In this document: positions 1-64,000 of the stretch, one piece after another | Numbering within the stretch: position 1 is the first letter of the stretch | How the letters are laid out: every line of letters starts with the position of its first letter | Virus record (IMG/VR): IMGVR_UViG_3300030294_000005 | Coordinates: 62,001 to 126,000 of that record | Reading direction: 5' to 3' (one strand) | Length of the DNA stretch: 64,000 nucleotides | Made by a program: the position numbers and the translations under genes | Notes under the pieces: generated by a model | The model's input: the letters and a program-made list of their open reading frames with translations, nothing else | What the model was told of the DNA's origin: nothing | The model's database searches: none

Positions 1-462
1 TTAACTGATTGGTTGGATATTGTACCTTCAAAACAATTTGATACTGTTCTTGTAAATATTTTTGGAAACATAGCTAATGCTAATTTACAAGGATATTCTA
101 AAACTTTAAAAGAGTTATTAGAAGTTAATTGCTTTATGTATGATTTTCATAAAGGATTTAATATAGATCAAGTTCCATTTAATATAAAATATAACGAAGA
201 TACATTTGAATTAGACTTTAAACAAACTAAATACTTAGAAGACTTATATAAAGTTGAAATAAGTAGAACGTATGTTGCTAAGTTTACTAAAGAAATAAGT
301 TTATCAAAAATAAAAAGATATTATGTTTTAATAAATGATATGAATGATAATTTATTTGTAATAGCTTATGATATGGGTAAGTATATAAATAGAACGTTCA
401 AAGAAAATTTAGTTAATAAAAAAGATTTGGTTGAACTCTTAAAATATAAAATGAGAAAATAG
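1..462 (+). CDS. Hypothetical protein, 5'-partial (frame open from base 1)
   Basis: Frame 1 is open from position 1 (LTDWLDIV...) to TAG at 460-462; no recognisable motif. Confidence 0.6.
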   Translation, partial: LTDWLDIVPSKQFDTVLVNIFGNIANANLQGYSKTLKELLEVNCFMYDFHKGFNIDQVPFNIKYNEDTFELDFKQTKYLEDLYKVEISRTYVAKFTKEISLSKIKRYYVLINDMNDNLFVIAYDMGKYINRTFKENLVNKKDLVELLKYKMRK

Positions 463-500
463 ATTAATGAGTATATTATTATATTAGGAGGTGATTATTA

Positions 501-1406
501 ATGAGTAGACAAGTGGTTATTGACTACGATGATGATAAAAAATGCAGAAGAGGTATATATGGAGAATGGGAATTAATAAAAGAATATTGTAATGATAGAG
601 CTAATGATGGTTCTATATTATCTAAATACAAATGTAAAATATGTAATAATATTATATTTGTAACTAAGCATAGAATGGATAAATCAAGACATGTATGCAA
701 AATATGTACTGAAAATTATTATAAATATAACTTTATAGGAAAAACATATAATAGATTAACTATTATAAAGTATGCATATACTGATAAAGATAGTAATCAT
801 TATTATTATTGTAAATGCTCATGTAATAATCTAATGCTAGAAACTCCAATTAGATTATCTCATTTAAAAGATGAAGATATACAATCATGTGGATGTATAA
901 GATTAGAAAAGATTAAAGAAAAATTAACAACACATGGATTATCTAATACTAGATTATATAGTATATATGATGCAATGATACGAAGATGCTATGATATTAA
1001 TAATCCAAATTATTATAGATATGGGAAAAGAGGAATTTATGTATGTAATGAATGGTTAGAAGATGATGGATTAAATAATTTTTATAATTGGGCTATTGAA
1101 AATGGCTATAGAGATGACTTGACTATAGATAGAATGGATAATGATGAAATATATGCTCCTTGGAATTGTAGATGGGCAACAAAGATTGAACAAGCAAATA
1201 ATAGAAGTAGTTGCACTTCTATAAATATAATGGGAACCAATTATACTAAAACCGAAATTTCTAGAAAATATAGTATAAATAAATATATATTAAATAAGCA
1301 TATTAATAATGGTGAGCGAATAGAAGATTTAGTAAATGCTATATGTAAATTAAAAATACCTATATCAATTAATACTAAACAAAAAGTTATCAGTTTTTAC
1401 AAGTAA
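501..1406 (+). CDS. Free-standing HNH homing endonuclease with N-terminal Cys-rich segments
   Basis: THGLSNTRLY..IY..M.RRCY, YG.RGI.VC.EW and LTIDR.DND..Y.P.NCRWAT..EQANNR are typical of phage HNH endonucleases; AGGAGG RBS upstream. Confidence 0.85.
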   Translation: MSRQVVIDYDDDKKCRRGIYGEWELIKEYCNDRANDGSILSKYKCKICNNIIFVTKHRMDKSRHVCKICTENYYKYNFIGKTYNRLTIIKYAYTDKDSNHYYYCKCSCNNLMLETPIRLSHLKDEDIQSCGCIRLEKIKEKLTTHGLSNTRLYSIYDAMIRRCYDINNPNYYRYGKRGIYVCNEWLEDDGLNNFYNWAIENGYRDDLTIDRMDNDEIYAPWNCRWATKIEQANNRSSCTSINIMGTNYTKTEISRKYSINKYILNKHINNGERIEDLVNAICKLKIPISINTKQKVISFYK

Positions 1407-1467
1407 TATTAAATGTCATTAATGTGTATAATTATAAAATATTTTATAAAGTAAATAAAATTATAAT

Positions 1468-1477
1468 TATATATTAT
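1468..1477 (+). promoter_or_regulatory. Putative early (virion-RNAP) promoter TATATATTAT
   Basis: The same motif recurs upstream of about 12 genes and resembles the phiKZ early promoter TATATTAC. Confidence 0.55.
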
Positions 1478-1539
1478 TATAATGAAAACAATAATATATT
1501 ACCAATAATAATATATTATTAGAAAAGTACTAAGACAGA

Positions 1540-1551
1540 AACATTAGTATA
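1540..1551 (+). promoter_or_regulatory. Putative late promoter AACA-N6-TA
   Basis: AACA-TTAGTA-TA just upstream of the RBS of 1580; matches the AR9 late consensus. Confidence 0.65.
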
Positions 1552-1579
1552 ATAATAAAAAAAGGGAGAGATTAAAATT

Positions 1580-2311
1580 ATGCAAAATCAAAACCAAGCT
1601 CAAGCACAGAAAACAACAACAACACCAGCCCAGGAGGAACCATTAAGTTTAGATGTAGAACCAATCAAATTTGATGGGCTAATTAAATCAAAATTAATCA
1701 CAACTATAGGTATTGGAAAATTAGTTTGGGAATTATTTAAACCAGTATTCCCAGAGTATGAAGGATGCATTATTCAGCCAGATCAATATGGCCAGTTACA
1801 AATAACTTTATACTTTAAAGATAAAGGAAAATTAACTGATACTAATGCACTTAAGGCTGTCACTCCTATTGGATTGAATCAGCATAGTAGTAGTGCTTAT
1901 GAAAAAATTGCAGCAATTAATCAGAGATTTTCTGCTAGTAAATTTGAACTTACTAAAGATGCCAAGGAAATTCTTGGAGAGTTTTATTGGGTAAGAAACA
2001 ATGGAAAAGTTCAATGGAGTCAAGTTGTAAATGAAGTTACATCTCAAGATTACAATGGTTATTCAGTTCATTTAAAAGTAACTGGATTAGACCTTACTAG
2101 AGTATTAAGAAAAATCTATGGCTTTAAAATCGATGGAGCAAGAGTTGATTATTCAGTATCTATTATAAAACCAATTGGAATGGATAATACTGGACTACTT
2201 CAGAACTACCTAATTAGCATTCAGCAGTTAGATACTAGAGAAGTTGAAAACTTGGCCAAAGAAGTTGGAGTTATCCCTATTCAGGGTTCAATCCCAATGC
2301 TTAAAAACTAG
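1580..2311 (+). CDS. Hypothetical phage protein (both promoter types upstream, own terminator)
   Basis: 243 aa ORF, GGGAGAG RBS, followed by a hairpin terminator. Confidence 0.75.
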   Translation: MQNQNQAQAQKTTTTPAQEEPLSLDVEPIKFDGLIKSKLITTIGIGKLVWELFKPVFPEYEGCIIQPDQYGQLQITLYFKDKGKLTDTNALKAVTPIGLNQHSSSAYEKIAAINQRFSASKFELTKDAKEILGEFYWVRNNGKVQWSQVVNEVTSQDYNGYSVHLKVTGLDLTRVLRKIYGFKIDGARVDYSVSIIKPIGMDNTGLLQNYLISIQQLDTREVENLAKEVGVIPIQGSIPMLKN

Positions 2312-2345
2312 CTTACTAAGAACAATTTGAACTAAAATAGTTTAA

Positions 2346-2373
2346 TATGAGAGTGTGTAATAACACTCTCATA
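2346..2373 (+). terminator. Intrinsic terminator
   Basis: TATGAGAGTGT-loop-ACACTCTCATA followed by a T-rich tract. Confidence 0.75.
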
Positions 2374-2414
2374 AATTTTATTTTTTTAAATTATAGCTTA
2401 GGGGATGTTTTAAT

Positions 2415-2810
2415 ATGGATATAAAATATAGTATTCAAGATGGAATAGATAAATTGTTTGACGAAAAAGGAAATACTTTTTTAGCATTGAGAAAGATATC
2501 ATGGGGTGAAAGTACAAATGCTAAATATGATTTAAGAAAATGGTATATTAGCAAAGATGGAAATGGAGAAACTGTTGGAAAGGGCTTCTCATTTTTAACT
2601 GACGATGGACCATCAGAACTTACTCATGTCTTATTAGAATCTGGATTTGGAGAAACTAAAAAGATCATAGATACTATTAAAACAAGAGATGATTTTAATT
2701 CATCATTAGTTAATAGTTTAAGTAAAAAGGAACTATCCGATACTGGATTAGATATAGGGCCAGAAGAAGATGATGAAGATTTATATGATCCTTCAGCAAT
2801 ATTTGAATAA
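2415..2810 (+). CDS. PC4/YdbC-like ssDNA-binding protein
   Basis: LRKISWG...KYDLRKW...GKGFSF signature of the YdbC/PC4 fold; acidic C-terminal tail as in SSBs. Confidence 0.7.
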   Translation: MDIKYSIQDGIDKLFDEKGNTFLALRKISWGESTNAKYDLRKWYISKDGNGETVGKGFSFLTDDGPSELTHVLLESGFGETKKIIDTIKTRDDFNSSLVNSLSKKELSDTGLDIGPEEDDEDLYDPSAIFE

Positions 2811-2824
2811 GAGGTGATATTAAA

Positions 2825-3877
2825 ATGAAGATATCATTAGAGCAGTTAGTTAATACGAATTATGTAAAATATGATAAGATGATAGAAATAGTCAATGCTG
2901 TATATGCCAAATCTAATGCTTCTACAATAAATATTTATATAGATATGTACTCTATGATAAAATCACTGTACTCTAACAGAGAGTATGAAATAAATGATTA
3001 TGCAGCACTTACTGCGTGTATAATAAACATGTGTGCACACTATAGAGAATTCTTTAAAACAAGATATAAAACAAAATCAAGATTCTTTATAGTGTATTCT
3101 AAAAATTGTAGTTATATGAATAATCAATTTTATTCAGAGTATAATTATAAAAATCTAGGAATGTTCAATGCTAATAAAAAGATTGATGATATGGTAAAAA
3201 ATAATATAGAATTGTTAAAAACTTTATGTCCATACTTAGATGATATACATTTTATACCTGGAACATTTGAAACAGGAGTTATTATATATGATCTAATGTG
3301 TAGAAATGAATTGATTGATGATTCTCCACATATGATTATAACAAAAGATAAATATAATTATCAATTAGCAACGGCTAGAAACGATGTAACTATATTAAGA
3401 CCTAAAAAATCTAATGGTGAAGATATGAGTTATTCTATATCCTATAATAATCTAATATTTACTTATTATAATGAAAGAAATTTTAAAATGAAAGAACCAA
3501 ATATGTTATCTTCAGCATTAGTAAGTTTGATTATGACACTATCTTCAGTACCAGAAAGAAATATAAAATCTTTATTTAATATCTCAAGAACAATAAAGAT
3601 ATTAAATAAGGCAGTAAAAGGATTTAAGATAATAGATGGGTACAATTCTGATACAGAAGTAATATGGAATGGAATATATAATGATGATTTTAAAATAGGA
3701 TATCCTACATTTGAAAATAGATTCAAAGCAATAGATATTAGGCTTCAACACTCTATATTTATAAATACTCCAGAAGCAAAAAGTATACAGTTTAAAAATC
3801 TAGTTGATCCAGAAACAGTTAGATCAATAAATAATATGTATTTTAAAAGTACACCATTAGATTTGAATAGATTATAA
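2825..3877 (+). CDS. PIN/5'-3' exonuclease-like fold protein (divergent)
   Basis: NIYIDMYS near the N-terminus, FETGVII and IITKDK resemble FEN/T4 RNase H acidic motifs, partly degenerate. Confidence 0.4.
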   Translation: MKISLEQLVNTNYVKYDKMIEIVNAVYAKSNASTINIYIDMYSMIKSLYSNREYEINDYAALTACIINMCAHYREFFKTRYKTKSRFFIVYSKNCSYMNNQFYSEYNYKNLGMFNANKKIDDMVKNNIELLKTLCPYLDDIHFIPGTFETGVIIYDLMCRNELIDDSPHMIITKDKYNYQLATARNDVTILRPKKSNGEDMSYSISYNNLIFTYYNERNFKMKEPNMLSSALVSLIMTLSSVPERNIKSLFNISRTIKILNKAVKGFKIIDGYNSDTEVIWNGIYNDDFKIGYPTFENRFKAIDIRLQHSIFINTPEAKSIQFKNLVDPETVRSINNMYFKSTPLDLNRL

Positions 3878-3881
3878 GACA

Positions 3882-3893
3882 AACATAATAATA
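3882..3893 (+). promoter_or_regulatory. Putative late promoter AACA-N6-TA (overlaps hairpin 3890-3910)
   Basis: AACA-TAATAA-TA upstream of 3937. Confidence 0.6.
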
Positions 3894-3936
3894 GAGGATA
3901 CTCCTCTATTATTTTTTATAAAGAAGGTGTAATATT

Positions 3937-5121
3937 ATGGATGCATTCAGATATAATATAAATATGAGCTATATGTATAATAATAAAGAATATGTTATAG
4001 ACTCAACTAATATAACAAATTTTGTAATTGACTATTCATATGATACTAGAAATATGCCTATATTATTTGTAACAACATCTATAGATAAAAAAGTAGTAGA
4101 TGATATGATTAAGAATAGTAGAACAAAAACAATAATATTAACTATATCCAAGTATACAAAAGATTCATCTATAACTATTCAAAAGAATTATATACATGAT
4201 GAATTTATGTATTTCTTATCAGATGATTTAAATAATGTAGATGATTTGGATTATAGTGATAGTACTGCTAATTCAAAAGATATATATAGAAAGATAACTA
4301 TAGGAATGATAGATTTGAAATTGATGAATAATAATAAGAAATTAATAAATGAAGTATTCATTAATACAAATTTATTAGATATCGTTTTAAAAAATACATC
4401 TCATATGAATTTACTTATAGAACCTATTCCAGACTTATTAGTACCAAGATTAATTATTCCTCCATTAACTTCAATAAGTAAATATATAAAGTTCATAGAT
4501 AGTTATAATAGTTTATATCCTACAGCATATAGATTATTCTATGATTTTAATAGAACTTATTTATTAAGTTCAGCTGGTAATAATATTCCAGCAAAAGGAG
4601 AAAATATAAATTCAATAATAATAAATGTAAGCAAGAGTACTACAGCAGATTCTAAAGTACAAGGTATGCATATAGATAAACCTGGTAAAGCATATATAAT
4701 AGAATTATCTGACACTGATATAAAATGTCTAGAAGATAAAGCTACTGATATATCATATAATAAAATAATTGGAATTGCAAGTGATGGAACATATAGATCT
4801 GTAGACTTAACTCTTCAGACTCCTGTAAAAAACTCATCAGAAAAGGTTAGAATAGAAATGATGACTAATGATAATATAAAACAAGTAGATAATATAAAAG
4901 CAGATATATTAAATTCTTCAATGAGTTTATACTTTGCTAAAACAGAGTTAGACACTTCTATACTAACATTGAATAGAAAATTTATAGTAAAAAATTATGC
5001 TAGACTTTATAACAAGGATGGTGTATTTATTTTATCTTCTAAAAAAGAAATATATACTCCAGACAATGGTTCTTTTATATTAACAACTATGATAACTTTA
5101 AAAAAAGCAATAGTATCCTAG
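3937..5121 (+). CDS. Probable virion structural protein (baseplate hub-like)
   Basis: 394 aa, beta-rich composition, late promoter; function inferred from context only. Confidence 0.4.
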   Translation: MDAFRYNINMSYMYNNKEYVIDSTNITNFVIDYSYDTRNMPILFVTTSIDKKVVDDMIKNSRTKTIILTISKYTKDSSITIQKNYIHDEFMYFLSDDLNNVDDLDYSDSTANSKDIYRKITIGMIDLKLMNNNKKLINEVFINTNLLDIVLKNTSHMNLLIEPIPDLLVPRLIIPPLTSISKYIKFIDSYNSLYPTAYRLFYDFNRTYLLSSAGNNIPAKGENINSIIINVSKSTTADSKVQGMHIDKPGKAYIIELSDTDIKCLEDKATDISYNKIIGIASDGTYRSVDLTLQTPVKNSSEKVRIEMMTNDNIKQVDNIKADILNSSMSLYFAKTELDTSILTLNRKFIVKNYARLYNKDGVFILSSKKEIYTPDNGSFILTTMITLKKAIVS

Positions 5122-5141
5122 TGCAATTAAGCACTAGGATA
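5114..5141. terminator. Terminator between convergent genes
   Basis: TATCCTAGTGC-AATTAA-GCACTAGGATA with a T-tract on the + side. Confidence 0.75.
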
Positions 5142-5151
5142 TTTTTTGTTA

Positions 5152-6426
5152 TTATTTTTTATTTTTCTCTTCTGGTGCAGGATTGCTGAAAGCTTTATCT
5201 ACTACATTTTTATAATTTGTTCCAGCATCTGCTACTTTATCATTAGTAGTATCACTCTTTGGAGTTCCTACATTATCTCTTACATGATTTTTAACTATTT
5301 GCATATATTCTTTAAACATCTCTTCAGCAATAGTTTGTTTAGCTCCTAATAATCCACCACAAACATTTAGATATGTTTGTACTTTCTTTATCTGATCATC
5401 ATATGATGAAGAGTCATTCTTTACTGCTGCAGTTTGTGATTCTTTATCTTGAGGAGTTCCTTGTACATTTTTCATATTTGCCGCAGGATTATTTTCTTGC
5501 CCTCCATTATTAGAACCGCCAGCATATGATATCTGAAGCTCTTCTATATATGCTTCATATACAAATGAATAATATGATTTATTACCATATATATTAAATG
5601 ATTCATTATGCTCTCTATTTTTATTTCCAGAAGGGGTAGACTGGTTATTATTGTTATTGTTGTTATTAGACTGGTTATTATTATTTGATTGATTATTACC
5701 ACCATTATTATTTGATTGATTGTCATTACCAGTATTATCATTTGTATTAGGTGCTGGTTGAGAATTTCTTTCTCTATCAGCCTTATCAATTATATCTGCT
5801 GCATTATTAGCAGCTTTCTTAATTTCATTTAAATCTTTTTCCAATAAAGGTTTCATCTTACTTTCATAATTATAACAATAATTGAAAATATCTGTCATCT
5901 TTATCTGTGCTGATGGGAATGGTTTAGGATCTTGTCCACCTCTAAAATATAATTTACATCTATCAGCAAATGCTGCATCTGATTTAGGTATTTGGTTAAA
6001 TTTTGCTTTTTCAAATTCCTCTGGATTATCTAAAGGTAGATCATAATTAAAGATTGGAACTGCAGATGTTAGCATATTTCTTAAGCCTGTATCATAATCA
6101 TACATTGTATATGTCACATCACTACGTAGCTTTTTCTTTAATATGATATCTTTATATTTCTCAAGATAAGATCTATTACTATTAACTAAATTAGTCATAG
6201 CTTCTAAGAACTTACCCCACATTCTTCCTATAGCTTCCATAATCTTTTTAAAAGCTTCTTTTATTTTATCAGTAACTGACTCATTCAATACATCCATATT
6301 CTTTATTGTATTTTTAGATTCTCCTATTAGAACTGCTTCTTTAATAAATCTATCCATTTTAGCTTGTTCTAACATTTGATCTGCAACAAAGGATGTATAT
6401 TCAAACATATTTGAACTATATTCCAT
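5152..6426 (-). CDS. Internal head (ejection-type) protein, paralog 4, with Asn/Gln-rich insertion
   Basis: VLNE/SVTDKIKEAFKKIMEAIGRMWGKF: putative protease site followed by an amphipathic helix, as in phiKZ-like internal head proteins. Confidence 0.65.
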   Translation of the reverse strand: MEYSSNMFEYTSFVADQMLEQAKMDRFIKEAVLIGESKNTIKNMDVLNESVTDKIKEAFKKIMEAIGRMWGKFLEAMTNLVNSNRSYLEKYKDIILKKKLRSDVTYTMYDYDTGLRNMLTSAVPIFNYDLPLDNPEEFEKAKFNQIPKSDAAFADRCKLYFRGGQDPKPFPSAQIKMTDIFNYCYNYESKMKPLLEKDLNEIKKAANNAADIIDKADRERNSQPAPNTNDNTGNDNQSNNNGGNNQSNNNNQSNNNNNNNNQSTPSGNKNREHNESFNIYGNKSYYSFVYEAYIEELQISYAGGSNNGGQENNPAANMKNVQGTPQDKESQTAAVKNDSSSYDDQIKKVQTYLNVCGGLLGAKQTIAEEMFKEYMQIVKNHVRDNVGTPKSDTTNDKVADAGTNYKNVVDKAFSNPAPEEKNKK

Positions 6427-6441
6427 AACGTTAACCTCCTT

Positions 6442-7521
6442 TTATTTAGTAGTATTAACAGATGCTAATTTAGATAAAGCTTTATATAATACATCCTTAT
6501 CTTGTTTATAACAATCCTTAATAGCATCAAGTTTATATGAAAATGCTAATGAATGTATATTACACATTTCGATTATTTGTTCAGCTTTCTTCTTTACAAA
6601 TAAATCTATTTGATTCATAACTTCTGTCGAAACAGTTATATTTCCAGTTCCAACCTTATCATAATCTGAGTTTATAGCCAAGCCAACAAGCTTATTTATA
6701 TCCCTAGTAGCATTTTGTTTAACAATACCTTGAACTTGCTTTTTAATTGATTCATAGTCTTTCTCTATACTCTCTTTAGTATCTTTAATAGACTTCTCAT
6801 CTTTTTTATAATTTTGAAATCTTAATAGAGCAGAACCTACATAAGTACTTATAATTTCTATAGTTTCTTTAGATGATGATCCATTTCTATATACATTCCA
6901 TAAATCTTGAGCAAAGTCTTCTTGAGCTATTGCTTTCTGAGATATAACTTCTCCTCTGAAGGAATCATACCAATCTCCATTTACATCATTAATTAATTCA
7001 GTATATTTTTCCTTAACCTTTTCCATAATCTTCTTTTGATCAGTTTCACCTTGAAGATCTTGAAAATCTAATTTAACAAAACTCTCTTCAAATTTAGCTT
7101 GTGCATTTATTAATGGAATAGCTGGAGAAAATGTATAATTATATCCATCTATAGAGAATTTATCCTTATCTGAAAAGGATGCAAACTTATCTTTATTTTT
7201 TTCAATAAACTTATCAGATGAAATAAACTTATTAAAAGCAATAATAAATTTATCAAATAAAGATTTTATAAACTTAAGAAATTTATCTATTATCTTCTTA
7301 ACTGATTCAAAGAAGTCAGAGAATGATTCATTTATAATTTCTTCATTACCTGCACTCTCTAATATACTTTTATATAGAGTCTTGTTAATATTTCTATAAT
7401 CATTCATAGATTCTTTTATAAATTGTAATGTATCCATGAAGAAAGATTCATCAATATTATTATACTCTAATATATTAGAAGTGTTGAATTCTTTTTGAGC
7501 CAATATATTTGTATTAAACAT
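6442..7521 (-). CDS. Internal head protein, paralog 3
   Basis: IINE/SFSDFFESVKKIIDKFLKFIKSLFDKF; several xxES sites in the leader. Confidence 0.65.
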   Translation of the reverse strand: MFNTNILAQKEFNTSNILEYNNIDESFFMDTLQFIKESMNDYRNINKTLYKSILESAGNEEIINESFSDFFESVKKIIDKFLKFIKSLFDKFIIAFNKFISSDKFIEKNKDKFASFSDKDKFSIDGYNYTFSPAIPLINAQAKFEESFVKLDFQDLQGETDQKKIMEKVKEKYTELINDVNGDWYDSFRGEVISQKAIAQEDFAQDLWNVYRNGSSSKETIEIISTYVGSALLRFQNYKKDEKSIKDTKESIEKDYESIKKQVQGIVKQNATRDINKLVGLAINSDYDKVGTGNITVSTEVMNQIDLFVKKKAEQIIEMCNIHSLAFSYKLDAIKDCYKQDKDVLYKALSKLASVNTTK

Positions 7522-7553
7522 ATTATATTTACACCTCCATAAATTTTAAATAA

Positions 7554-7589
7554 TAAATAGAGATTACCCTAAAAGGTAATCTCTATTTA
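7554..7589 (-). terminator. Intrinsic terminator
   Basis: TAAATAGAGATTACC-loop-GGTAATCTCTATTTA inverted repeat. Confidence 0.75.
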
Positions 7590-7599
7590 AAGCTTTTAA

Positions 7600-8619
7600 T
7601 TATTTAAGCACTACGCCACTTAAAAATGACTCATTTGTTGAATCTGTAAAGCTATAGCTTTCATGCTTTGCTTTAAAGCCAACTAGAGCAACGCATATAG
7701 ATTTTGCTTGTCTATTTTGATCTCTAATAGCTGATAAATGTGCTCCATTAGCTATTTGAAGAACTCCAATAGAATCTTTTGCATATTGAATATGTGCATT
7801 AAGCTTTCTAACATTACCTGAAGCTGCAGTTGAATCTGCATCAGTTGTATCTTTAGCAACAGCAGTAGTAGTTGAAGCCTTTGCTTGTTTCTCTAAATCT
7901 TTGATTATATCATTAATAGCATCTGTTAATTTCTTATAGTTCTTTTCAGCTTTTGTCTTAAGTTCTTTAGTAGCTTGAACTAATTTCAATTGCTCTCTTG
8001 GAACTATGGTTTCTATTTCAATCTTAGAATCTTCATCAGATCTAAAGTATTTGAATAGTTCCTTAGATAGTTCTCCAGATTCAATCTTTTCTGATTTTCC
8101 AAGAACTTTTCCTCTTAATGAATCTTGAATATCTTCAGAATTAGAAGTGTCTACTTCTGAATCATATACAGCACCCATTGTTGATTGGGATGGAAGCTCA
8201 TAACTATCAACATTGCTAAATTTAAAGCCTTTGACTTTTAATCCTTTAGTATCTGCGTTGATAATCTTTGGAGCATATTGTTTAACAAAGTCAGCATCTG
8301 ATTTAATATAAGAATCAATCATTGCGAAAAATCTTTTGAATAAACCCTTAATTTTTTCAAGAATATTCATAAAGAATTCCTTAGCTTTGTTTAGTAATGC
8401 TGCTAAATCCACTGCTTCATATACCATTTCAACACCAGTTGATTCGTATATTGATAGCTCATGAACACCTATTGCCTGCATAATTTTATTATAGTTCTCT
8501 TCTGATTCTGCAACTATATTAATTGCAGCTTCAATTCCTGGTTCTAACTTACATTCAATAACATTTACTGCACTTTCATCAAATGTATCTAATTTTTTAG
8601 TACTTGTATAAACACCCAT
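7600..8619 (-). CDS. Internal head protein, paralog 2
   Basis: VYE/AVDLAALLNKAKEFFMNILEKIKGLFKRFF; C-terminal KHES and TNES sites. Confidence 0.65.
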   Translation of the reverse strand: MGVYTSTKKLDTFDESAVNVIECKLEPGIEAAINIVAESEENYNKIMQAIGVHELSIYESTGVEMVYEAVDLAALLNKAKEFFMNILEKIKGLFKRFFAMIDSYIKSDADFVKQYAPKIINADTKGLKVKGFKFSNVDSYELPSQSTMGAVYDSEVDTSNSEDIQDSLRGKVLGKSEKIESGELSKELFKYFRSDEDSKIEIETIVPREQLKLVQATKELKTKAEKNYKKLTDAINDIIKDLEKQAKASTTTAVAKDTTDADSTAASGNVRKLNAHIQYAKDSIGVLQIANGAHLSAIRDQNRQAKSICVALVGFKAKHESYSFTDSTNESFLSGVVLK

Positions 8620-8640
8620 TACTATTGTACCTCCTCAAAT

Positions 8641-9714
8641 TTATTTTGAATAGTCTTCGTATGAACTAATAAAGTCGTATTCAGCTACTTCACCAAAAGC
8701 TTCTGCTAATACTGCACTTTCTTTAACTGACTTAGGATTGAAAGCTGCACATTGACCATAAACACGTCTACTCTGCCCAACCATTTTCTTAGTAAGATCC
8801 ATATCTGCTTTTATAATCATATTAGCAGCTGTTTGCATAACTTCTACAACTCTTCTTGCAACATTTGCTTTCTTACTCATACCTGATGCAGTTGCTGCTT
8901 TATTATCATCTTTATCAAGGGATGCAGTAGTTTGTTCTTTACTGAATGCATCTATTGCTTTAAGAGCAGCTTTAAACATAGTATCTGTTTCAGTCTGCAA
9001 TTTATTAATTCCTTTAGTTACTTCACCTTCATTAGTTAAATATGAAGTTATTGTACGAAGAACACCATCAGAAAGACCAGTAACTTCTTCTTCATCTTCA
9101 AATACAACTTTTTCATAATCTTTATAGAAGTCTTCTTTAGTTGTACTAGGAGCTGCTTTTTGTAAATATTCATTTAACTCGTCACCATTATCTAATTTTG
9201 TTATAATAGCATCAAGATTATCTACTTTCTTGATATCACCTAATTTACTTGATGCTGCAGTAGTTATACCACCAATAGCATCTGCTCCAGCTAGTTTGTC
9301 AGAATGGAAAGTTCTCCATTTAAATTTCATTTTTGAATAGTCTTTTCCGACTACATCTTTTTGATATTTCTTAACAAACTCTTTGCTATCTCTCATAACA
9401 ACATTGCTAAATTTAACAAGAAAAGATTTAAAAATACCTTTAATCTTCTCCCAGCATTTCATAATAAATTCTTTAATGCTGTCAATAATGTTTCCAGCTT
9501 CTTGAACTAATTGAGCAGATTCCTCTACTGCAGCTCCAGGGGTAGCTTGTGAAAAATCATTTGCAATGATTGCTTCGAATATAGCTTGGTCATTCTTAGT
9601 ATTGTCAATCATCATTTCTAGTAAACCTGTTTGATGAGTATAGCTTTCATTAGCAACGACTTCTTCGCCACTATAGTTTCCTAACTGTGTCCTATTGTTT
9701 GAATAAACACTCAT
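8641..9714 (-). CDS. Internal head protein, paralog 1
   Basis: VQE/AGNIIDSIKEFIMKCWEKIKGIFKSF, clearly similar to 7600..8619; C-terminal VKES. Confidence 0.65.
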   Translation of the reverse strand: MSVYSNNRTQLGNYSGEEVVANESYTHQTGLLEMMIDNTKNDQAIFEAIIANDFSQATPGAAVEESAQLVQEAGNIIDSIKEFIMKCWEKIKGIFKSFLVKFSNVVMRDSKEFVKKYQKDVVGKDYSKMKFKWRTFHSDKLAGADAIGGITTAASSKLGDIKKVDNLDAIITKLDNGDELNEYLQKAAPSTTKEDFYKDYEKVVFEDEEEVTGLSDGVLRTITSYLTNEGEVTKGINKLQTETDTMFKAALKAIDAFSKEQTTASLDKDDNKAATASGMSKKANVARRVVEVMQTAANMIIKADMDLTKKMVGQSRRVYGQCAAFNPKSVKESAVLAEAFGEVAEYDFISSYEDYSK

Positions 9715-9761
9715 TTTTTATCATTCCTTTCTGAAAAAATTTTATTTAAATTAAACTTTTT

Positions 9762-9773
9762 TATTAATATGTT
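9762..9773 (-). promoter_or_regulatory. Putative late promoter AACA-N6-TA
   Basis: Minus strand AACA-TATTAA-TA ahead of the internal-head cluster. Confidence 0.65.
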
Positions 9774-9817
9774 TATAGTAGTATGGTATTATTACCATAA
9801 ATATTGATAATTATATA

Positions 9818-10846
9818 TTAGAATAATGCAGACGAAGCAGAATCTGGTATAGAGTCAGACAATTCATTTGTCTTATATTTCTTATTATCGTCAGATAAAT
9901 CTTTTGTAGCTTTAACTTCGCACTCTTTATTAGAAATTGCTATAGCATTAGATGCTTTTCTAAATAAGTCCACAATTTTAAATTGTTTCTTAGAGATTCT
10001 ATCTCTGTCTTCCTTATTTAACTCTTCGTTACTCTGAAGATTATAAGCATTCATTTGTAACAAATTAGCTTGAATATCAAAATAATCAGATACTCTTACC
10101 TTGCTATAATAAAAGAAGAATATTAGTTCTCTTATAATAGGAATTATATTTAATAATATTCCTATAATAGCTAATCCTCCAGCTACAAGGCCAATATCAA
10201 CTCCAGTAAAGTTCTTTATATTATTCTTTAACAAGAATTCCAATCCATTATCTATCTGATTTTTATCACATGCTTTATTAAATTTAGCAAGGTTATCAAA
10301 TAGTAAATTCTGCTTAGTTCTTGTTAATGATAACTTATCAACTATAACGTCGAAAGTCTCATCGGTTGGAGTTTTTATAAAGTCTATACAAGATGCAATC
10401 ATAAATGATATACTACTTACTATTGCCAATGTTATAGATGAATAGGTAACCATTATAAATTCAATATTATATCTGAATCCTTTTTCAAATAGTTCCTTCC
10501 TATCCTTTACATTTTCAAATGCTTCTTCTATATTTTTAATAGGGGTTAAGTCCTGTTTATATTCAAGAAGAAGATCATGCATTACTTGTAAACAATTAGA
10601 TAATTTATCGTAACTGTCTAGTTTAGTTATATCACCTTTTGTTTCTGGAATATTACCAAAATCAATATCATCAACCTTATCTACTATATGATCATATAGT
10701 TTAGAAGTTAAGTTAGTTAGTACTTGATTTTGATCAGCTTCATCTATTGCCAATAATACTTTTCTTGTTTCATCATGGGTAATATCAAAGTATTCATCTA
10801 TTACTTTATCAAATCCAGGAATTTTATACTGTTGCATATTTTTCAC
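9818..10846 (-). CDS. Probable virion protein with two hydrophobic helices
   Basis: FIMVTYSSITLAIVSSISFMIA and IGLVAGGLAIIGILLNIIPII; lies in a late operon. Confidence 0.55.
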   Translation of the reverse strand: MKNMQQYKIPGFDKVIDEYFDITHDETRKVLLAIDEADQNQVLTNLTSKLYDHIVDKVDDIDFGNIPETKGDITKLDSYDKLSNCLQVMHDLLLEYKQDLTPIKNIEEAFENVKDRKELFEKGFRYNIEFIMVTYSSITLAIVSSISFMIASCIDFIKTPTDETFDVIVDKLSLTRTKQNLLFDNLAKFNKACDKNQIDNGLEFLLKNNIKNFTGVDIGLVAGGLAIIGILLNIIPIIRELIFFFYYSKVRVSDYFDIQANLLQMNAYNLQSNEELNKEDRDRISKKQFKIVDLFRKASNAIAISNKECEVKATKDLSDDNKKYKTNELSDSIPDSASSALF

Positions 10847-10853
10847 CTCCTAT

Positions 10854-12251
10854 TTATCTAGCAATCTTAGTCATAAGATTTATTACCTTTTTATACCCAC
10901 CATCAGAAGTTTCTCTTTCTAGCAATGTGAATGACATTGTTTCATAGATATCGTCTCCTGTATCAAATATAAATTTAGCAACCTCCATAGTTTCATCTAC
11001 TATACAAAATCCCATTAGATTATAGGATTCCATAATTGGTCTAATGATCTTAGGATCTTCTATATTTATATTTTCATTCTTCTTTAAGTATTCCACTTCT
11101 TCTTGTGAAACAACTAAAGTAGATATGGCACTAGCATCATTTGATTTCCCCATTGATCTTCTTATTTTACTTTTTATAGAACGTCGTTCTAATATCTTCC
11201 ATAACTTAGAAGATGAACCTCTTTTAGATTGGGATAGTGCATCAATCTTAGCTCTATCAATTGCAAATATAAAATCTTTAAAGAAACTAATTTCTCTAGT
11301 AGTTGCTTTAATGAATTTTAATAATCCATTATGATCTTCATTCTTTAATGATAATCTGTTTATGATATCAGTAGAATCTAATGTATACATTTTAGCTTTA
11401 ACACCAATTACCATATTCTGATAAATTGGATCTCCTGTAGAATTATCAATGTAGTTTATAACCATCATTGTTGGAATTAATTCATTAGCTTTTTTAACAT
11501 CAGAATCTAGTATTTGAGATTGTTTCATTTCTTGAGAAGTTTTCATTATTGTTACTTTATCTTTAGCTTGAGAATAATAATCTCTATCAGATTTAGCAGG
11601 TGGGTCTGGAACATCAACAAAGTCATCAGTACTCTTAGTTCTAGTAACTACTTCACCACTAGTATTCATAAATTCTGATCTATCAGATGTAGATCCAACT
11701 TTTAATTTAGCTTCTCTCATAATAGTAGGTTCGCCAAAATATGATTGTGGATAAACTTTAAAATCAGATATTGATTGTTCTGATATACTATCAGGTAATA
11801 CAAAGTTTATATTTTTCATATCTTCTTTTACTTGTTCATAAAGCAATCTATTATCATATGAAATTACTGATTCATTTTTTATTACATAATGATCCATAGC
11901 ATCCATAAAATTATCTACTGTAATAGTATCGTCTATCTTTAAATTTGTATGAAAGTTCTTAAGATATTCAATACCATTTTTAGTATCGGTAATATTTATT
12001 GCACTAAATAGCATTTGTAACATACTTGTAGCTTTTCTTTCCATTGATTTTGTAATCATACTAGCATTTTCAATATTCATATTTTTACTACATAATACTG
12101 GGAATACTAATGTAAGATTAGAAGATGCTTTAGCTATAGAACTAAAACTTTTATCTCTATTTTTTAACCATTCGACTTCATCAGATTTTTTGATGTCTGA
12201 TAATACATCTATTATATCTCTTATAACAGTTTCATGTATTTGTTCATACAT
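10854..12251 (-). CDS. Probable virion structural protein
   Basis: 465 aa, late promoter, KNES and MREA sites, adjacent to the head-protein cluster. Confidence 0.5.
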   Translation of the reverse strand: MYEQIHETVIRDIIDVLSDIKKSDEVEWLKNRDKSFSSIAKASSNLTLVFPVLCSKNMNIENASMITKSMERKATSMLQMLFSAINITDTKNGIEYLKNFHTNLKIDDTITVDNFMDAMDHYVIKNESVISYDNRLLYEQVKEDMKNINFVLPDSISEQSISDFKVYPQSYFGEPTIMREAKLKVGSTSDRSEFMNTSGEVVTRTKSTDDFVDVPDPPAKSDRDYYSQAKDKVTIMKTSQEMKQSQILDSDVKKANELIPTMMVINYIDNSTGDPIYQNMVIGVKAKMYTLDSTDIINRLSLKNEDHNGLLKFIKATTREISFFKDFIFAIDRAKIDALSQSKRGSSSKLWKILERRSIKSKIRRSMGKSNDASAISTLVVSQEEVEYLKKNENINIEDPKIIRPIMESYNLMGFCIVDETMEVAKFIFDTGDDIYETMSFTLLERETSDGGYKKVINLMTKIAR

Positions 12252-12278
12252 TACTTATCGTCCTCCTTATACTTATTT

Positions 12279-12290
12279 TAATCTTATGTT
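12279..12290 (-). promoter_or_regulatory. Putative late promoter AACA-N6-TA
   Basis: Minus strand AACA-TAAGAT-TA. Confidence 0.65.
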
Positions 12291-12379
12291 AAAAAAATAA
12301 ATCTATATAGTCTGGATTGTAATTGGGTATTTGGGTAAAATAACAAAAAAATAAAGAACTATAAATTTAATACCTTTTA

Positions 12380-12577
12380 TTACTTAAAACTTATTATAGA
12401 TCTTTTCGCCCAATTTGGGGTAGGTATAAATTTATATACTCCTGGAGCTATATATATTTTTTTAGACTCAAACTCTTTTTCTAATTTATCATACTTCTCC
12501 TTTTCTTTTAATTTCTGAGCCTCTTCATATTGTTTTACAACTCCAAAATAATCTTGTCCTGTGTACATACCATACAT
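12380..12577 (-). CDS. Small hypothetical protein ending KRSIISFK
   Basis: GGGGG RBS; AACA-N6-TA at 12591-12602 and early motif at 12679-12688 upstream. Confidence 0.65.
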   Translation of the reverse strand: MYGMYTGQDYFGVVKQYEEAQKLKEKEKYDKLEKEFESKKIYIAPGVYKFIPTPNWAKRSIISFK

Positions 12578-12712
12578 ATCATATTCCCCCTAATTAAATG
12601 TTAAATACTATTATGTGGGAGGGAATTTTTCTATATAAAGTATATTCAATTTATAAGCTCTTTATTTCTTACACTTGTATAATATATAATTAAAATATCA
12701 TTTAGTATATTA

Positions 12713-12724
12713 AACATTAGAATA
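12713..12724 (+). promoter_or_regulatory. Putative late promoter AACA-N6-TA
   Basis: AACA-TTAGAA-TA upstream of 12760. Confidence 0.65.
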
Positions 12725-12759
12725 AGATAAGTAAAATATATAAAGGAAGTGATGACATA

Positions 12760-13707
12760 ATGAACCTTAATTTTAACGATTTTGCTAATGAAGCTAGGAA
12801 TGCTGGATTATATCCTAGACAGGAAATTAATAATTATACTAAGTTTGCAAGATTTGGTAATTTTTTAGATCCATCATCTATAGTAACATATGCAAGAGAA
12901 TATATATTTTTTACAAAACCAGATTTACATTTATTTAATAATGGAGATCCAGCTATACTAAATCCTGAAATATCAAACATTGCATTCTTTACAGAAATGC
13001 AACAAAGATATAATATAATTTTAAAACAATTACAAATAAGTGCAAAAGGGAATGTAAGTCCTTTTATTAATCTATTAACCAACTCTGCTAATAGTGGACT
13101 AGATTTACCTGCATTAGATTCATTAGAAATGGAAACAGGAGCTAATATATATGGAGAACTAATAAAATATAGATGGATGTCATTAGATACACCACATGAA
13201 TTCTCTGTAGAATTTTTAGATAGTAAGTATCTTGAGATTTATTTATTATGTAAGACTTGGGAAGAATATGCTAGAAAAAAATCTATAGGATTGGTTACCC
13301 CTCCTAATGATTCATATATAATAGATAAAGTTTTACATGATCAAGTATCTGGATATAAAATTATAGTAGGAGAAGATGGTGAAACAATAATATATTATGC
13401 TAAATTATATGGTGTATATATAAAGAATGTTCCAAGAGATGTATTTTCAAACTTTAATTATAAAGATGGATATATATCATTATCATTATCATTCAGTGCT
13501 GATTTTGTAGAAGATATGGACCCATCTATATTAGTAGATTTTAATGAATTAACAGCACCATATGCTGGTGGTCCAAATATACCTATATATGATAAAACTA
13601 ATCATATGGTAAATGGGCAACTTGTAAATATGCCATATATTCAATATATTCCAAAAGGTGATACTTCTATAAGTAGATATTCTTATTACAAATTAAAATG
13701 GCGTTAA
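12760..13707 (+). CDS. Tail tube-like/baseplate protein
   Basis: YIFFTKPDL, FSVEFLD and YYAKLYGVY.KNVP pattern resembles T4 gp19/gp54-type tube folds; upstream of the wedge gene. Confidence 0.5.
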   Translation: MNLNFNDFANEARNAGLYPRQEINNYTKFARFGNFLDPSSIVTYAREYIFFTKPDLHLFNNGDPAILNPEISNIAFFTEMQQRYNIILKQLQISAKGNVSPFINLLTNSANSGLDLPALDSLEMETGANIYGELIKYRWMSLDTPHEFSVEFLDSKYLEIYLLCKTWEEYARKKSIGLVTPPNDSYIIDKVLHDQVSGYKIIVGEDGETIIYYAKLYGVYIKNVPRDVFSNFNYKDGYISLSLSFSADFVEDMDPSILVDFNELTAPYAGGPNIPIYDKTNHMVNGQLVNMPYIQYIPKGDTSISRYSYYKLKWR

Positions 13708-13720
13708 GGAGTGAATTAAT

Positions 13721-15058
13721 ATGGGATTAAATAATCATTCAGTATTCTTATTAAATGATAGTACAGTGAAGGCAGTAGGATCTAATAGCAATGGACAATG
13801 TGGGGTTGGATCTATAACCCCTACTAATCAATTAGCTTTATATCTTATACCAAGTCTTAATAATGTAAAACAAATAGCATGTGGTACTAGTTATACTATA
13901 TTTTTATTGAGTGATGGTACAGTAAAAACTATAGGATCTAATGGTTTTGGACAATGTGGCACTGGTAATATTACTACACCACAATTAACTTTATACGCTA
14001 TACCTAGTTTAACTAATGTAAAACAAATAGCATGTGGAAGTGCATTTTCGGTATTTTTATTAAATGATGGTACAGTAAAAACAATAGGAGATAATAGCTT
14101 TGGACAATGCGGTAATAGTGCAACTACTGGTACTAATCAATTAACTTTATTTACTATACCTAGTTTAACTAATGTAAAATCAGTATCATGTGGTAGTAGT
14201 CATTTAGTATTTTTATTAAATGATGGTACAGTAAAAACAGTAGGAAGAAATTTTTTCGGGCAATGTGGTACTGGTACTACTACTACTCAAACAGTACCAT
14301 TTATTATGCCAGGATTGACTAATGTAAAACAAGTAGTAGCTGGTAATGGTCATTCTGTCTTCTTATTAAACGATGGAACAGTAAAAACTATAGGACAGAA
14401 TGATGGCGGACAATGTGGTACTGGTAATACCACTACACCACAATTATCTTTATATACTATACCAAGTTTAACTAATGTAAAATCAATATCATGTGGAGCT
14501 TATCATAATGTATTTTTATTAAATGATGGTACGATAAAAACAGTAGGTCAGAATGATAGTGGGCAATGTGGTACTGGTAATACTACTACCCCACAATTAA
14601 CTTTATATACTATACCAAGTCTTAGTAATGTAAAACAAATATCATGTGGACAAAGTAATTCAATTTTCTTATTAAATGATAACACAGTAAAAGCAATAGG
14701 ATATAATAATTATGGACAATGTGGTAATGGTAGTACTAATGCAGTGCAATTAACTTTATATACTATACCTAGTTTAATTATTAAATGTTTATGGGATAAT
14801 GTACTAATAATTATTATAAAATATTTAATAAAACAATATTCAGCATACTATTCTATTAAGTCAACTTATTATGATGGATCAAATTATAAACCATTAACTC
14901 TAACTGGTGGATCTGTACCTAATAAAGCTGATATAGAATTATATGGATTTGACAGTATTAATGATCTTAATACATCAATCACCATAGGAAGTGAAACCTT
15001 TAAACCAATAAATAAATTACTTAATATATTTAGTATAAAAGAATATATAAGTAAATAA
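13721..15058 (+). CDS. RCC1/BLIP-II repeat beta-propeller protein
   Basis: Seven repeats of about 52 aa: VKQIACG..HSVFLLNDGTVKT.G.N..GQCG.G. Confidence 0.9.
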   Translation: MGLNNHSVFLLNDSTVKAVGSNSNGQCGVGSITPTNQLALYLIPSLNNVKQIACGTSYTIFLLSDGTVKTIGSNGFGQCGTGNITTPQLTLYAIPSLTNVKQIACGSAFSVFLLNDGTVKTIGDNSFGQCGNSATTGTNQLTLFTIPSLTNVKSVSCGSSHLVFLLNDGTVKTVGRNFFGQCGTGTTTTQTVPFIMPGLTNVKQVVAGNGHSVFLLNDGTVKTIGQNDGGQCGTGNTTTPQLSLYTIPSLTNVKSISCGAYHNVFLLNDGTIKTVGQNDSGQCGTGNTTTPQLTLYTIPSLSNVKQISCGQSNSIFLLNDNTVKAIGYNNYGQCGNGSTNAVQLTLYTIPSLIIKCLWDNVLIIIIKYLIKQYSAYYSIKSTYYDGSNYKPLTLTGGSVPNKADIELYGFDSINDLNTSITIGSETFKPINKLLNIFSIKEYISK

Positions 15059-15071
15059 TAGGAGGAATAAT

Positions 15072-17630
15072 ATGAGTACTAATATAAGTACCGATATATA
15101 TAATATTTCAGGTTTTGTCGATGAAATACAAAAAAAATATATGGATGATGTTAGTGAAGATACTTTGATGATGGGAATGTATGGATATCTAAATGAAACA
15201 CATTCAACTATTATTCAAAATTCAATACTCGCATCATCTGAATTGGCAAATGAGGCAATAACAACAAGAGCAAAATTTGAAAAAAGTATATTAGCATATG
15301 CAACTATGTATAATATAAAAGATATATATGCAATACCTGCATATATGGATGTAATGATAGGATTTATTCAAGGTGAATTGGATAATAATATGACTAATAA
15401 TAAATTCACATTAGATAAAGATATGGCTATACTTATACAGGATGTACAATTTCATATAGATTATGATATAATAATATCAAAAAATACTTTGAGTTCAAAA
15501 GAAGTTGTATATAGTGCATTATATGATATGACTAGAAATAATGAACTATCTGATTTAACTAATCCATATTTACAACCACCAGTATATTTAAATATAGATG
15601 GTGACAAGTTTATATTTATTACTTGTAGAATAAGACAAGTAGAAGATAGTATAATATATAAAAAGATAATCTCTAATAATATATTAGAGAATAAGATTGT
15701 AGATTTTCAATTTGAATCTCAATTTGCAAATTTTGATGTTTTAGTTAAGGATGGAGATGTTCAAACATACCTAACTCCAATATATGAAGGCACTCCTATT
15801 AATGGTGAATCGAACTATTGTTATTTTTCATTCTTAGATTATAAAACAATACGAATAAAGTTTGATAGAAATAATTATGTGCCAAAAATCAATACTGATA
15901 TATCCGTATTACTAAAAACAACGCAAGGTAGTAATGGGATATTTAAATATAGTGATGACATAATACAAACTTTATATTCAAATAAATATAATTATAGAAA
16001 TTTATCAATGCTTATAAAACCAATATCTGATTCAGTATATGGAGCAGATGGTAAGACTATAGATGATATACAACAGATTTTACCAAAAGAAATACTTGCT
16101 AGAGATACTATAATTACAACTAAGGATTTACAAAATTACTTTAATAACTTAGATAGTAATAGATTGATATTCTATAAGAGACAAGATAATCAACAAGTAA
16201 GATTATATTATGCATATATGCTATTAAAAGATGACTTCAATAATGTAATTCCTACTAATACTATAGATATAGACTTGGGACAATTAGATTTTGATAATAG
16301 TACACCAGATAGATATATACTAAATCCAGGTATGGTATTAGCTCTTAAAGATTCTGTATATACATTAAGAAAGGATATAACAGATATTCCATTATATGAA
16401 TTAACTGATTTTGCATATTCATCACCATTTACTTTAGTGGTAAATAAGTCTCCTTTAAGTATATCATATTATTTAAATAATATAAATGAGCAATCATTAT
16501 TTAAATTTAAATATATAAATCAAAATTCACCAATACAATTTATTACTTCCTCTTTGACATGTAATAAATTATTTATAGATGATAATAATAAATATAAATA
16601 TACTATGACTGTATCACAAAATATAAATAGTGATTACAATCTAGTTACAGAAGATAATGATGGGAATATAACTATGTGTAATATAGTTCCTGTTATTGTA
16701 TTAGATAATAATAATGTAAAGTATTACGCTAAAGGAAAAGTAGTATCCGCAGATTTGCATTTAAATCAGTATAATTTAGAGTTTGAACTTGAAACAGATA
16801 ATATTATTAGTGTAGATAATAAGATAAAGATTAATAATATTATGCAGAGTGGCCAAGATTTAGATGTTTATGCATACTTCGGAGATTCATTAAAAATATC
16901 AGTTAATATGTATGCAAAATTAGATAGTGATTATGGAAGAAGTGATGATAACGGCATGGTTCCAAATATGAATGGATATACATTAACCAATATATATGAA
17001 ACTATAGATGATGCCCATCTATTCTATAATTATTCAGATATAGTAAAATCGTATGTTAAAGTTTATAAAGATTCAAATAATACTATACGATATTTAATAA
17101 AAAGTGTACCATTATTAAGATATTCATATATAACAACAAGAGATAGATGTTTAGAATTTATAAAATATCTTCAATATAAGAAAGTCTATATAGATGAAGC
17201 ATTGAATGTATTAGAAAATGCTTTTGGTGTTGATTTGAAGTTCTTTAATACGTATGGTAAATCTAAATTATTTAAGATAGGACATGGTAATGATTATTTA
17301 GATAGAGTTAATTTAACATTAAACTTCGAAGTTAAATTATCAGAAGATACAGATACTAATACAGTAGATTATATTAAGAAAGAAGTAAAAGATTATGTTG
17401 AGAATTTAAACGAGATAAGGGATATTCATATGACAAACCTTACATCTGTCCTAACTCCTAAATTTGCTCAATATATAAAATACATTGAATTCACTGGTAT
17501 AAATAATTATAATGCATTATATCAGTATCTACAAAGACTTGATTTAGATAATGTTGATGATGTACCTGAATTTGTTAATATAAATACATTAAGCGATTTA
17601 AAACCAGATATAAATATCACTTTGGTTTAA
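15072..17630 (+). CDS. Baseplate wedge subunit (T4 gp6-like)
   Basis: NEAITTRAKFEKSILAYA, TTQGSNG, GADG and ARDTIITTKDLQNYF resemble gp6/baseplate-J motifs. Confidence 0.65.
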   Translation: MSTNISTDIYNISGFVDEIQKKYMDDVSEDTLMMGMYGYLNETHSTIIQNSILASSELANEAITTRAKFEKSILAYATMYNIKDIYAIPAYMDVMIGFIQGELDNNMTNNKFTLDKDMAILIQDVQFHIDYDIIISKNTLSSKEVVYSALYDMTRNNELSDLTNPYLQPPVYLNIDGDKFIFITCRIRQVEDSIIYKKIISNNILENKIVDFQFESQFANFDVLVKDGDVQTYLTPIYEGTPINGESNYCYFSFLDYKTIRIKFDRNNYVPKINTDISVLLKTTQGSNGIFKYSDDIIQTLYSNKYNYRNLSMLIKPISDSVYGADGKTIDDIQQILPKEILARDTIITTKDLQNYFNNLDSNRLIFYKRQDNQQVRLYYAYMLLKDDFNNVIPTNTIDIDLGQLDFDNSTPDRYILNPGMVLALKDSVYTLRKDITDIPLYELTDFAYSSPFTLVVNKSPLSISYYLNNINEQSLFKFKYINQNSPIQFITSSLTCNKLFIDDNNKYKYTMTVSQNINSDYNLVTEDNDGNITMCNIVPVIVLDNNNVKYYAKGKVVSADLHLNQYNLEFELETDNIISVDNKIKINNIMQSGQDLDVYAYFGDSLKISVNMYAKLDSDYGRSDDNGMVPNMNGYTLTNIYETIDDAHLFYNYSDIVKSYVKVYKDSNNTIRYLIKSVPLLRYSYITTRDRCLEFIKYLQYKKVYIDEALNVLENAFGVDLKFFNTYGKSKLFKIGHGNDYLDRVNLTLNFEVKLSEDTDTNTVDYIKKEVKDYVENLNEIRDIHMTNLTSVLTPKFAQYIKYIEFTGINNYNALYQYLQRLDLDNVDDVPEFVNINTLSDLKPDINITLV

Positions 17631-17640
17631 CATAGTAATA
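17629..17640 (+). promoter_or_regulatory. Putative late promoter AACA-N6-TA
   Basis: AACA-TAGTAA-TA overlapping the upstream stop codon. Confidence 0.65.
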
Positions 17641-17664
17641 AATTAATTTTGAGGAGGAATAATT

Positions 17665-18588
17665 ATGTTTACATCAAGTAAAGAATATTTAAATTTATGT
17701 TTTGAGAATCAAAACAAACTAGAAAGAGAAGCCAAATTAAATGAATCAGCTATAACTGAAGCAGTGAAAATACGAAATGATGAAGTACAAAGCATATATG
17801 AGCAGCAATCATTAAATAATACAAAGCGTGGTAAGTCAGCTAAGATAAGACAAGAAGTAAAGAAAGCATTATTATTTGAATGTGTATATACTGTTTATAA
17901 AAAGTCATTAGGACTTATAAATAGTGGTAATCATGTAAATGAGTCTATGTGTAAAAGTTTTGTAAATGAATTCATTGATGAAAATGGTGTAGAAGTTTTA
18001 TTATCAAGTTTCAAATCTAAAACATTTATGCTATCTGAGTTTGCTAGGTTGGTTAATAAGTATACAAATATTGTATGTGAAAAATCAAATGTAGAAAATC
18101 CAGATAATTTCTCTATATCTCCAGAAGAGAAAGATAATTTTTATGATGAATTAAATATAGATGATATTGATGATGCTAGTCAGATGATAAAAACAAGAGT
18201 ATCAGCTGCAGTTGATGATTTCTTAAGTGATAATCTTAATTCTAAAGAAGAAATTAAAGATATAATTGCTCAATCACAAACTAAAATATCAGATACTTCG
18301 AATTCAGAATTGAAAGAGTCTTATCAAATTCAAGCAAAAAGAAAAATAACTAGTATAAGAGAAAGAAAAACAAAATCAATATTTGAATCAATGGTATTTA
18401 ATTTAGCAAAAACTTCAATCTTAAATGAAGATATGAAAAAAATATATCTAAAAAATGATAAATTAGATATGGATAAGATTGTAGAAACTGCTAATTTAAT
18501 ATATACTTTTGTAGAGACTCTAAGTACTTGTAATATGATTAATGTAGATGAAGCATATTTAGCTTCAGTACTAGATAGTTTAAAGTAA
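17665..18588 (+). CDS. Probable head-associated helical protein with multiple xxES sites
   Basis: LNES, ITEA, VNES, LKES, IFES; late promoter. Confidence 0.5.
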   Translation: MFTSSKEYLNLCFENQNKLEREAKLNESAITEAVKIRNDEVQSIYEQQSLNNTKRGKSAKIRQEVKKALLFECVYTVYKKSLGLINSGNHVNESMCKSFVNEFIDENGVEVLLSSFKSKTFMLSEFARLVNKYTNIVCEKSNVENPDNFSISPEEKDNFYDELNIDDIDDASQMIKTRVSAAVDDFLSDNLNSKEEIKDIIAQSQTKISDTSNSELKESYQIQAKRKITSIRERKTKSIFESMVFNLAKTSILNEDMKKIYLKNDKLDMDKIVETANLIYTFVETLSTCNMINVDEAYLASVLDSLK

Positions 18589-18593
18589 AATTT

Positions 18594-18621
18594 ATCCCTA
18601 TAGGATTTCTCCTATAGGGAT
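18594..18621. terminator. Bidirectional terminator
   Basis: ATCCCTATAGG-loop-CCTATAGGGAT between convergent genes. Confidence 0.75.
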
Positions 18622-18633
18622 TTTATTTGTTTT

Positions 18634-19059
18634 TTAGTTATTATTTAATATATTTATACCAGTTAGTTGTAATTTTACTTCTTTTATAACTTTTTCACCA
18701 ATAACTTTTGTTACAGCAGCATTTACATCATCATGTAAATTCCATTTACGAGTTACTAATAAGTTTGCAATCTTTTCTGTTATAACCCTCTCTACACATT
18801 TACGTAAGAATTCTGGTTGATCTAATTTATTATCTATAACACTTTTTATTAATTTTTCAAGCATATCTTCAATATCTTTTTTAGTTAACTTTAATTCATT
18901 AGCAAGGTAATTTTGTAAATCCTTATAAGAATCTACTTTAACTCTTAATGATATTACTTTAGAATCATTTTCTATTTTATTATTATTAATTTCTGCTTCA
19001 ATAGTATCAAAAGCTATATCGGAACCTTTAACAATTACAACCTCTGGTTTATTATCCAT
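18634..19059 (-). CDS. Hypothetical protein
   Basis: 141 aa ORF with AGGAG RBS. Confidence 0.65.
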   Translation of the reverse strand: MDNKPEVVIVKGSDIAFDTIEAEINNNKIENDSKVISLRVKVDSYKDLQNYLANELKLTKKDIEDMLEKLIKSVIDNKLDQPEFLRKCVERVITEKIANLLVTRKWNLHDDVNAAVTKVIGEKVIKEVKLQLTGINILNNN

Positions 19060-19089
19060 TTTATTATCTCCTTTTAATCAATTAATATT

Positions 19090-19305
19090 TCATTTTCTAT
19101 AAAAATAAAATCCTATAATACTTATAGCTACTGGCATAGATACTGTGAACCATATTAATGCAGCTGTATTACATTTAGTTATAATTAATATTGTATATGG
19201 AACTAAAACAAGTAAAAATCCTCCTAATAAAATAATTCCACCATGCATTAAATATGCCCATACATATTTTAAATAATCTTTTATAATTGTTTTACATTTT
19301 TTCAT
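19090..19305 (-). CDS. Small membrane protein (2 TM)
   Basis: Two hydrophobic stretches; GAGGAAGG RBS. Confidence 0.6.
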   Translation of the reverse strand: MKKCKTIIKDYLKYVWAYLMHGGIILLGGFLLVLVPYTILIITKCNTAALIWFTVSMPVAISIIGFYFYRK

Positions 19306-19461
19306 ATTAATACCTTCCTCTAGTTATATATTTTGTAGTATAAGAATAAGATATTTGATATATGAATTTTATTAGACTATAATGTTTAAATTAGTATACC
19401 TTTCTGCTATTATAAGTAATTTACCTATAATGTATTATCCTCTATATATTATATTAGGTAT

Positions 19462-19872
19462 TTATAGATAGATAATTACGATATTATCACTTATAGTTGT
19501 TATATTAAATAATAATGCAGTATTATTATCATTTAATAAAAATGCTAATTCATCTCCAACTAATGAATATTTTTGTTTATTATTTTCTATAATTTGATTT
19601 AATATATCCTTATTGTTTAAAAATATATTATAAAAGATTGGATTAAATACAGTATAGTAGTATGTTGCTGTATGTGAAAAAGCACTATTTTTTCTAATAT
19701 TTGTTTTCTTAATCTTAAGCTCTATACTATTATTTGTATTATTATAATTAATTGAAAATAAATCAAAGCTTTCTAATATGCTATTTATAATATTAGTTAT
19801 ATTTTCTGAATTATTATAAAAATTATCATATAGCATAACTCTTACATTTGATATATATTTAAAACTATCCAT
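19462..19872 (-). CDS. Hypothetical protein
   Basis: Directly abuts the RusA-like gene; GGAGG RBS. Confidence 0.6.
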   Translation of the reverse strand: MDSFKYISNVRVMLYDNFYNNSENITNIINSILESFDLFSINYNNTNNSIELKIKKTNIRKNSAFSHTATYYYTVFNPIFYNIFLNNKDILNQIIENNKQKYSLVGDELAFLLNDNNTALLFNITTISDNIVIIYL

Positions 19873-20574
19873 TTATTTACCTCCATTAAAATATTTTACA
19901 TCTTGGTCTATTTTTTTTGACATTGAATTATACTGATACTTATTATAAAGCATATTTAAAAATCTTAACTTTATTTCAACTCTAGGAAGAATAGAATAAT
20001 ATTTATTAACTATTCCACTAATTACAAGTGTGTCATCTAGCCATACATTATGATTAAACATATCAGAATATTTCTTTCCAATATTATCCCAGTCAGGTTT
20101 AGAAATAGGTCTTTCCAAACCTATTTCTGCTAAAAATTTATCTTCAGCACTGAATGCTGTTGGTGTTTTTTGAAATGTATTATATTCAACTATACATGGT
20201 GTATAGATTAAGTTATTAATCGATACTAAATCACTATCAATTAATCTTTTCATAAATAGATTATCCTCTTTACCAGTTATAGAATAAACATGTACAAACT
20301 GGCCGTTAGTCATTGCTTCATTAACTAGATTATATCTATTGACTAATCTAAATCTAGGTCTCGGAGACCCTTCTACATTTTCATAAAGAATTATATATAG
20401 ATCACTATAGTTTAATTCTTGAACCATACTATTTCTTTTATTAATTATATTTTCGGATTTCTTATCAGTTATATTATATTTGTCATACATATATAACAAT
20501 CTTTCATTAAAATCCTTCGGTATATCTATATAATTTGTATCATATTCAAGTTGTTTTTCTTTTCTGTTTTTCAT
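19873..20574 (-). CDS. rusA: RusA-like Holliday junction resolvase
   Basis: PRPR near the N-terminus and KPDWDNIGK.YSD......WLDD..V match the RusA catalytic motif; late promoter at 20607-20618. Confidence 0.8.
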   Translation of the reverse strand: MKNRKEKQLEYDTNYIDIPKDFNERLLYMYDKYNITDKKSENIINKRNSMVQELNYSDLYIILYENVEGSPRPRFRLVNRYNLVNEAMTNGQFVHVYSITGKEDNLFMKRLIDSDLVSINNLIYTPCIVEYNTFQKTPTAFSAEDKFLAEIGLERPISKPDWDNIGKKYSDMFNHNVWLDDTLVISGIVNKYYSILPRVEIKLRFLNMLYNKYQYNSMSKKIDQDVKYFNGGK

Positions 20575-20635
20575 ATTTTCATATCACCGCCTAATATCAT
20601 AAGTTTTAATTATATGTTCAAGCTGTGGTAATTTG

Positions 20636-22273
20636 TTATTTTCTTAAAACATTATTTACTAGATTACTAAGAGATTGTTTCGTAGATAACCATCTATCGT
20701 ATACTAGTTTATCTTTTAAATTATTCAATATTAGGTCTTTGTATATATCTATAGATCTTTCTATATCTACTTTACTAATATTTATACCACACATATTTGC
20801 TAAATAATCCATTAATGCAGTATTATTTATAATTTTTTGAGCACCAGCTAATATACCATCATCTTTAGATTGTGTAACCATAAATGTATCATATAGATCT
20901 TTTATATCCATACTTATATCTACCTCTGTAGGTAGACCATTTGCTGTCCACTTAGCATTGCTACCTTTAGACATATTCATGCTAGTTATTATTCCCATAT
21001 CAACATTAAAGAAACCTTTATAATATGCTCTTATTAAGAATGGAGATTTATATGAATTTGCATCCATCTGTTGTGGAGCAGTTAAAGCAATACATACTAG
21101 CATAGGAAGGCCTATATTCATAAACCAACTAAAGTTATCAGAATCAGGTGTTCTTAATTTTAAATTTACTCCATATGATTTTGAAAATGATGAATCATTC
21201 CAAATTTCTGGAAATATTAATTTACCACCACTAGCAACTGTTAACAATCCTGATTGTAATCTATTTATCATCATATCTGGAGAGAAAGCTTTAAAATATT
21301 TATCAGTAAAACTACTAAACTCTTTTAAAGTAGCATCATGTGCATCAGCAGTTAAAGCATCAAATTGAACACCAGATACACCACCTAAAAGGAACTGTAA
21401 CTCTCTTGCTGTATCAGATATTTGATTTGTTTGTGTTGCTAACATACTTTGACCAGTAGTATTAGAGAATGACTCTGATACTTGATTCTCTGAGTCTATA
21501 TAGAATGCTAATGATTCTTGAGAACTCATAAAATTTTTAAATGTTGAATTTGTATAGTTTTGCCATTTATAAGTATCTAATGTAGTGCCGTCTAATGTTT
21601 TATCTTGAATATTTAAGAATCTACTCATGGTTTGAGCCATTGGATTTAGAATCTGATAAAATTCTACATAGTTAAAATCAAATGAATAATATCTTCCTTC
21701 TCCATTTATTATTTGATCTACATAGTTTGTATCTTTTTCTTTTATATAACTAATTATATCTTCTTTTTCTGATATTGAAAATGATTTCATAAATTTTGGT
21801 TTTCCTGGAGATATTAATAATAATGGCATATTTGTTATTATTTTCTCAGCATACTTTCTTCCAAAATTACTTCCAGGAACTCTTCTATCAGATGAAGGCA
21901 TAAATTGATATGGAAGTCCATATATCCCTCTTATATTTTTTATAAAATTATCTACATTTTGATCAGCCGAAGCTGTTATAGTTTGCTGTAATTGTTTATA
22001 ATCAACAGGTGCGAAAGCAGCAGCAGTTGCTACATTTGTTACTGGAGGTACACTTGTAGTTACTACTGGAGTCTCTATAGCTTTCATTAAAGGTTTACCA
22101 TTTTCTGATATTACACTCCAACCCATAGTACCTAATTTATTATGTCTTATCCAAATGCCTTTACTTTCTAATACATCTATTATATCTCCGCCTTTAATTA
22201 TTCCAATATTACTACCACCAGCATATTGAGATCTTACCCATATAGTATAACTTCCTATAACTTGATATTTCAT
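20636..22273 (-). CDS. Tail/baseplate protein with N-terminal SH3-like domain
   Basis: IWVRS......NIGII..GD.I.VLE..G.W is SH3b-like; the C-terminal FPEIW.DS.F...Y and GLPTEVDISM.IKDLY region is tube/hub-like; follows the tape measure; late promoter at 22294-22305. Confidence 0.55.
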   Translation of the reverse strand: MKYQVIGSYTIWVRSQYAGGSNIGIIKGGDIIDVLESKGIWIRHNKLGTMGWSVISENGKPLMKAIETPVVTTSVPPVTNVATAAAFAPVDYKQLQQTITASADQNVDNFIKNIRGIYGLPYQFMPSSDRRVPGSNFGRKYAEKIITNMPLLLISPGKPKFMKSFSISEKEDIISYIKEKDTNYVDQIINGEGRYYSFDFNYVEFYQILNPMAQTMSRFLNIQDKTLDGTTLDTYKWQNYTNSTFKNFMSSQESLAFYIDSENQVSESFSNTTGQSMLATQTNQISDTARELQFLLGGVSGVQFDALTADAHDATLKEFSSFTDKYFKAFSPDMMINRLQSGLLTVASGGKLIFPEIWNDSSFSKSYGVNLKLRTPDSDNFSWFMNIGLPMLVCIALTAPQQMDANSYKSPFLIRAYYKGFFNVDMGIITSMNMSKGSNAKWTANGLPTEVDISMDIKDLYDTFMVTQSKDDGILAGAQKIINNTALMDYLANMCGINISKVDIERSIDIYKDLILNNLKDKLVYDRWLSTKQSLSNLVNNVLRK

Positions 22274-22301
22274 TATGACTACCTCCTTTTTATTAATTAT
22301 A

Positions 22302-22328
22302 TGTTGGAAGGGTTGTACCCTTCCAACA
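22302..22328 (-). terminator. Hairpin after the tape measure gene (overlaps the next promoter)
   Basis: TGTTGGAAGGGT-TGT-ACCCTTCCAACA. Confidence 0.7.
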
Positions 22329-22336
22329 ATATATTA

Positions 22337-25300
22337 TTATTCTTTAGCTAATTGATCTAATATTTTCAATAATGCTGAATTATCTACAGTATTACTAGAA
22401 TCAACTGAATTAGAAAGCATATCTGATAATTGTTTAGTTCCAGCAGCTGTTGTTGCATTCTGAATAGCTTGAGCTGGTACTTTAACGTTTAACACATTAG
22501 CTAACATTTCAACTATCTTCTGTAAATTATCTGTATTGGATGATATTTTAATTAGTACGTTTATTATGCTTTTAATCAATCCAATAGTTACAGTATTATC
22601 TGATGATGATGTTGATTTAGCAGTTGGTACATCATTATTATATTCTAAGATATTACCAAATCCGCCTTTATTTTTATTATTTATTTTAGTCTGAGATCCA
22701 CCAAATCCACCAGATCTAGTATTCTCTATTTTAGATGGTGCTTTACCAAATCCGCCTTCTGTCATTTTAGTTGTTCTATATTTAAGCATTTCAGTATTAT
22801 CAAGGCCATTACCACCAGAAACATATGCTGGAGCAGTTCCTGATAAGAATATACTAGCTTCTTCTTTACGTCTTGGTAGCAATCCAGGTATAACATTATT
22901 ATTTCCATCATGAGAGAATGAATTAAATCCATCAGTTATAGCAGATTGTGATCTTTGTCCACCAACAATACTAGCATAGAAGTTGGATGATAATAATCCA
23001 TTTACTCCAATATTATATCCAAGAGAGCATAATGAATCAAATTGATTTTGCGTTAATTTTACACCTTTCTTATCTAAATCTGCTTTTAATTTAGTAGCCG
23101 TATCACCTAAATCAGCTTTCAATTGAACAGTAGCTTCATCTTTTGTTACAGATGTTTTACCCATTATAGCTCCATGAGTAGATCCGTAACCTATTGTAGC
23201 AGTACCAGTTACATCCTTGTATAATTTATCTCTAAATCCTTCTTTATCTTTTATAAAATTAACTAGATTATCAGAAGTTAATCCATCTGCTGATGTAGAA
23301 ACTGAGGTTGATGTTGTTCCTGTAGATGAGTCTGTTGTTGTATCTAATCCATAGATACGATTAAAGCCATTAGTCATTATACCTTGAAATCCTGTAAGCA
23401 TATCAAATAAAGATGATGGTGTAGTTGCTGTGCCATCTGTACTACTTGTATCTGATGCTGATGATGACACATCTGGTATAGTTCCATCTAATGCTTTATT
23501 TGCAATAAATGCAGATTCCATACCTTTAAATATTTGGGTATTTGGATATGATTTTGATCTTGCTAAACTTACTGGATCATTTATTTCAATATTATTTCCA
23601 TCAGATCCTGCTCCTACTATAAAATGTCCACCTGTTGTAAATGGAGCTGGTCCTTTACCTGTAAATATTACTGGTTGCTTATTTTGTAATGCTGATAATA
23701 TTGATTTTTGATCAATTGTTTGGTCAAATCCTATTCCATATTTATTTCCTATATTTTTAAAGTAATCCCAACTAGTTCCAGCTTCAACTCTAAATCCATT
23801 ATTAACAGCATATGCTGATGTATCAACTGGTGTAACTTTTTGTTTAGTTAATGAACTAATTACCATTGCTGCTGATGTTGGTCCACATCCAGAAGTACCT
23901 ATAGTTCCTTTTCCATTATATGGATATGATGTATTGCTCCAATCAGAATCACCTTGAGAATAATATACCATTCCATTATTAGTAGAACCACCAAATCCAC
24001 CTTTATTTTTATTATTATTAGATTGTGCTGGTCCATTTCCACCAACTGCAGCATTTCTTTGAGCTATAGATGAATTTGACGATGCTGTTAATGAAGTCGT
24101 TACTGGATTAAAGAAGTTACTAACTCCATTAGTAAAGCTATTCCATCCATTTGATATAGAAGTTCCTACATTATTTACAGTATTACCTACTGTAGTTTTT
24201 ATATTATTTATAGCATTATCCATAGCTTTTCCTAATGTATCTATTCCAGCCGTTAATGATATAGGATTACCATTTGCATCTTTAAATCCTAAAATAGATC
24301 CTAATTTAGTATCAACTGCAGCTAATCCATTACTAAATGCTTTTGAGATATTATCAAATGTGGTTTTTAATGTAGTACTTATATTATTGAACGTATCTAA
24401 TGCAGTTTTTTTCATGCCATCCCAAGCTGCTCCTATATCTTTAGTAAATATACCCCATCCTACACTTAAGCCATCAGTAAGCTTCATTGGGTTTCCTTTT
24501 TCATCTAACATCCCAAGCATTGAACCTAATTTTTTATTAGCATTATCTGCTCCTGTTACTACATCAGATTTCAAGTCTGTAAATGTTTTTGTTATATTTG
24601 TAGATGTTGTTGTCCAAAATTTAGTAGCTTTACCTTCAATATCGGTTATTGCTCCATTAATTACTTTTACTGAATCTTTTGTATTTATTTTTCCTCCTGA
24701 TAATGTATCTAATAATCCTGCGGCTGCCATAGATACTCTATCGGTTGTATTTAAACTAACTCCATCTTTTAGTCCTAAGTCACTTCTAATTTTAGTATCG
24801 TTACCAGCTGCTAGAATTGAATCATCTGCTAACCATTTCTTTGCACCATTAACTTTATTTCCTGCCCATTTAGTTGTCTGATCTGCTTTATATGCTATAA
24901 TATCATTTCCTTTATTAAGCATTTTAGCAGTATCTTTTGTATTAATTTTACCAAAGGACAGACCATTCATTAATCCTGCTGCACCTTCATTAACTCTATT
25001 CATTAATGAAATATTACTTCCATCTTTTATACCTTGATCACTTCTGATTTTAGTATCATTTAAACCAGCCCATGCAGTACTACTTCCCATAGTGTCTCCT
25101 GCATAGTCTTCAAGATTCTTTTTACCTAATACAGTTTTATTATATTGAGTAATATCATAAGATGTACCATTTTTAGTATTGTAATCAGAAACCTGTTTAA
25201 CAGATGCATCTCTCATTCCTTTTATCTTTTGATCTTTATCAAAGACTAAAGCAAATACTGGTAATAATAAATCTACTAATATACTTTCAGGAATTATACC

Positions 25301-28300
25301 GAGTAATAATAACCCATTTATTGCTTTAATTGTTCCAGCTGTTAACTTCATACCAAGTGTTGGTTCTTGTACTATACCTATAATATTTGCAGCATCCATA
25401 AATCCTGATGTAAAATCTGCTATTGCCCAAATAGCATTTATTATACCTGCTGAACCTATTAACCCTGCAACTTTACCACCTATCTTTGCTGCTGATTCTG
25501 TAACATGTTTTTCTAACCATTCTGTTAATGGTTTTGCTAAATCTTTACCAACTACTTTTACACCACCACTAAGACCTTTAAATGTTTCATTAGCGACTAA
25601 TTGTTCCATAAATTGAGTTACTTTTTTACATAATTTATCTATAATCCCTTTTCCAGCATCTTTAGCAAGTGATGAGGCTACATCTTCAGCTCCTGTTTTT
25701 GCAGCATCTGTTGTTACTGTTTTTATTGCTCCTGTTACTGTATTTTTAACAATATCTTCAGCACCTGTCTTTGCTGCATCTGTTGCTGCTGCTCTAGCTT
25801 CTTTTTTAGCTGTCATTCCTGTAACATCTAAAATTTTATTTTCAACACTACTTCCAACTTTTGTGCTTAACTTATCTAATCCTGTTTTTTTATCTATATA
25901 ATCAAATGGCTTTCTTAATAGATCTCCTGCTTTATCTAATACCCCAACTCCAGTTTTCTTAACTACTTTAGTAGCTTTTCCTAATAATGTTTTTGGAGCT
26001 GATCTATCTACTAATTTAGCAACAGTTTTTATACCATTACCACCTTGTATAACATCTCTTGCAGCAGAAGTTGCTACATGAGTTTGTACTGATTCTTCAC
26101 CATTTTGACCAGATAATCCAACTGCTGTTCCTGCTGTTGTTACTAATGCTGGGAATAAATTAAGTAATGCAAATTTTATACCATCAGCTAGAACTGGCAT
26201 TAATTCATCTCTCATCCATGGTCCTACGGTTTTAGTTAAAAATGGTTGAATTGTACCATCCCATAAATCTTTTAAAACAGGTCCTACTACTTTAACTATT
26301 TGAGGAAGGAATGCTACTGCTGCACCTATACCAGCTACCATTTTAATCTTATCTAATATATCATCTAGAAATGAATTCTTTTTATCTTTATCTTTATTAA
26401 ATGGATTTAATTTATCAACAAAGCCTTTAAACATATCTCCAAACTTTGCAAATATACTTTTATTACTATTTTCATCTTTTGCTGCATCTTCTAAAGCAAG
26501 TTTAGTACTAGTATCTCCTCTATCTGCAACTAAATCTTTTCTACCATTTCTGGTAAATTTCATTACATTTCCATGTTCATCTATCTTCTCTACAAGATTC
26601 TTACTATCAGCATTATTTTTAACAAGAGTAGTAAGTCTATCAAGCATTTTCTGAAATATAGTTCTATTATCTGAATCATTTTTATTCATATTGACTAATA
26701 ATGATGGAACTACTTTCATAACAGATTCAACAGCATTTGGAGTATTAACATATTCACCCTTACTTAAAGCTGCTATTTTAGTTTTATCAACTATACCACC
26801 AGTTGCATAAGTTTCTACTTTATTTGGATCTAAACCTTCTGCTTCTGTAGTCTTTTCTTCGTCTTCTTTTCTAACTTCAGGATTGAAATAAGGTTTAAAT
26901 CTATCTTCAGATTTTAAATCATTCTCATTTAATTTATACTCATCTCTAATACCCTTTCTAAATTTATCTAAATATTCTTTAGGAGTTTGTAATGACTTAA
27001 TTTTTCTTATAGTACTTTCTGTTGGTTTAGATGATTTTAATTTTACTAAATCATTTAAAGCTTTTTCTTTTAATTCTTTTGGTAAATTTGAATCATTAAT
27101 TTGTTCAAATCTCTTATTAATCATATCACTTACTGTTTTATTAATTGCATCTTGCTTTTTATTCTCAGGAATTGATTTACTAAAGATTGTTTTTTTTGCA
27201 ATATCTGTAGAGTTTTTAGTATATTCTTCAGTATTCAATTCATTGACATCCATTCCAGCTATTTTCTTAAGTACATCTAAAGTATCTTTAAAATAATTAA
27301 TTATTTCTTTATGATTGGTTTGTTCCATTTCTAGAACTACTGTTTGTTCTGGTGTTACATTAGGATCTTGCTCTTTTGTCCCACCAACTTCTTTCTTAAC
27401 CAGATTCATATACTTTTCTATATCATGTTTATTAGTTAAATCTAAATTCTTAAGTCCTGGAATATTCTTTAATTTCTTTTGTAATTCTGCAGTAGTTTCT
27501 TTACTATTATTAATCATATTATTAGTCGATTTTAATTTATTAGAATTTTGATCAATAAGATTTAATAAATCAAAAGCTTTTGTATTATCTTGATTTTGTA
27601 AATCATTTATCATTTTAGTTACTTCATCAAACTTACCAGCTTTTATTAACTTTTCTGCTTTTGTGGCATCAGCATTATTACTAAATAATTTATATATATC
27701 TGGTTGTTTTTTTCTAAATAATTTAGCTCTATCTGATATAGACATTGTTTTATCGTTCCAAGAACTAGATAAGTCTTTTACTAGACCATGTCTATTTTTT
27801 GTATTATCAAGATTTTTACTATTTTGGATATCTATATATTTCTTTGCTTTATCAGTTTCACCACTCTTATCTATTTGTTTCATAGCACTCATGCTTTTAT
27901 CATATGATAAATATTTAGATATTTCTGAACCCATTGAATTAGTTAAATCAACTTTTTTCTTATGCAAATTTTTATCATTACTATTTAATAAATCTAATGT
28001 ACCAACTAATTCTTTTTTATCATCATCAGACATATCATTTAACATTTCATCAAAATCAGCAAACTTATCTTTCTTTAAGAAAGTATCTACTTTATTAGTT
28101 TTTCTATAATTAACTCTCTCTTCAGCAGACATATAGTCAGCGTTACCAGTTCGTATATGTGACTTTCTTCTACTTTTACCATAGGCTCCTAGCATTGCGA
28201 AAGGTGCACCTATAATTTTCTTTGGTAGAAAAGTTAATGTCTTGAACATGCCACTAAAGAAGCCCTTTAATGGTTTCAGTAATTTATCTTCTACTAATTT

Positions 28301-31300
28301 TGTCAATGGAACTCCAAATGCATTTTCAAAACTTTTATTTATATGACCTCCTATTTTATCAAACATTCCTTTGAATAATAATTTTATATCTTTCTTAATA
28401 GGATCAAATGCTTCTTTTAAAGGAGAAAATATCTTATTTTCTATAAAGTCTTGAATCTTAGTGGTAGTTACAGTCATAAATGATTTTAATGGATCTATAA
28501 GTACATGCCTTAATGAAGGTAATAATCCATTTTCATATTCTCCTGTCTTAGGATCTTTTGTACCAAATATAACTTTATTAAATTGATCAGTAGAACTGAG
28601 CATCCCACCTGCTGCTCCAATAGCTGCATTACCTAATAATCCAAATGGTCCAGTGAACACACCTATAGCTGCTCCTGCTGCCATTCTTGGTAAAAACTTT
28701 TTAATTTGTTCTTGATGTTTAGGTTTGATTAAACCTGTTTCACCAAATAAGAAATCCATTGCATGTTCATTATTTTTAGCAAATGCTATAGAAGAACCTA
28801 TTAATAATCCACCTACAGGTCCAAATGGAACAAATGGTAATAATCCTGTTAATCCACCAGCTATGCCAAATGATTGTAAATCTGGTGCTAACTTAGATAT
28901 TTGGTCTACAAATTTCTTTGGTATTACTCCACCATCTCGTTCTTTTGTTTCAGCATTAAAATCTCCAAATAACCAGTTCTGAATTTTCTCACTATTTTTA
29001 GTTAATGATATTCCAGCTCCTACAGCTGCACCTAATAAAGGTCCACCTATGGCCCCTGTTATTAATGAAACACCTCCACCTAGAAGTCCAGCTCCCATTG
29101 CTTCTGGTGCATATTTAGATATATTCTTTGTTACATCACTTATAGCTTCACCAAATTTCTTTTTCTCTCTATTTGGATTAACTCCAAATAAAGCATCTTT
29201 AACTTTGGTTGTTCCTTTATACAATTCATCTACAACCTGTTTTGCAAAAGGTTCTGATTCATTATACATTGCTCGTTGAATTGGATCTGTTGGTATTCCT
29301 TTTTTATCAAATTGACTTATCTTAGTAGTATACTCTTCTAATGCTTTATTCAAATTGATATTAAATACATTGAATACTTTATCATATAATTTATTGGCTT
29401 TTAATTCTTGTAACTTATTAAGTAGTTCGGGGTTTTCTACAGCAGTAGACATAAAGTTAGTAAATTCATCTTTACTACCGAGTTTAGAAGATTCTACAAA
29501 CCCTTGTACTTTTTTATCAGCTTGGATACCTATAGATCTAGATGATCTACCTAAAGCTGTACCTGATTCTATATCAGTTAATATACCTAATAAACTTTTA
29601 ACTTTATCAGATGTCAAAACTACTTCACCTTTACCTAATGTAGCAACCTGAGCATTTTCAATAACTCCACCTTGTTCATGATGAGGCATATTTTTATACA
29701 TCCAGTTTGATATTACACTAGTAAGACCTTGTGCAAATCCTAATGTTGCTTTTCCTTCTGGATTAGTAGTTAATGATGGATCTAATATATCTGCTTTTAT
29801 AGAACCTCTTTTAGTAGTTTCGCTAGTACTCATTGCTGATTTTAATAAACCAAATATACCAGATACGTTCTCTTTTATTGAAGATAAATAATCTGATACT
29901 TTTGTATTAAATCCTCCACCTTGTTGATCATCCATAGTGTTAAATGCAGATGCAGTTCCTTCAAAGTCTTTTGCTGATTTTTTAATTGCATCTTGAGGAG
30001 AATATTTATTAGCTATTATATCATTTACTGAAAGTTTTGATAATGAATCTTCATTAAATAATATATTATATTTACCTAACTTACTATATAGCTTAGAATA
30101 TGAACCATCTTTCTGTGACAAATCTTTTGTAAGATTCATCAATGTATTGAATTTTAAAGAGTCTAATTCCATTGGTTTATTAGCAAAACTATTAAATATA
30201 TTTTCCAATAATCCTTGTTCAGAATCGTCTAAGTTTGCTAAGTTCTTTAAGCCTTTACCATATTCATGCTTACTATATTCGAATACTCCTTCATTTACAT
30301 TTTGTTGCTTATCTACTAATTTCGATATAGTATCTGCAACTTTATTTTCTGTTTTTGGAATAGTTCCATCTTTAGCTTTAACATCTAATTCATCTAAAGA
30401 ATTTTCCATATTAACTTTAGTCTTTGATTTCTTTGATCTAAATTTATCAACTAATGGGCCATATACTGTCTTAAGTGAATTCTTTGATACTTGAAAAGCA
30501 TTAGCAAAAACATCTTTAGTTGCTTTCATTATTGCTGAGAATAATCCAGTATCTTTAGCAAATAAATAATCATGCATATTTTTCTTAATCTCATCTGGAT
30601 CAAGTCCAAACATACCAAATACTTTTTTGCTTAAGTCTCCCATACTCTTTATATCTAGTTTTTGCTTTATTGGATTTAGTATCTTTTCATTTATAAATAG
30701 ATTAAGTTGACCAAATTGACTAGCCAATTCTAATTTCATTATTCCAAATATACCATTAACATCTTGACCTTTATATTTAGTACTTCCAAATACTAAATCA
30801 TACATTCTTTGATCTACTTTGTTTATAGTATTCATTACAAATTTCATAGGCTTTGCTGTTATTTCGTTTAGTTTATCAATAACAGTTTTAGTTTTATCTG
30901 TTATACTGTCAGCTTCTAATAATTTATCTATTAAACCCTTCTTCTCACTTGCTTGATCTTTAAATCCTTTTTTAATATTTTCTAATTCTATCTTAGAATG
31001 AAGTTTCTTTGATAATTTAGTTTCATCATCTATATCAGAAACATTTATAACAGTTTTATCTTTTGATAATTGTCTTTCTTGGTCTCTTTTAAATCTTTCT
31101 TGATCTCTTTCAGCTTTTTGCCTTTTATCCGTTTCTGGTTTAATTCTTCTATTATCAGCTAAAGTTATACCATTAGAAGATGTTGGCATCGTATATTCAC
31201 TATCACCATATAATATTTTAGATTTGGAACTTGAAGATGAACCAAGACCATTTTGTCTTATAGCAGTTAATTCTTTGTACATATTTTGTAAGTAATAAAA

Positions 31301-33085
31301 AATATTATTACCTTTTTTATCTAGAGTTTTTAATAGACTAGAACTTCCTAAACCGCCTGAAGTAGTAGTAGTGCCATCTCCTTTTTTATCTAAAAATTCA
31401 CCAGAATTAAACCCATTAAATAAAGATTGTAAAATAGAGTCTGCACTATTTTCTTTAGACTTCATATCTTTAGTCTGTCTATCTCTTTGTTCTACTACAT
31501 TAGCACCTAATCCTAATTGTGTAGGTTTGTCCATATTTTTAAACATTGTTTTAAATATAGCCATTGATTTAGCATCTACACCATAGTCTATATGATCTGT
31601 AGTATTCTTGCTATTTACATCAAAGAATCCACCTTTATCATAAATACTTGATAATATTTTGTCCATATCTTCTCTTAATTTTTTCTGTTCATCTACAGTA
31701 TTAAAAGTTAAATATTTCATATATCCATCTATCTTGGTAAGAACATCACTAGATGCATCATTTTTATATCGCTTTTTACTATCCTCAAATGATTTCTTAA
31801 CAGATTCAGAGTCTACAAATTTTCCTTCATCATAATCATAAAGTCTTTCAGACTTACCTGATAATACTGCTAATATTTTACTTAGATATCCAGGAATAAC
31901 TTCTATAAGAGATTTTCTAGATTTGCCATCCCAATCAACTTTTCCCTTTTCATAGTTCTTAGTTTCTATTGTTGATTTTGCTGCATTTGATATTCCAAAG
32001 ATTTCACCTATCTTATTTAATATCATATTATCACTAGATTTCATTCCATTGATTTTAGCTATTATAGATCCAAAGAATCCTTTTAAACTATTATCAAAAT
32101 TTTTAATAGATTTGTCTAATGACTTTGGAATCATTTTATTTACTATATATGTCGGTACAAATTGTAATGGTGATGCCATAAACATCTCAAGCATATTACT
32201 ATCGTCACCCATCATACTATTCATAGATGTAAGTGATCCCATAGAATTACCAAAGTTCTTTTTTACATTTTTCATATACATCTTTATATCAGGAATACCT
32301 TTTCCCATTACATCTTCATATGAAATTCTATTTGATTCTTTCTGCTCTGTTTTCTTAGGAACTAAATTATCAGCTATTTGTCTTAGTAAAGATGTTTGTT
32401 CGAGCATTAGTTTATTAGACTCTTCAAAATACTTTTTAGAATTCTCTGCATGAGTCTGTAAAACTGTACTTGAGAAACTTAAAACTTTTGATATATTATC
32501 ATTTATAGCAGATAAGTTATTATTAAACAAATTATATGCGTGCATATTCTGGGTATATAGCATATTTGTTCCAGTTTTTTGAGAATCTGATGTATATTTT
32601 GCAGTTCTTGCTATTGTTGATGATATCATTTGTGCACTTTGTTCACTTGCAACTGAAATAACATCTGATATCATTAGATCTCCACTAGTTGTTGATCCTT
32701 TACCACTATCAAATGAACCAAATCCATCATCTTCTGAATCAAAATCTATATCATTAAATCCATCAGAATCTCCAAATCCCAAATTCTTATTTGTGATTTT
32801 ATCTATTCTGTCTTTATTCCAAAGTCTACCAGTTTGCAGATCTTCAAATACAGATGTTATACCAGTATCTGCTGCTTCATATATTTTAGAAGTCTTAAGT
32901 AAACTAAGACCCTTCTTATATGTGGTTTTATAGTTTATTATATTATGAGTTATATCTTTAAATAATTCAGAGTTAGTCTGTACTAAATCTGCAGTTGTAG
33001 GTGCTATTTTTGCGAATTTGTCTACTGTAGCATATGCTACAGACTTTCCTAAATTAGATATATAATTTGCTACTTTTATAGCCAT
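22337..33085 (-). CDS. Tape measure protein with Gly-rich TM region, C39-like peptidase and GH24 lysozyme domains
   Basis: 3582 aa, mostly helical. C39-like: YYSQGD..W...GTIGTSGCGPTSAAMV...GHFIV...NDP. Lysozyme: FIKDKEG...YKD..G..TIGYG...QNQFDSL.S..YNIG...GL..RR.EE. Late promoter at 33113-33124. Confidence 0.85.
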   Translation of the reverse strand: MAIKVANYISNLGKSVAYATVDKFAKIAPTTADLVQTNSELFKDITHNIINYKTTYKKGLSLLKTSKIYEAADTGITSVFEDLQTGRLWNKDRIDKITNKNLGFGDSDGFNDIDFDSEDDGFGSFDSGKGSTTSGDLMISDVISVASEQSAQMISSTIARTAKYTSDSQKTGTNMLYTQNMHAYNLFNNNLSAINDNISKVLSFSSTVLQTHAENSKKYFEESNKLMLEQTSLLRQIADNLVPKKTEQKESNRISYEDVMGKGIPDIKMYMKNVKKNFGNSMGSLTSMNSMMGDDSNMLEMFMASPLQFVPTYIVNKMIPKSLDKSIKNFDNSLKGFFGSIIAKINGMKSSDNMILNKIGEIFGISNAAKSTIETKNYEKGKVDWDGKSRKSLIEVIPGYLSKILAVLSGKSERLYDYDEGKFVDSESVKKSFEDSKKRYKNDASSDVLTKIDGYMKYLTFNTVDEQKKLREDMDKILSSIYDKGGFFDVNSKNTTDHIDYGVDAKSMAIFKTMFKNMDKPTQLGLGANVVEQRDRQTKDMKSKENSADSILQSLFNGFNSGEFLDKKGDGTTTTSGGLGSSSLLKTLDKKGNNIFYYLQNMYKELTAIRQNGLGSSSSSKSKILYGDSEYTMPTSSNGITLADNRRIKPETDKRQKAERDQERFKRDQERQLSKDKTVINVSDIDDETKLSKKLHSKIELENIKKGFKDQASEKKGLIDKLLEADSITDKTKTVIDKLNEITAKPMKFVMNTINKVDQRMYDLVFGSTKYKGQDVNGIFGIMKLELASQFGQLNLFINEKILNPIKQKLDIKSMGDLSKKVFGMFGLDPDEIKKNMHDYLFAKDTGLFSAIMKATKDVFANAFQVSKNSLKTVYGPLVDKFRSKKSKTKVNMENSLDELDVKAKDGTIPKTENKVADTISKLVDKQQNVNEGVFEYSKHEYGKGLKNLANLDDSEQGLLENIFNSFANKPMELDSLKFNTLMNLTKDLSQKDGSYSKLYSKLGKYNILFNEDSLSKLSVNDIIANKYSPQDAIKKSAKDFEGTASAFNTMDDQQGGGFNTKVSDYLSSIKENVSGIFGLLKSAMSTSETTKRGSIKADILDPSLTTNPEGKATLGFAQGLTSVISNWMYKNMPHHEQGGVIENAQVATLGKGEVVLTSDKVKSLLGILTDIESGTALGRSSRSIGIQADKKVQGFVESSKLGSKDEFTNFMSTAVENPELLNKLQELKANKLYDKVFNVFNINLNKALEEYTTKISQFDKKGIPTDPIQRAMYNESEPFAKQVVDELYKGTTKVKDALFGVNPNREKKKFGEAISDVTKNISKYAPEAMGAGLLGGGVSLITGAIGGPLLGAAVGAGISLTKNSEKIQNWLFGDFNAETKERDGGVIPKKFVDQISKLAPDLQSFGIAGGLTGLLPFVPFGPVGGLLIGSSIAFAKNNEHAMDFLFGETGLIKPKHQEQIKKFLPRMAAGAAIGVFTGPFGLLGNAAIGAAGGMLSSTDQFNKVIFGTKDPKTGEYENGLLPSLRHVLIDPLKSFMTVTTTKIQDFIENKIFSPLKEAFDPIKKDIKLLFKGMFDKIGGHINKSFENAFGVPLTKLVEDKLLKPLKGFFSGMFKTLTFLPKKIIGAPFAMLGAYGKSRRKSHIRTGNADYMSAEERVNYRKTNKVDTFLKKDKFADFDEMLNDMSDDDKKELVGTLDLLNSNDKNLHKKKVDLTNSMGSEISKYLSYDKSMSAMKQIDKSGETDKAKKYIDIQNSKNLDNTKNRHGLVKDLSSSWNDKTMSISDRAKLFRKKQPDIYKLFSNNADATKAEKLIKAGKFDEVTKMINDLQNQDNTKAFDLLNLIDQNSNKLKSTNNMINNSKETTAELQKKLKNIPGLKNLDLTNKHDIEKYMNLVKKEVGGTKEQDPNVTPEQTVVLEMEQTNHKEIINYFKDTLDVLKKIAGMDVNELNTEEYTKNSTDIAKKTIFSKSIPENKKQDAINKTVSDMINKRFEQINDSNLPKELKEKALNDLVKLKSSKPTESTIRKIKSLQTPKEYLDKFRKGIRDEYKLNENDLKSEDRFKPYFNPEVRKEDEEKTTEAEGLDPNKVETYATGGIVDKTKIAALSKGEYVNTPNAVESVMKVVPSLLVNMNKNDSDNRTIFQKMLDRLTTLVKNNADSKNLVEKIDEHGNVMKFTRNGRKDLVADRGDTSTKLALEDAAKDENSNKSIFAKFGDMFKGFVDKLNPFNKDKDKKNSFLDDILDKIKMVAGIGAAVAFLPQIVKVVGPVLKDLWDGTIQPFLTKTVGPWMRDELMPVLADGIKFALLNLFPALVTTAGTAVGLSGQNGEESVQTHVATSAARDVIQGGNGIKTVAKLVDRSAPKTLLGKATKVVKKTGVGVLDKAGDLLRKPFDYIDKKTGLDKLSTKVGSSVENKILDVTGMTAKKEARAAATDAAKTGAEDIVKNTVTGAIKTVTTDAAKTGAEDVASSLAKDAGKGIIDKLCKKVTQFMEQLVANETFKGLSGGVKVVGKDLAKPLTEWLEKHVTESAAKIGGKVAGLIGSAGIINAIWAIADFTSGFMDAANIIGIVQEPTLGMKLTAGTIKAINGLLLLGIIPESILVDLLLPVFALVFDKDQKIKGMRDASVKQVSDYNTKNGTSYDITQYNKTVLGKKNLEDYAGDTMGSSTAWAGLNDTKIRSDQGIKDGSNISLMNRVNEGAAGLMNGLSFGKINTKDTAKMLNKGNDIIAYKADQTTKWAGNKVNGAKKWLADDSILAAGNDTKIRSDLGLKDGVSLNTTDRVSMAAAGLLDTLSGGKINTKDSVKVINGAITDIEGKATKFWTTTSTNITKTFTDLKSDVVTGADNANKKLGSMLGMLDEKGNPMKLTDGLSVGWGIFTKDIGAAWDGMKKTALDTFNNISTTLKTTFDNISKAFSNGLAAVDTKLGSILGFKDANGNPISLTAGIDTLGKAMDNAINNIKTTVGNTVNNVGTSISNGWNSFTNGVSNFFNPVTTSLTASSNSSIAQRNAAVGGNGPAQSNNNKNKGGFGGSTNNGMVYYSQGDSDWSNTSYPYNGKGTIGTSGCGPTSAAMVISSLTKQKVTPVDTSAYAVNNGFRVEAGTSWDYFKNIGNKYGIGFDQTIDQKSILSALQNKQPVIFTGKGPAPFTTGGHFIVGAGSDGNNIEINDPVSLARSKSYPNTQIFKGMESAFIANKALDGTIPDVSSSASDTSSTDGTATTPSSLFDMLTGFQGIMTNGFNRIYGLDTTTDSSTGTTSTSVSTSADGLTSDNLVNFIKDKEGFRDKLYKDVTGTATIGYGSTHGAIMGKTSVTKDEATVQLKADLGDTATKLKADLDKKGVKLTQNQFDSLCSLGYNIGVNGLLSSNFYASIVGGQRSQSAITDGFNSFSHDGNNNVIPGLLPRRKEEASIFLSGTAPAYVSGGNGLDNTEMLKYRTTKMTEGGFGKAPSKIENTRSGGFGGSQTKINNKNKGGFGNILEYNNDVPTAKSTSSSDNTVTIGLIKSIINVLIKISSNTDNLQKIVEMLANVLNVKVPAQAIQNATTAAGTKQLSDMLSNSVDSSNTVDNSALLKILDQLAKE

Positions 33086-33173
33086 AACTTTCTACCTCCT
33101 TTCTGTTTGGATTATTATAATGTTATTGTAATAAAAAAAATGAAGGTATGAGCTATTACACTCATACCTATTT

Positions 33174-33461
33174 TTATAATATTTCTTTTTTAAATTTTTC
33201 TATTTTTAATATAATAAAATTAAATCCTGATAGATTATCTGGAGCACTTACTTTTAAATCACAATATAAATCTTTATGCTCTTCTTTTATTTCTGTATTA
33301 ATATCAGAAACAAATTTATCTACACTTTCATCATTTAAATCAAATATAGCTTTAGATGTTTGAGTGTTTACATAAGCTGTTATGTAATCATAATTATTTA
33401 AATTATTTAGTATTAGATTTTTACAATTTTTCTTTACTTCTATTACATCCATATTAATCAT
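33174..33461 (-). CDS. Hypothetical protein
   Basis: AAGGGG RBS; terminator hairpin at about 33144-33168. Confidence 0.6.
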   Translation of the reverse strand: MINMDVIEVKKNCKNLILNNLNNYDYITAYVNTQTSKAIFDLNDESVDKFVSDINTEIKEEHKDLYCDLKVSAPDNLSGFNFIILKIEKFKKEIL

Positions 33462-33535
33462 ACCCCTTTTTTATTATAGATTGGACATTTTATTTCTTTA
33501 TCTAAATTTAATAAATCTCCTTCTTTAATTCCCAT
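33458..33535 (-). CDS. 25-aa small ORF (MGIKEGDLLNLDKEIKCPIYNKKGV), not in the ORF track
   Basis: AAGGAG RBS, AACA-N6-TA at 33548-33559, ATGA overlap with the next gene. Confidence 0.55.
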   Translation of the reverse strand: MGIKEGDLLNLDKEIKCPIYNKKGV

Positions 33536-33572
33536 AATATTCTCCTTTATTATAATGTTAATTTTTCATAAT

Positions 33573-34121
33573 TTATTTTAATAAATAGAGATTAGTTTCT
33601 AAATGTAATATAGTTGTTTTATGAAGTTTCATTTTCTTATAATTCTTCAAGTAAAATTCCATTGCTGTATCATTAAACTTTTTACCCATAGCATTCCAAT
33701 CACATATCATTTCTAATATTGATAAATTATCCATTGCTCTACAAGATATAATATTTTCATCTTTATAATCGTAGTTACACCAATAATTCCAATGATGCTT
33801 ATTACACATAAAATGATGTCTCCAAGCATAATCAAAATTAGATTTGCATTCTAAATAACTACGACTTATACAACTTAAACCATTAGTTATTTGTTCTGTG
33901 TTATACATCTTTTCTAGTTTAATTCCATCTACTCCATAAAACCATTTAGCATATGGTATAAATTCTTTAGGATTGAGCTTACTTAAATCATGAGTAAAAG
34001 CATGAATAATTAATCTAATCTTAGTTTTATTACTATATTTCTTTGAGACTTTAATACATTCTTTAAAAACATTTTTCTTATGCTCACATACATATTTAAA
34101 ATATTTTATATATATATTCAT
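33573..34121 (-). CDS. HD-domain (DUF5662-like) protein
   Basis: EHK..V, HDLSK, AW.HH...N.HHW.YW and EMICDW; likely start MNIY after GGGAGG. Confidence 0.7.
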   Translation of the reverse strand: MNIYIKYFKYVCEHKKNVFKECIKVSKKYSNKTKIRLIIHAFTHDLSKLNPKEFIPYAKWFYGVDGIKLEKMYNTEQITNGLSCISRSYLECKSNFDYAWRHHFMCNKHHWNYWCNYDYKDENIISCRAMDNLSILEMICDWNAMGKKFNDTAMEFYLKNYKKMKLHKTTILHLETNLYLLK

Positions 34122-34193
34122 AATATAATCCTCCCTATAAAATGACAAAAAAAATAGATAAGGAATCATCCTTATCTATTTAAATAATTTATA

Positions 34194-34715
34194 TTAAACC
34201 CAATCTGGGCAAGGTGCAATAACTCTAATGCTAGTATGATCTTTTACTTTTACTGGTATATGATCATATCTTGCAGTTCCATCTTCATTAACCCCAACTT
34301 TACTAGGGTATGTTCTGATAGATTCTTTTACTACTTTCTTTATAAGAGAAACATCAGATGTCTTTCTTCCACCCAATGGCAATTTTCTATCTGTTCCAAG
34401 ATATGTGTTGACAAATTCTTTAGAAATGTTTATTAGATTTGCTGCTTCTGATTTCTTAAATTCATGAGCTTCTGCTAATTTTTCAGCTTCTGCTACTGGT
34501 ATCTTTGCTGCTGATGTGATAATAGATGTTACAAAATCTCTAGCTTCTTTAGCTGGACTAACTGTTCCCTCTTTACCCTCTTTACCATAAATACCTACTT
34601 CATAAGTTCTGTCATTAAGCATAGCTTTCATTACTCTCAATTCATCCTTCTGTGATGAACTCTTTTGTGATAAATTTGTTTTGATTTCCTTTACTAAATC
34701 TTTTACATTTTCCAT
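34194..34715 (-). CDS. Conserved basic protein, possibly HU-like DNA-binding
   Basis: Helical N-terminus then a beta-arm-like C-terminus; late promoter at 34745-34756 and own terminator at 34152-34180. Confidence 0.4.
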   Translation of the reverse strand: MENVKDLVKEIKTNLSQKSSSQKDELRVMKAMLNDRTYEVGIYGKEGKEGTVSPAKEARDFVTSIITSAAKIPVAEAEKLAEAHEFKKSEAANLINISKEFVNTYLGTDRKLPLGGRKTSDVSLIKKVVKESIRTYPSKVGVNEDGTARYDHIPVKVKDHTSIRVIAPCPDWV

Positions 34716-34792
34716 AATTCGTTATCCTCCTAAATTTTATTAATTAGATTTTTGTTAGATGTATAATATTTTATTACTATACATTTGAATAA

Positions 34793-34933
34793 TTATTTTA
34801 TTATCTTTCCTTCCTCATCATAAAAGATAATTGGTCTAATTTTTTTCCCTTTCTTGCCTTTCTCTTCTATAATTTTATTAATTTGTTCATGCGTTATATT
34901 TTTAAGTCTTTCAATAAAACTATATTTGTCCAA
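34793..34933 (-). CDS. 46-aa small ORF (TTG start; ...KKIRPIIFYDEEGKIIK), not in the ORF track
   Basis: TAGGAG RBS; AACA-N6-TA at 34972-34983. Confidence 0.6.
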   Translation of the reverse strand: MDKYSFIERLKNITHEQINKIIEEKGKKGKKIRPIIFYDEEGKIIK

Positions 34934-35015
34934 ATTTATATCATCTCCTAATAAAGTTCTATTCACTCCTTTAGATATATGTTTAGAACGTTATAAAAAA
35001 CTAAATTTTTAAGTG

Positions 35016-35675
35016 CTATAAATTAGTTAGTAGCAGTCTTTTTTTATAATATTCTAATTTATTACAGATAGCGGTTGTTTTTATTCTCTTATGTCCTCTG
35101 ACTTTAAAGTCTACTCCTGGATATATATTTTTTATATATCTTTTATCTATATAAGCTATATGAGATTGTAATAACTTATGTTTATCATTTTTTTCATTTA
35201 ATTCAAAATCAAATAAACATTCTTTTATTAAATCCAAATCTAAATCAATAGTATTGATTCTCTTAATATCTTTATTATTATAATAATATATTAAATCTGC
35301 AAACTTATAAAAATCTACAGATAATAGTGGTGTATCATCTGGCAATTCTAATTCTAATACATATATATCATCACAACAACTAGATACTCCAGGTATCTCA
35401 AAATTTAATATATCATTACTATACTCTATATAATTATTTATAGGATTTCCATCATATTCAGTAATACCAAAAACTAAACCTTTAAATCTTTTTCCTCTAA
35501 ATATATTATTATTGAAATCAGTATAACTATTTACATTATATATATCTAGAATATAGTCATATGAACTCCTTCTACTTTCATATTGGCATGTCTTATCAAA
35601 ATCAGGATAGTATCTCCCCGTTTTACATAATTCTTCCATAGTATGTTTACTTTGAAATGTCCAAAATTTTATCAT
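35016..35675 (-). CDS. DUF3841-like hypothetical protein
   Basis: KFWTFQS...L...G.Y and VLELELPDD..LL..DF; likely start MIKFW after AGGAG; early motif at 35709-35718. Confidence 0.45.
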   Translation of the reverse strand: MIKFWTFQSKHTMEELCKTGRYYPDFDKTCQYESRRSSYDYILDIYNVNSYTDFNNNIFRGKRFKGLVFGITEYDGNPINNYIEYSNDILNFEIPGVSSCCDDIYVLELELPDDTPLLSVDFYKFADLIYYYNNKDIKRINTIDLDLDLIKECLFDFELNEKNDKHKLLQSHIAYIDKRYIKNIYPGVDFKVRGHKRIKTTAICNKLEYYKKRLLLTNL

Positions 35676-35761
35676 AATTTCATCTCCTAAAATATTATAA
35701 TCATAGTTATAATATATAATCATAAAAAATATAGAAGAGCCGAAGCTCTTCAATACTATAT

Positions 35762-36124
35762 TTAAATAAATAATCCATATTGTTTATTACTATGCTTTGC
35801 CATACAATATGCATTACGAATATCATTAGTAACACATACTTTTCCAGTTTTATTATACTTTGTTGTATCTATAGAAGCGATAGTTTCAAGAGAATATTCT
35901 AATTCCTCTGGCATCGAACTAAAAAATAAATGTAATATATATTTACAATTGTTTATATTATCTAGATCTTTTAAAACATCAGTTCTAGAATAGTCTAAGA
36001 TTGTTTTTAATTGTATAACAAATTTATTCATTTGTTGCATAGCTTTTGATATACATCTCTTATCTGTTAATAATACAACAGTTTCTTCAGTATCTAAATA
36101 GATAGTATATAAGTCTTCGTACAT
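35762..36124 (-). CDS. Hypothetical protein
   Basis: GGGAGG RBS. Confidence 0.6.
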   Translation of the reverse strand: MYEDLYTIYLDTEETVVLLTDKRCISKAMQQMNKFVIQLKTILDYSRTDVLKDLDNINNCKYILHLFFSSMPEELEYSLETIASIDTTKYNKTGKVCVTNDIRNAYCMAKHSNKQYGLFI

Positions 36125-36141
36125 TTGATATAGACCTCCCG

Positions 36142-36417
36142 TTATTTATGTAATAAATCGTATTGAATGCAATCAAAAGATTCTGAATGTGTAAAATCAG
36201 TTATTTTAATACCATTAAATGCTTTAAGAGTTAGATCTTCATTATATGCTTTCTTATAATATTCCAATTTCTTAGGAAAATTAGCATTTGGATTAATTAT
36301 AATTTCTGCATCAGTAGATGCTTCTGTTTGAATTTTAACAGCTATAAATTTTGCTTTAGTTTCTATAGCTATTTTAAATTCCTCCTCTAAAGATTTTAAT
36401 GTTTTTACATTTGACAT
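36142..36417 (-). CDS. Conserved phage hypothetical protein
   Basis: EIIINPNANF..KL.YYKKAYNEDL.LK-type small Bacillota phage protein; AACT-N6-TA at 36452-36463. Confidence 0.65.
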   Translation of the reverse strand: MSNVKTLKSLEEEFKIAIETKAKFIAVKIQTEASTDAEIIINPNANFPKKLEYYKKAYNEDLTLKAFNGIKITDFTHSESFDCIQYDLLHK

Positions 36418-36488
36418 TTTAAATCCCCCTTATAAGTATAATTTAACCATTTATATTATAGTTATTTCTATTCTAAATATATAATATT

Positions 36489-36500
36489 AACAATCTATTA
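36489..36500 (+). promoter_or_regulatory. Putative late promoter AACA-N6-TA
   Basis: AACA-ATCTAT-TA upstream of the RNAP subunit gene. Confidence 0.6.
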
Positions 36501-36536
36501 AACGACAATATTATGTAATAGAAGGAGTGATTAATT

Positions 36537-39500
36537 ATGATATTTTTAGACGAATTGGATAATCTAAAATTATATAAAAAACAATTGTTTTTACCAATAA
36601 ACGAAAAAAATAAAAGAAAAGGTTCTGCCGTTTTTTTATTAACTCCAAATTATGAATCATCTAAAAAATTAATGAATAATGATAGTTTAGTTACCAGATG
36701 GTTTGAAAGTTATTATATAGAGAAGGATATATCATATTTTATAAATCAAGAAGGATATATTGTTCTTAATGATAATATTCCATATAATGTATTAAATGAA
36801 GAATTAAGAAATAGAATTGTTGTTACTAATACAAATAATATTATAAATGAAGCAGCAACAGATACTAAATTGGTTAAAGTTAAAGATCATCCATTATATG
36901 ATTATCTAAACTTTGATGAATATGATCCAGATGATATAATAGAGATTCCAATTTCTGATATAAAAGGAACTAATTTAGCTGAAGCTGATATACCTAATAC
37001 TTTAAAAGATCCAAAGAGTCTTCAAAGAGCATTGAAAATAAGGATGAGAAAACCTATAAATAGATTAAAGAGAATAGATCCTACTGACCCATCTAATACT
37101 GCAGCCCAAGTAGAAAAGATACAAGCATTAATGAATGAAAGTGCTTTAACTACAGAAGAGAAGAAAAAATTAAAAGATTCAGATTATGGATTATTAAAAA
37201 AGAAAAAATATCCTATGCCAGATAAGGAGCATGTACTATCAGCTATAAGATTTTTTAATTATGTAGATTCTGAGGATGAAAAAGAATTAGCTGATAATAT
37301 AAATAAAAAAATAAAAGAATATAAGATTGAAGATCAAGTTAATGTAGGAAAGAATAATAGATTTTCTAAATATTGCAATGAAGAATCTATAAAAGAATAT
37401 TTTAATTCTGAATCAACTCCTATTATATATGATTTACATTGTGCATTTTTAAAGTTCTTAGATGGACATTCTACAGAAGATGAAATGCTTTCAGATGTAG
37501 ATGTGAGATTTAAAGATAATAGTGAATTAATGAATGATGGATTAATAAATGACATTGATATATTTAATGACATTTCTGATTGTATATCATTTTATCTACC
37601 AAGATTAATTGATAAATGCAAATGCGATATAACTAAAATATTGAATAAATATTTATTCAATGATGATCTACAAGAATCATATATGGTAGGACATGTAGTC
37701 AAAGACTATTCAATTGACAAAATGGGACTAATGACAAAAGATTCTTTAATTATGTTTAATGAGAATATGGATGAAACAATAATGAATGAAGCAAATAAAG
37801 ATTACAATCCTGTTCTTTATAAGTTATTATATAATGAAAGATATAGAACTCCTAAAGAAGTAATAGCAATATATGATAATGTAAAGATAGATGCTCCTTA
37901 TATAACTAAAACATATTTAGATTATACTAAATATAGTAAACTCAATCTATTTGTAGATCTATCTTTCTATAACCAAACCTTCTTTAAAAATAATATATAT
38001 AAATTAGATAAGGGTATAGATTTATATTTTGAGTTTATAACAAGATTCTTAAAAGATTCTAGATTGGGAGCTGCGGGATATAATAAGAAAACTGTATTCA
38101 TTCCTGTTGATGACTGGACTAAACCTGATATGAAAAAAGTATATAACTATACTGAAGATATAAATCCGTTATCAATGATTTGTAGACTTATGGGGACTAC
38201 CAAATTATTAAATATACAACAAGAGTGGAAAGATATTGTATTAGTATTATTCTCTGCTCAAGGATATTTTAAAATAGATATCAATAGTTTAGTTGATAAA
38301 GATATAAGTCAAATACAAGTATTATTAAATAAACTAAAAAATAAAGATGTATCAATAGCAACTGATAATATAGATTCTCCTAAGGCTATAGTAGCTACTA
38401 TTGTAGATAAGATTGAAATTAGTCAAAATATAGAAATTAATAATTTGACTGGTAAAGCAGCAAAAGGAACTATATCTAATGGTGAGTTAGATGATAAGTT
38501 AAGTAATTCTGTTACATCTAAAACTGTTATTGATATTAATAAAAATGCACCTTCTGAAGATGTAGCACAGAATGATGATTTAAAAAATGAATTAGTTACT
38601 AAATTAAAAGATGCTTCTAAAGATGCTGCTTCAACTAATAATGTATTAGATGACATAAATAATGATGATGATATTAAAAAAATAATAGATACATTGTCAA
38701 CACAAGAAGATAATTCAGTAAAAATTAATGCAGCAAGATCAGCTAGAGTAACTAAATTGAACAATGATTTTTTAGACAGTAAGTTAAAAGAAACTACAGT
38801 AAAACAAATGATTGAACATGCTACCAATAATGAGCCTATCCCAAAAACTGAATTAAAAATAGATAGTGTGAATGAAGAGTGGAAAGACTTACGTTATATG
38901 AATTTTGAAAAAATATATAATCCAGCTGATGATATAGTAACTATGATAAATAGTTTTTCAGATAAAACAGCTCCAGTTATGGTACGAAATTTAAATATAG
39001 AAGACTCTTCTACTACAGAAGATTATAAAGATACCTGGACTGCTGAAATGGAAGATGTAAATGGAACTAGGTTTACATTAAAATTCGATATACCTAAATT
39101 TAAAGAAAATAAATTTATGTTATTAGGTGGTAATGAAAAAACAATAAATGGACAACTTGTATTATTACCTATAATAAAAACTGATGAAGATACTGTTCAG
39201 ATAGTTTCAAATTATAATAAAATATTTATAAGAAGATTTGGAACATCTAAAGGAAAATCTAATATAGTTGCTAATAGATTAATAAAAGCATTATCTAAAG
39301 AAAATCCCTTTAAAGTAGTTCCTGGAGATAATACAAAGATATGTTCTAAATATGAATTACCAATAGACTATATAGATTTAGCCTCACAATATTCTAAAAT
39401 AGAAACTAAGAAGCATATATTTTATTTTAATCAAGATGAAATAAGGGAGAAATATAAAGATACTATAGATCTTAAAAAAGGAATTCCAATATGTGTTGAA

Positions 39501-41780
39501 AAAGTTTCTAATAATATTATATATTTTAATGGTGATAATAATCAACAATTAGCAAATCTAATAAGATCTCAATTAATAATAGATGATTCATCATTTGAAG
39601 AAATATTTGAAAATACATCAATTGCTTCAAGATATACCTACTCAAAGGCTAGTATACTGAACACTGAGATTCCTCTAATACTCGTTATGGCATATAGTGA
39701 AGGTTTGCCTAAAGTGTTAAAGAAAGCCCATATAAATTACGAAATAATAGAAAAGAGACCAGCTTATGATAAGAATACCCAAGATATTATAAAATTTAAA
39801 GATGCATATATTTTATATACTTTAGATTATAATTCATCTTTATTGATGAATGGATTTAAAGAATGTGGAACTGAATTATATTCAATTTCAGAGATAACTA
39901 ATAAAACTATGTATTTAGATTTTCTTGATTTATTTGGCGGTAGATTAAGAGCAGATGGTCTTGATAACTTTCATGATTTAATGATAGATGTACCTATCAC
40001 AAAAGAAATATTAGAGTATTATAAACTACCAACTGATTATATAGAAGTTTTAGCTTATGCTAATTCACTGCTAGGAGATAATAAATATATAAGACATACT
40101 GATCAACGTGGTAGAAGGTATAGATCTAATGAAATAGTTGCTGGATATGCTTATCAAGCATTGGCTGATTCATATGGAGAATATAAAAGAAAGTTGAATC
40201 AATCAAGAAAAGCTACAATGGTTATAAAACAAAATGAAGTAATAAATAGAATCTTATTAGATCCAACAGCTTCTGATTTATCTACATTAAATCCAATACT
40301 AGAGCAAGAAGCTATGAATACTGTTAGTACAAAAGGACTAGTAGGAATGAACTCTGATAGAGGTTATAGTTTAGATAAAAGAACATTTGATAAATCAATG
40401 ATAAATGTATTAGGATTATCTACAGGGTTTGCTGGTAATGTTGGTATCTCAAGACAAGCAACAATAGATATGAATATAGAAGGTAAACGTGGATATATAA
40501 AAGTAACTGATGATCCAGCTGATTTAAATGTAACTAAATCTTTAACTATAACTGAAGCATTAACTCCATTCGGTACTAATATGGATGATCCATTTAGATC
40601 TGCAATGACATTTATACAAACATCTAAACATGGAATGAGAATAGCAAAAGGAATGCCTTCATTAATAACTAATGGAGCAGATGAAGCTTTGCCATTTATG
40701 GTTACTGATAAATTTGCATTTAAAGCTAAAGAAGATGGAAAAGTTATAGAGAGGTCAGATGATTATATGATAGTGCAATATAAATCTGGTGCTAAAGATT
40801 TTGTTGATTTAAGAAATAATATTAAAAAGAATTCTGATGGAGGTTTCTATATAACTTTAAAGCTAGACTCTGATTATAAAAAAGATAAAACATTTAAAAA
40901 AGATAATATACTTGCATATGATAAATTATCATTTTCAGATATGGTAGGTCATACAGATGATATTGGTTATAATTTAGGAGTATTGGTAAAAATAGCAATA
41001 TTAAATACTGATGAAGGTTATGAAGATAGTGCAATAATTTCAGAATATTTATCTGAAGCAATGGCATCTGAAGTTGTTGTAATGAAAGATATATCATTAC
41101 CAAAAAATACTAATATTTATAATATTGTAAAGAAAGGCGAACCAATTCAAGAAGGAGATCCATTAATAATATTTCAGAACTCTTTTGATGAAGAAGATGC
41201 CAATTTACTATTAAAGAATCTAGCTGGAGATGAAGAAGATATATCTGATCTTGGAAGAATTAGAGTTAAGTCTAAAATAACTGGAAATGTAGAGAATGTC
41301 AAAATCTATAGAACAGTTGAAAAAGAAGAGTTATCTGATTCTCTTAAGAAAACAGTAAATCAAATAGAAAAACCAACAAAGCAATTAAAAGATGTAATGA
41401 AAAAATATGATATAGATGAGTATAATAAACTGGACCCAGATTATAAACTTGATTCAACTGGAAAACTTAAAAATACAGATGATGGAATCCTGATAGAGTT
41501 CTATTTAAAATATAAAGATAAAATGTCTGTAGGAGATAAGTTAATATATTATTCAGCATTAAAAGGTGTTATAAAAGATATATTCCCACTTGGTAAAGAA
41601 CCATCATCTGAGTTTAGAAAAGATGAAAAAATTCATACACTCCTTGCATGTTCCTCAGTTAATGGTAGAATGGTGGGAAGTATATTATTATCTGCCCCTA
41701 TAAATAAAATAGTAATAGAATTAGATAGAGCAGTTAAAACTGAATTAGAAATACCATTTAAATATTTAGATGAGGAATAA
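36537..41780 (+). CDS. Phage multisubunit RNA polymerase beta-like subunit (probably virion RNAP) with long N-terminal extension
   Basis: DDPFRSAM..IQ..H (cf. RpoB DDANRALM..NMQRQ), GYEDSAIISE (GYNFEDS), GDKLIYYSALKGVI (GDKMAGRHGNKGV), SVNGRM (PSRM); late promoter and xxE/[SA] sites in the leader. Confidence 0.85.
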   Translation: MIFLDELDNLKLYKKQLFLPINEKNKRKGSAVFLLTPNYESSKKLMNNDSLVTRWFESYYIEKDISYFINQEGYIVLNDNIPYNVLNEELRNRIVVTNTNNIINEAATDTKLVKVKDHPLYDYLNFDEYDPDDIIEIPISDIKGTNLAEADIPNTLKDPKSLQRALKIRMRKPINRLKRIDPTDPSNTAAQVEKIQALMNESALTTEEKKKLKDSDYGLLKKKKYPMPDKEHVLSAIRFFNYVDSEDEKELADNINKKIKEYKIEDQVNVGKNNRFSKYCNEESIKEYFNSESTPIIYDLHCAFLKFLDGHSTEDEMLSDVDVRFKDNSELMNDGLINDIDIFNDISDCISFYLPRLIDKCKCDITKILNKYLFNDDLQESYMVGHVVKDYSIDKMGLMTKDSLIMFNENMDETIMNEANKDYNPVLYKLLYNERYRTPKEVIAIYDNVKIDAPYITKTYLDYTKYSKLNLFVDLSFYNQTFFKNNIYKLDKGIDLYFEFITRFLKDSRLGAAGYNKKTVFIPVDDWTKPDMKKVYNYTEDINPLSMICRLMGTTKLLNIQQEWKDIVLVLFSAQGYFKIDINSLVDKDISQIQVLLNKLKNKDVSIATDNIDSPKAIVATIVDKIEISQNIEINNLTGKAAKGTISNGELDDKLSNSVTSKTVIDINKNAPSEDVAQNDDLKNELVTKLKDASKDAASTNNVLDDINNDDDIKKIIDTLSTQEDNSVKINAARSARVTKLNNDFLDSKLKETTVKQMIEHATNNEPIPKTELKIDSVNEEWKDLRYMNFEKIYNPADDIVTMINSFSDKTAPVMVRNLNIEDSSTTEDYKDTWTAEMEDVNGTRFTLKFDIPKFKENKFMLLGGNEKTINGQLVLLPIIKTDEDTVQIVSNYNKIFIRRFGTSKGKSNIVANRLIKALSKENPFKVVPGDNTKICSKYELPIDYIDLASQYSKIETKKHIFYFNQDEIREKYKDTIDLKKGIPICVEKVSNNIIYFNGDNNQQLANLIRSQLIIDDSSFEEIFENTSIASRYTYSKASILNTEIPLILVMAYSEGLPKVLKKAHINYEIIEKRPAYDKNTQDIIKFKDAYILYTLDYNSSLLMNGFKECGTELYSISEITNKTMYLDFLDLFGGRLRADGLDNFHDLMIDVPITKEILEYYKLPTDYIEVLAYANSLLGDNKYIRHTDQRGRRYRSNEIVAGYAYQALADSYGEYKRKLNQSRKATMVIKQNEVINRILLDPTASDLSTLNPILEQEAMNTVSTKGLVGMNSDRGYSLDKRTFDKSMINVLGLSTGFAGNVGISRQATIDMNIEGKRGYIKVTDDPADLNVTKSLTITEALTPFGTNMDDPFRSAMTFIQTSKHGMRIAKGMPSLITNGADEALPFMVTDKFAFKAKEDGKVIERSDDYMIVQYKSGAKDFVDLRNNIKKNSDGGFYITLKLDSDYKKDKTFKKDNILAYDKLSFSDMVGHTDDIGYNLGVLVKIAILNTDEGYEDSAIISEYLSEAMASEVVVMKDISLPKNTNIYNIVKKGEPIQEGDPLIIFQNSFDEEDANLLLKNLAGDEEDISDLGRIRVKSKITGNVENVKIYRTVEKEELSDSLKKTVNQIEKPTKQLKDVMKKYDIDEYNKLDPDYKLDSTGKLKNTDDGILIEFYLKYKDKMSVGDKLIYYSALKGVIKDIFPLGKEPSSEFRKDEKIHTLLACSSVNGRMVGSILLSAPINKIVIELDRAVKTELEIPFKYLDEE

Positions 41781-41790
41781 AAAATAAAAA

Positions 41791-41814
41791 TAGAGTAGGC
41801 ATATGCCTACTCTA
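41791..41814. terminator. Perfect 24-bp palindrome / bidirectional terminator
   Basis: TAGAGTAGGCATATGCCTACTCTA between convergent genes. Confidence 0.75.
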
Positions 41815-41822
41815 CAATTTTG

Positions 41823-43484
41823 TTATAAATCAATTAATTTAGCTTTTACCTCATTAATATATTTACTATTAATAAATATATCCATTACTGACCAATCTAT
41901 AGTTTTATCAAAAGTTGTTGTAGATAGGTCGTGATTATTTAATATATTAATTAAAGTAGTTAATGCTGTTCTTATTTCAGTCATTTCAGTTAATCCAATA
42001 AAATTAGGATTAGCAATACCTATATTAAATTGGTATACTGATTGTCCATATGATTGTAATATCGTATTTACTGCAGTTCTAATTTCAGTAATATATAATG
42101 GTGTTATTATTGTTTCACCAGCAATTATAGTTGATGATGTTATTACATTAGCGGTTATAATAATAGAATTGAAAGTACTAAACCAATATGGATTATTTGT
42201 TCTTATAGATACGGTATTGGCTATATTTAAATCAGCTGCAATCTGAGGTTTAAATATTATTGTTTTGGCATTTAGAAAACTACTTCCAGTACTAGAAAAC
42301 CAAGTAGGATTGTCTACACTATTATATTCTATTCCTTTCCAAGTTACATATAATTTTTGATTATTACTATTAGGATCTAGATTAATTAGTATAGCTATTC
42401 TGGGTTTAGTATCATATACTATTTTATTTGTTAGTGGAAATAATATAGTAGGAGCTGTAGGTGGTAATTTCTTTGTACAAGAACCACCTCTAACTTCTGC
42501 ACTTACATATCCAAACGTATCTACTGATATTACACCAAAAGTAAATACTGCATTACATAGTGTATCACCTGGGAACGTATATAAATATGATGTTGAACCA
42601 GAAGTTGCTACAGCTAAATAAGTTCCATTCTTATATATATTTATTTTATAAGTAACTGTTTGACCTTCTGGATCAGATGCTGCATTCCAATTAACGGTTG
42701 TAGCAGTTTGTGCAAATGCTTCAGATGTAGAGACTCCACTTGTTGGATTAGGGCTTCTATTTTTATGAGATGTTCCAGATGTTGCCCATCCAGATGTTGC
42801 TCCAGAAGTATCTATTGATTTTACACTAAATGAATAACTAGTTCCTTCACCATCTCCAGATATATCTAAATTACAAGAGTTACCAGTGTAATTTGATGCA
42901 GCAGCTACTATATCAGAAAGACCACCACCATTTTTAGATACTGCTACTTCATAATGTATTGTATCACCTTCTGCATCACCAGCACCAGACCATGATACTG
43001 GTATTGAACCACTAAATATTCCAGAGCCAGGTGATATTGAATTAGGTGCTGATGGTGCGGTATTTGTAGCACTGTATCCTATATTTGCACTTGAAGTTGG
43101 GCCTCCTCCACATCCATTATTATCAGTATTACTATAAAAATAACCAGATATGCCTAGACTACCAGCTCCAGTTCCAACAGTAAATGTAAAATCTCTACTA
43201 CCTGAACCTAATTCTGGACCAGTACCATATAATGTTGAATCGGCATAAGTAGATCCTGGTTTTATAGCTATCCCATCTGCATGTGATCCATTTGCAACTA
43301 ATGATACATTAACATCATAACCATATCTACTATCAGTTCCTGCATCTGGTATAATAGCACCAGCAGATACTCTAACAGTAACAGAATTTCCACTTCTAGA
43401 TATTACATCACAATATAATTTACATAAAATCTTTGCCTGCATATCATTATGAGACCATAAATTTGAGGCTATAAGTGTAGCCAT
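41823..43484 (-). CDS. Fibronectin type III/Ig-like tail-associated protein
   Basis: NTAPSAP...VSWSGA.D.EGD.I.Y.V and NWNAASDPEGQ.V.Y FN3-like repeats; late promoter at 43510-43521. Confidence 0.7.
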   Translation of the reverse strand: MATLIASNLWSHNDMQAKILCKLYCDVISRSGNSVTVRVSAGAIIPDAGTDSRYGYDVNVSLVANGSHADGIAIKPGSTYADSTLYGTGPELGSGSRDFTFTVGTGAGSLGISGYFYSNTDNNGCGGGPTSSANIGYSATNTAPSAPNSISPGSGIFSGSIPVSWSGAGDAEGDTIHYEVAVSKNGGGLSDIVAAASNYTGNSCNLDISGDGEGTSYSFSVKSIDTSGATSGWATSGTSHKNRSPNPTSGVSTSEAFAQTATTVNWNAASDPEGQTVTYKINIYKNGTYLAVATSGSTSYLYTFPGDTLCNAVFTFGVISVDTFGYVSAEVRGGSCTKKLPPTAPTILFPLTNKIVYDTKPRIAILINLDPNSNNQKLYVTWKGIEYNSVDNPTWFSSTGSSFLNAKTIIFKPQIAADLNIANTVSIRTNNPYWFSTFNSIIITANVITSSTIIAGETIITPLYITEIRTAVNTILQSYGQSVYQFNIGIANPNFIGLTEMTEIRTALTTLINILNNHDLSTTTFDKTIDWSVMDIFINSKYINEVKAKLIDL

Positions 43485-43583
43485 TTAAACCACCTCCATT
43501 ATTTAATTTTATTAATATGTTAAAATAAATAAAAAACAAGATATAGGGGTTGCCCCCTATATCGTAAATACATAACGATATTT

Positions 43584-43634
43584 TTATTTGTTTTGCTGGG
43601 AATGCATTGTATTGAATAACATATGCATATCCAT
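43584..43634 (-). CDS. 16-aa micropeptide MDMHMLFNTMHSQQNK
   Basis: Early promoter cassette, GAGGTG RBS, terminator hairpin at 43541-43562. Confidence 0.4.
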   Translation of the reverse strand: MDMHMLFNTMHSQQNK

Positions 43635-43666
43635 TTACCTTCACCTCTTTAAATTCTCATTAGTTA

Positions 43667-43710
43667 CATATATATAATATATGTTTATATAATATAAAAA
43701 TTACAAAAAA
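43667..43710 (-). repeat. 44-bp direct repeat copy 1 (early promoter cassette)
   Basis: Identical to 44008-44051. Confidence 0.9.
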
Positions 43711-43729
43711 ATAAAACTAGAGAAGGACT

Positions 43730-43987
43730 CTAGTTTTTTACTTTATACCAATACATATTATTATATTTAAAACCACATGTAATCCACCACCATAAAGATT
43801 TAATTACATATTTTTTATATAATGCCTTTATAACAATATCTATCATTTCTTTAGATACTAGTTCATCTATCATAGGTTTGTGATATTCATGACATAATAA
43901 ATTAGCTGCTAACCAAAACTTACCACTTTCTTCTGTTTCATCTTGACTATTCCATTTTATTAATAATTTTTTAATCATTCTAAACAC
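43730..43987 (-). CDS. Hypothetical early protein
   Basis: ORF between the two promoter-cassette repeats; true start probably ATG at 43978. Confidence 0.6.
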   Translation of the reverse strand: MFRMIKKLLIKWNSQDETEESGKFWLAANLLCHEYHKPMIDELVSKEMIDIVIKALYKKYVIKSLWWWITCGFKYNNMYWYKVKN

Positions 43988-44007
43988 CTCTTTAATTTTA
44001 TTATATT

Positions 44008-44051
44008 CATATATATAATATATGTTTATATAATATAAAAATTACAAAAAA
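44008..44051 (-). repeat. 44-bp direct repeat copy 2 (early promoter cassette)
   Basis: Identical to 43667-43710. Confidence 0.9.
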
Positions 44052-44055
44052 GAAC

Positions 44056-44077
44056 TAGGAGGGCATATGCCCTCCTA
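44056..44077 (-). terminator. Perfect 22-bp palindrome / terminator
   Basis: TAGGAGGGCATATGCCCTCCTA with a T-tract on the minus strand. Confidence 0.75.
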
Positions 44078-44359
44078 TACTTCTTGAAAATCTTTTAATA
44101 TTTTACCTACAGTATACCATCCTAAAAGATTTAATAGACTCTTTAAATCTTTATTAATCTTTTTTATTCTTCTATTATGAGAAGAAGTTATAATTATTCC
44201 TAATAGTTTAAAAGATTTTATATCATTATATTTTGAATTAACTGTTTCTAAAGAGCGATCTATAAATAATGATGTTTCAACGTCATCCTTACTCTTTTTT
44301 ATAGCCATTATTTCAGATATAAGATATTTGTTTAATTGATATTGATCCATCCCATCCAC
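44075..44359 (-). CDS. Hypothetical protein
   Basis: 94 aa ORF in a minus-strand early block. Confidence 0.55.
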   Translation of the reverse strand: MDGMDQYQLNKYLISEIMAIKKSKDDVETSLFIDRSLETVNSKYNDIKSFKLLGIIITSSHNRRIKKINKDLKSLLNLLGWYTVGKILKDFQEV

Positions 44360-44384
44360 CCCATATATTATAATTTACTCATAT

Positions 44385-44696
44385 TTAATTACAAGTTGGT
44401 AATAATTCACCTTTATAATCTATTAGACCAAATTGATTATTTAATTTTCCTACTGCTATTCCATCTTTAAAATTATCAATATGATCATATTCACATGGTA
44501 TTATTTCTTTTCCAGTTCTATCAATAGCCCCATTTTTACCATTAAGAGTTACTATTGCTATACTCTCACTAAAATCATCTATATAATCATATTTTAATGG
44601 AACTATTTCATTACCCTCTTTATCAATTAATCCATACTTATTATCTGTTTGTACTATTGCTACCTTTCCTGAAAACTTTCTAATTTGATCATACAT
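44385..44696 (-). CDS. WG (KWG Leptospira-type) repeat protein
   Basis: Repeats of KYGLIDK.G.EIVP.KYD.I..F.E..A.V; early motif at 44733-44742. Confidence 0.85.
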   Translation of the reverse strand: MYDQIRKFSGKVAIVQTDNKYGLIDKEGNEIVPLKYDYIDDFSESIAIVTLNGKNGAIDRTGKEIIPCEYDHIDNFKDGIAVGKLNNQFGLIDYKGELLPTCN

Positions 44697-44759
44697 TATA
44701 TAACCCCCTATAATAATTTTATATTCATTATTATAATATATAATTGTAAATATTTATAC

Positions 44760-45986
44760 TTACTTATCTTTATTTTCTATTACTTCATCTACAGGTTCTC
44801 CTATAACTTCATCTATATTATATTCTTCTTTCTCATAAGTACGTTTATATTCAGGAGTTAATGTGTCATACATAGACTTACCTAAAACTAAATTTATAAT
44901 AGGTTCTACTGTTTCTTGTATTTCCATAGCTAATATTCTTATTTCAGCTTGAGCATGAATATCTGTTCTCAATGCTAGGAATGCTATTAATGATTTAAAT
45001 GTAAATGTCATATATAATGACGTTTGGGCATTGTTTGGTAAGTATGCTCTAGCATCTTCTGGTATTAATCTATTTTCACCTAATGATTTATCATTTAATT
45101 GATTATAGATTTTCATAAGTTCATCGCCTAATTCTTGTAATGTTAACTCACTTGTTGAACCATTAAATCCTATATTATATTTATAATTTACATCATATTT
45201 ATCTTTATATTTATCAGGGGAATTGAATCCAAACTTTTCCGCACAATAATCTACATATCTTTGTGATAGTTGGGTTATTCCATTTCTATGTCTATCTACT
45301 TGTTGAGATATAATTCTTGATATATCTTTAAATAATATAGTGATAGAGCAGAAGTCTAATAAATCTTCTAATGAAAATATCTTATTAGTTTCATTATAGA
45401 TATACATGATATCATCCATGTTTACAATAGAGACGTTGGCACTTAATACTTTATTATTAAAAACAGCTGGATAAGTACAATCTAAATCTATAAATTTAGA
45501 TTCTGACATTATTTCATCTTCTATAAAATCATTTAAATATTCCTTATTAATATTATAGAGATTATTTAATATGATTTTTGCAATAGAATTATCTTGATTA
45601 TCTATATTTCTAAAGATATGTTTATATCCTCTTATAGAACCTCCAATAAGAAAATGTATTTCTTTTCCTATATATTTTATTTTTATATTTAAATATTTAC
45701 ATAGAGTTTCTATTTCTGCTAACTCTATTAGATTTTCTATGTCTAATTGTAATATAAGATATATTACTATATTAGAATGCTCTAGAATTGATTCATGCCC
45801 AGTTGCTACTCTTCTTTTTATATAATCTAATTTAGCTTGTATTCCTACCTCTCCATCTTTGTCATAGCATATTTTACATGCATCATGTATGATATCAATA
45901 TGATTATTAGAATATATGAATTTATCATATACTCCTTTGGTAAATAGTTTATGTTTTTTAATTAGTGATGATAATAATTTCTTCAT
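44760..45986 (-). CDS. thyX: FAD-dependent thymidylate synthase (extended, tandem-type)
   Basis: GHESILEH, ISR.ISQQ.DRHR....QLSQRYV, EDARAYLPN and LR...HAQAEIR.LA; late-type promoter at 46016-46027. Confidence 0.9.
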   Translation of the reverse strand: MKKLLSSLIKKHKLFTKGVYDKFIYSNNHIDIIHDACKICYDKDGEVGIQAKLDYIKRRVATGHESILEHSNIVIYLILQLDIENLIELAEIETLCKYLNIKIKYIGKEIHFLIGGSIRGYKHIFRNIDNQDNSIAKIILNNLYNINKEYLNDFIEDEIMSESKFIDLDCTYPAVFNNKVLSANVSIVNMDDIMYIYNETNKIFSLEDLLDFCSITILFKDISRIISQQVDRHRNGITQLSQRYVDYCAEKFGFNSPDKYKDKYDVNYKYNIGFNGSTSELTLQELGDELMKIYNQLNDKSLGENRLIPEDARAYLPNNAQTSLYMTFTFKSLIAFLALRTDIHAQAEIRILAMEIQETVEPIINLVLGKSMYDTLTPEYKRTYEKEEYNIDEVIGEPVDEVIENKDK

Positions 45987-46289
45987 ATTAATTAATCCCC
46001 TTCCCTTTATATATTTATTAATCTGTTATAATTTATATATATTAATAATATACTCTAAGGATTTTGAATTTTATCAGAATTTAAATACCCTACTATGTCT
46101 TGTTTATAATATCAATATCTTATAATTAATATTTATAATTTTATTATTATAATATTTAATCATAATTTAAATTTTATAGTTATAGTTGATTAATTTTTTA
46201 TTTAAAAAAAATATAATTAAAATAATTATTTTGATGTTATGTATGAAATTTTTTTTAATTTAGAAAAAATAATATAGTAGGAAACCCTA

Positions 46290-46748
46290 CTATATTGTAC
46301 TATATTCTTCATGAAATATTTTATAACTATAATGCTTAATAATATTTAACTTATTATTTAGTGATAAATCTTCAAAATTATTTAATTTGCAACAATTTAC
46401 ACATTTAATAATATTATCTTTTTTATCAAGTGTATGATGACCACCAGATTCACATTCACAATATTTATATAATAACATCTTAACCATATCATTTACATTC
46501 TTCTGTTGTGCAAATTCATTTGTCTTTGTATTCAGAAATCTATATGTATTACTATTACATCTATCACCATAATATTTTTCACTCTCATGTACTATAATAT
46601 ATGCTATTCCTTTATCATTATAGTATAATTTAACATTTCCTATATCCTTAGATGTGGGAGTGATTAGATTTAATCTCTTTTTCATTATATCAAAATTTTC
46701 TATCTCGTCTCCATCAATCTCTTGGAATATTCCTATTATCTTATTCAT
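46290..46748 (-). CDS. Hypothetical early protein with Cys cluster (CECE...CVNC)
   Basis: AGGAG RBS, early motif at 46791-46800, terminator at 46272-46295. Confidence 0.6.
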   Translation of the reverse strand: MNKIIGIFQEIDGDEIENFDIMKKRLNLITPTSKDIGNVKLYYNDKGIAYIIVHESEKYYGDRCNSNTYRFLNTKTNEFAQQKNVNDMVKMLLYKYCECESGGHHTLDKKDNIIKCVNCCKLNNFEDLSLNNKLNIIKHYSYKIFHEEYSTI

Positions 46749-46834
46749 CTTAATATCTCCTTTTTAATTATATTAATTTTATTCATTGTTATAATATATA
46801 ATTAAAATTAATAAGATATGCAAATGACAAAATC

Positions 46835-46918
46835 CCGCCAGTGGAAATCAATCCACTGGCGAGTATGCAATAAAGGAAAACATAAAGAGTAGAAGAACAA
46901 AGCGTTTAAATTATAGTT
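46835..46918 (-). ncRNA. Candidate small RNA (AACT-N6-TA promoter, about 75 nt, GC-rich hairpin)
   Basis: Promoter-like motif at 46907-46918, no ORF, ends at CGCCAGTGGA-loop-TCCACTGGCG plus a T-tract. Confidence 0.35.
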
Positions 46919-46921
46919 ATA

Positions 46922-47036
46922 AAAATATATAATGATTCCTTTCAGAATCATTATATATATGATAAAATTTTAGGAGAGCTTTAAAAAAATGAAATATTAA
47001 TTACTATGGATAATTAAAAAGATTTACTATATAGTT
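46922..47036 (-). ncRNA. Candidate small RNA containing anti-SD CUCUCCU
   Basis: AACT-N6-TA at 47025-47036, no ORF, ends at hairpin 46925-46959 plus TTTTT. Confidence 0.3.
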
Positions 47037-47745
47037 AATTAAAATAATTATTTAATATGGTTAATATATTAGAAAATATAGTATCTTTATCAAATATATT
47101 TGATACTATAGTACCAGCCATATCATGGGATTCATAACATTTAACTATGTTCCATGATAATTTATTACATACATACTCATGATTAGCATCTAACTCTAAT
47201 TGATATTTTTTATTAGATTCATGTAAATCATTAATTATACCATCCTTAGAATCTCTATTATATAAATTTTTAAAATTCAATTCTACTGGGATATACATAA
47301 ATAATACAATATCTTCTTTATGAAGTTGATTCTTTCCATATTCTAAATCTATACACCAATCTATAAACTTATCTTTTTCTTCACTGATATTATATCTTGT
47401 AGATTGATACATTATATTAGATCCTACATAACGATCCATTATAATAGTATATCCATCTTTTAATAATTTATCAATATTTATCTTATCATTATATCTATTC
47501 AGAGCATAGAATAATGATATAGTATGTGGATCAATATCATATAATTTACCATAATCTCCTTTTAAATATTTTTTTACAAATATTGAAGAATTATTGTTAT
47601 AAGTTGGATATGATATTAATATAGTTTTACTATTCCAATGATTTCTAATATATTCAGTTAGTAGTTTAGCATTGGTTTCTTTAAAGCATCCATCTAATCC
47701 TTCAAGAGTTATCATTTTTCCTTTAATATTTTCTCTAGTTATCAT
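47035..47745 (-). CDS. tmk: Thymidylate (dTMP) kinase
   Basis: ITLEGLDGCFKET P-loop, LFYALNR, IIMDRYVGSN.MYQ and D.HES. Confidence 0.85.
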   Translation of the reverse strand: MITRENIKGKMITLEGLDGCFKETNAKLLTEYIRNHWNSKTILISYPTYNNNSSIFVKKYLKGDYGKLYDIDPHTISLFYALNRYNDKINIDKLLKDGYTIIMDRYVGSNIMYQSTRYNISEEKDKFIDWCIDLEYGKNQLHKEDIVLFMYIPVELNFKNLYNRDSKDGIINDLHESNKKYQLELDANHEYVCNKLSWNIVKCYESHDMAGTIVSNIFDKDTIFSNILTILNNYFN

Positions 47746-47788
47746 TTTATAAACTCCTCTACATTAATATATTAATATATATTTTAAG

Positions 47789-47798
47789 TATATATTAT
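47789..47798 (+). promoter_or_regulatory. Putative early promoter TATATATTAT
   Basis: Located at the strand switch, upstream of the plus-strand early block. Confidence 0.55.
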
Positions 47799-47837
47799 AT
47801 GTATGTAAGAATAATAATAAATTTATAAAATGAAAGG

Positions 47838-48263
47838 ATGATTAAAATGCTACAACTAAGTGATAGGGATACAAAAATTTCAAAAAGACTTCTTAATGGA
47901 GAAAACAAAAATGAATTAGCAAAGGAGTATCATATATCAATATCTACAATTAATCATATATATAGAATGTATAATTATAGAGTAGAAATATGCAGTGGAG
48001 TTATTGGAAAAGATAAGAATCAAACCTCTATACTTATATATATATTAAAATATGATAAAGCATCTTTTAAAACTTTAGATAGAGAAAGATATTCTACTAT
48101 AGAACTTGTAGTAAAATTATTTAATACGGATAAGATTGAGAAGATTATTAATATAAGAAACATGGGTGTAAAAACTATGAAATATATTGCCGATTGTTTG
48201 AAAGAGGATAATTACACTATAAGTAAAGTAGTACAGGATTATATAGACGAAAGGATGATTTAA
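47838..48263 (+). CDS. Sigma-region-4-like HTH fused to RNAP alpha-CTD-like domain, copy 1
   Basis: LSDRD..I....LNG....ELAKEY.IS.STI (HTH) plus TL.RERYSTIE.....IINIRNMGVKTM..I.DCL (alpha-CTD HhH; cf. RNLGRKS). Confidence 0.6.
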   Translation: MIKMLQLSDRDTKISKRLLNGENKNELAKEYHISISTINHIYRMYNYRVEICSGVIGKDKNQTSILIYILKYDKASFKTLDRERYSTIELVVKLFNTDKIEKIINIRNMGVKTMKYIADCLKEDNYTISKVVQDYIDERMI

Positions 48264-48267
48264 TATG
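48218..48267 (+). repeat. 50-bp direct repeat copy 1 (gene end + RBS + ATG)
   Basis: Identical to 48630-48679. Confidence 0.9.
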
Positions 48268-48675
48268 TTATATTTAAGTGATAGAGATATTGAGATATCA
48301 AAAAGGATTATAGATGGAGAATCTATAAGTAAATTAACAAAAGAATATAATATACCAAAAAGCACTATTAGAAGATTATATAATATGTATAATTATAGAG
48401 TATATATATATGATAAAGCTATTAAAAAAGAAGATATGCCATTGATTATATATACTTTAAAATTTGACATGAGATGTTTTAGTGTATTAAATAGAAATAA
48501 ATATTATACTATAGATTCTGTAGTAGAATTATTTAATACAGATAGGATTGAGGAGATTACTAATATGAGAAATATGGGTATAAGAAATATAAAATTCATA
48601 GTTGATTGCTTAAAAAATAATAATTATGGTATAAGTAAAGTAGTACAGGATTATATAGACGAAAGGATGATTTAA
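48265..48675 (+). CDS. Sigma-region-4-like HTH fused to alpha-CTD-like domain, copy 2
   Basis: Tandem paralog of 47838..48263; RCFSVLNRNKYYTID...ITNMRNMGIRN. Confidence 0.6.
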   Translation: MLYLSDRDIEISKRIIDGESISKLTKEYNIPKSTIRRLYNMYNYRVYIYDKAIKKEDMPLIIYTLKFDMRCFSVLNRNKYYTIDSVVELFNTDRIEEITNMRNMGIRNIKFIVDCLKNNNYGISKVVQDYIDERMI

Positions 48676-48679
48676 TATG
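48630..48679 (+). repeat. 50-bp direct repeat copy 2
   Basis: Identical to 48218-48267. Confidence 0.9.
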
Positions 48680-49021
48680 AAAATATTAAGAACTGATAGA
48701 CAAATGGGTAAGACTGGACTATTAATTAAAAAATCTCATGATGAATGGAGATATATAATATGTAAAGATAGACAAAGAGTAGAAGTTATACAATCTATGG
48801 CAGTTGAAATGAAATTATATATACCATTTCCAATAATGGTAGATGAATTACCTCTTCTTAGTCATAATATAAAAGAGGTATTAGTAGATGACATAGAAGA
48901 TGTTTTAGAATATATGATAGGTAAGAAGATAGAATTAGCTACTACATCATGTAAGATAATAACTAAGGAGGATTGTATTAATGAGATTAAGAACAAAAAA
49001 GAGTTACCTGGAGATATCTAA
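48677..49021 (+). CDS. Small P-loop NTPase-like protein
   Basis: RQMGKT (Walker A-like) and VLVDD (Walker B-like) within only 114 aa. Confidence 0.5.
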   Translation: MKILRTDRQMGKTGLLIKKSHDEWRYIICKDRQRVEVIQSMAVEMKLYIPFPIMVDELPLLSHNIKEVLVDDIEDVLEYMIGKKIELATTSCKIITKEDCINEIKNKKELPGDI

Positions 49022-49529
49022 ATATATAATAGATCAATTCTGGTATCTAAAGAATGATAAGTCATTACATATAGAAATTAATAATATAAAAAGTATTTCA
49101 CTTGCTAGATTTACTATTAAAGGTGAACAGAAGAAAATAACCATACGACAGAATATAATAAAATTAGTTAGTGTTTATCCAGAAATATATAATAATATTA
49201 TCAATACTGCGAATGTTTATTTAAATTATATTATAGGTGAAAATAGCTTAGATAATAATGATGCATTGTTTGTATTTATATTATTACATGAGTTAGGACA
49301 TCTAGCATTTAGATTTGTTTATAATAATAAATTTGGAATAGATTTAAATAAATTAAAACGTATGTTATTAATTGATAGACTCACATTTGCTACAACTACA
49401 AATGATGATAAAAATATAAGTATATATAAAGATCATTTTAGTTCTGATGAAATATATGCAAATATGTTTGCATATAAAAACTTTCCAAGAATTTGGTACA
49501 TATTAAAGAATAAAAAATACGTTAAATAA
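48981..49529 (+). CDS. Zincin-like HExxH metallopeptidase
   Basis: FILLHELGH followed by E..AN.FA (ImmA/IrrE-like pattern). Confidence 0.65.
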   Translation: MRLRTKKSYLEISKYIIDQFWYLKNDKSLHIEINNIKSISLARFTIKGEQKKITIRQNIIKLVSVYPEIYNNIINTANVYLNYIIGENSLDNNDALFVFILLHELGHLAFRFVYNNKFGIDLNKLKRMLLIDRLTFATTTNDDKNISIYKDHFSSDEIYANMFAYKNFPRIWYILKNKKYVK

Positions 49530-49543
49530 AGGAGACTAATTTA

Positions 49544-49906
49544 ATGAAAATAATAGATTTGGATGAAATAAAAAATAAAAAAAATGAAGAATTAGAAGAG
49601 GTATATAAAGAAGCTATTAAAGATGCATATGATGATTATCTTAGATCTAAAATATTTTTATATATTAAAACATATGAAATAGAGATGTCAGATTCTGATA
49701 TAGAATTTATATCAAATGTAGATTTTGATATATTATTTAATTTCATATATCTTGACTGTCTACATGCTTTAAGTATTCATAAAAAAGATAAAATATTATT
49801 TAATGAACCATCGACTATTGTACAAGACATTGATTTAATTTTAAATTCTTTAATACCTGATATATTAGATCATTTAAAAGAACGATATGAAAATAAATTA
49901 GAATAG
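49544..49906 (+). CDS. Hypothetical protein
   Basis: AAGGAG RBS. Confidence 0.6.
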   Translation: MKIIDLDEIKNKKNEELEEVYKEAIKDAYDDYLRSKIFLYIKTYEIEMSDSDIEFISNVDFDILFNFIYLDCLHALSIHKKDKILFNEPSTIVQDIDLILNSLIPDILDHLKERYENKLE

Positions 49907-49915
49907 GAGGATGCT

Positions 49916-50671
49916 ATGAGATTTGAGTTAGAACGACAATTGATAGATTATACACATATGGTATTTGATTATTTTAATGGAAAAGTTAATAATATTCCAG
50001 CAAAAATAAATATAAGAAATAATAAAGATAAGAATATATTAGGAAATAATATGTTCAATATAGTCAATCTATATCTGTGGAATATAATAGATAATTACTG
50101 GGATGAGGATAGTATTAAAGAGCATATTATATATAATATTGTTCATGAATTATCTCATATAGGACAAGATATAGATTATTATATATACAGTATAGATAAT
50201 GATTACAATAAATTAAAAGAAAATGAAAATAATTATAACACGTACAAATATTTAAATGACAATATAAACTCTATATCCTTAGATTTAGGAATAGTTTTTA
50301 ATAATACTAATATACATAATAACTATATATATTTTAGTAAATATAGTAATTATAAAAGATTCGCATTAGAAGAGTATTACAAACACTGTATAAAAACTAT
50401 GTTATACAATGATACTAATAAAGATATATCACAAGAGGTAGATTTAGCATTTAAAATTGATAGTTTATCATTTGTAATAAATCATGTAGAATTTCCAATA
50501 AAAAAATATAATGTTATAAATCAAGATGTAAATGGATTTAATAATATAATAGAAGCATACAACAATACTAATACATCAATATCCTCTACTATTATAACAC
50601 AAAACTATGCAACTATTTGCATAAATTCAATTGTATACTTACATTATAATTTTAATATAGTGCAAGTATGA
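49916..50671 (+). CDS. HExxH metallopeptidase-like protein
   Basis: IVHELSH..Q with a downstream E; terminator at 50681-50715. Confidence 0.55.
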   Translation: MRFELERQLIDYTHMVFDYFNGKVNNIPAKINIRNNKDKNILGNNMFNIVNLYLWNIIDNYWDEDSIKEHIIYNIVHELSHIGQDIDYYIYSIDNDYNKLKENENNYNTYKYLNDNINSISLDLGIVFNNTNIHNNYIYFSKYSNYKRFALEEYYKHCIKTMLYNDTNKDISQEVDLAFKIDSLSFVINHVEFPIKKYNVINQDVNGFNNIIEAYNNTNTSISSTIITQNYATICINSIVYLHYNFNIVQV

Positions 50672-50773
50672 TAGCTATAGTATAAAGTAGTACCAAAATT
50701 TGGTATTACTTTATATTTTTTTTTAAATAAATCCCTACATATAGGTAAAAACTAAAAGGGAGACGATTTTAAT

Positions 50774-51361
50774 ATGATAACTAAAAAATTTGACAAGTTA
50801 GTATTATCAATATCTAATAAAGGAATACCATGTTTGTGGGAGAATGGTGGTAAAATAACTGATGATTTCGGACAATCATTTATTATAGCAGATAAACAAT
50901 CCAAACCTAAAAAACCTTTATATATAAGAACAGATCCAAAACCTAACAGTGGACATGCTCTAATACCTGTAAGATTACATGATATCATTATTGTTTGTAA
51001 GGTTAGGGATGAAGTGTCAACTATTCAAATTTATTCCATATCTAAAATAGATTTAGAAGAGAAATTAGCTTATGTTGATATGATAAATTCATTTGAAAAT
51101 GGAGAATGGGCAGCAGTTTCAAATCCTATATATGATACTGCTATAGCAGCAGCTACATTAAAAGCAAAAACTGTAAATTGTATTGATGTAGTATATGTTC
51201 TTGATAAAGATTTCAGAAAAGATTATGTTAAAAGTAATGATTCACAATATAAAAAAGAAGAAGTTAAGATTGATATCTTAGAATCTAATGAGGAAGTTAA
51301 AATAAAAAGTGAAGAGGCCGTAGGAAAGATTGGTGATCATGAACCTCAAATAGCAGTATAA
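50774..51361 (+). CDS. Hypothetical protein
   Basis: GIPCLWE.GG conserved-looking motif; terminator at 51382-51409. Confidence 0.65.
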   Translation: MITKKFDKLVLSISNKGIPCLWENGGKITDDFGQSFIIADKQSKPKKPLYIRTDPKPNSGHALIPVRLHDIIIVCKVRDEVSTIQIYSISKIDLEEKLAYVDMINSFENGEWAAVSNPIYDTAIAAATLKAKTVNCIDVVYVLDKDFRKDYVKSNDSQYKKEEVKIDILESNEEVKIKSEEAVGKIGDHEPQIAV

Positions 51362-51447
51362 TTAGTAATAATTTTTTAATTATATCAGATGCGTAATTGC
51401 ATCTGATATTTATTTTTTAACATTATTATAATAGGAGGTGATTAAGT

Positions 51448-52224
51448 ATGCGTGATCCATTAGGACTAATGGAAGCTGAAACAAAAGATCAACCATTTTC
51501 TGTAATAAAATTAGATAGTATACCAGATTTTGATATTGAAGATTATGATTTAATGGATTCAAAAGAATTTCAAAAATTTTTATATTCAATAGAAAATATT
51601 GCTAGAGTATCGTTTGAATATAGAGCTATAATAGCATATCTAAGAGAAAATATGGATATGAATAAATGTAGTGTTTTCGAAAATATAAATAATATAGATA
51701 CTACAAAAGTTAAAATAGAAATTCATCATCATCCATTTTCATTATATGATATAACTATTATTGTATATAATAAGAGGTTATATAATAGAGAATCTATAGA
51801 TGAAGAATTAGTTGCAAAAGAAGTTATGTATTTACATTATGCACTACTAATTGGATTAATACCATTATCAGAAACTGTTCATGAATTAGTTCATAATCAA
51901 TATCTATTTATACCAAATAGTAATGTTATGGGAAAATATGAAGAATTCTATAATATGTATAAAGATTTTATGACTCCAGAGAATATAGATATATATGAAA
52001 GAACTGTTGCTTTTAGTAATTCATATGATGAATCTAAACAAAATCATATATTAGATAAAAGCTATATTTATGTAGATTTAACTGGTTCTTATGACATTCC
52101 TACTTATCAAAGTGTAATAGATTCAATGAGTCATAAAATAAAAGAATTAAAATCTAGTAATAATGTAGATATGACGTTTGAATTACCAAAAAAGAAGAGA
52201 GTTATAAGTTTCTTAGATAAATAA
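51448..52224 (+). CDS. HNH-fold protein (late)
   Basis: KC...IEIHHHP...LIPLSETVHELVH; AACA-N6-TA at 51419-51430. Confidence 0.55.
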   Translation: MRDPLGLMEAETKDQPFSVIKLDSIPDFDIEDYDLMDSKEFQKFLYSIENIARVSFEYRAIIAYLRENMDMNKCSVFENINNIDTTKVKIEIHHHPFSLYDITIIVYNKRLYNRESIDEELVAKEVMYLHYALLIGLIPLSETVHELVHNQYLFIPNSNVMGKYEEFYNMYKDFMTPENIDIYERTVAFSNSYDESKQNHILDKSYIYVDLTGSYDIPTYQSVIDSMSHKIKELKSSNNVDMTFELPKKKRVISFLDK

Positions 52225-52275
52225 ATATATTTTACTGAAACATACTATTAAAAAATAATTAGGAGGTATTATAAA

Positions 52276-52908
52276 ATGATTAAAAAACACATGCTTTCAA
52301 TTTTAAGCGAAGCAGCTAATGCTGAAAAAAGAGATGCTACTCATGATTTTGAATATGATGACTACGAAAGTAATATTACTTTAAATAATGATGGTGAAGC
52401 TTCTGGAGATACTAGTAGTAATAATGCTAACGATGATGAAGATGAAGACTGTTCTGTTGATGATGATGATTTAGAAGATATCAGCGATGAAGATATGGAA
52501 CAACTTAAAAATGACATTATAGCTAGTTATAATGACATGGATAGTGTTGATAATACAGATCTTAACTATACTGCTGAAATGGTTACAGTTATTGCATCTA
52601 AAGATGGAGAATATCTTGTTGAGTGTGATAACTTAGCAAAATTAATGAATTCTGAAAAATGTGATGGTTATACCGCAATGCAAAAAATAAGTGAAGCTAA
52701 TAATATTCCATTAGCTGAAATGAAACTAGTTGTAGAATCTAATGATGCTATAATTTCATTACTTAATGAAAAAGCAGTATCTAGAAAAACTAGAAAGAAG
52801 AAAACTTTAGATATGAAATCTTCTGCAATCTTCTTACAAGATATTAAGAATAAAGGTATAACTGTTCTTAAGAAAAAGAGTAGAAAGAAGAAAAGTAAGA
52901 AAAAGTAA
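52276..52908 (+). CDS. Late protein with acidic region and poly-Lys C-terminus (possible internal DNA-binding protein)
   Basis: D/E-rich N-terminal half, KKKSRKKKSKKK tail, LSEA and VVES sites, AACA-N6-TA at 52239-52250. Confidence 0.55.
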   Translation: MIKKHMLSILSEAANAEKRDATHDFEYDDYESNITLNNDGEASGDTSSNNANDDEDEDCSVDDDDLEDISDEDMEQLKNDIIASYNDMDSVDNTDLNYTAEMVTVIASKDGEYLVECDNLAKLMNSEKCDGYTAMQKISEANNIPLAEMKLVVESNDAIISLLNEKAVSRKTRKKKTLDMKSSAIFLQDIKNKGITVLKKKSRKKKSKKK

Positions 52909-52925
52909 AATATTAAAGAAATAAT

Positions 52926-53010
52926 AACATATAAGTAAATAATCAATCCATCTTTCATATTATTATTTTTTATAAAGTATAGATAGTTAATTCTATCTAT
53001 ACTTTAATAT
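52926..53010 (+). ncRNA. Candidate short transcript (late promoter directly followed by a terminator)
   Basis: AACA-TATAAG-TA at 52926-52937, no ORF, hairpin at 52974-53006. Confidence 0.25.
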
Positions 53011-53030
53011 TTTAAATTAGGGGGATAAGA

Positions 53031-53483
53031 ATGGGTAACAAATTAAAAGTATTTCTAGGGGGTACTTGTAACAACTCACTATGGAGAGATAAACTAATAA
53101 AATTACTAAAGATAGACTATTTTAATCCAGTTGTAGATGATTGGACAGAAGATTGTCAAAAAGAAGAAATAAAACAGCGTGAGCTTTGTGACTATTGTTT
53201 ATACACTATAACTCCATTTATGCTTGGAGTATATTCTATTGCTGAAGTTATTGATGATAGTAATAAAAGGCCAGATAAAACGTTATTTTGCATATTAGAA
53301 AATGAATCATCATTACCTAATGGATTAGCTAATCCTACAAATCCTACAACATCATTTACTATAGGTGCACTTAAATCATTAGATTCAGTTGGTAAAATGG
53401 TTCTTAGAAATGGAGGTAAATATTTTAAAAATTTAGAAGAGGTTGCGGCCTTTTTAAATTCTCAAAATATGGACAAGCTATGA
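53031..53483 (+). CDS. Nucleoside 2-deoxyribosyltransferase-like protein
   Basis: KVFLGG....WR......YFNP.VDDW...YSIAE signature. Confidence 0.75.
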   Translation: MGNKLKVFLGGTCNNSLWRDKLIKLLKIDYFNPVVDDWTEDCQKEEIKQRELCDYCLYTITPFMLGVYSIAEVIDDSNKRPDKTLFCILENESSLPNGLANPTNPTTSFTIGALKSLDSVGKMVLRNGGKYFKNLEEVAAFLNSQNMDKL

Positions 53484-53770
53484 AATTAAAAAAAGCTATA
53501 AAAATTATTAGTGAGATTAGAGATTTAAAAGATAATTGGAATGGATATGGAGCCAAACCTATATCTAAAGGTGTAATTAATAGAGCATTACAGTTAGTAG
53601 TATTAATGAAACCTCTTCCAGATATGATATGTCCTACCGCTAACAATTCTATTCAATTTGAATGGGAAAATAAATTATTATATCTTGAAATAGAAATATT
53701 TAGTGATAAGATAGAATTGTTTAATACATGTACAAAAAATGAATCACTGTGTATAGGAGGAGATTTATAA
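53480..53770 (+). CDS. Hypothetical protein
   Basis: L.DNWNGYGA.PI and IQFEW motifs; overlaps both neighbours. Confidence 0.65.
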   Translation: MKLKKAIKIISEIRDLKDNWNGYGAKPISKGVINRALQLVVLMKPLPDMICPTANNSIQFEWENKLLYLEIEIFSDKIELFNTCTKNESLCIGGDL

Positions 53771-54327
53771 TGCATATTTTTTTCGATACTGAATTTACAG
53801 GACTTCATCAAAATACTACACTAATAAGCATAGGATTGATATCAGAAGATGGTAAAAGTTTCTATGCTGAATTTAGTGATTATGATAGAAGTCAATGTGA
53901 TGAATGGATAAATGAAAATATTTTAGCAAATTTATCTAAGAATGTTAATGAACTCTCATCTATAGCTGATATAAATGTAGATGGGGATAAAGAAGAGATT
54001 AAGAATGAATTATTAAAATGGATGTCTCAATTTGATATAATTGAATGGGTTGCAGATGTTTGTCATTATGATTTTATGTTATTAATAAATTTATTATATG
54101 GAGAAGCACTTAATATGCCAAGCGATAGATTCTGTGCAGCATGTCATGATATAAATCAAGATATTGCTTCATATTATAAAATATCAGAAATTGAGGCTTT
54201 TAATATGTCAAGAGAAGCTATTGTAATAGATTTTAATGATAATATTGGAGGTACTAAACATAATGCATTATATGATGCATTTGTAGCCAAATCTATATAT
54301 GATGGTATAGTTGCTAGAATAGGATAA
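53770..54327 (+). CDS. DEDDh 3'-5' exonuclease
   Basis: FFDTEFTGL, LISIGL, YDF and HNALYDA. Confidence 0.85.
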   Translation: MHIFFDTEFTGLHQNTTLISIGLISEDGKSFYAEFSDYDRSQCDEWINENILANLSKNVNELSSIADINVDGDKEEIKNELLKWMSQFDIIEWVADVCHYDFMLLINLLYGEALNMPSDRFCAACHDINQDIASYYKISEIEAFNMSREAIVIDFNDNIGGTKHNALYDAFVAKSIYDGIVARIG

Positions 54328-54369
54328 TATAATTATATATTATAACTATGAATAAAAAAAGATTGGAGA

Positions 54370-54654
54370 TTGATTAAAAAAATGAAGAAAAATATTATTA
54401 TTCCTATCGCTATAGCTATCATCATTCTATGTTCTATGCCATTAGTAATTATGAATTTTATGTCAAATGATCAAACACCAATTAGTTATGTAAACTATAC
54501 TATGAGTGACTATGATACTTTAGAATCAGTATCAAGTAGATACAAACCTGATAATATGAGTTTACAAGAATATCTAGGTAAAGTGGAAATAAAGAGTAAT
54601 CTAGCTCAAAGACCACAACAAGGAACACTTATATCATTACCAGTTTATAAATGA
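54370..54654 (+). CDS. Membrane-anchored LysM-like protein (YneA-like architecture)
   Basis: N-terminal TM helix then Y.M..YDTL.SV..RY...QG..I.LP; early motif at 54334-54343. Confidence 0.55.
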   Translation: MIKKMKKNIIIPIAIAIIILCSMPLVIMNFMSNDQTPISYVNYTMSDYDTLESVSSRYKPDNMSLQEYLGKVEIKSNLAQRPQQGTLISLPVYK

Positions 54655-54749
54655 AAAAAAGAGTAGAGAGAAATCTCTACTTTATTTTTTTTAATATTTC
54701 TTTAAATTATATATTATAATATTGAATAAATAATAAAGGAGATGATAAA

Positions 54750-55007
54750 ATGATAAATAATAAATTACCCAATCCTAATTATAAAGAACGTATTAGGAGA
54801 ATTGCAGGAGCTAATGTAAAAACCTCAGAGAATATGGACAAATGGCCTGATGATGTAGTTTATACCATATATTCTAATGAGGTTTTAGAAACGTTACCAG
54901 TTATTATTTTGGAACAAATGAGAAATCATATACAAAGTGTTATAGATAAAGCTATAATTATGAAGGTGGAAGATACAAATATAGAGAAGAAGGATAGATT
55001 AAAATGA
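54750..55007 (+). CDS. Hypothetical early protein
   Basis: AAGGAG RBS; early motif at 54708-54717. Confidence 0.6.
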   Translation: MINNKLPNPNYKERIRRIAGANVKTSENMDKWPDDVVYTIYSNEVLETLPVIILEQMRNHIQSVIDKAIIMKVEDTNIEKKDRLK

Positions 55008-55684
55008 ATAAATTGACAATAGATAATATCTTAAAAAATAGTATATGTATCTTTGTAGATGCATCTATATTAAATACTGAAAAAAGTTTTATAGGATGCC
55101 CAGGGTGCTTAATAGTTAATGGTGAGCAAATATCTTATAGTGATTATATAAGATTAGATTCAACAAATAGTAGATCAGAATTAGCTGCTGTGCAATTAGG
55201 AGTGACTCAAGCATTAAATTATATTAATTCAGGAGTGCCAATTAATTTATTTTCAGATTCTAAAGTATGCATATATTCAATTAGAGAATGGATTTTTAAT
55301 TGGTGTAATAATATTGTAGATGGTGTTCTATATGGATCATCATATAAACCAATAAGTAATCAGGATATGATAATAAATATAATAAATACTATACGATTTA
55401 ATAATCTACATATAAATTTATATCATCAAAAAGGGCATGTAGATATTTTCAATAAACATTCATTAGAACATGCTAGAGAGGTCTTTATAGAATCTAATAA
55501 GGTTGATATAGAATATGATCTATTAAAATATATATCAGATTATAATAATAATGTAGATATACAAACAAAAATGAAATTAGAACATTGTAATGGACAAAAT
55601 AGAAAGTTAGTTAATCCAATAAGATTTTCGCTAGATGGATTCGATAAATACAAATATAGAGAATTGGTAAGGAGGGATTTATAA
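55004..55684 (+). CDS. rnhA: Ribonuclease HI
   Basis: IFVDAS, TNSRSEL.A, FSDS..C, NQD, HQKGH and N..VD RNase H motifs. Confidence 0.8.
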   Translation: MNKLTIDNILKNSICIFVDASILNTEKSFIGCPGCLIVNGEQISYSDYIRLDSTNSRSELAAVQLGVTQALNYINSGVPINLFSDSKVCIYSIREWIFNWCNNIVDGVLYGSSYKPISNQDMIINIINTIRFNNLHINLYHQKGHVDIFNKHSLEHAREVFIESNKVDIEYDLLKYISDYNNNVDIQTKMKLEHCNGQNRKLVNPIRFSLDGFDKYKYRELVRRDL

Positions 55685-56085
55685 TGGAAAATTTAAATGT
55701 AAGAATATCAAGAGGTACAACAATCAAACAATCATCAGATTGGAATAGCGAAGATTTAAAATGTTCAGATCCAACAATCAAATTATTAGCTGTTAAATCA
55801 GCTGTAAAGGTAGACTTGACTAAATTATTACAGCCAGTACTAACTAATACTGGGTTTGATACCTATAGTATTTGTGATAGGATTGTTAACAATCTATGTT
55901 TAGATGAAGCAGTAACTACACGAATAAAACAGTCTATATTAAGATCAATGATATTTAATGAAGTATATAGAATATGTTTACAAGCTTCAGCGATTACTGG
56001 TAAAGATTATGCTGACTATCTTAATAGCCAATATATAGTTGATGATATTGCTGAAAAAATAATAATACTATTTAAAAATAAATAA
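55684..56085 (+). CDS. Hypothetical protein
   Basis: AGGAGG RBS; stop/start overlap with the upstream gene. Confidence 0.65.
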   Translation: MENLNVRISRGTTIKQSSDWNSEDLKCSDPTIKLLAVKSAVKVDLTKLLQPVLTNTGFDTYSICDRIVNNLCLDEAVTTRIKQSILRSMIFNEVYRICLQASAITGKDYADYLNSQYIVDDIAEKIIILFKNK

Positions 56086-56101
56086 TTAGGAGTTGCTATA
56101 A

Positions 56102-56251
56102 ATGGATGGTAATGAATTAGTAGTAAAATTAATAGAATTTTCTAGACAGTATAGTAATGGTTTAAGTGATTTTTATGTAGCTGATAAAGATGGTAATTTA
56201 ATATCAGATTTTAAAATTGATTATGAGAAAAAATTAATAATATTAAAATAG
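56102..56251 (+). CDS. 49-aa small ORF (MDGNELVVKL...), not in the ORF track
   Basis: TAGGAG RBS; fills an intergenic gap. Confidence 0.6.
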   Translation: MDGNELVVKLIEFSRQYSNGLSDFYVADKDGNLISDFKIDYEKKLIILK

Positions 56252-56314
56252 CATTATTTTAAATATATAAATAGATGCTAACCTATTAATAAATAAAATT
56301 TAGGAGATGTTAAT

Positions 56315-56908
56315 ATGCTTGAAAATTTAAAAAGAAGAGAAAAACAATCAGTTATTTCATTCGATACACTGTATAATGGATATGGTGAAAAACAAGAAGT
56401 TGAGACATTATATAATAAGTATAATGCATTATATTCAAATGATGATATAATAAAATTACCAAAAACATCACTTGATATAGTAAATAGAAGAATGATGCTA
56501 GAAGGATTATTTCGTAATAGAGTAGGATTTCTATTACTGAATACTATTAGTCATCATGATGAATTTAGATATACTAGTATAGATACACTAGAAAAGAAGT
56601 TCCCATTTGTATTTAATATTCATAATTTTATGACTGATATATCCAATAGTACATTATTAGACTATTCTACTTTAATATGTAGTACACTTTATAATAATAT
56701 GCTAAAAGATTATGATGATCATAATCTAAACATAACTAGTCAAAAAGAAGATCTTTCAAAAATATTAATAAATGATATTTTTAATATGTTAAATATTGTA
56801 TATAAAGAAGCTAATACAATATATTTAGATGCTGGTATCCCAGGATATAATTTAAATGAAGGAATTAATTTAAATGAGGAGATTAATAATGGACTCTTCG
56901 ACATCTGA
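56315..56908 (+). CDS. Hypothetical protein
   Basis: TAGGAG RBS. Confidence 0.65.
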   Translation: MLENLKRREKQSVISFDTLYNGYGEKQEVETLYNKYNALYSNDDIIKLPKTSLDIVNRRMMLEGLFRNRVGFLLLNTISHHDEFRYTSIDTLEKKFPFVFNIHNFMTDISNSTLLDYSTLICSTLYNNMLKDYDDHNLNITSQKEDLSKILINDIFNMLNIVYKEANTIYLDAGIPGYNLNEGINLNEEINNGLFDI

Positions 56909-57410
56909 GTTAATGTTTTCTAGTGAATCGAATACTTGGGAAACCCCGATCCAATTTTTCAATAGATTAAATCTAGAATTTAATTTTAATTTGGATGTAT
57001 GCTCATTTCCAGAGACTGCTAAATGTAAAAATTATTTTACACCATCAGACGATGGATTAAGTAAAGACTGGGGATTAAATACTTGTTGGATGAATCCACC
57101 ATACGATCAATGTGCATTATGGATGGAGAAAGCATATCATGAAGCAATTAAGGGAGCTACGGTTGTAGCTCTCATTCCAAGTCGTACAGATACAAGATAT
57201 TTTGATGATTATTGTATGAAAGCTTCTGAAATTAGATTTGTTAAAGGAAGATTAAAATTTGGTAATTCAAAAAATTGTGCTCCATTTCCAAGTATGATAG
57301 TTATATTTAATTATTATAATTGGGATAGGTATATACACATTAGTACTTATAATAAAAATAGATTAAAGTTATTAAGGATGGAAAAATTTAATGTTATAAA
57401 ATTTGTATAG
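56889..57410 (+). CDS. Phage DNA N6-adenine methyltransferase (Dam_phage type)
   Basis: WETP, LDVC, DGL..DW, WMNPPY, LIP.RTDT and IRF.KGRLKF. Confidence 0.9.
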   Translation: MDSSTSELMFSSESNTWETPIQFFNRLNLEFNFNLDVCSFPETAKCKNYFTPSDDGLSKDWGLNTCWMNPPYDQCALWMEKAYHEAIKGATVVALIPSRTDTRYFDDYCMKASEIRFVKGRLKFGNSKNCAPFPSMIVIFNYYNWDRYIHISTYNKNRLKLLRMEKFNVIKFV

Positions 57411-57427
57411 ATAATATTAAAAGGTGG

Positions 57428-57850
57428 ATGATTATTATGGAAAAATGTTTAAGTTGTACTGCTATGACAGGTGATCTATATTGTTTATTAGATGGGGAAC
57501 TAAAAGATGAAATACAATTAAATATGCCTCAATCAGAATGTGAAGTTAATAATGCATATAAAAAAGATAGAATGGCTGACTTTAGAAAAATTAAAATAAT
57601 ACCAAGATCTGAATCATCTTGTACAAAAGAAAAGGTTATATCATTTAATTCAGAAGTATCTATGGAAGATAGTGATATAATATATAAAGCACATTTATCT
57701 AGAGATAAGAATATATTATCATTAGAGTTTGAAGGAGATGTAGTCCCCTATCCTGTATTATCTAAAAAATCTTTTACTATAAGATTAGAAATACCAGAAG
57801 AGGAAGTAGGATGTGGAGAATGTGATACTTGTATAACCCCTATATGCTAA
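57428..57850 (+). CDS. Hypothetical Cys-rich protein
   Basis: CxxC at the N-terminus and CGECDTC at the C-terminus. Confidence 0.6.
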   Translation: MIIMEKCLSCTAMTGDLYCLLDGELKDEIQLNMPQSECEVNNAYKKDRMADFRKIKIIPRSESSCTKEKVISFNSEVSMEDSDIIYKAHLSRDKNILSLEFEGDVVPYPVLSKKSFTIRLEIPEEEVGCGECDTCITPIC

Positions 57851-57870
57851 ATATTAAAAATATATTTAAT

Positions 57871-57880
57871 CATATATTAT
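57871..57880 (+). promoter_or_regulatory. Putative early promoter CATATATTAT
   Basis: Upstream of the kinase operon. Confidence 0.55.
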
Positions 57881-57932
57881 AAATGTGAATAAATATAATA
57901 ATTTTAGATGATTTATTTAAGGAGGGGTTAAT

Positions 57933-58694
57933 TTGCTTAATGACTACTATTCTCCTATTAATAATATGCCTAATAATGGATATGGAATTCAACCAAATCC
58001 GATAGGAAATATTTTGAATATAGGGCAGCAAGGTTATAATGGTGGATATTATAATAATACTTATAATAATTATTATAATCCTTATCTTGCCATAAAAAAT
58101 CATGAATTAATGCAAACACAATTAAGAGAAGAACAAAGAGTTCAATCTTCAATGATGATGATGATAAGTAAAGCTGTAAATAAAGCAGCTGGACAAGAAA
58201 TGCCAAATGAAAGATTAGAAGAGTTGTATGGATATAAAGATCCAGAACGCTATGTTCCTAAGCCAGATAGTATGGAATATGAACAGAATTTAATAGTTGG
58301 AATGTATTTAAATGAAAGTAATTATTTACCACAAGATATTCAATATATAAATTATTTTAATTCAATGTATGATACTGCTAAACAAGAATGTCCAGACAAT
58401 ATTTCAATGTATGATTATAATCAAAAGATGTCAGAGAAGTATGTAAAAATGCTTGTTGATATTGATAAAGAGAAACAAAAAGATGTAAGTAAATTATACA
58501 ATAACAAAGATTATAATAAACTATTAGATATGAATTCTAATGGAAGCAGTTATTTTAATAGTATATTCAATGGAGCAAATGGTAATAGCAATGTATCTAT
58601 AGATGATATGGAAGTTACATTACCAGCTCATTTATCAAATGAATATCAATCAAGAAGAAAACAATTCTTAGATGCAATACTAAATAAGAAATAG
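57933..58694 (+). CDS. Protein with N/Y/G/Q-rich prion-like N-terminus
   Basis: First 50 or so aa: NNMPNNGYGIQPNP...GQQGYNGGYYNNTYNNYYNPY; TTG start after GGAGG. Confidence 0.7.
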   Translation: MLNDYYSPINNMPNNGYGIQPNPIGNILNIGQQGYNGGYYNNTYNNYYNPYLAIKNHELMQTQLREEQRVQSSMMMMISKAVNKAAGQEMPNERLEELYGYKDPERYVPKPDSMEYEQNLIVGMYLNESNYLPQDIQYINYFNSMYDTAKQECPDNISMYDYNQKMSEKYVKMLVDIDKEKQKDVSKLYNNKDYNKLLDMNSNGSSYFNSIFNGANGNSNVSIDDMEVTLPAHLSNEYQSRRKQFLDAILNKK

Positions 58695-58709
58695 AAAGGG
58701 TGAATAATC

Positions 58710-59579
58710 TTGGCTAAAGCAGATATACTTAACATATTATATTCTAAAGATCGTTCACCTTTAGAATTTCATTTTGATTCTTTAGTAATGCCAACTATGC
58801 TATGTTATTTATCACCTCAAGATATACAAGCATTATATAATATAGCATCATCTATCAAGTACAGTTCTAAGATAAATTTAAAATATAAAGAGATAGATAA
58901 CATTATGGTTAATAGAGGATTCAAGAAGTTTCATTCAGGAACTAATAGAATTGTTTATAGTTATTTAGAAGATAGATCATTTTTAGTAAAGATTGCTATA
59001 GATAGAGTTGGATTACGAGATAATCCAGATGAATTTAGCAATCAATTTTTATTAAAACCTTTTGTTACAAGAACATTCGAAGTTAGTCCATGTGGCACTA
59101 TAGCCACAGTTGAAAGAGTAGAACCTATAACAAGCAGACAAGAGTTTATAAGTATAGCTGGAGATGTATTTGATTTATTAAATAAACAAATACTAGGTGA
59201 ATATATCTTAGAAGATATAGGAACTAATTATTTTATGAATTATGGATTAAGAAGTGGATTTGGTCCAGTACTATTGGATTATCCATACTTATTTAAACTT
59301 GATGGAAATAAATTATATTGTAATCAAGTATTAGAAACAGGCCATTTATGTGAAGGATTAATAGACTATGATGCAGGATTTAACAATTTGATATGTTCAA
59401 AATGTGGAAAAAGATATCTTGCAACAGAATTACAAAAGGCTAAGGATAATAAATTAATATTCATGAAGGGTAGTAATGAAATTAATTTAAATATAAAACT
59501 AAAACGAGGTGACAAAATAGTAAAGGATCTTACTAACGATAAAGAAACTGAAACTATTATGTTCAAAAAGAAAGGATGA
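58710..59579 (+). CDS. Atypical protein kinase-fold protein with C-terminal Zn ribbon
   Basis: SGTNR.VY (Gly loop), LVKIA (VAIK Lys), N..E (helix C), EDI....MNYG (catalytic loop), VLLDY (DFG-equivalent), then C..C...CSKC. Confidence 0.65.
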   Translation: MAKADILNILYSKDRSPLEFHFDSLVMPTMLCYLSPQDIQALYNIASSIKYSSKINLKYKEIDNIMVNRGFKKFHSGTNRIVYSYLEDRSFLVKIAIDRVGLRDNPDEFSNQFLLKPFVTRTFEVSPCGTIATVERVEPITSRQEFISIAGDVFDLLNKQILGEYILEDIGTNYFMNYGLRSGFGPVLLDYPYLFKLDGNKLYCNQVLETGHLCEGLIDYDAGFNNLICSKCGKRYLATELQKAKDNKLIFMKGSNEINLNIKLKRGDKIVKDLTNDKETETIMFKKKG

Positions 59580-59585
59580 TTAAAA

Positions 59586-60131
59586 ATGATAATGGTATTA
59601 AAAAGAGGAAATAATGTAGTTAATAATGTACCACAGGTTGCTATTGATGAAGAAATTAATGAAGAGAAAAGTTATTCAAATGTATTAAATGTAAAAGTCA
59701 ATAAAAAACCAGGAATACCTAATCGTATTCCTAGCGAGTCAGATGATAGAATAAATCAAGGTATACTAGAGGAAGAGCATAAAGACTTTAAATTTAATAC
59801 AGCATCTAATTTTATACCAACTCCAACTACTAAAAATAGTGCAGAAAATGCACTTGGAGCTTATGGATTAAGTGATAAAGATTTTGAAGAAGAAGAAACA
59901 TCTGCTCCAAAAATAGTAGATAAATATTCTAATATAAATAAAAAAGATGCAGGTATATTATATAAAAATTCAGTGCCTGTAGATAATGTAAAAGCTGGTG
60001 ATGTTAAATCAGAAGATGTAGAAACTAAAGATGAAATATCAATAGAAGAAAAATATGCTGATCTTGCAAACCCAGAAGATTATGATAGTGTTCAGAAAAT
60101 ACAAAGACGAAAAAATATAGAACAATATTAA
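59586..60131 (+). CDS. Probably disordered acidic protein
   Basis: Low hydrophobicity, rich in E/D/K/N/S/T/P. Confidence 0.65.
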   Translation: MIMVLKRGNNVVNNVPQVAIDEEINEEKSYSNVLNVKVNKKPGIPNRIPSESDDRINQGILEEEHKDFKFNTASNFIPTPTTKNSAENALGAYGLSDKDFEEEETSAPKIVDKYSNINKKDAGILYKNSVPVDNVKAGDVKSEDVETKDEISIEEKYADLANPEDYDSVQKIQRRKNIEQY

Positions 60132-60145
60132 AATAAAAAGGATGC

Positions 60146-60799
60146 GTGATGAAAATGTTTAAAGGAACATTATTTATAACAACAGATGTAAATATATTAC
60201 AGCAATTAGTATATAATAATAAAGTAATTATTATTGGAGAACCAGATCCAGCAATGATTAATGCATTAAATGCTGTAGTTGGGAGTATATTACTTCCTCC
60301 ATATTTAGCTATGATGGCACAGATGGATGGAAATATTAATGAATTTTATAATCAATACTATCTACATCTATATACAAAAGAGCCACAAGAGTTTATAGCT
60401 ACAATATTAAAAGCTTTAACCCTTGGAAAAAATATAGTTATGTATTGTACTGAAGATGAATTTAAATTATGCGGTCAATTCTTATTACAATTCTTACAGA
60501 AAGATTTTGGGATAGTAGTAGGAACGCAAAACAATCAATTCTATTTTGATCCAGCATATACACCTACAGTAACTACATTACTATATATAAATGATCTAGT
60601 TACTGCAGATGAATTATTTATGTTGTATCCAGATACTATTCCAATCAATGATATAATATTACCAAAACTAGTTCAAGAACTTCATCCAGTTGTAGATGAA
60701 CAAACTAAAGATTCATATTTGAAATATTTTGGCGATTTAAATCATAGGGTTAAATTAAATCATAAATTTAGAAAGTCCCCAATATCAATGGGGATGTAA
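60146..60799 (+). CDS. Hypothetical protein, DUF488-like pattern (paralog A)
   Basis: LLPP...F...Y..HL.......I...L..GKNIVMYC. Confidence 0.45.
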   Translation: MMKMFKGTLFITTDVNILQQLVYNNKVIIIGEPDPAMINALNAVVGSILLPPYLAMMAQMDGNINEFYNQYYLHLYTKEPQEFIATILKALTLGKNIVMYCTEDEFKLCGQFLLQFLQKDFGIVVGTQNNQFYFDPAYTPTVTTLLYINDLVTADELFMLYPDTIPINDIILPKLVQELHPVVDEQTKDSYLKYFGDLNHRVKLNHKFRKSPISMGM

Positions 60800-60801
60800 T
60801 A

Positions 60802-61278
60802 ATGCTTGTATTTGGAGATTATAATAGTTTACCTAGAGATGATAGATTTGTAACATTCAATTTATCATCTTTAATAGAGGGATTTGAAATGATAAATATA
60901 GTCCCTCCGTTTATAAAACAATTTAATGATGAAAAGCAATTTGATATAACATATGCAAATTATCTTATATCAGATGATAATGCTTTTTATGAAATGATGA
61001 AAGTTATTATGAGTATATATATGGCTAAGAATGTATATATACTTGTGACAAAGGACGAAACTAGTATCTTTGAGATATTAACGGAATCGTTTCAAAAGTT
61101 TATTCAACAAAGGTACGGAGTAATATCTAGTAATATAAATTGTATTGAAGATTTAGAATATATAGATGATAATCAACAATTTTCTATACAAGGTCTATTT
61201 AATTTAGATATTGATAAAACTAGATTTTGCTATATGTACTATACAAAGTATCCAGAAGAGTTAAAAGTGGAAGAATAG
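60802..61278 (+). CDS. Hypothetical protein, DUF488-like pattern (paralog B)
   Basis: IVPP...F...YANYL......M.VI..I...KNVYIL; aligns by eye with 60146..60799. Confidence 0.45.
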   Translation: MLVFGDYNSLPRDDRFVTFNLSSLIEGFEMINIVPPFIKQFNDEKQFDITYANYLISDDNAFYEMMKVIMSIYMAKNVYILVTKDETSIFEILTESFQKFIQQRYGVISSNINCIEDLEYIDDNQQFSIQGLFNLDIDKTRFCYMYYTKYPEELKVEE

Positions 61279-61328
61279 AGATATTCTTCTGCTTATATTT
61301 TTTTATTTACATAGAGGAGAATAGATAA

Positions 61329-61700
61329 ATGCTATATTATGATAAAGTACCAAATAATATATTGGTTCTTAGAGAGAAAGAAATATCTGTAATTGAATTT
61401 ATAGATTTATTTAAAGAATATGAAAATAATGATGTATTAGTAAATACATTTACTCAAGGATTTTGTTATTGGTTTGCTTTTATATTAAAAACTAGATTTA
61501 AAGATAGTGAAATATATTATAATACTGAAGATCATTTCATGATTAAATTAAATGATAAACTTTATGATATTACTGGAGATTGTACTGATAATTGGAATAA
61601 TAATTGTTTATATTTATGGAATGATTTTATTATTAAATATCCAAACGAATCTAAATGTATAATCAGAGATGTCATAGAAAAGAAAAATACTAAATTTTAA
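61329..61700 (+). CDS. Small papain/transglutaminase-like Cys-His-Asp protein
   Basis: F..G.CY.FA..L, then HF.I, then LYDITG. Confidence 0.5.
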   Translation: MLYYDKVPNNILVLREKEISVIEFIDLFKEYENNDVLVNTFTQGFCYWFAFILKTRFKDSEIYYNTEDHFMIKLNDKLYDITGDCTDNWNNNCLYLWNDFIIKYPNESKCIIRDVIEKKNTKF

Positions 61701-61728
61701 ATCTAAGATTAACATTTTATTAAAAGAG

Positions 61729-62007
61729 GTGATTATAATGATAAGTATAACTGAATTAGGATTTAAAAGTTTTGAGGATATTGCAAATATAGATTTTTCT
61801 TTATTATATCCACAACAACTTATAGTAGGTGGAGTAGAACCGCTGCTTAATAAATATTATGAAAGAAGAGTACAAAATACACAAAATTCGTTTAATAAAG
61901 ATGTACATGATATGATTAAAGAATTTAAATGTATATGTAAATATAGAAAAAGAATAATAAATAGACAAAGATTATATGATAAGAGAAAGAAACGTGGATT
62001 AATATGA
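61729..62007 (+). CDS. Hypothetical basic protein
   Basis: AACA-N6-TA at 61711-61722; GAGGTG RBS. Confidence 0.55.
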   Translation: MIIMISITELGFKSFEDIANIDFSLLYPQQLIVGGVEPLLNKYYERRVQNTQNSFNKDVHDMIKEFKCICKYRKRIINRQRLYDKRKKRGLI

Positions 62008-62816
62008 TTAGTCAATTATATAAAAGAATAAATTATTCTTCAGAATTTTCATATATTATATCAAGATATATAAGAGAATATGATATATCAAAAGCAAATA
62101 TAAATATATTATATTCTTTAAATTTAATAACTAAATCTCAATATGAATATTTAGATAAAGCAGATAGAATGGAAAGACAGGTTATAATAGGATTGATGCA
62201 ACAGAAAGATAATAACATTTCTATTGCATTGAAAAAAGGAATAATAGAAGCAAAGGAACAATTCTTTGTTTCAAATAATATACAAGATAATGAAGTATTA
62301 TGTATAAAGAATGATGCTATATTTCTTATAGATAAGATAGCAGTAAATACTAAGTTTGGTATCGTTGAATTTAAAAATAAAAATACATATACTTCATATT
62401 ATAAATTACCATATAATAATATTGAATTATATTATTATATTGATATAGTAAATAATTTAGAAGTCTTAACCGTTAAAGGAATAAAAGAAGATGCTGCAGT
62501 ATTACATAATAATTACTTTATAGAATTTCTAAAGGTTCTATTCTGTTCAACAGAGACAGAATCAATAGAAGATACTATAGCATTATTAGTTACTTTTTAT
62601 AATAATTATATACAGTTAAATTTAGAAACAGAATATTATAGAGAGTTCAATTCTGAATCTTTAATAAGATTAAAAAGAATGTCTAGATTGTATTCTTTTA
62701 AAGCTGACTTCTTAGAAGAGAAGAATAAGGAGTATATAGATATATCTTTTAATCTTAATATATTAAGATTCCTGCATCAAATCTATTCTGGATTATTATT
62801 TTCTAGAAAAAGATAA
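62004..62816 (+). CDS. Small DNA polymerase palm-like protein
   Basis: IREYDISKAN (motif A-like), R...IG (motif B-like) and CIKNDAIF (motif C-like). Confidence 0.5.
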   Translation: MISQLYKRINYSSEFSYIISRYIREYDISKANINILYSLNLITKSQYEYLDKADRMERQVIIGLMQQKDNNISIALKKGIIEAKEQFFVSNNIQDNEVLCIKNDAIFLIDKIAVNTKFGIVEFKNKNTYTSYYKLPYNNIELYYYIDIVNNLEVLTVKGIKEDAAVLHNNYFIEFLKVLFCSTETESIEDTIALLVTFYNNYIQLNLETEYYREFNSESLIRLKRMSRLYSFKADFLEEKNKEYIDISFNLNILRFLHQIYSGLLFSRKR

Positions 62817-62837
62817 ATAAATATAGGGGGTATTATA

Positions 62838-63422
62838 ATGAAAATTATTAATTTAAGAAAAGGTGATAAATTAAAATATGTTAAAAGTGCTGTAATGGCT
62901 GGTGCTTGCGAAGGTCAAATTAGTATTATACATTCTGCCAAAAATGAAGACATATCTATAAGTGGTGGAGTTTATGGTATACCTATAAATGGATTATGTG
63001 AGAATTATAAATTTATTAAAGAAGATGGTACTTTAGAAGATATAACTAAAGGATTAGGATATACCGATTTTATAGTAAGAGCAAAAAATTTAGCATTAGC
63101 ATGTTATAAAATAGGAATTGGACAACCATATAGTATAGATTTACCAAAAGAATATTTAAATGAATTAATGCAAGATACATTATTTCAGATATGTAGTTTA
63201 GACGATTCTGCTGCTATTACTCCAGAAAAAAGTCATAAAAATTGGATGGATAGAAAAATTAGATATGGATGGATATATGGTGAAACTGAAAATTTAGAAA
63301 AGAAAACTCATCCAAATCTAATCCCATTTAATAGTCTTTCTGAAATAGAAAAAAATAAATATGTAATAAATAATTTAATGTATAAAGAATTTGAAAAGTT
63401 ATGGAATGAGATATTTAAATAA
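62838..63422 (+). CDS. RyR-domain protein
   Basis: H.NWM..KI..GW.YG......KKTHP.LIPF..L...EK.K is the RyR repeat signature. Confidence 0.8.
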   Translation: MKIINLRKGDKLKYVKSAVMAGACEGQISIIHSAKNEDISISGGVYGIPINGLCENYKFIKEDGTLEDITKGLGYTDFIVRAKNLALACYKIGIGQPYSIDLPKEYLNELMQDTLFQICSLDDSAAITPEKSHKNWMDRKIRYGWIYGETENLEKKTHPNLIPFNSLSEIEKNKYVINNLMYKEFEKLWNEIFK

Positions 63423-63434
63423 TATAATTAGGGG

Positions 63435-63722
63435 ATGGGATATCATATGTTTAAAAAATTAAGAAAATGGTATGTATTAAATTTATATAAAAAATTTGAT
63501 ACAACTGCTAACTTAGCTTATCATCTATATAAAAGATGGTTGATAATAAATATTATAGGATTTATCATATCATTTATTTTATATATGAGTTTTAGATTTA
63601 ATTTTATTAAATGCAATGATGGATCTATTTTAATAAGTACTTTTATGATAATGATTTGTTTTATAGGATGGAGTGTAACATCTATCGCTGGAATGAAAGA
63701 TAATTCGAGGAAAATAAAATGA
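63435..63722 (+). CDS. Small membrane protein (2 TM)
   Basis: Two hydrophobic helices. Confidence 0.6.
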   Translation: MGYHMFKKLRKWYVLNLYKKFDTTANLAYHLYKRWLIINIIGFIISFILYMSFRFNFIKCNDGSILISTFMIMICFIGWSVTSIAGMKDNSRKIK

Positions 63723-63949
63723 AAAAATGTTTTGGTAATTATTTTGTAGAAAATATGTGTGAAGATCATAGCTGTACAGAAAAAGGGTGTTTTGCTAGAA
63801 CAATGATCAGTAGAGGTGCATGTGCATGTCCTTATAAAGAAAATTGTACTTTATTAACACAAAGAAGACAAACAAATTATAGAAAAGAGAATAATCGTAA
63901 AATATCAGATTGTGGATATTATGAAGAGTATTCTAATAAAAGATGTTGA
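63719..63949 (+). CDS. Small Cys-rich protein
   Basis: Nine Cys in 76 aa; ATGA overlap with the upstream gene. Confidence 0.6.
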   Translation: MKKCFGNYFVENMCEDHSCTEKGCFARTMISRGACACPYKENCTLLTQRRQTNYRKENNRKISDCGYYEEYSNKRC

Positions 63950-64000
63950 TAATTACAATTCATTGATAAACTAGATATTATTGTTAAACTTATCTGAACA

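What the first reader, a model, noticed from the sequence alone, without database searches (positions are those of the whole stretch)
1360..60799. Recurrent terminal short linear motif basic-x-[VPI]-I-[SIRK]-F in unrelated proteins
Seen: HNH 501 ends KQKVISFYK; 12380 ends KRSIISFK; 51448 ends KKRVISFLDK; 56315 begins EKQSVISFD; 57428 has KEKVISFN; micro-ORF 34793 has KIRPIIFYD; RNase H has KLVNPIRFS near its C-terminus; the MTase ends NVIKFV; 60146 ends RKSPISM. Most copies lie in terminal tails appended to otherwise standard enzymes, many of which act on DNA. Inference: a phage-specific docking or localisation tag, analogous to sliding-clamp-binding peptides or an import signal for a phage replication compartment.
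Basis: partly seen in the sequence, partly recalled or inferred. Interest (0 to 1): 0.75.

Follow-up and report, generated by a model that had tools for sequence, protein, structure and literature searches.

The report
Lineage-specific address tag on phage enzymes
An uncultured jumbo phage puts the same five-residue peptide on the loose ends of its DNA polymerase, late RNA polymerase, helicases, nucleases and even its selfish homing endonucleases, and each related phage lineage has swapped the whole set for a different peptide, which points to an unidentified shared docking partner that evolves along with the tag.

Summary
In the 236-kb genome holding the window, [KR]x0-1[VI]ISF occurs 13 times against 0.8 expected (z = 14). 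The looser form [VIPAT]I[SRKD]F occurs 33 times in terminal zones against 7.1±2.6, with no interior excess. Serine is encoded from both codon families, so selection acts on the peptide, not the DNA.

Carriers are the split DNA polymerase (three tags 12 residues apart), three non-virion RNA polymerase subunits, DnaB, an SF2 helicase, SbcD, ligase, RNase H, Dam methylase and HNH endonucleases. Virion RNA polymerase, gyrase, UvsX, primase and structural proteins never carry it.

Orthologues in eight related metagenomic lineages carry a tag at the same termini, but each lineage has its own sequence (LFxKI, MCxIV, FMxR, IWxK, KPF, AFS, GMxY). Motifs predicted from the polymerase tail alone were confirmed in three of four newly fetched genomes.

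The best reading is a docking peptide for one co-evolving phage receptor. That receptor was not found: no clamp, chimallin, PicA or Rhc-clamp homologue was detected, and a complex prediction gave no answer. AR9 and the other cultured relatives checked lack the polymerase tail.

The parts
501..1406 (+). HNH endonuclease (phrog_374) with a C-terminal tag, KQKVISFYK*. The tag codons are at 1386-1397.
   Evidence: Two paralogues elsewhere in the genome also end in tags (PIRFIE*, ISIISFAKKEEQ*).
12380..12577 (-). 65-aa protein of unknown function ending AKRSIISFK*. The tag codons are at 12386-12397.
   Evidence: No family match.
51448..52224 (+). Homologue of AR9 g242 (phrog_12252) ending KKKRVISFLDK*. 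The tag codons are at 52201-52212.
   Evidence: The tag lies outside residues 13-206, which align to AR9. Orthologues carry their own lineage's tag: FMVR in G003, IMCVIV in G002, KIWFV in G004, KVIHF in G005, KPFT in G006, AFSYI in G007. In G001 the tag sits at the N-terminus (RLFTKI).
55004..55684 (+). RNase HI (PF00075, residues 12-148) with a tail carrying NPIRFS. The tag codons are at 55616-55627.
   Evidence: Orthologue tails show weaker lineage-like copies (LFKS in G001, KVAINY in G005). The protein lacks the clamp domain fused to RNase H in chimalliviruses.
56315..56908 (+). 197-aa protein of unknown function with an N-terminal tag, EKQSVISFD. The tag codons are at 56351-56362.
   Evidence: No family match.
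56874..57410 (+). Dam-type DNA N6-adenine methyltransferase (PF05869) ending NVIKFV*. The tag codons are at 57393-57404.
57428..57850 (+). 140-aa cysteine-rich protein with TKEKVISFN between its two halves. The tag codons are at 57635-57646.
   Evidence: This is the only strict copy in the window that is not terminal. No orthologue was found in the other genomes.
60146..60799 (+). 217-aa conserved protein ending RKSPISMGM*, a degenerate tag. The tag codons are at 60779-60790.
   Evidence: Orthologues end in their own lineage's tag: PLFTKMEV, EMVKVVEK, NIWRV, QKPFVRGV, NAFSTIV.
34793..34966 (-). 57-aa micro-ORF with KIRPIIFYD. This is a possible but unverified copy.
   Evidence: Its PWM score of 8.3 is below the shuffle null. 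No orthologue was found.
36537..41780 (+). Virion RNA polymerase beta subunit (AR9 g189 homologue). It is untagged and serves as an internal negative control.
   Evidence: It carries no own-lineage tag in any of the 8 lineages where an orthologue was found.

Best explanation
The peptide is a short docking motif (an address tag) placed on disordered terminal extensions.

Anatomy (shown):
- The core spans five residues: two adjacent hydrophobic residues, a variable one, a specificity residue, then usually another hydrophobic one. Lysine or arginine usually comes just before.
- In this phage the tag reads [KR]-x-[VIP]-I-[SRK]-F-[VLN].
- It lies outside the catalytic domains.
- It works from either end of a protein.
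- It is single in most carriers but multiple in the DNA polymerase N-subunit (three copies 12 residues apart), the polymerase C-subunit, the non-virion RNA polymerase beta-C subunit and the SF2 helicase.

Mechanism (inferred): all copies bind one phage-encoded, probably oligomeric receptor that sits on or around replicating phage DNA. This gathers the replisome, nick-processing, repair and modification enzymes and the late (non-virion) RNA polymerase on one platform. It would work in the manner of PIP-box or clamp-binding peptides, and of the T4 gp45 clamp that couples replication to late transcription. Resident homing endonucleases have acquired the same tag to reach their DNA substrate.

Evolution: the tag and its receptor pocket co-evolve, so each lineage has rewritten the whole set. 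This also keeps out tagged enzymes of co-infecting relatives.

The binding, the receptor and the site of action are all inferred.
For: 1. Enrichment and terminal bias in the home genome, with protein-level selection shown by synonymous and non-synonymous-family codons.

2. Unbiased searches recover the tags.
- The FM.R forms are the top 4-mers in G003 (9, 6 and 7 proteins against about 0.2 expected).
- The top terminal patterns are FM.R in G003 (22 proteins, p = 1e-14) and MC..V in G002. In G000, ISF and K.ISF come behind the N-terminal patterns of a tandem paralogue family. F.KIE leads in G001.

3. A cross-matrix of lineage motifs against proteomes is diagonal: 33, 21, 16, 27, 6 and 10 terminal hits, against mostly 0-8 off the diagonal.

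4. A prospective test used motifs read only from polymerase tails and then checked them in newly fetched genomes.
- [KR]PF[IV]: 13 terminal against 0.3±0.6.
- AF[SI]: 22 against 3.1±1.7.
- GM.Y: 20 against 0.6±0.7.

5. Orthologues carry their own lineage's tag at the same terminus. In G001 one tag moved from the C-terminus to the N-terminus.

6. The client set is constant over 9 lineages.
- Tagged: non-virion RNA polymerase beta-C, beta-N and beta'-C, DNA polymerase N-subunit, DnaB, SF2 helicase, SbcD and the g242-like protein.
- Never tagged: the four virion RNA polymerase subunits, GyrA, GyrB, UvsX, primase, RecD, SbcC, GroEL, capsid, portal, sheath and terminase.
- This set (polymerase, ligase, RNase H, methylase, Mre11-type nuclease, helicases, late transcription) resembles clamp clients rather than everything that touches DNA.

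7. Tags lie in extensions beyond the regions alignable to AR9 homologues. In the AlphaFold model of the polymerase-adjacent protein, the tag lies in a segment with pLDDT below 50.

8. Four paralogous HNH endonucleases of G003 and two of G000 each carry the resident tag on an N-terminal extension.

9. In the sister family Chimalliviridae, RNase H is fused to a clamp-derived domain that serves both the split DNA polymerase and late transcription (PMC13648698). Here RNase H carries a tag instead.
Against: No receptor was found.
- No beta-clamp or gp45 family match.
- No match to the Rhc clamp domain as a single sequence, as an HMM, or by profile-profile comparison against 81 orthogroups.
- The complex prediction of the polymerase tail with three candidate proteins gave no answer.

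Other points against a clamp-type hub:
- Clamp clients normally carry one motif, not three 12 residues apart. Twelve residues is too short to bridge the pockets of a PCNA-type ring (my estimate).
- A replicative DnaB helicase, and many small proteins of unknown function, are not typical clamp clients.
- About a tenth of the G003 proteome is tagged, which is many for a clamp.

Weaknesses in the data:
- One related lineage (G009) failed the prospective test and shows at most a sparse GLF motif.
- Gene calls are crude.
- The regexes for G001, G002, G004 and G005 were refined after seeing the data.
Confidence: 0.4

Rival explanations
1. The tag is a targeting or partition signal. It licenses entry into, or retention in, a selective replication compartment or condensate that is not built from chimallin. 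The receptor would be a gate or scaffold rather than a DNA-riding hub.
For: - Tagged proteins are those that must reach phage DNA, including selfish homing endonucleases and a methylase that have no replisome role.
- Virion and cytoplasmic proteins are untagged.
- About 10% of the G003 proteome is tagged, similar in scale to a nuclear proteome.
- Multiple copies suit avidity for a lattice or condensate.
- A conserved replication-module protein with Q/G/Y/P-rich low-complexity arms around a zinc-ribbon domain exists in all tag-bearing lineages.
- Lineage-specific rewriting would give subcellular isolation from co-infecting relatives.
Against: - Gyrase A and B, UvsX, primase, RecD and SbcC also act on DNA but are never tagged in 9 lineages.
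- No chimallin or PicA/Imp1 homologue was found.
- In chimalliviruses, import is reported not to use terminal signals (PMC13282480).
- The zinc-ribbon domain gave no answer in the complex prediction.
- No direct evidence for any compartment exists in this uncultured clade.
Confidence: 0.3
2. There is no separate receptor. The tags are beta-strand stickers that pair with each other. Multi-tag proteins (DNA polymerase, RNA polymerase beta-C, helicase) act as scaffolds and single-tag proteins as clients of a self-assembling factory.
For: - The tags are beta-prone hydrophobic pentapeptides.
- In polymerase tails, three copies are separated by turn-like N/D/G/K-rich linkers at a fixed 12-residue spacing in every lineage.
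- No receptor was found despite several searches.
Against: - Near-invariant specificity residues (F, M and R in G003; I and F in G000) look like pocket recognition rather than generic strand pairing.
- A concerted switch of a self-pairing motif across more than 20 proteins is harder to evolve than drift against a tolerant pocket.
- Five residues is very short for a stable zipper.
Confidence: 0.1
3. The tag is a recognition signal for a protease or chaperone (a degron or folding tag) that times the removal or maturation of the early and middle enzymes.
For: - Its position at either extreme terminus, with basic flanks and a hydrophobic core, resembles ClpX N- and C-motifs and Hsp70-binding sites (my knowledge).
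- The clade encodes a GroEL and zincin-type proteases.
- Tagged proteins are non-virion enzymes.
Against: - It does not explain why gyrase, UvsX and primase, which share the same gene neighbourhoods, are untagged.
- It does not explain why homing endonucleases would acquire a degron.
- It does not explain why the polymerase keeps three copies in every lineage.
- AR9 has the same chaperone and proteases but no tags.
Confidence: 0.08
4. The pattern is not a functional peptide. It is a chance product of an I/K/F-rich proteome, a DNA-level signal read through in frame, or inheritance from paralogy.
For: - The genome is 26% G+C and its proteome is rich in I, K, N and F.
- Some loose matches are indeed noise: interior hits are at expectation, and PIKF in 1580 and VIDF in the exonuclease are not tags.
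Against: - z = 14 against composition-matched shuffles.
- The excess is confined to termini.
- Both serine codon families are used.
- The carriers are unrelated families.
- The switch is concerted across lineages, and three of four out-of-sample predictions held.
Confidence: 0.01

Closest known systems
PIP-box / APIM peptides binding PCNA, and the bacterial beta-clamp-binding motif (QL[SD]LF)
   Same: - A short hydrophobic peptide sits in disordered extreme N- or C-terminal tails of many unrelated DNA enzymes.
- The client list overlaps: polymerase, ligase, RNase H, methyltransferase, Mre11-type nuclease, helicases and endonucleases.
   Different: - The consensus does not match: there is no conserved Q, and the spacing differs.
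- Those motifs are conserved across whole domains of life, whereas this one is rewritten between phages whose polymerases are about 50% identical.
- There are up to three to five copies per protein.
- No clamp gene is detectable.
T4 gp45 clamp with its C-terminal-peptide clients gp43, gp33 and gp55
   Same: One phage hub is used both by the DNA polymerase and by the late-transcription machinery through terminal hydrophobic peptides. Here the polymerase and three subunits of the late (non-virion) RNA polymerase share the tag.
   Different: - The tags sit on RNA polymerase core subunits rather than on sigma or co-activator proteins.
- N-terminal copies are common.
- No gp45 or clamp-loader homologue was found.
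- Helicases, a methylase and homing endonucleases are also tagged.
Rhc (RNase H-clamp) of Chimalliviridae (PMC13648698, preprint October 2026)
   Same: - It occurs in a sister group with the same split B-family polymerase and the same multisubunit RNA polymerases.
- A clamp-derived module serves both replication and late transcription and is physically joined to RNase H.
   Different: - There the link is a gene fusion plus a folded interface with the polymerase C-subunit.
- Here RNase H is a 226-residue protein with a tag, and no clamp-domain homologue is detectable.
Targeting peptides of protein compartments (encapsulin cargo-loading peptides, microcompartment encapsulation peptides) and nuclear localisation signals
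   Same: - A short terminal peptide works from either end, is appended to unrelated enzymes, and is transferable in principle.
- It includes a basic flank.
   Different: - No shell protein is known in this clade.
- Virion-packaged proteins are the untagged class.
- Some DNA enzymes lack the tag.
- Phage-nucleus import in chimalliviruses is reported to use surface patches, not linear signals.

Membership tests
PIP-box (PCNA-interacting peptide) | Consensus Q-x-x-[ILM]-x-x-[FY]-[FY] | tested here: not met
   Instances read [KR]-x-[VIP]-I-[SRK]-F. Q is not conserved, and the hydrophobic-to-aromatic spacing is one residue shorter. Other lineages use FMxR, MCxIV, GMxY and others.
PIP-box (PCNA-interacting peptide) | A PCNA-fold clamp encoded by, or available to, the system | tested here: not met
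   The Rhc clamp-domain profile found nothing by HMM or by hhalign against 81 orthogroups. The model of window 1580-2311 has no PCNA-like match. Fold-level screening of all proteins was not possible.
PIP-box (PCNA-interacting peptide) | Location in disordered terminal tails of DNA-transaction enzymes | tested here: met
Bacterial beta-clamp-binding motif | Consensus QL[SD]LF or QLxLxL, binding DnaN | tested here: not met
   The sequence differs. No DnaN family match in the phage. A host clamp with a universal motif would not explain lineage-specific rewriting.
T4 gp45 client peptides | A gp45-family clamp is present | tested here: not met
   PF02916 gave no match at E <= 10.
T4 gp45 client peptides | The same peptide occurs on the polymerase and on late-transcription proteins | tested here: met
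   The DNA polymerase N-subunit and the non-virion RNA polymerase beta-C, beta-N and beta'-C subunits are tagged in most of the 9 lineages.
Chimallivirus nuclear cargo (PicA/Imp1 pathway) | The chimallin shell protein and PicA/Imp1 are encoded | tested here: not met
   phiKZ gp54 and gp69 found nothing in five genomes at E <= 10. These are sequence searches only.
Encapsulin / capsid cargo-targeting peptides | Tagged proteins are those packaged inside the HK97-fold shell | tested here: not met
   Homologues of AR9 virion RNA polymerase subunits and structural proteins carry no tags. The tagged RNA polymerase is the non-virion one.
Terminal degrons (ssrA-like, ClpX N- and C-motifs) | The tag confers protease-dependent instability | not testable with these tools
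   Only positional and compositional resemblance is available.

The most novel reading that the evidence does not exclude
The tag is a linear, transplantable 'zip code' that grants access to a selective replication-transcription compartment or condensate in a jumbo-phage clade that lacks chimallin. Each lineage has re-keyed both tag and gate, which isolates its DNA from the nucleases and homing endonucleases of co-infecting relatives. This would be the first sequence-defined import or partition signal for a phage replication compartment.
Probability: 0.3. Interest if true: 0.95.

Novelty: new variant of a known kind. Interest (0 to 1): 0.85.

Why it matters
Proteome-wide short linear motifs are well known in eukaryotes but hardly described in phages.

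What is new here:
- One pentapeptide marks a fixed set of replication, repair, modification and late-transcription enzymes.
- The whole set has been rewritten at least eight times among phages whose polymerases are still about 50% identical. This is a natural experiment in the co-evolution of a motif with its receptor, and in orthogonality.

What it offers:
- It predicts an undiscovered organising protein in phiKZ/AR9-type phages, which are known to lack a canonical sliding clamp.
- It gives a direct handle for finding that protein, using lineage-matched against mismatched tag peptides as bait.
- It explains why homing endonucleases in these genomes carry odd terminal extensions.
- It could supply sets of orthogonal five-residue recruitment tags for synthetic biology.
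- It is a simple annotation rule: a terminal tag flags unknown small proteins as part of the DNA-transaction machinery.

Tried and rejected
- **DNA-level motif:** rejected, because codons at the motif differ and both serine codon families occur.
- **Composition artefact:** rejected by within-protein shuffles and by the absence of interior enrichment.
- **Paralogy:** rejected, because the carriers belong to unrelated families. The other top k-mers are paralogue arrays: KWGF comes from WG-repeat proteins and MKIILVKE from tandem paralogues.
- **Near-identical phage records:** none found by megablast of the first 20 kb of the window.
- **Sliding clamp:** PF00712 and PF02916 found nothing.
- **Chimallin and PicA/Imp1** from phiKZ found nothing.
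- **phiKZ Rhc:** only the RNase H domain matches. The clamp-domain profile found nothing.
- **Receptor ranking by identity pattern across lineages:** no clear signal.
- **Phyletic contrast with AR9 and G009:** this left 61536 and 63580 as the only candidates missing from both. G009's tag status is ambiguous, however.
- **ESM Atlas look-ups** of three candidates were uninformative.
- **AlphaFold model of the polymerase-adjacent 311-residue protein:** a tagged client made of a disordered tail, a coiled coil and a small beta domain; not a clamp.
- **AlphaFold model of window 1580-2311:** pTM 0.62, with best Foldseek E-value 0.025 and best VIA Z-score 4.5.
- **Complex prediction** of the polymerase tail with 1580, the zinc-ribbon domain and G000 189816: score 0.00, no answer.
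- **Cultured relatives:** AR9, MarsHill, phiR1-37 and BpSp lack the polymerase tail, and AR9 shows no such terminal motif.
- **Early-promoter classification of candidates** was too noisy to use.

Full report
**Setting**

The window is bases 62,001-126,000 of a single 236,184-bp IMG/VR virus record of about 26% G+C.
- Its B-family DNA polymerase N-subunit is 31% identical to that of Bacillus phage AR9/PBS1. More distant matches are Staphylococcus phage S6 and MarsHill and Yersinia phiR1-37.
- Homologues of both AR9 multisubunit RNA polymerases, virion and non-virion, are present.
- The AR9 early-promoter core TATATTAT is enriched upstream of genes.
- No near-identical phage record exists.
- Forty-two related IMG/VR contigs were found through the polymerase, at 44-100% identity.

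**The observation**

I called 286 ORFs with a simple codon-usage caller.

| Pattern | Observed | Shuffle expectation |
|---|---|---|
| [KR]x0-1[VI]ISF | 13 | 0.79±0.87 (maximum 4, z = 14) |
| VISF | 12 | 1.1 |
| [VIPAT]I[SRKD]F, terminal zone | 33 | 7.1±2.6 |
| [VIPAT]I[SRKD]F, interior | 21 | 16.6±4.0 |

- Shuffles were within-protein. The terminal zone is within 25 residues of the N-terminus or 45 of the C-terminus.
- The excess is therefore purely terminal.
- At the 13 strict sites serine is AGT, AGC, TCA, TCT or TCG, valine is GTT, GTC or GTA, and isoleucine is ATA, ATT or ATC. The constraint is on the peptide and not on DNA.
- Two loose matches are not tags. The F of PIKF in 1580-2311 is invariant in all lineages. 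VIDF in the exonuclease lies inside the conserved domain.
- SPISM at the end of 60146-60799 is a real degenerate copy, because its orthologues end in their own lineage's tag.

**Who carries it**

Family scans and mapping to the annotated AR9 genome identify the carriers:
- the DNA polymerase N-subunit, with tail VVLRFIN / KVISFN / RIIDFN
- the polymerase C-subunit, with two copies in an insertion
- non-virion RNA polymerase beta-C (three to five copies), beta-N and beta'-C
- the DnaB-like helicase, ending AIRFVS
- an SF2 helicase, with two copies
- the SbcD nuclease, starting MRKVISF
- NAD-ligase, with the tag in an N-terminal extension
- RNase HI and Dam methylase
- two families of HNH endonucleases
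- the AR9 g242 homologue
- a polymerase-adjacent 311-residue protein
- several small proteins of unknown function

The tags lie outside the segments alignable to the AR9 homologues. In the one modelled case, the tag lies in a segment with pLDDT below 50.

**The key finding: concerted, lineage-specific rewriting**

The polymerase tails of relatives also hold two or three short tandem repeats at about 12-residue spacing, but of a different sequence in each lineage.

I fetched five complete relatives. An unbiased 4-mer scan put FMTR, FMVR and FMKR on top in G003 and EMVK on top in G002.

An unbiased scan for patterns over-represented in the first and last 16 residues gave these results:
- FM.R first in G003 (22 proteins, p = 1e-14)
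- MC..V first in G002
- F.KIE first, and LFTK, in G001
- ISF and K.ISF in the home genome, behind the N-terminal patterns of a tandem paralogue family
- KIW, weaker, in G004

Reciprocal-best-hit orthologues carry their own lineage's tag at the same terminus. DnaB, for example, ends as follows:

| Lineage | DnaB C-terminus |
|---|---|
| G000 | AIRFVS |
| G001 | LIRLFQKIS |
| G002 | KVMCTIVPR |
| G003 | KKFMTRVPA |
| G005 | RDVIFMHKKE |
| G007 | RAFSYIA |
| G008 | IRGMIYE |

In G001 the g242 homologue has its tag at the N-terminus instead of the C-terminus, so position is flexible but terminal.

A motif-by-proteome matrix is diagonal.

As an out-of-sample test, I fixed motifs from polymerase tails alone, fetched four more genomes, and then counted.

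| Genome | Predicted motif | Terminal hits | Shuffle expectation |
|---|---|---|---|
| G006 | [KR]PF[IV] | 13 | 0.3±0.6 |
| G007 | AF[SI] | 22 | 3.1±1.7 |
| G008 | GM.Y | 20 | 0.6±0.7 |

- Blind discovery returned RPF.Y/KPF, KAFS and GM.Y as the top patterns.
- The fourth genome, G009, has a polymerase tail without tandem repeats. It failed the test (0 terminal hits) and shows at most a sparse GLF motif.
- Aligned on a common register, the tags read hydrophobic-hydrophobic-x-[K/R/F/I]-hydrophobic, usually preceded by a basic residue.

**A constant client set**

Over nine lineages the following are tagged in most lineages:
- non-virion RNA polymerase beta-C, beta-N and beta'-C
- DNA polymerase N-subunit, DnaB, SF2 helicase, SbcD and the g242 homologue

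The following have no tag in any lineage:
- the four virion RNA polymerase subunits and non-virion beta'-N
- GyrA, GyrB, UvsX, primase, RecD and SbcC
- GroEL
- major capsid, portal, sheath and terminase
- an SSB-like protein and a low-complexity zinc-ribbon protein

The same HNH_3/NUMOD4 endonuclease family carries MKIISF or MYRPITF in G000. In four G003 paralogues it carries MKSFMIR, MNVFMQR, MNQFMYR and MKTFMTR, always on an extension outside the homologous domain. Selfish elements have therefore adopted the resident tag.

**Where the system is absent**

AR9, MarsHill, phiR1-37 and BpSp have polymerase N-subunits that stop right after the conserved region. AR9 shows no comparable terminal motif. 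On the polymerase-tail evidence, the system looks like an innovation of the uncultured clade.

**Search for the receptor (negative)**
- No DnaN or gp45 family match.
- No chimallin or PicA/Imp1 match.
- phiKZ Rhc matches only through its RNase H domain.
- A profile of the Rhc clamp domain finds nothing by HMM or by hhalign against 81 orthogroup alignments.
- The polymerase-adjacent 311-residue protein is a client: a disordered tagged tail with a KRGRP element, a long coiled coil and a small beta domain.
It folds with pTM 0.62 but has no significant structural neighbour.
- A complex prediction of the polymerase tail with 1580, the zinc-ribbon domain of G000 166552 and G000 189816 scored 0.00, which the tool states is no evidence either way.
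- Identity-pattern and phyletic filters did not single out a gene.

**Interpretation**

Shown:
- a terminal, protein-level, lineage-specific pentapeptide
- a fixed client set
- a concerted switch between lineages

Inferred:
- The tags dock to one co-evolving phage receptor.
- I favour a DNA-associated, probably oligomeric hub that works like a clamp toolbelt (confidence 0.4). The client list matches clamp clients plus late transcription, as in T4. Gyrase, UvsX and primase are consistently untagged. The sister family solves the same problem with an RNase H-clamp fusion (PMC13648698).
- The main rival is a targeting signal for a selective compartment or condensate (0.3). It is favoured by the tagged homing endonucleases and methylase, by the number of clients, by the multivalency, and by a conserved prion-like zinc-ribbon protein in the replication module. 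It is weakened by the untagged DNA enzymes and by the absence of any known shell.
- Self-pairing stickers (0.1), a degron or chaperone signal (0.08) and artefact (0.01) follow. About a tenth is left for mechanisms I did not list.

**Literature**

Searches and the papers read found no description of such a tag. The papers read were PMC7824862, PMC13282480, PMC13648698 and PMC12619734.
- The 2021 comparative analysis notes that these polymerases lack a classical clamp.
- The 2026 review states that phage-nucleus import does not use terminal signals and that AR9-like phages lack chimallin.

**Limits**
- Gene calls are crude.
- Several regexes were refined after inspection. The blind scans and the prospective test do not depend on them.
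- G004 and G005 signals are weaker.
- G006-G008 are incomplete genomes.
- Nothing here demonstrates binding.

Noticed in passing
G000:C1:166552-167373 (outside the window; L007:552-1370): A 273-residue protein is conserved in the replication module (between SbcD/DnaB and gyrase) of all tag-bearing lineages. It has a CxH...CxxC zinc-ribbon plus helical core, flanked by Q/G/Y/P/M-rich low-complexity arms like an SSB linker or a prion-like domain. It is a possible scaffold.
   Followed up: partly
G000:C1:19138-19911 (outside the window): This is an SSB-like core protein. Its C-terminus is an acidic tip conserved in type across lineages (LNDIEDQIN, LDDLESELE, YDDIENQFE), like the partner-binding tails of SSB or gp32.
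   Followed up: no
window 2415-2810 (+): This 131-residue acidic protein is syntenic with 1580-2311 in all lineages. Its tail carries a [FY][FY]DP motif that is conserved across lineages, not lineage-specific. It is a second tail motif of a different kind.
   Followed up: no
window 1580-2311 (+): This is the fastest-evolving core protein (20-32% identity between lineages), with a Q/N-rich disordered N-terminus. Its AlphaFold model (pTM 0.62) has no significant PDB neighbour. No homologue was found in AR9 or G009.
   Followed up: yes
G000:C1:199275-200210 (-), next to the DNA polymerase (L011:1932-2864): This gene is a conserved divergent neighbour of the polymerase gene. The protein has an N-terminal tag, a KRGRP AT-hook-like element, a long coiled coil and a small C-terminal beta domain. 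It may be a polymerase accessory subunit.
   Followed up: partly
G000:C1:41365-47305 and 58219-61226 (outside the window): There are two tandem paralogue arrays. One is of WG-repeat proteins (KWGFIN). The other is five genes starting MKIILVKE. They account for the other top-ranked k-mers.
   Followed up: partly
whole genome, including the window's intergenic regions: The AR9 early-promoter core (TATATTAT, within ATATATTATA) is enriched upstream of genes: ATATATTAT occurs in 49 upstream regions against 9.7 expected. This suggests the virion RNA polymerase promoter is conserved between AR9 and this clade.
   Followed up: partly
L123:3583-5268 (AR9 g007): The AR9 DnaB-like helicase ends in DSGIPF, which resembles the bacterial SSB C-terminal tip (DDDIPF).
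   Followed up: no
G009 (IMGVR_UViG_3300031867_000002, L151-L162): This complete related genome has a polymerase tail with no tandem repeats, and its SbcD starts directly at the catalytic domain. Only a sparse GLF motif is seen at a few termini (DnaB, beta'-C). It may represent a reduced or ancestral state of the tag system.
   Followed up: partly
window 22337-33085 (-): This is a 3,582-residue ORF. A short segment (34% identity) matches the AR9 tape measure protein g204. It is unusually long even for a jumbo phage.
   Followed up: no

What the first reader, a model, noticed from the sequence alone, without database searches (positions are those of the whole stretch)
1540..61722. Over 20 copies of the AR9-type late promoter AAC[A/T]-N6-TA define the late regulon
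Seen, in the orientation of the downstream gene or unit and usually within about 50 nt of a start codon. Plus strand: 1540, 3882, 12713, 17629, 36489, 51419, 52239, 52926, 61711. Minus strand: 9762, 12279, 12591, 20607, 22294, 33113, 33548, 34745, 34972, 43510, 46016. AACT variants: 36452, 46907, 47025. Known: Bacillus phage AR9 non-virion RNAP recognises AACA-N6-TA/G. This predicts an AR9-like nvRNAP and promoter-specificity subunit elsewhere in the genome, and assigns many unknown ORFs to the late class.
Basis: partly seen in the sequence, partly recalled or inferred. Interest (0 to 1): 0.6.

Follow-up and report, generated by a model that had tools for sequence, protein, structure and literature searches.

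The report
AR9-type jumbo-phage polymerase promoter motif
A short DNA signal (AACA, six bases, TAA) sits just upstream of about 70 genes of an uncultivated 236-kb jumbo phage that also encodes the AR9-like second RNA polymerase and its specificity subunit, so this is a new, distant member of a known phage promoter system, possibly working on thymine instead of uracil DNA.

Summary
All 23 listed sites are at the stated coordinates. The bare pattern is not more frequent than chance in the window (78 vs 92±9). Its placement is far from chance: 71 of 173 upstream regions of the 236-kb genome carry AACA-N6-TA in the gene's orientation, against 12.6±3.4 in shuffles (window: 21 of 41 vs 3.0±1.7).

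An unbiased gapped-word scan ranks it first, as it does in AR9 itself and in 59 related metagenomic loci. The consensus here is AACA-t-N4-a-TAA, a median of 28 nt before the start codon. AACT is a real minor variant.

The genome encodes all four AR9-like non-virion RNAP subunits, four virion RNAP subunits (one in the window) and a gp226-like specificity subunit. The family profile of that subunit hits only AR9 gp226 in the PDB (E 5e-21).

Virion, lysis and virion-RNAP genes carry the motif. The non-virion RNAP genes carry an AR9-like early motif instead. Replication genes also carry AACA, so "nvRNAP-dependent" is safer than "late".

The phage has ThyX and thymidylate kinase and lacks the dU-DNA enzymes, so recognition may be on thymine DNA. 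No transcription start was mapped.

The parts
1540..1551 (+). AACATTAGTATA(A); predicted +1 at 1551; 28 nt before the 243-aa gene 1580..2311. An early-type motif also lies upstream at 1470.
3882..3893 (+). AACATAATAATA(G); 43 nt before the 394-aa gene 3937..5121 (AR9 g218 homolog). Overlaps the 5' arm of the terminator-like hairpin 3887-3913.
9762..9773 (-). AACATATTAATA(A); 47 nt before the 357-aa gene 8641..9714.
12279..12290 (-). AACATAAGATTA(A); 27 nt before 10854..12251 (virion structural protein, AR9 g214 homolog, phrog_23804). Heads a unit that includes 9818..10846 (AR9 g215 homolog).
12591..12602 (-). AACATTTAATTA(G); 13 nt before the 65-aa ORF 12380..12577.
12713..12724 (+). AACATTAGAATA(A); 35 nt before 12760..13707 (virion protein, AR9 g213 homolog). 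The unit continues into the RCC1-repeat protein 13721..15058 and 15072..17630 (AR9 g212 homolog).
17629..17640 (+). AACATAGTAATA(A); 24 nt before the 307-aa gene 17665..18588.
20607..20618 (-). AACATATAATTA(A); 32 nt before 19873..20574 (RusA-like resolvase, phrog_140).
22294..22305 (-). AACATATAATTA(A), directly after a GGAAGGGT..ACCCTTCC hairpin; 20 nt before 20636..22273 (virion structural protein, AR9 g205 homolog).
33113..33124 (-). AACATTATAATA(A); 27 nt before the 3582-aa gene 22337..33085 (N-terminus matches the AR9 tape measure protein g204).
33548..33559 (-). AACATTATAATA(A); 13 nt before a 25-codon ORF with a ribosome-binding site, and 86 nt before 33174..33461.
34745..34756 (-). 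AACAAAAATCTA(A); 29 nt before the 173-aa gene 34194..34715.
34972..34983 (-). AACATATATCTA(A); 38 nt before a small ORF (34793..34933/34966).
36452..36463 (-). AACT variant AACTATAATATA(A); 34 nt before 36142..36417, the first gene of a minus-strand unit with no other motif. Supported as a variant promoter.
36489..36500 (+). AACAATCTATTA(A); 36 nt before the virion RNAP beta-like gene.
36537..41780 (+). Virion RNA polymerase beta-like subunit, 1747 aa (AR9 g189 homolog; phrog_3148, E 1e-140). The part of the two-polymerase system that lies inside the window, itself behind an AACA site.
43510..43521 (-). AACATATTAATA(A); 25 nt before 41823..43484 (553 aa, fn3/SusE-like domains).
46016..46027 (-). 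AACAGATTAATA(A); 29 nt before the ThyX-like gene 44760..45986.
46907..46918 (-). AACT variant AACTATAATTTA(A); 158 nt from the next start codon. Followed after about 45 nt by a 12-bp GC hairpin plus U tract. Doubtful as a gene promoter; possibly a short non-coding unit, or chance.
47025..47036 (-). AACT variant AACTATATAGTA(A), overlapping the stop of the thymidylate kinase gene; 276 nt from the next start. Probably chance.
51419..51430 (+). AACATTATTATA(A); 17 nt before 51448..52224 (AR9 g242 homolog, phrog_12252).
52239..52250 (+). AACATACTATTA(A); 25 nt before the 210-aa gene 52276..52908.
52926..52937 (+). AACATATAAGTA(A); 93 nt before the 150-aa gene 53031..53483 (long leader).
61711..61722 (+). 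AACATTTTATTA(A); 15 nt before the small gene 61738..62007.
1470..1484 (+). Early-type motif TATATTAT-N5-TG (AR9 early/virion-RNAP promoter type) upstream of 1580..2311.
12672..12686 (-). Early-type motif TATATTATacaagTG upstream of 12380..12577.
35702..35716 (-). Early-type motif gattaTATATTATaactaTG; 33 nt before the start my gene model places for the gene in ORF 35016..35753.
44008..44022 (-). Early-type motif TATATTATatataTGaata upstream of 43730..43987.
44726..44740 (-). Early-type motif aattaTATATTATaataaTGaata upstream of 44385..44696.
46784..46798 (-). Early-type motif aattaTATATTATaacaaTGaataaa; 42 nt before 46290..46748.
47791..47805 (+). Early-type motif TATATTATatgtaTG heading the plus-strand block of small genes from 47838.
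54336..54350 (+). Early-type motif aattaTATATTATaactaTGaataaa upstream of 54370..54654.
54710..54724 (+). Early-type motif aattaTATATTATaatatTGaataaa upstream of 54750..55007.
57873..57887 (+). Early-type motif aatcaTATATTATaaatgTGaataaa upstream of 57933..58694.
44760..45986 (-). ThyX-like flavin-dependent thymidylate synthase, 408 aa (Pfam Thy1, 106 bits). Context for the uracil/thymine question.
47035..47745 (-). Thymidylate kinase homolog, 236 aa (Pfam Thymidylate_kin 61.7 bits; phrog_761). Context for the uracil/thymine question.

Best explanation
The AACA-N6-TA(A) sites are promoters read by this phage's own non-virion multisubunit RNA polymerase (nvRNAP). That enzyme has four split beta/beta' polypeptides plus a gp226-like, sigma-like specificity subunit, and is homologous to the enzyme of Bacillus phage AR9.

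By analogy with AR9, the holoenzyme recognises the complement of AACA at -11..-8 on the template strand and starts at the A of TA, giving leaders of about 13-50 nt (inferred, not shown here).

The program would run as follows. A virion-packaged RNAP reads the second motif (aATTATATATTAT-N5-TGAATAAA, the AR9 early type) and transcribes early genes, including all five nvRNAP genes. The nvRNAP then transcribes virion, lysis and virion-RNAP genes, and here also the replication genes, from about 70 AACA/AACT sites.

Shown: the motif, its placement, the polymerase and specificity-subunit genes, the gene-class pattern, and conservation across the clade. Inferred: the start site, the timing, and which strand is read.
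For: 1. Placement and specificity
- 71 of 173 upstream regions hold the motif in sense vs 12.6±3.4 in shuffles.
- It is the top strand-biased word in an unbiased scan.
- Only AACA / N6 / TA is biased.
- A at position 13 in 57 of 61 sites; median 28 nt to the start codon.

2. Positive control
- The same scan on AR9 returns its experimentally defined late promoter AACA-N6-TA as top word, 61 vs 24 (consensus in PMC7598289, PMC9209446).

3. Machinery
- Four nvRNAP and four vRNAP subunit homologs by tblastn to AR9 (E 1e-24 to 1e-95) and by PHROGs.
- gp226-like gene in AR9 synteny.
- Its family profile hits only 7S01_A/7UM0/7UM1 (AR9 gp226), E 4.9e-21, full length.
- AR9 gp105 R363, which stacks on the -10 base, lies in a conserved block GxYR.

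4. Gene classes
- 22 of 24 homologs of AR9 virion, lysis or vRNAP proteins are in AACA-headed units. One of the two exceptions has an AACT site.
- All five nvRNAP genes are in units headed by the early-type motif, the AR9 logic.

5. Selection and conservation
- The motif is depleted inside genes, most strongly on the antisense strand.
- In 59 non-redundant related loci (GC 22-40%) AACA-N6-TA is again the top word, 217 vs 48, with 55 of 59 loci sense > antisense.
- It is kept before the ortholog of g037 in L017 although the flanks differ.

6. No sigma-70 signal
- No -35-like conservation.
- No excess of sigma-70-like sites, 167 vs 178±14.
Against: - No transcription start, RNA or time-course data.
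- The specified part of the motif is short, and 121+60 copies lie inside genes. The 12-mer alone cannot be sufficient.
- The gp226-like gene is interrupted by a 589-nt insertion in this genome. The subunit needs splicing, or works as two pieces.
- AR9 nvRNAP needs uracil at -11/-10 of the template strand (PMC9209446). This genome has ThyX and thymidylate kinase and no Dcd/Dtm/Ugi homologs, so the recognition chemistry may differ.
- Replication genes also carry the motif, unlike the AR9 record, where early promoters are annotated before the DNA polymerase genes.
Confidence: 0.85

Rival explanations
1. The sites are -10-like elements of host sigma-A/sigma-70 promoters, and the phage relies on host RNA polymerase for these genes.
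For: The N6 part is A/T-rich and sometimes reads TATAAT (for example AACATATAATTA). The likely hosts are low-GC bacteria with TATAAT -10 boxes.
Against: - The invariant letters are AACA and TAA, not TATAAT.
- There is no conservation at -35: information is 0.2 bit or less at every position upstream.
- Sigma-70-like sites are not enriched (167 vs 178±14).
- The phage carries two complete RNAP sets.
Confidence: 0.03
2. The motif is read by the virion RNAP, or by an unknown factor, rather than by the nvRNAP/gp226-like holoenzyme.
For: Nothing here links enzyme to site directly. The assignment rests on homology with AR9.
Against: - A separate, much longer motif matching AR9's virion-RNAP early promoter exists: 71 of 87 copies are intergenic.
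- That early motif heads the nvRNAP genes, while AACA heads the virion RNAP genes. This is the expected feed-forward order.
- The AACA consensus is the one bound by AR9 gp226/gp105 in solved structures (PMC9209446).
Confidence: 0.05
3. The pattern is a by-product of A/T-rich intergenic composition or of an RNA-level signal (leader or processing site), not a DNA promoter.
For: The raw frequency in the window is not above chance (78 vs 92±9). Intergenic DNA is very A/T-rich.
Against: - Dinucleotide shuffles of the same intergenic regions give 12.6±3.4 against 71 observed.
- The C is invariant in a 26% GC genome.
- The distance to the ribosome-binding site varies (13-60 nt).
- The motif is most strongly avoided on the antisense strand of genes, where no mRNA-level signal could act.
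- It is conserved across genomes of 22-40% GC.
Confidence: 0.02

Closest known systems
Late promoters of Bacillus phage AR9/PBS1 read by the nvRNAP-gp226 holoenzyme (5'-A(-11)ACA-N6-T-A/G(+1); PMC7598289, PMC9209446)
   Same: - Same core AACA, same six-base spacer, same TA.
- Same lack of a -35 element.
- Homologous four-piece nvRNAP and gp226-like subunit (profile E 4.9e-21 to 7S01_A).
- nvRNAP genes sit behind an AR9-like early motif.
- Virion and vRNAP genes sit behind AACA.
- Some genes carry both promoter types, as in AR9's 'continuous' class.
   Different: - Proteins are only 24-40% identical to AR9's.
- +1 is always A and is followed by A (57 of 61). AR9 uses A or G and has no conserved position 13.
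- AACT is tolerated.
- Replication genes also carry the motif.
- The genome has ThyX plus thymidylate kinase and lacks AR9's Dcd, Dtm and Ugi, so uracil dependence is doubtful.
- The residue equivalent to the uracil-selecting V206 is not conserved in the family.
- The gp226-like gene carries an intron-like insertion.
phiKZ late promoters (5'-TATG-3' at the start site) read by the phiKZ nvRNAP with gp68 (PMC7598289)
   Same: Same overall two-polymerase strategy. The fifth subunit is structurally related to gp226. The DNA contains thymine.
   Different: Different consensus (TATG at the start site, nothing at -10). The closest relatives of the RNAP here are AR9/PBS1, Staphylococcus S6-like phages, Listeria LPJP1 and Yersinia phiR1-37, not phiKZ.
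AR9 early promoters (AAATATATATTAT-N5-G, annotated in KU878088)
   Same: The second motif found here, aATTATATATTAT-N5-TGAATAAA, shares the TATATTAT core and the spacing to G.
   Different: The downstream block TGAATAAA is longer and more conserved here.
Bacterial sigma-70 extended -10 promoters
   Same: A short A/T-rich element about 10 bp upstream of the start. gp226 has a sigma2-like fold (PMC9209446).
   Different: A different invariant core (AACA). Recognition is on the template strand in AR9. No -35 element and no TATAAT requirement.

Membership tests
AR9-type nvRNAP promoter | Consensus 5'-AACA-N6-T-A/G with fixed six-base spacing | tested here: met
   AACA-N6-TA is the top strand-biased word, and other spacings and variants are not biased. 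G at +1 is not used (1 case).
AR9-type nvRNAP promoter | Located upstream of, and co-oriented with, genes for virion and other late proteins | tested here: met
   22 of 24 homologs of AR9 virion, lysis or vRNAP proteins are in AACA-headed units. The motif also precedes replication genes. 71 of 173 upstream regions vs 12.6 expected.
AR9-type nvRNAP promoter | Genome encodes the four split beta/beta' nvRNAP subunits | tested here: met
   tblastn to AR9 g089, g105, g154 and g270 with E 3e-95, 4e-42, 4e-43 and 2e-33. PHROGs RNAP families, E 3e-17 to 1.5e-104.
AR9-type nvRNAP promoter | Genome encodes a gp226-type promoter-specificity subunit | tested here: met
   Syntenic gene. Pairwise E 5e-8 (N-terminal part) and 2e-4 (C-terminal part). 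The family profile hits only AR9 gp226 in the PDB, E 4.9e-21, covering 17-458 of 464. The gene is interrupted by 589 nt in this genome.
AR9-type nvRNAP promoter | Transcription starts at the last base of the motif (+1 = A/G) | not testable with these tools
Leaders of 13-50 nt would fit.
AR9-type nvRNAP promoter | Recognition depends on deoxyuridine at -11/-10 of the template strand (dU genome) | tested here: inconclusive
   - The base content of the DNA cannot be read from sequence.
- Gene content argues against a dU genome: ThyX-like and thymidylate kinase are present; Dcd (PF00383), Dtm (PF06941), Ugi and AR9 g151/g221 homologs are absent.
- The V206 equivalent is variable and does not track ThyX/Dcd in relatives.
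AR9-type nvRNAP promoter | nvRNAP genes themselves are early, behind virion-RNAP promoters | tested here: met
   All five nvRNAP genes lie in units headed by TATATTAT-N5-TG.
Takahashivirus (AR9/PBS1) lineage | Close sequence relationship to AR9/PBS1 | tested here: not met
   No nucleotide match in the phage collection. 55 shared genes at about 21-43% amino-acid identity. It is a distant relative within a large uncultivated clade.

The most novel reading that the evidence does not exclude
This phage, and most of a large uncultivated clade of 200-340-kb phages, uses the AR9-type template-strand promoter AACA-N6-TAA with a gp226-like subunit on ordinary thymine DNA. The clade has more than 430 gp226-like proteins, and 28 of 37 near-complete genomes carry ThyX. 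If so, the uracil dependence described for AR9 would be a lineage-specific refinement, not a built-in property of this promoter-recognition system. Discrimination against host DNA would then need another mechanism.
Probability: 0.5. Interest if true: 0.6.

Novelty: new member of a known kind. Interest (0 to 1): 0.42.

Why it matters
The AR9 late promoter and its template-strand, uracil-specific recognition are known from one small group of cultured phages. Here the same consensus, the polymerase and the specificity subunit appear in a very distant relative and across dozens of uncultivated jumbo-phage genomes. This has three practical consequences.

- It gives a ready transcription map for these genomes: about 70 nvRNAP promoters and about 70 early promoters in this one.
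- It shows that, contrary to the general experience quoted in PMC7598289, the non-early promoters of this clade can be found by sequence alone.
- It assigns many unknown ORFs to polymerase-specific classes.

The presence of ThyX and thymidylate kinase makes a concrete question testable: does this promoter system work on thymine DNA, and if so, what replaces uracil as the self/non-self mark?

Tried and rejected
- Whole-window over-representation of the motif: rejected (78 vs 92±9). Only position and orientation carry the signal.
- Megablast of 8 kb against cultured phages: no match.
- PHROGs and Pfam on the two gp226-like ORFs, and single-sequence phmmer against the PDB: nothing. Homology only appeared with pairwise BLAST plus synteny and with the family profile.
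- The search for related loci with a single virion protein: no relatives. The gp226 family alignment worked.
- Using the residue equivalent to AR9 gp226 V206 to infer U or T specificity: rejected. The position is variable (T, I, G, V, P, A, K, L, R) and shows no relation to ThyX/Dcd content.
- Rfam on the 589-nt insertion: only a sub-threshold group I hit (14 bits, E 0.92). Rfam on the 46740-47050 spacer: nothing meaningful.
- One Rfam call and one compare call (23) went to the wrong input and are void.
- One related contig could not be fetched because the file was too large.
- The gp226-like gene was analysed exon by exon, by reference. I built no joined sequence.
- Only genetic code 11 was used.

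Full report
**Source and setting**

The window is bases 62001-126000 of a 236,184-bp IMG/VR virus record (CheckV completeness 95%) with 26% G+C. I built a simple gene model of 286 genes covering 92% of the genome. It has no nucleotide match among cultured phages.

**The observation**

The bare pattern is not over-represented: 78 matches in the window against 92±9 in dinucleotide shuffles. What is far from chance is where the matches sit.

- Of 173 upstream regions in the genome, 71 carry the motif in the gene's orientation, against 12.6±3.4 (maximum 24) after shuffling the same regions. In the window it is 21 of 41 against 3.0±1.7.
AACA-N6-TA came first, 67 vs 17.
- No other first-block variant, spacing or final dinucleotide shows such a bias. 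AACA-N6-TG occurs once.
- Flanking positions that were not searched for are informative: A at position 13 in 57 of 61 sites, T at position 5 in 42 of 61, A at position 10 in 43 of 61. Nothing is conserved upstream.
- The median distance to the start codon is 28 nt.
- AACT-N6-TAA is a genuine minor variant: 15 sense, 0 antisense in the last 75 nt before starts, against 3.3±1.8 in shuffles. Typically it sits before genes with no other motif.
- Inside genes the motif is rarer than in synonymous-codon shuffles (sense 121 vs 146, z -2.5; antisense 60 vs 93, z -4.3). Control patterns are not depleted. This points to selection against spurious sites on the DNA.

**What reads it**

I fetched AR9 (KU878088) as an annotated reference. 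tblastn finds 55 shared genes at about 21-43% identity.

| Role | Gene here (genome coordinates) | AR9 homolog |
|---|---|---|
| nvRNAP beta C | g235, 184671-186854 | g089 |
| nvRNAP beta N | g241, 191090-192826 | g105 |
| nvRNAP beta' C | g286, 234093-236159 | g154 |
| nvRNAP beta' N | g179, 139748-141265 | g270 |
| vRNAP | g043 | g145 |
| vRNAP | g117 (window 36537-41780) | g189 |
| vRNAP | g166 | g264 |
| vRNAP | g222 | g078 |

PHROGs confirms all eight.

The specificity subunit was harder to find.
- Between the homologs of AR9 g227 and the primase, where AR9 has gene 226, lie two ORFs (23681-24616 and 25185-25757). They align collinearly with the gp226 N-terminal region (E 5e-8) and C-terminal domain (E 2e-4).
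- The first ORF has more than 430 metagenomic homologs, mostly uninterrupted proteins of about 500 aa.
- A profile of 32 of them hits a single PDB sequence, AR9 gp226 (7S01_A, 7UM0, 7UM1), at E 4.9e-21 over residues 17-458 of 464.
- AR9 gp105 R363, which stacks on the -10 base in the promoter complex (PMC9209446), lies in a conserved GxYR block.

**Program logic**

A second motif, aATTATATATTAT-N5-TGAATAAA, matches the early promoters annotated in AR9 (AAATATATATTAT-N5-G). Of its 87 copies, 71 are intergenic.

- All five nvRNAP genes lie in units headed by this early-type motif.
- All four vRNAP genes, and 22 of 24 homologs of AR9 virion, lysis or vRNAP proteins, lie in AACA-headed units. One of the two exceptions has an AACT site.
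- Window genes behind AACA sites include virion structural proteins, the 3582-aa tape-measure-like protein and the vRNAP beta subunit.

This is the AR9 scheme described in PMC7598289. However, DnaB, both DNA polymerase genes, SbcD, RecD and an SF2 helicase also have strong AACA sites, and 42 genes sit behind both motif types. 'nvRNAP-dependent' is therefore a safer label than 'late'.

**Controls and conservation**

- The same unbiased scan on AR9 recovers its experimentally defined late promoter as top word, 61 vs 24.
- In 59 non-redundant IMG/VR loci around gp226-like genes (GC 22-40%), AACA-N6-TA is again first, 217 vs 48, with 55 of 59 loci biased to sense. AACA-N7-AA is second, so the TAA ending is clade-wide.
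- In L017 the ortholog of g037 keeps AACA-N6-TA although the flanks differ.
- Sigma-70-like sites are not enriched in window 1-20000 (167 vs 178±14). Terminator-like hairpins are enriched (13 vs 3.8±2.1), and several AACA sites directly follow or overlap them.

**Uracil or thymine?**

AR9 nvRNAP requires deoxyuridine at -11/-10 of the template strand. V206 of gp226 excludes thymine and is invariant in close homologs from dU phages (PMC9209446). dU-DNA phages use a dCMP-deaminase-family Dcd and a dTMP or dTTP hydrolase (PMC12697855).

- This genome has a ThyX-like gene (window 44760-45986, Pfam Thy1 106 bits, with an RHR..S motif) and a thymidylate kinase (window 47035-47745).
- It has no ThyA, dUTPase, dCMP deaminase, NT5C, UDG or thymidine kinase, and no homolog of AR9 Ugi, g221 or g151.
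- Among 37 near-complete relatives, 28 have the ThyX-like gene and 5 have the deaminase. AR9 as control has the deaminase and no ThyX.
- The residue aligned with V206 is variable and does not follow ThyX/Dcd content, so it tells nothing.

Thymine DNA is the more likely reading. It is not shown, and the ThyX-like protein is atypical (about 130-aa insertion).

**Limits**

No transcription start or timing data could be obtained. The start site, the strand read and the temporal class are inferred from AR9.

**Verdict**

The finding is correct, and its prediction is fulfilled. It is a new, distant member of the known AR9-type promoter/polymerase system, with a possible thymine-DNA twist.

Noticed in passing
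genome 24608-25196 (outside the window; L008 2608-3196): The gp226-like specificity-subunit gene is split by a precise 589-nt ORF-less insertion. An uninterrupted 87%-identical relative (P0003, 494 aa) aligns 1-308 and 309-494 on either side with no residue lost. The upstream exon ends in T and the insertion ends in G, as in group I introns; Rfam gives only a weak 3'-half hit. About 15% of family members in the search list are similarly truncated near residue 310.
   Followed up: yes
genome 230480-231603 and 31453-32570 (outside the window): Two paralogous copies of the insertion's ends (70-80% identity) flank HNH endonuclease ORFs. One is inside the split DNA polymerase gene (g281|g283), the other is next to the virion RNAP beta'N gene (g043). 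Together with the gp226 insertion this makes a three-member mobile intron family in essential genes.
   Followed up: partly
window 44760-45986 (-) and 47035-47745 (-): A ThyX-like protein of 408 aa has a roughly 130-aa insertion between the Pfam-matched parts and an RHR-X6-S motif. A thymidylate kinase lies two genes away. The long ThyX form recurs in 28 of 37 related genomes (open frames 386-494 aa) and is absent from AR9.
   Followed up: partly
window 46822-46918 (-): An AACT-type site is followed after about 45 nt by a 12-bp G+C hairpin and U tract (MFE -25.3 kcal/mol, z -6.2). It lies in a 286-nt spacer with no convincing ORF. It could be a short non-coding transcript or just the terminator of the upstream gene.
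   Followed up: partly
window 13721-15058 (+): A 445-aa RCC1-repeat (beta-propeller) protein (Pfam RCC1-like domain, E 3e-104) sits within a virion-gene unit behind the AACA site at 12713.
   Followed up: no
window 3882-3913 and 2346-2373 (+): Two AACA matches overlap terminator-like hairpins. At 3882 the predicted start falls inside the 5' arm, so a transcript started there could not form the full hairpin, while read-through RNA could. The match at 2362 lies inside the hairpin itself and may be fortuitous.
   Followed up: no
genome 50567-51613 and 213489-215621 (outside the window): Two separate genes match different parts of the AR9 large terminase: g073 the N-terminal part and g265 the C-terminal part. 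They lie about 160 kb apart. This could be a paralog or a split gene; I did not resolve it.
   Followed up: no
L018 (277-kb relative), e.g. 5100-5216, 14650-14745, 15670-15793 region spacers: A third repeated upstream element (TTTGTTTTTTTTTTGTACTTCTAAGTAATTATTATTTTTAGGAGG) precedes many small genes in this relative. It is not seen in the window's genome and may be another promoter class.
   Followed up: no
related records G004, G005, G034 (loci L027, L028, L086): These three relatives have a dCMP-deaminase-family gene and no ThyX, the AR9-like (dU) pattern. Most of the clade is ThyX-positive and deaminase-negative. The clade may contain both DNA chemistries.
   Followed up: partly

What the first reader, a model, noticed from the sequence alone, without database searches (positions are those of the whole stretch)
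36537..41780. RNAP beta-like subunit with a large N-terminal extension bearing head-protease sites and a truncated C-terminus
Seen: recognisable RpoB similarity covers roughly the C-terminal half, from a fork/Rif-pocket-like region to the GDK..KG motif. It stops about 35 aa after the RM motif and lacks the usual C-terminal GGQRFGEME clamp/switch part. The first 420 or so aa contain IINEA, LMNES, LQES and IMNEA sites, plus an inserted small domain (LKDSDYGL..KKKYPMPDKEHVLSAIRFFNYV, DUF6582-like) bracketed by such sites. Inference: a virion RNAP made as a polyprotein whose leader targets it to the prohead and releases passenger domains on maturation.
Basis: partly seen in the sequence, partly recalled or inferred. 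Interest (0 to 1): 0.6.

Follow-up and report, generated by a model that had tools for sequence, protein, structure and literature searches.

The report
Virion RNA polymerase subunit with cargo cassettes
This gene encodes the large beta-like subunit of the RNA polymerase that a giant phage packs into its head, and its first 418 residues look like a string of swappable passenger domains separated by head-protease cutting sites, a likely way of delivering extra proteins into the host.

Summary
The ORF (window 36537-41780, +, 1747 aa) is real and occurs letter for letter in three independent metagenome assemblies. [quoted passage not shown]

The "truncated C-terminus" is ordinary. It is the canonical vRNAP beta split, and the missing piece is a separate 243-aa gene at genome C1:176683-177414, outside the window.

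The N-terminal 418 aa are the interesting part. In 119 relatives a conserved ~75-aa leader and a conserved core flank a region of 0 to more than 1200 aa. That region carries different domains: DUF6582, GNAT, NUDIX, M23 peptidase, transglutaminase-like, P-loop.

Hydrophobic-hydrophobic-x-Glu motifs are enriched there (8.1 per 1000 aa against 1.1 in the core). They sit between domains and at the core junction. Indels between near-identical proteins start right after such a site and end just before or after one. The same motif lies near the N-terminus of the major capsid protein, and the genome encodes a T4 gp21-type prohead protease.

Cleavage and release of passengers are inferred, not shown. 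A processed vRNAP beta propeptide is already known from phage 201phi2-1. I found no description of the cassette array.

The parts
36537..41780 (+). Whole ORF, 1747 aa: precursor of the virion RNA polymerase N-beta subunit
   Evidence: the identical protein is in three assemblies
36537..36851 (+). Leader, aa 1-105. The conserved folded part is aa 1-~70 and the rest is a low-confidence linker.
   Evidence: Present at the N-terminus of 119 of 120 relatives. pLDDT about 80-88 for aa 1-60 and below 50 for aa 71-107. The leader profile also matches the AR9 N-beta N-terminus: 13.6 bits against a maximum of 9.3 in 500 shuffles.
36840..36854 (+). Candidate protease site 1, IINE|A (aa 102-106)
   Evidence: Kept in P0004 and P0012 and lost in the closest relative P0002. 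Lies in a low-pLDDT stretch.
36852..37139 (+). Segment aa 106-201: unknown, partly basic, no family match
37128..37142 (+). Candidate protease site 2, LMNE|S (aa 198-202)
   Evidence: E201 is conserved in at least 90% of alignment A1. The P0001/P0003 indel begins exactly after this E. A hydrophobic-x-E lies just upstream of the DUF6582 module in most relatives.
37140..37400 (+). DUF6582-like passenger module (aa 202-288)
   Evidence: PF20223. pLDDT above 90 for aa 221-280. Folded alone: pLDDT 80, pTM 0.70. Present in 56 of 120 relatives.
37401..37676 (+). Helical insert cassette (aa 289-380), absent from the closest relative P0002
   Evidence: no family match
37668..37679 (+). Candidate protease site 3, LQE|S (aa 378-381)
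   Evidence: P0002 has IKE|S at the same place. Both indels against P0002 and P0003 end just before it. Lies in the low-pLDDT stretch 374-387.
37677..37790 (+). Short conserved pre-core beta segment (aa 381-418), which includes MFNE|N at aa 406-410
37779..37793 (+). Candidate maturation site 4, IMNE|A (aa 415-419), at the junction with the conserved core
   Evidence: All 107 non-redundant junctions have hydrophobic-x-E, 79 of them at a fixed distance of 10-11 aa from the LLYxER anchor. Residue preferences: P4 I/V/F, P3 L/I/F, P2 N/T, P1 E, P1' A/D/S/N/G.
37791..41780 (+). Predicted mature N-beta core (aa 419-1747, 151 kDa)
40584..40607 (+). Fork/Rif-pocket-like motif DDPFRSAM (aa 1350-1357)
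   Evidence: aligned to DDxNRALMG of bacterial beta
41532..41567 (+). Catalytic double-psi beta-barrel motif GDK-x7-KG (aa 1666-1677)
   Evidence: aligned to GDKLAGRHGNKG of bacterial beta
41664..41681 (+). GRMVGS (the 'RM' motif, aa 1710-1715). The protein ends 35 aa later, at the canonical vRNAP beta split point.
   Evidence: The PHROG profile is matched to position 1416 of 1424.

Best explanation
The ORF encodes the precursor of the N-beta subunit of the five-polypeptide virion RNA polymerase of an uncultured AR9/PBS1-related jumbo phage.

The C-terminal end is the normal split of the vRNAP beta homologue. The rest of beta (the GEME-equivalent part) is a separate 243-aa C-beta protein encoded 73 kb downstream.

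The first 418 residues consist of three kinds of element:
- an ancestral ~70-aa leader domain;
- a lineage-variable array of passenger cassettes, here an unknown 96-aa segment, a DUF6582 module and a helical insert;
- hydrophobic-hydrophobic-x-Glu motifs that end each cassette.

Inferred mechanism: the precursor enters the prohead together with the other vRNAP subunits. The phage's T4 gp21-type prohead protease then cuts after E105, E201, E380 and E418. This would yield a 151-kDa mature N-beta and small passenger proteins, which stay in the head and are ejected into the host with the polymerase. In relatives the passengers are GNAT, NUDIX, M23 and other enzymes.

Shown: identity, the split, the modular architecture, and the position and enrichment of the motif. 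Inferred: cleavage, packaging, and ejection of the passengers.
For: Identity
- PHROG RNAP-beta profiles, E 1e-140.
- The best annotated hit is the AR9 'virion RNAP subunit, beta N-terminus'.
- GDK-x7-KG and the fork motif align to bacterial beta.
- Separate non-virion beta-N and beta-C genes, and virion beta' genes, are present in the genome.

Split
- The family profile is matched to its end.
- C-beta at C1:176683-177414 matches phrog_3233 over its full length (E 5e-29) and carries the ..DREMES.. equivalent of GEME.
- The five-polypeptide vRNAP is documented (PMC7598289; PMC5694885).

Architecture
- 119 of 120 relatives share the leader and 56 of 120 have the DUF6582 module. Total lengths run from 1406 to 2928 aa with a conserved core.
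- Cargo domains in relatives are GNAT, NUDIX, M23, transglutaminase-like and P-loop.

Sites
- General motif: 8.10 per 1000 aa in N-terminal regions (2.91 expected from composition) against 1.08 in cores (2.40 expected).
- Strict motif: 0.87 against 0.01 per 1000 aa.
- The motif is conserved at a fixed distance from the core in 79 of 107 junctions.
- Sites fall between Pfam domains.
- Indels between cores that are 92-99% identical start just after a site and end just before or just after one.
- All four sites of this ORF lie in or next to low-confidence linkers.

Protease and independent substrates
- Peptidase_S77 scores above its cut-off at C1:3233-3700.
- The major capsid protein has I-L-[NTQS]-E-[SN] at aa 35-39, with E38 invariant in 108 of 108 relatives.
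- The same motif lies near the N-termini of the protease and of head-protein paralogues.

Precedent
- 201phi2-1 vRNAP beta loses a 275-aa propeptide (PMC5694885).
- The AR9 vRNAP C-beta carries an HD domain and is annotated as proteolysed, with only the RNAP domain found in virions.
Against: - No protein-level data exist for this phage or for any member of its clade.
- Homologues differ. SPN3US N-beta keeps its long N-terminus and phiKZ gp178 probably does too, so an extension can stay attached.
- Site 1 is lost in the closest relative.
- Within this single sequence the looser motif is only mildly enriched (P 0.02). The strict motif was defined from the sites themselves.
- The relatives are not independent, so the pooled densities overstate the number of events.
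- The protease's specificity is inferred from motif sharing, not measured.
- The leader is joined directly to the core in AR9, so it may be part of the working enzyme rather than a disposable targeting peptide.
Confidence: 0.6

Rival explanations
1. The N-terminal region is never cleaved. It stays attached to N-beta, as in SPN3US, and the cassettes act in cis on the polymerase, for example in regulation, DNA or host-factor binding, or helping ejection. On this reading the hydrophobic-x-Glu motifs are just a feature of the inter-domain linkers.
For: SPN3US gp241 (159 kDa) is found unprocessed in virions and phiKZ gp178 probably is too (PMC5694885). The leader is contiguous with the core in AR9.
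Against: - The motif matches the conserved site near the capsid protein N-terminus.
- It is depleted in the cores and enriched 2.8-fold over composition in the extensions.
- Each cassette indel carries its own site.
- Enzymes such as an M23 peptidoglycan hydrolase, GNAT or NUDIX have targets away from a DNA-bound polymerase.
Confidence: 0.27
2. The protein is cleaved only at the core junction. The whole extension is a disposable scaffold or targeting propeptide that is degraded and leaves the head, so no functional passengers are delivered.
For: T4 propeptides are degraded and lost (established T4 biology, summarised in PMC5694885). The 275-aa propeptide of 201phi2-1 is not known to have a function. 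In this ORF the only recognisable passenger is an 85-aa domain of unknown function.
Against: Relatives carry well-conserved enzyme domains with strong Pfam scores (GNAT 7e-23, NUDIX 1e-25, M23 1e-20), which would be pointless if destroyed. Internal sites lie between the folded domains and not inside them.
Confidence: 0.1
3. The long ORF is an artefact, produced by fusion of neighbouring genes through an assembly or sequencing error or a missed intron.
For: AR9 RNAP genes are broken by introns (six exons in the AR9 homologue).
Against: - The identical 1747-aa product is present in three independent assemblies.
- More than 100 relatives have the same uninterrupted leader-cargo-core order.
- There are no stops, and no homing-endonuclease ORF lies inside the gene.
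Confidence: 0.02

Closest known systems
AR9/PBS1 virion RNAP N-beta subunit (BI022_gp188)
   Same: Best annotated homologue, about 30% identity. Same C-terminal end point, and a similar ~66-aa N-terminal leader.
   Different: In AR9 the leader runs straight into the core, with no cargo cassettes and no junction motif. The AR9 gene is broken by introns and this one is not.
201phi2-1 vRNAP beta (gp274/273), with a propeptide cut at TFE-275
   Same: A vRNAP beta-N subunit with a long N-terminal region that is removed by a T4-like prohead protease (PMC5694885).
   Different: A single cut is described, with no recognised enzyme cargo. The related protease of SPN3US cuts at A-x-E sites, whereas the motif inferred here is hydrophobic-hydrophobic-x-E.
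SPN3US gp241 / phiKZ gp178 (vRNAP N-beta)
   Same: Same subunit of a five-polypeptide vRNAP with a separate ~25-kDa C-beta. The long N-terminal region is unique to phage enzymes.
   Different: Reported as not processed. Similarity to this protein starts only at about aa 750-800.
AR9 vRNAP C-beta fused to an HD phosphohydrolase (BI022_gp077)
   Same: An enzyme domain fused N-terminally to a vRNAP subunit. It is annotated as proteolysed, with only the RNAP part found in virions (PMC7598289).
   Different: Different subunit, and a single fixed domain. In this phage the C-beta has no HD domain.
T4 capsid-targeting-sequence proteins (Alt, IPI-III) cut by gp21
   Same: Head-packaged, ejected effector proteins made with an N-terminal targeting peptide that a Peptidase_S77 protease removes at a hydrophobic-x-Glu site (summarised in PMC5694885; the T4 motif is from my own knowledge).
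   Different: In T4 these are separate small proteins with 10-20-aa peptides. Here several cassettes are strung on a polymerase subunit.
Polyvalent proteins of phages, including N4-like vRNAP fusions (Iyer et al. 2017, PMC5512222)
   Same: Many effector domains (GNAT, peptidases and others) lie in one polypeptide that is delivered with the DNA and is proposed to be cut into units.
   Different: Those proteins carry their own zincin-like processing peptidase and a single-subunit RNAP. None was found here, and cutting would be done by the prohead protease.

Membership tests
Jumbo-phage virion RNAP, N-beta subunit | Sequence match to the family profile over the core | tested here: met
   phrog_3148 E 1.2e-140 and phrog_14872 E 1.7e-131. 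tblastn finds N-beta genes in 309 phage records.
Jumbo-phage virion RNAP, N-beta subunit | Catalytic beta double-psi beta-barrel motif with two lysines (GDK-x7-KG) | tested here: met
   aa 1666-1677, aligned to bacterial beta
Jumbo-phage virion RNAP, N-beta subunit | Beta is split after the barrel and a separate small C-beta gene exists | tested here: met
   C1:176683-177414, 243 aa, phrog_3233 over its full length
Jumbo-phage virion RNAP, N-beta subunit | A paralogous non-virion RNAP set lies elsewhere in the genome, so this copy is the virion one | tested here: met
   Non-virion beta-C, beta-N, beta'-N and beta'-C homologues of AR9 were found. This ORF pairs with the AR9 virion copy.
Jumbo-phage virion RNAP, N-beta subunit | All five vRNAP polypeptides are present | tested here: inconclusive
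   N-beta, C-beta and two beta' pieces were found. I did not look for the small C-beta' (the SPN3US gp244 type).
Jumbo-phage virion RNAP, N-beta subunit | The protein is present in virions | not testable with these tools
   Uncultured phage, no proteome
Substrates of a T4 gp21-type prohead protease | The protease gene is present | tested here: met
   PF03420 at 45.7 bits, above its 27-bit cut-off. phrog_3014 'head maturation protease'.
Substrates of a T4 gp21-type prohead protease | The same cleavage-type motif occurs in bona fide head substrates | tested here: met
   ILNE|S at aa 35-39 of the major capsid protein, with E38 in 108 of 108 relatives. Whether it is cut is inferred.
Substrates of a T4 gp21-type prohead protease | Cleavage is observed | not testable with these tools
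   Needs mass spectrometry or an in vitro assay
DUF6582 (PF20223) | Profile match at the curated threshold | tested here: inconclusive
   This sequence scores 25.1 bits against a cut-off of 27.3. All 40 homologous modules match, best E 5e-12, and several exceed the cut-off.
Polyvalent proteins (Iyer et al. 2017) | Several effector domains lie in one delivered polypeptide | tested here: inconclusive
   This protein has one recognisable small domain. Relatives have up to four (GNAT x2, NUDIX, DUF6582).
Polyvalent proteins (Iyer et al. 2017) | Own zincin-like (MPTase) processing peptidase | tested here: not met
   No such Pfam hit in this ORF or in the ten relatives' N-terminal regions that were scanned

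The most novel reading that the evidence does not exclude
In this clade of uncultured jumbo phages the vRNAP N-beta gene serves as a polyprotein delivery platform. A hypervariable array of effector cassettes sits between a conserved leader and the polymerase core, and each cassette brings its own prohead-protease site. The cassettes carry GNAT, NUDIX, M23, transglutaminase-like, P-loop and DUF6582 domains and many unknown ones. Maturation would release a phage-specific set of early effectors that are co-packaged and co-ejected with the first enzyme to act on the injected DNA.
Probability: 0.4. Interest if true: 0.75.

Novelty: new variant of a known kind. Interest (0 to 1): 0.6.

Why it matters
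The split beta subunit and the idea of a processed vRNAP propeptide are already known, so those parts are ordinary.

The cassette array is the part I could not find described in the papers searched. If it is real, it matters in three ways:
- It points to a natural catalogue of proteins that jumbo phages inject at the very start of infection. These are candidates for host takeover and anti-defence functions.
- It explains why N-beta lengths vary by 1500 aa among close relatives.
- It suggests a modular rule, leader plus cassette plus hydrophobic-x-Glu site, that could be tested for packaging chosen proteins into large phage heads, much as the T4 targeting sequence has been used.

It also gives a sequence-only way to infer the specificity of a prohead protease in uncultured phages.

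Tried and rejected
- Near-identity DNA search of the phage collection: no match, so the phage is uncultured or unrepresented.
- phmmer of the whole protein against the PDB: nothing. Only a profile of the core reached bacterial beta, at a modest E of 3e-4.
- Foldseek of the aa 1-430 model against the PDB and BFVD: no meaningful match. It is a multi-domain model with pTM 0.32.
- DUF6582 module folded alone: a confident small alpha/beta model, but the best PDB Z is 3.9, which is noise. The ESM Atlas returns only phage hypothetical proteins. Its function stays unknown.
- Leader and DUF6582 profiles against all ORFs of the genome: no second copy, so the leader is not a shared targeting tag of other head proteins.
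- Pfam on aa 100-205 and aa 285-420 of this ORF and on several relatives' cassettes: mostly nothing.
- PF25984, which the protein database lists for some relatives, could not be located with the local Pfam copy.
- Weak Pfam hits SHS2_Rpb7-N and TPR_23: dismissed as noise.
- The pairwise BLAST of the leader against AR9 was not significant (E 0.45). Only the profile test gave support.
- The Thomas et al. 2010 paper (PMC2871425) is not held, so its result is quoted second-hand from PMC5694885.
- Not used because they could not bear on the claim: read mapping, the complex predictor and the large representative search.
Full report
**What is there**

The window is AT-rich (about 25% G+C). It is part of a single 236,184-bp virus contig estimated to be 95% complete. 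The ORF at 36537-41780 (+) is 1747 aa. The same protein, letter for letter, is encoded in three independent assemblies, so it is not an assembly artefact. No near-identical DNA exists in the phage collection.

**Identity**

Two PHROG families annotated 'RNA polymerase beta subunit' match aa 644-1733 (E 1e-140) and aa 560-1734 (E 2e-131). tblastn finds homologues in 309 jumbo-phage records. The longest alignments are to Bacillus phages AR9 and PBS1, followed by Listeria, Staphylococcus, Yersinia and Fusobacterium jumbo phages at about 30% identity.

The AR9 gene is annotated 'beta subunit, N-terminus; virion RNAP subunit'.

Mapping all ORFs of the genome onto AR9 gives a full complement of RNAP genes:
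- this ORF pairs with the virion beta-N;
- virion beta' pieces lie at C1:32559-34106 and C1:133408-134625;
- non-virion beta-C is at C1:184671-186854 and non-virion beta-N at C1:191078-192826;
- non-virion beta'-N is at C1:139748-141265 and non-virion beta'-C at C1:234093-236159.

A profile of the core aligns to bacterial beta chains in the PDB at the fork/Rif-pocket region (aa 1350) and at GDK-x7-KG (aa 1666-1677). The E-value of 3e-4 is modest, but both hallmark motifs are in register.

**The 'truncated' C-terminus is normal**

The protein ends 35 aa after the RM motif, and the PHROG profile is matched to within 8 positions of its end. Jumbo-phage vRNAPs are known to consist of five polypeptides, with beta split into a large N-beta and a ~25-kDa C-beta (PMC7598289; SPN3US gp241 and gp218 in PMC5694885).

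The missing piece is at C1:176683-177414 (+), outside the window. It is 243 aa, matches phrog_3233 'RNA polymerase beta subunit' over its whole length (E 5e-29), matches the RNAP part of the AR9 HD-hydrolase/C-beta fusion, and carries the ..DREMES.. equivalent of GEME.

**The N-terminal 418 residues**

A word-based search seeded from the first 500 residues returned 283 metagenomic relatives, of which the 120 best are listed. BLAST against those 120 shows a strictly modular pattern:
- aa 1-~75 is conserved in nearly all of them;
- aa ~199-288 is present in about half;
- aa ~380/415-1747 is conserved in all, at 43-76% identity;
- the part between leader and core varies, so total length runs from 1406 to 2928 aa.

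Profile counts give the leader in 119 of 120 sequences. The DUF6582-like module is in 56 of 120, and in 48 of those it follows the leader directly.

Pfam scans of the variable parts of relatives find one to three GNAT acetyltransferase domains, NUDIX, Peptidase_M23, transglutaminase-like and P-loop domains in different combinations. Many segments have no match.

In this ORF the cargo is an unassigned 96-aa segment (106-201), the DUF6582 module (202-288) and a helical insert (289-380). The closest relative, P0002, lacks the helical insert.

All 40 homologous modules hit PF20223, best E 5e-12. This copy scores 25.1 bits against a cut-off of 27.3. Its fold is a confident small alpha/beta unit with no solved relative (best Z 3.9). 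Its look-alikes in the ESM Atlas are phage hypothetical proteins, either standalone ~80-aa proteins or larger ones that contain the module.

**The sites**

The four motifs are at aa 102-106, 198-202, 378-381 and 415-419.

1. Junction conservation. All 107 non-redundant junctions have hydrophobic-x-Glu, and 79 have it 10-11 residues before the conserved LLYxER anchor. Preferences are P4 I/V/F, P3 L/I/F, P2 N/T, P1 E, and P1' A/D/S/N/G.
2. Density. Across relatives the motif [IVFLMY][LIFMV]xE[ADSNGT] occurs 8.10 times per 1000 aa in the extensions, where composition predicts 2.91. In the cores it occurs 1.08 times per 1000 aa, where composition predicts 2.40. The strict form occurs 0.87 against 0.01 per 1000 aa.
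3. Position. Sites fall between Pfam domains and not inside them. The DUF6582 module is flanked on both sides in most relatives.
4. Indel boundaries. Indels between proteins whose cores are 92-99% identical begin just after a site and end just before or just after one. P0103 carries a 224-aa insert flanked by AVNE|G and PVNE|A that P0096 lacks. This ORF differs from P0003 by an insert (aa 202-377) that starts exactly after LMNE, and from P0002 by one (aa 288-377) that starts after SIKE. Both inserts end just before LQE|S. Cassettes therefore travel together with their own site.
5. Model confidence. In the AlphaFold model of aa 1-430 all four sites lie in or at the edge of low-confidence linkers: 71-107, just before the DUF6582 fold, 374-387 and 418-420.
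6. Protease and other substrates. The genome encodes a T4 gp21-type prohead protease (PF03420 above its cut-off, phrog_3014). The same motif is found at aa 35-39 of the major capsid protein, with E38 invariant in 108 of 108 relatives. It is also at aa 10-14 of the protease itself and at aa 46 and aa 62 of two head-protein paralogues in the window.

Caveats: the strict motif was defined from the ORF itself. The loose motif in this one sequence is only mildly enriched (P 0.02). The relatives share ancestry, so the pooled counts overstate independent events. Site 1 is missing in P0002.

**The leader**

The leader is not a novelty of the cargo-bearing forms. A profile of it matches the first ~66 residues of AR9 N-beta at 13.6 bits, against a maximum of 9.3 in 500 shuffles. 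In AR9 these residues run straight into the core. The pairwise BLAST was not significant.

The cargo is therefore best described as an insertion between an ancestral N-terminal domain and the rest of the subunit. No other ORF of the genome carries the leader. Its proposed role in prohead targeting remains a guess. In SPN3US the whole vRNAP assembles before it enters the prohead.

**Mechanism proposed**

The precursor is about 200 kDa. The steps, all inferred from sequence, are:
1. It joins the other vRNAP subunits and is built into the prohead.
2. The prohead protease cuts after E105, E201, E380 and E418, and perhaps after E409.
3. This gives fragments of 12.5, 10.9, 21.1 and 4.4 kDa and a mature N-beta of 151 kDa.
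4. The folded passengers stay in the head and are ejected with the polymerase.

My estimates:
- identity as virion N-beta and the canonical split: about 0.95;
- at least the junction site is cut: about 0.6;
- passengers are delivered as working proteins: about 0.4.

**Comparison with what is known**

- 201phi2-1 vRNAP beta loses a 275-aa propeptide, while SPN3US and probably phiKZ keep theirs.
- AR9 fuses an HD domain to C-beta, and its record says only the RNAP part is in virions.
- T4 targets Alt and the internal proteins with short peptides that gp21 removes.
- Polyvalent proteins, including N4-like vRNAP fusions, string effector domains together but carry their own processing peptidase. 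None was found here.
- Iyer et al. 2021 note only 'a unique N-terminal region' on this subunit.
- Searches for DUF6582, and for vRNAP together with acetyltransferase or Nudix, found no description of the cassette array.

I therefore rate this a new variant of a known kind.

**Verdict**

[quoted passage not shown] The polyprotein reading is well supported by comparative sequence evidence but is unproven at the protein level.

Noticed in passing
window 22337-33085 (-): A giant 3582-aa ORF whose aa 299-431 resemble the AR9 tail tape measure protein. A relative's contig has a 3129-aa neighbour with a Phage_lysozyme2 domain in a comparable position.
   Followed up: no
window 5152-12251 (-): Six tandem ORFs of 339-465 aa. 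Some resemble AR9 virion structural proteins. Several have hydrophobic-hydrophobic-x-E[SA] motifs at aa 33-69 (VLNE|S at aa 46, IINE|S at aa 62). They are candidates for processed internal head proteins.
   Followed up: partly
genome C1:53510-57097 (+), outside the window (locus L012:13510-17097): A 1195-aa protein with an N-terminal GNAT domain, a crotonase/ClpP-like domain at aa 806-948 and an IINE|S motif at aa 1003. It may be a second multi-domain protein cut by the head protease.
   Followed up: no
genome C1:2960-3781 (-), locus L010: The prohead protease itself carries IINE|T at aa 10-14, plus VVSE|S (aa 179) and LLYE|S (aa 229) near the end of the protease domain. This fits the C-terminal self-cleavage reported for SPN3US gp245.
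   Followed up: partly
window 13721-15058 (+): A 445-aa protein with strong matches to RCC1-repeat ('regulator of chromosome condensation') phage families and weak tail-protein matches.
   Followed up: no
window 44760-45986 (-): A 408-aa protein whose C-terminal half matches thymidylate synthase families. The N-terminal ~200 aa are unassigned.
   Followed up: no
genome C1:176683-177414 (+), locus L014:6683-7414: The vRNAP C-beta of this phage lacks the HD phosphohydrolase domain that AR9 and PBS1 fuse to the same subunit. Passenger domains therefore sit on different vRNAP subunits in different lineages.
   Followed up: partly
relatives P0103 aa 175-398 and P0052 aa 460-587: Two unassigned cassettes begin with a ..YHGS.. 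motif straight after the site. They have no Pfam match and their fold and activity were not examined.
   Followed up: no
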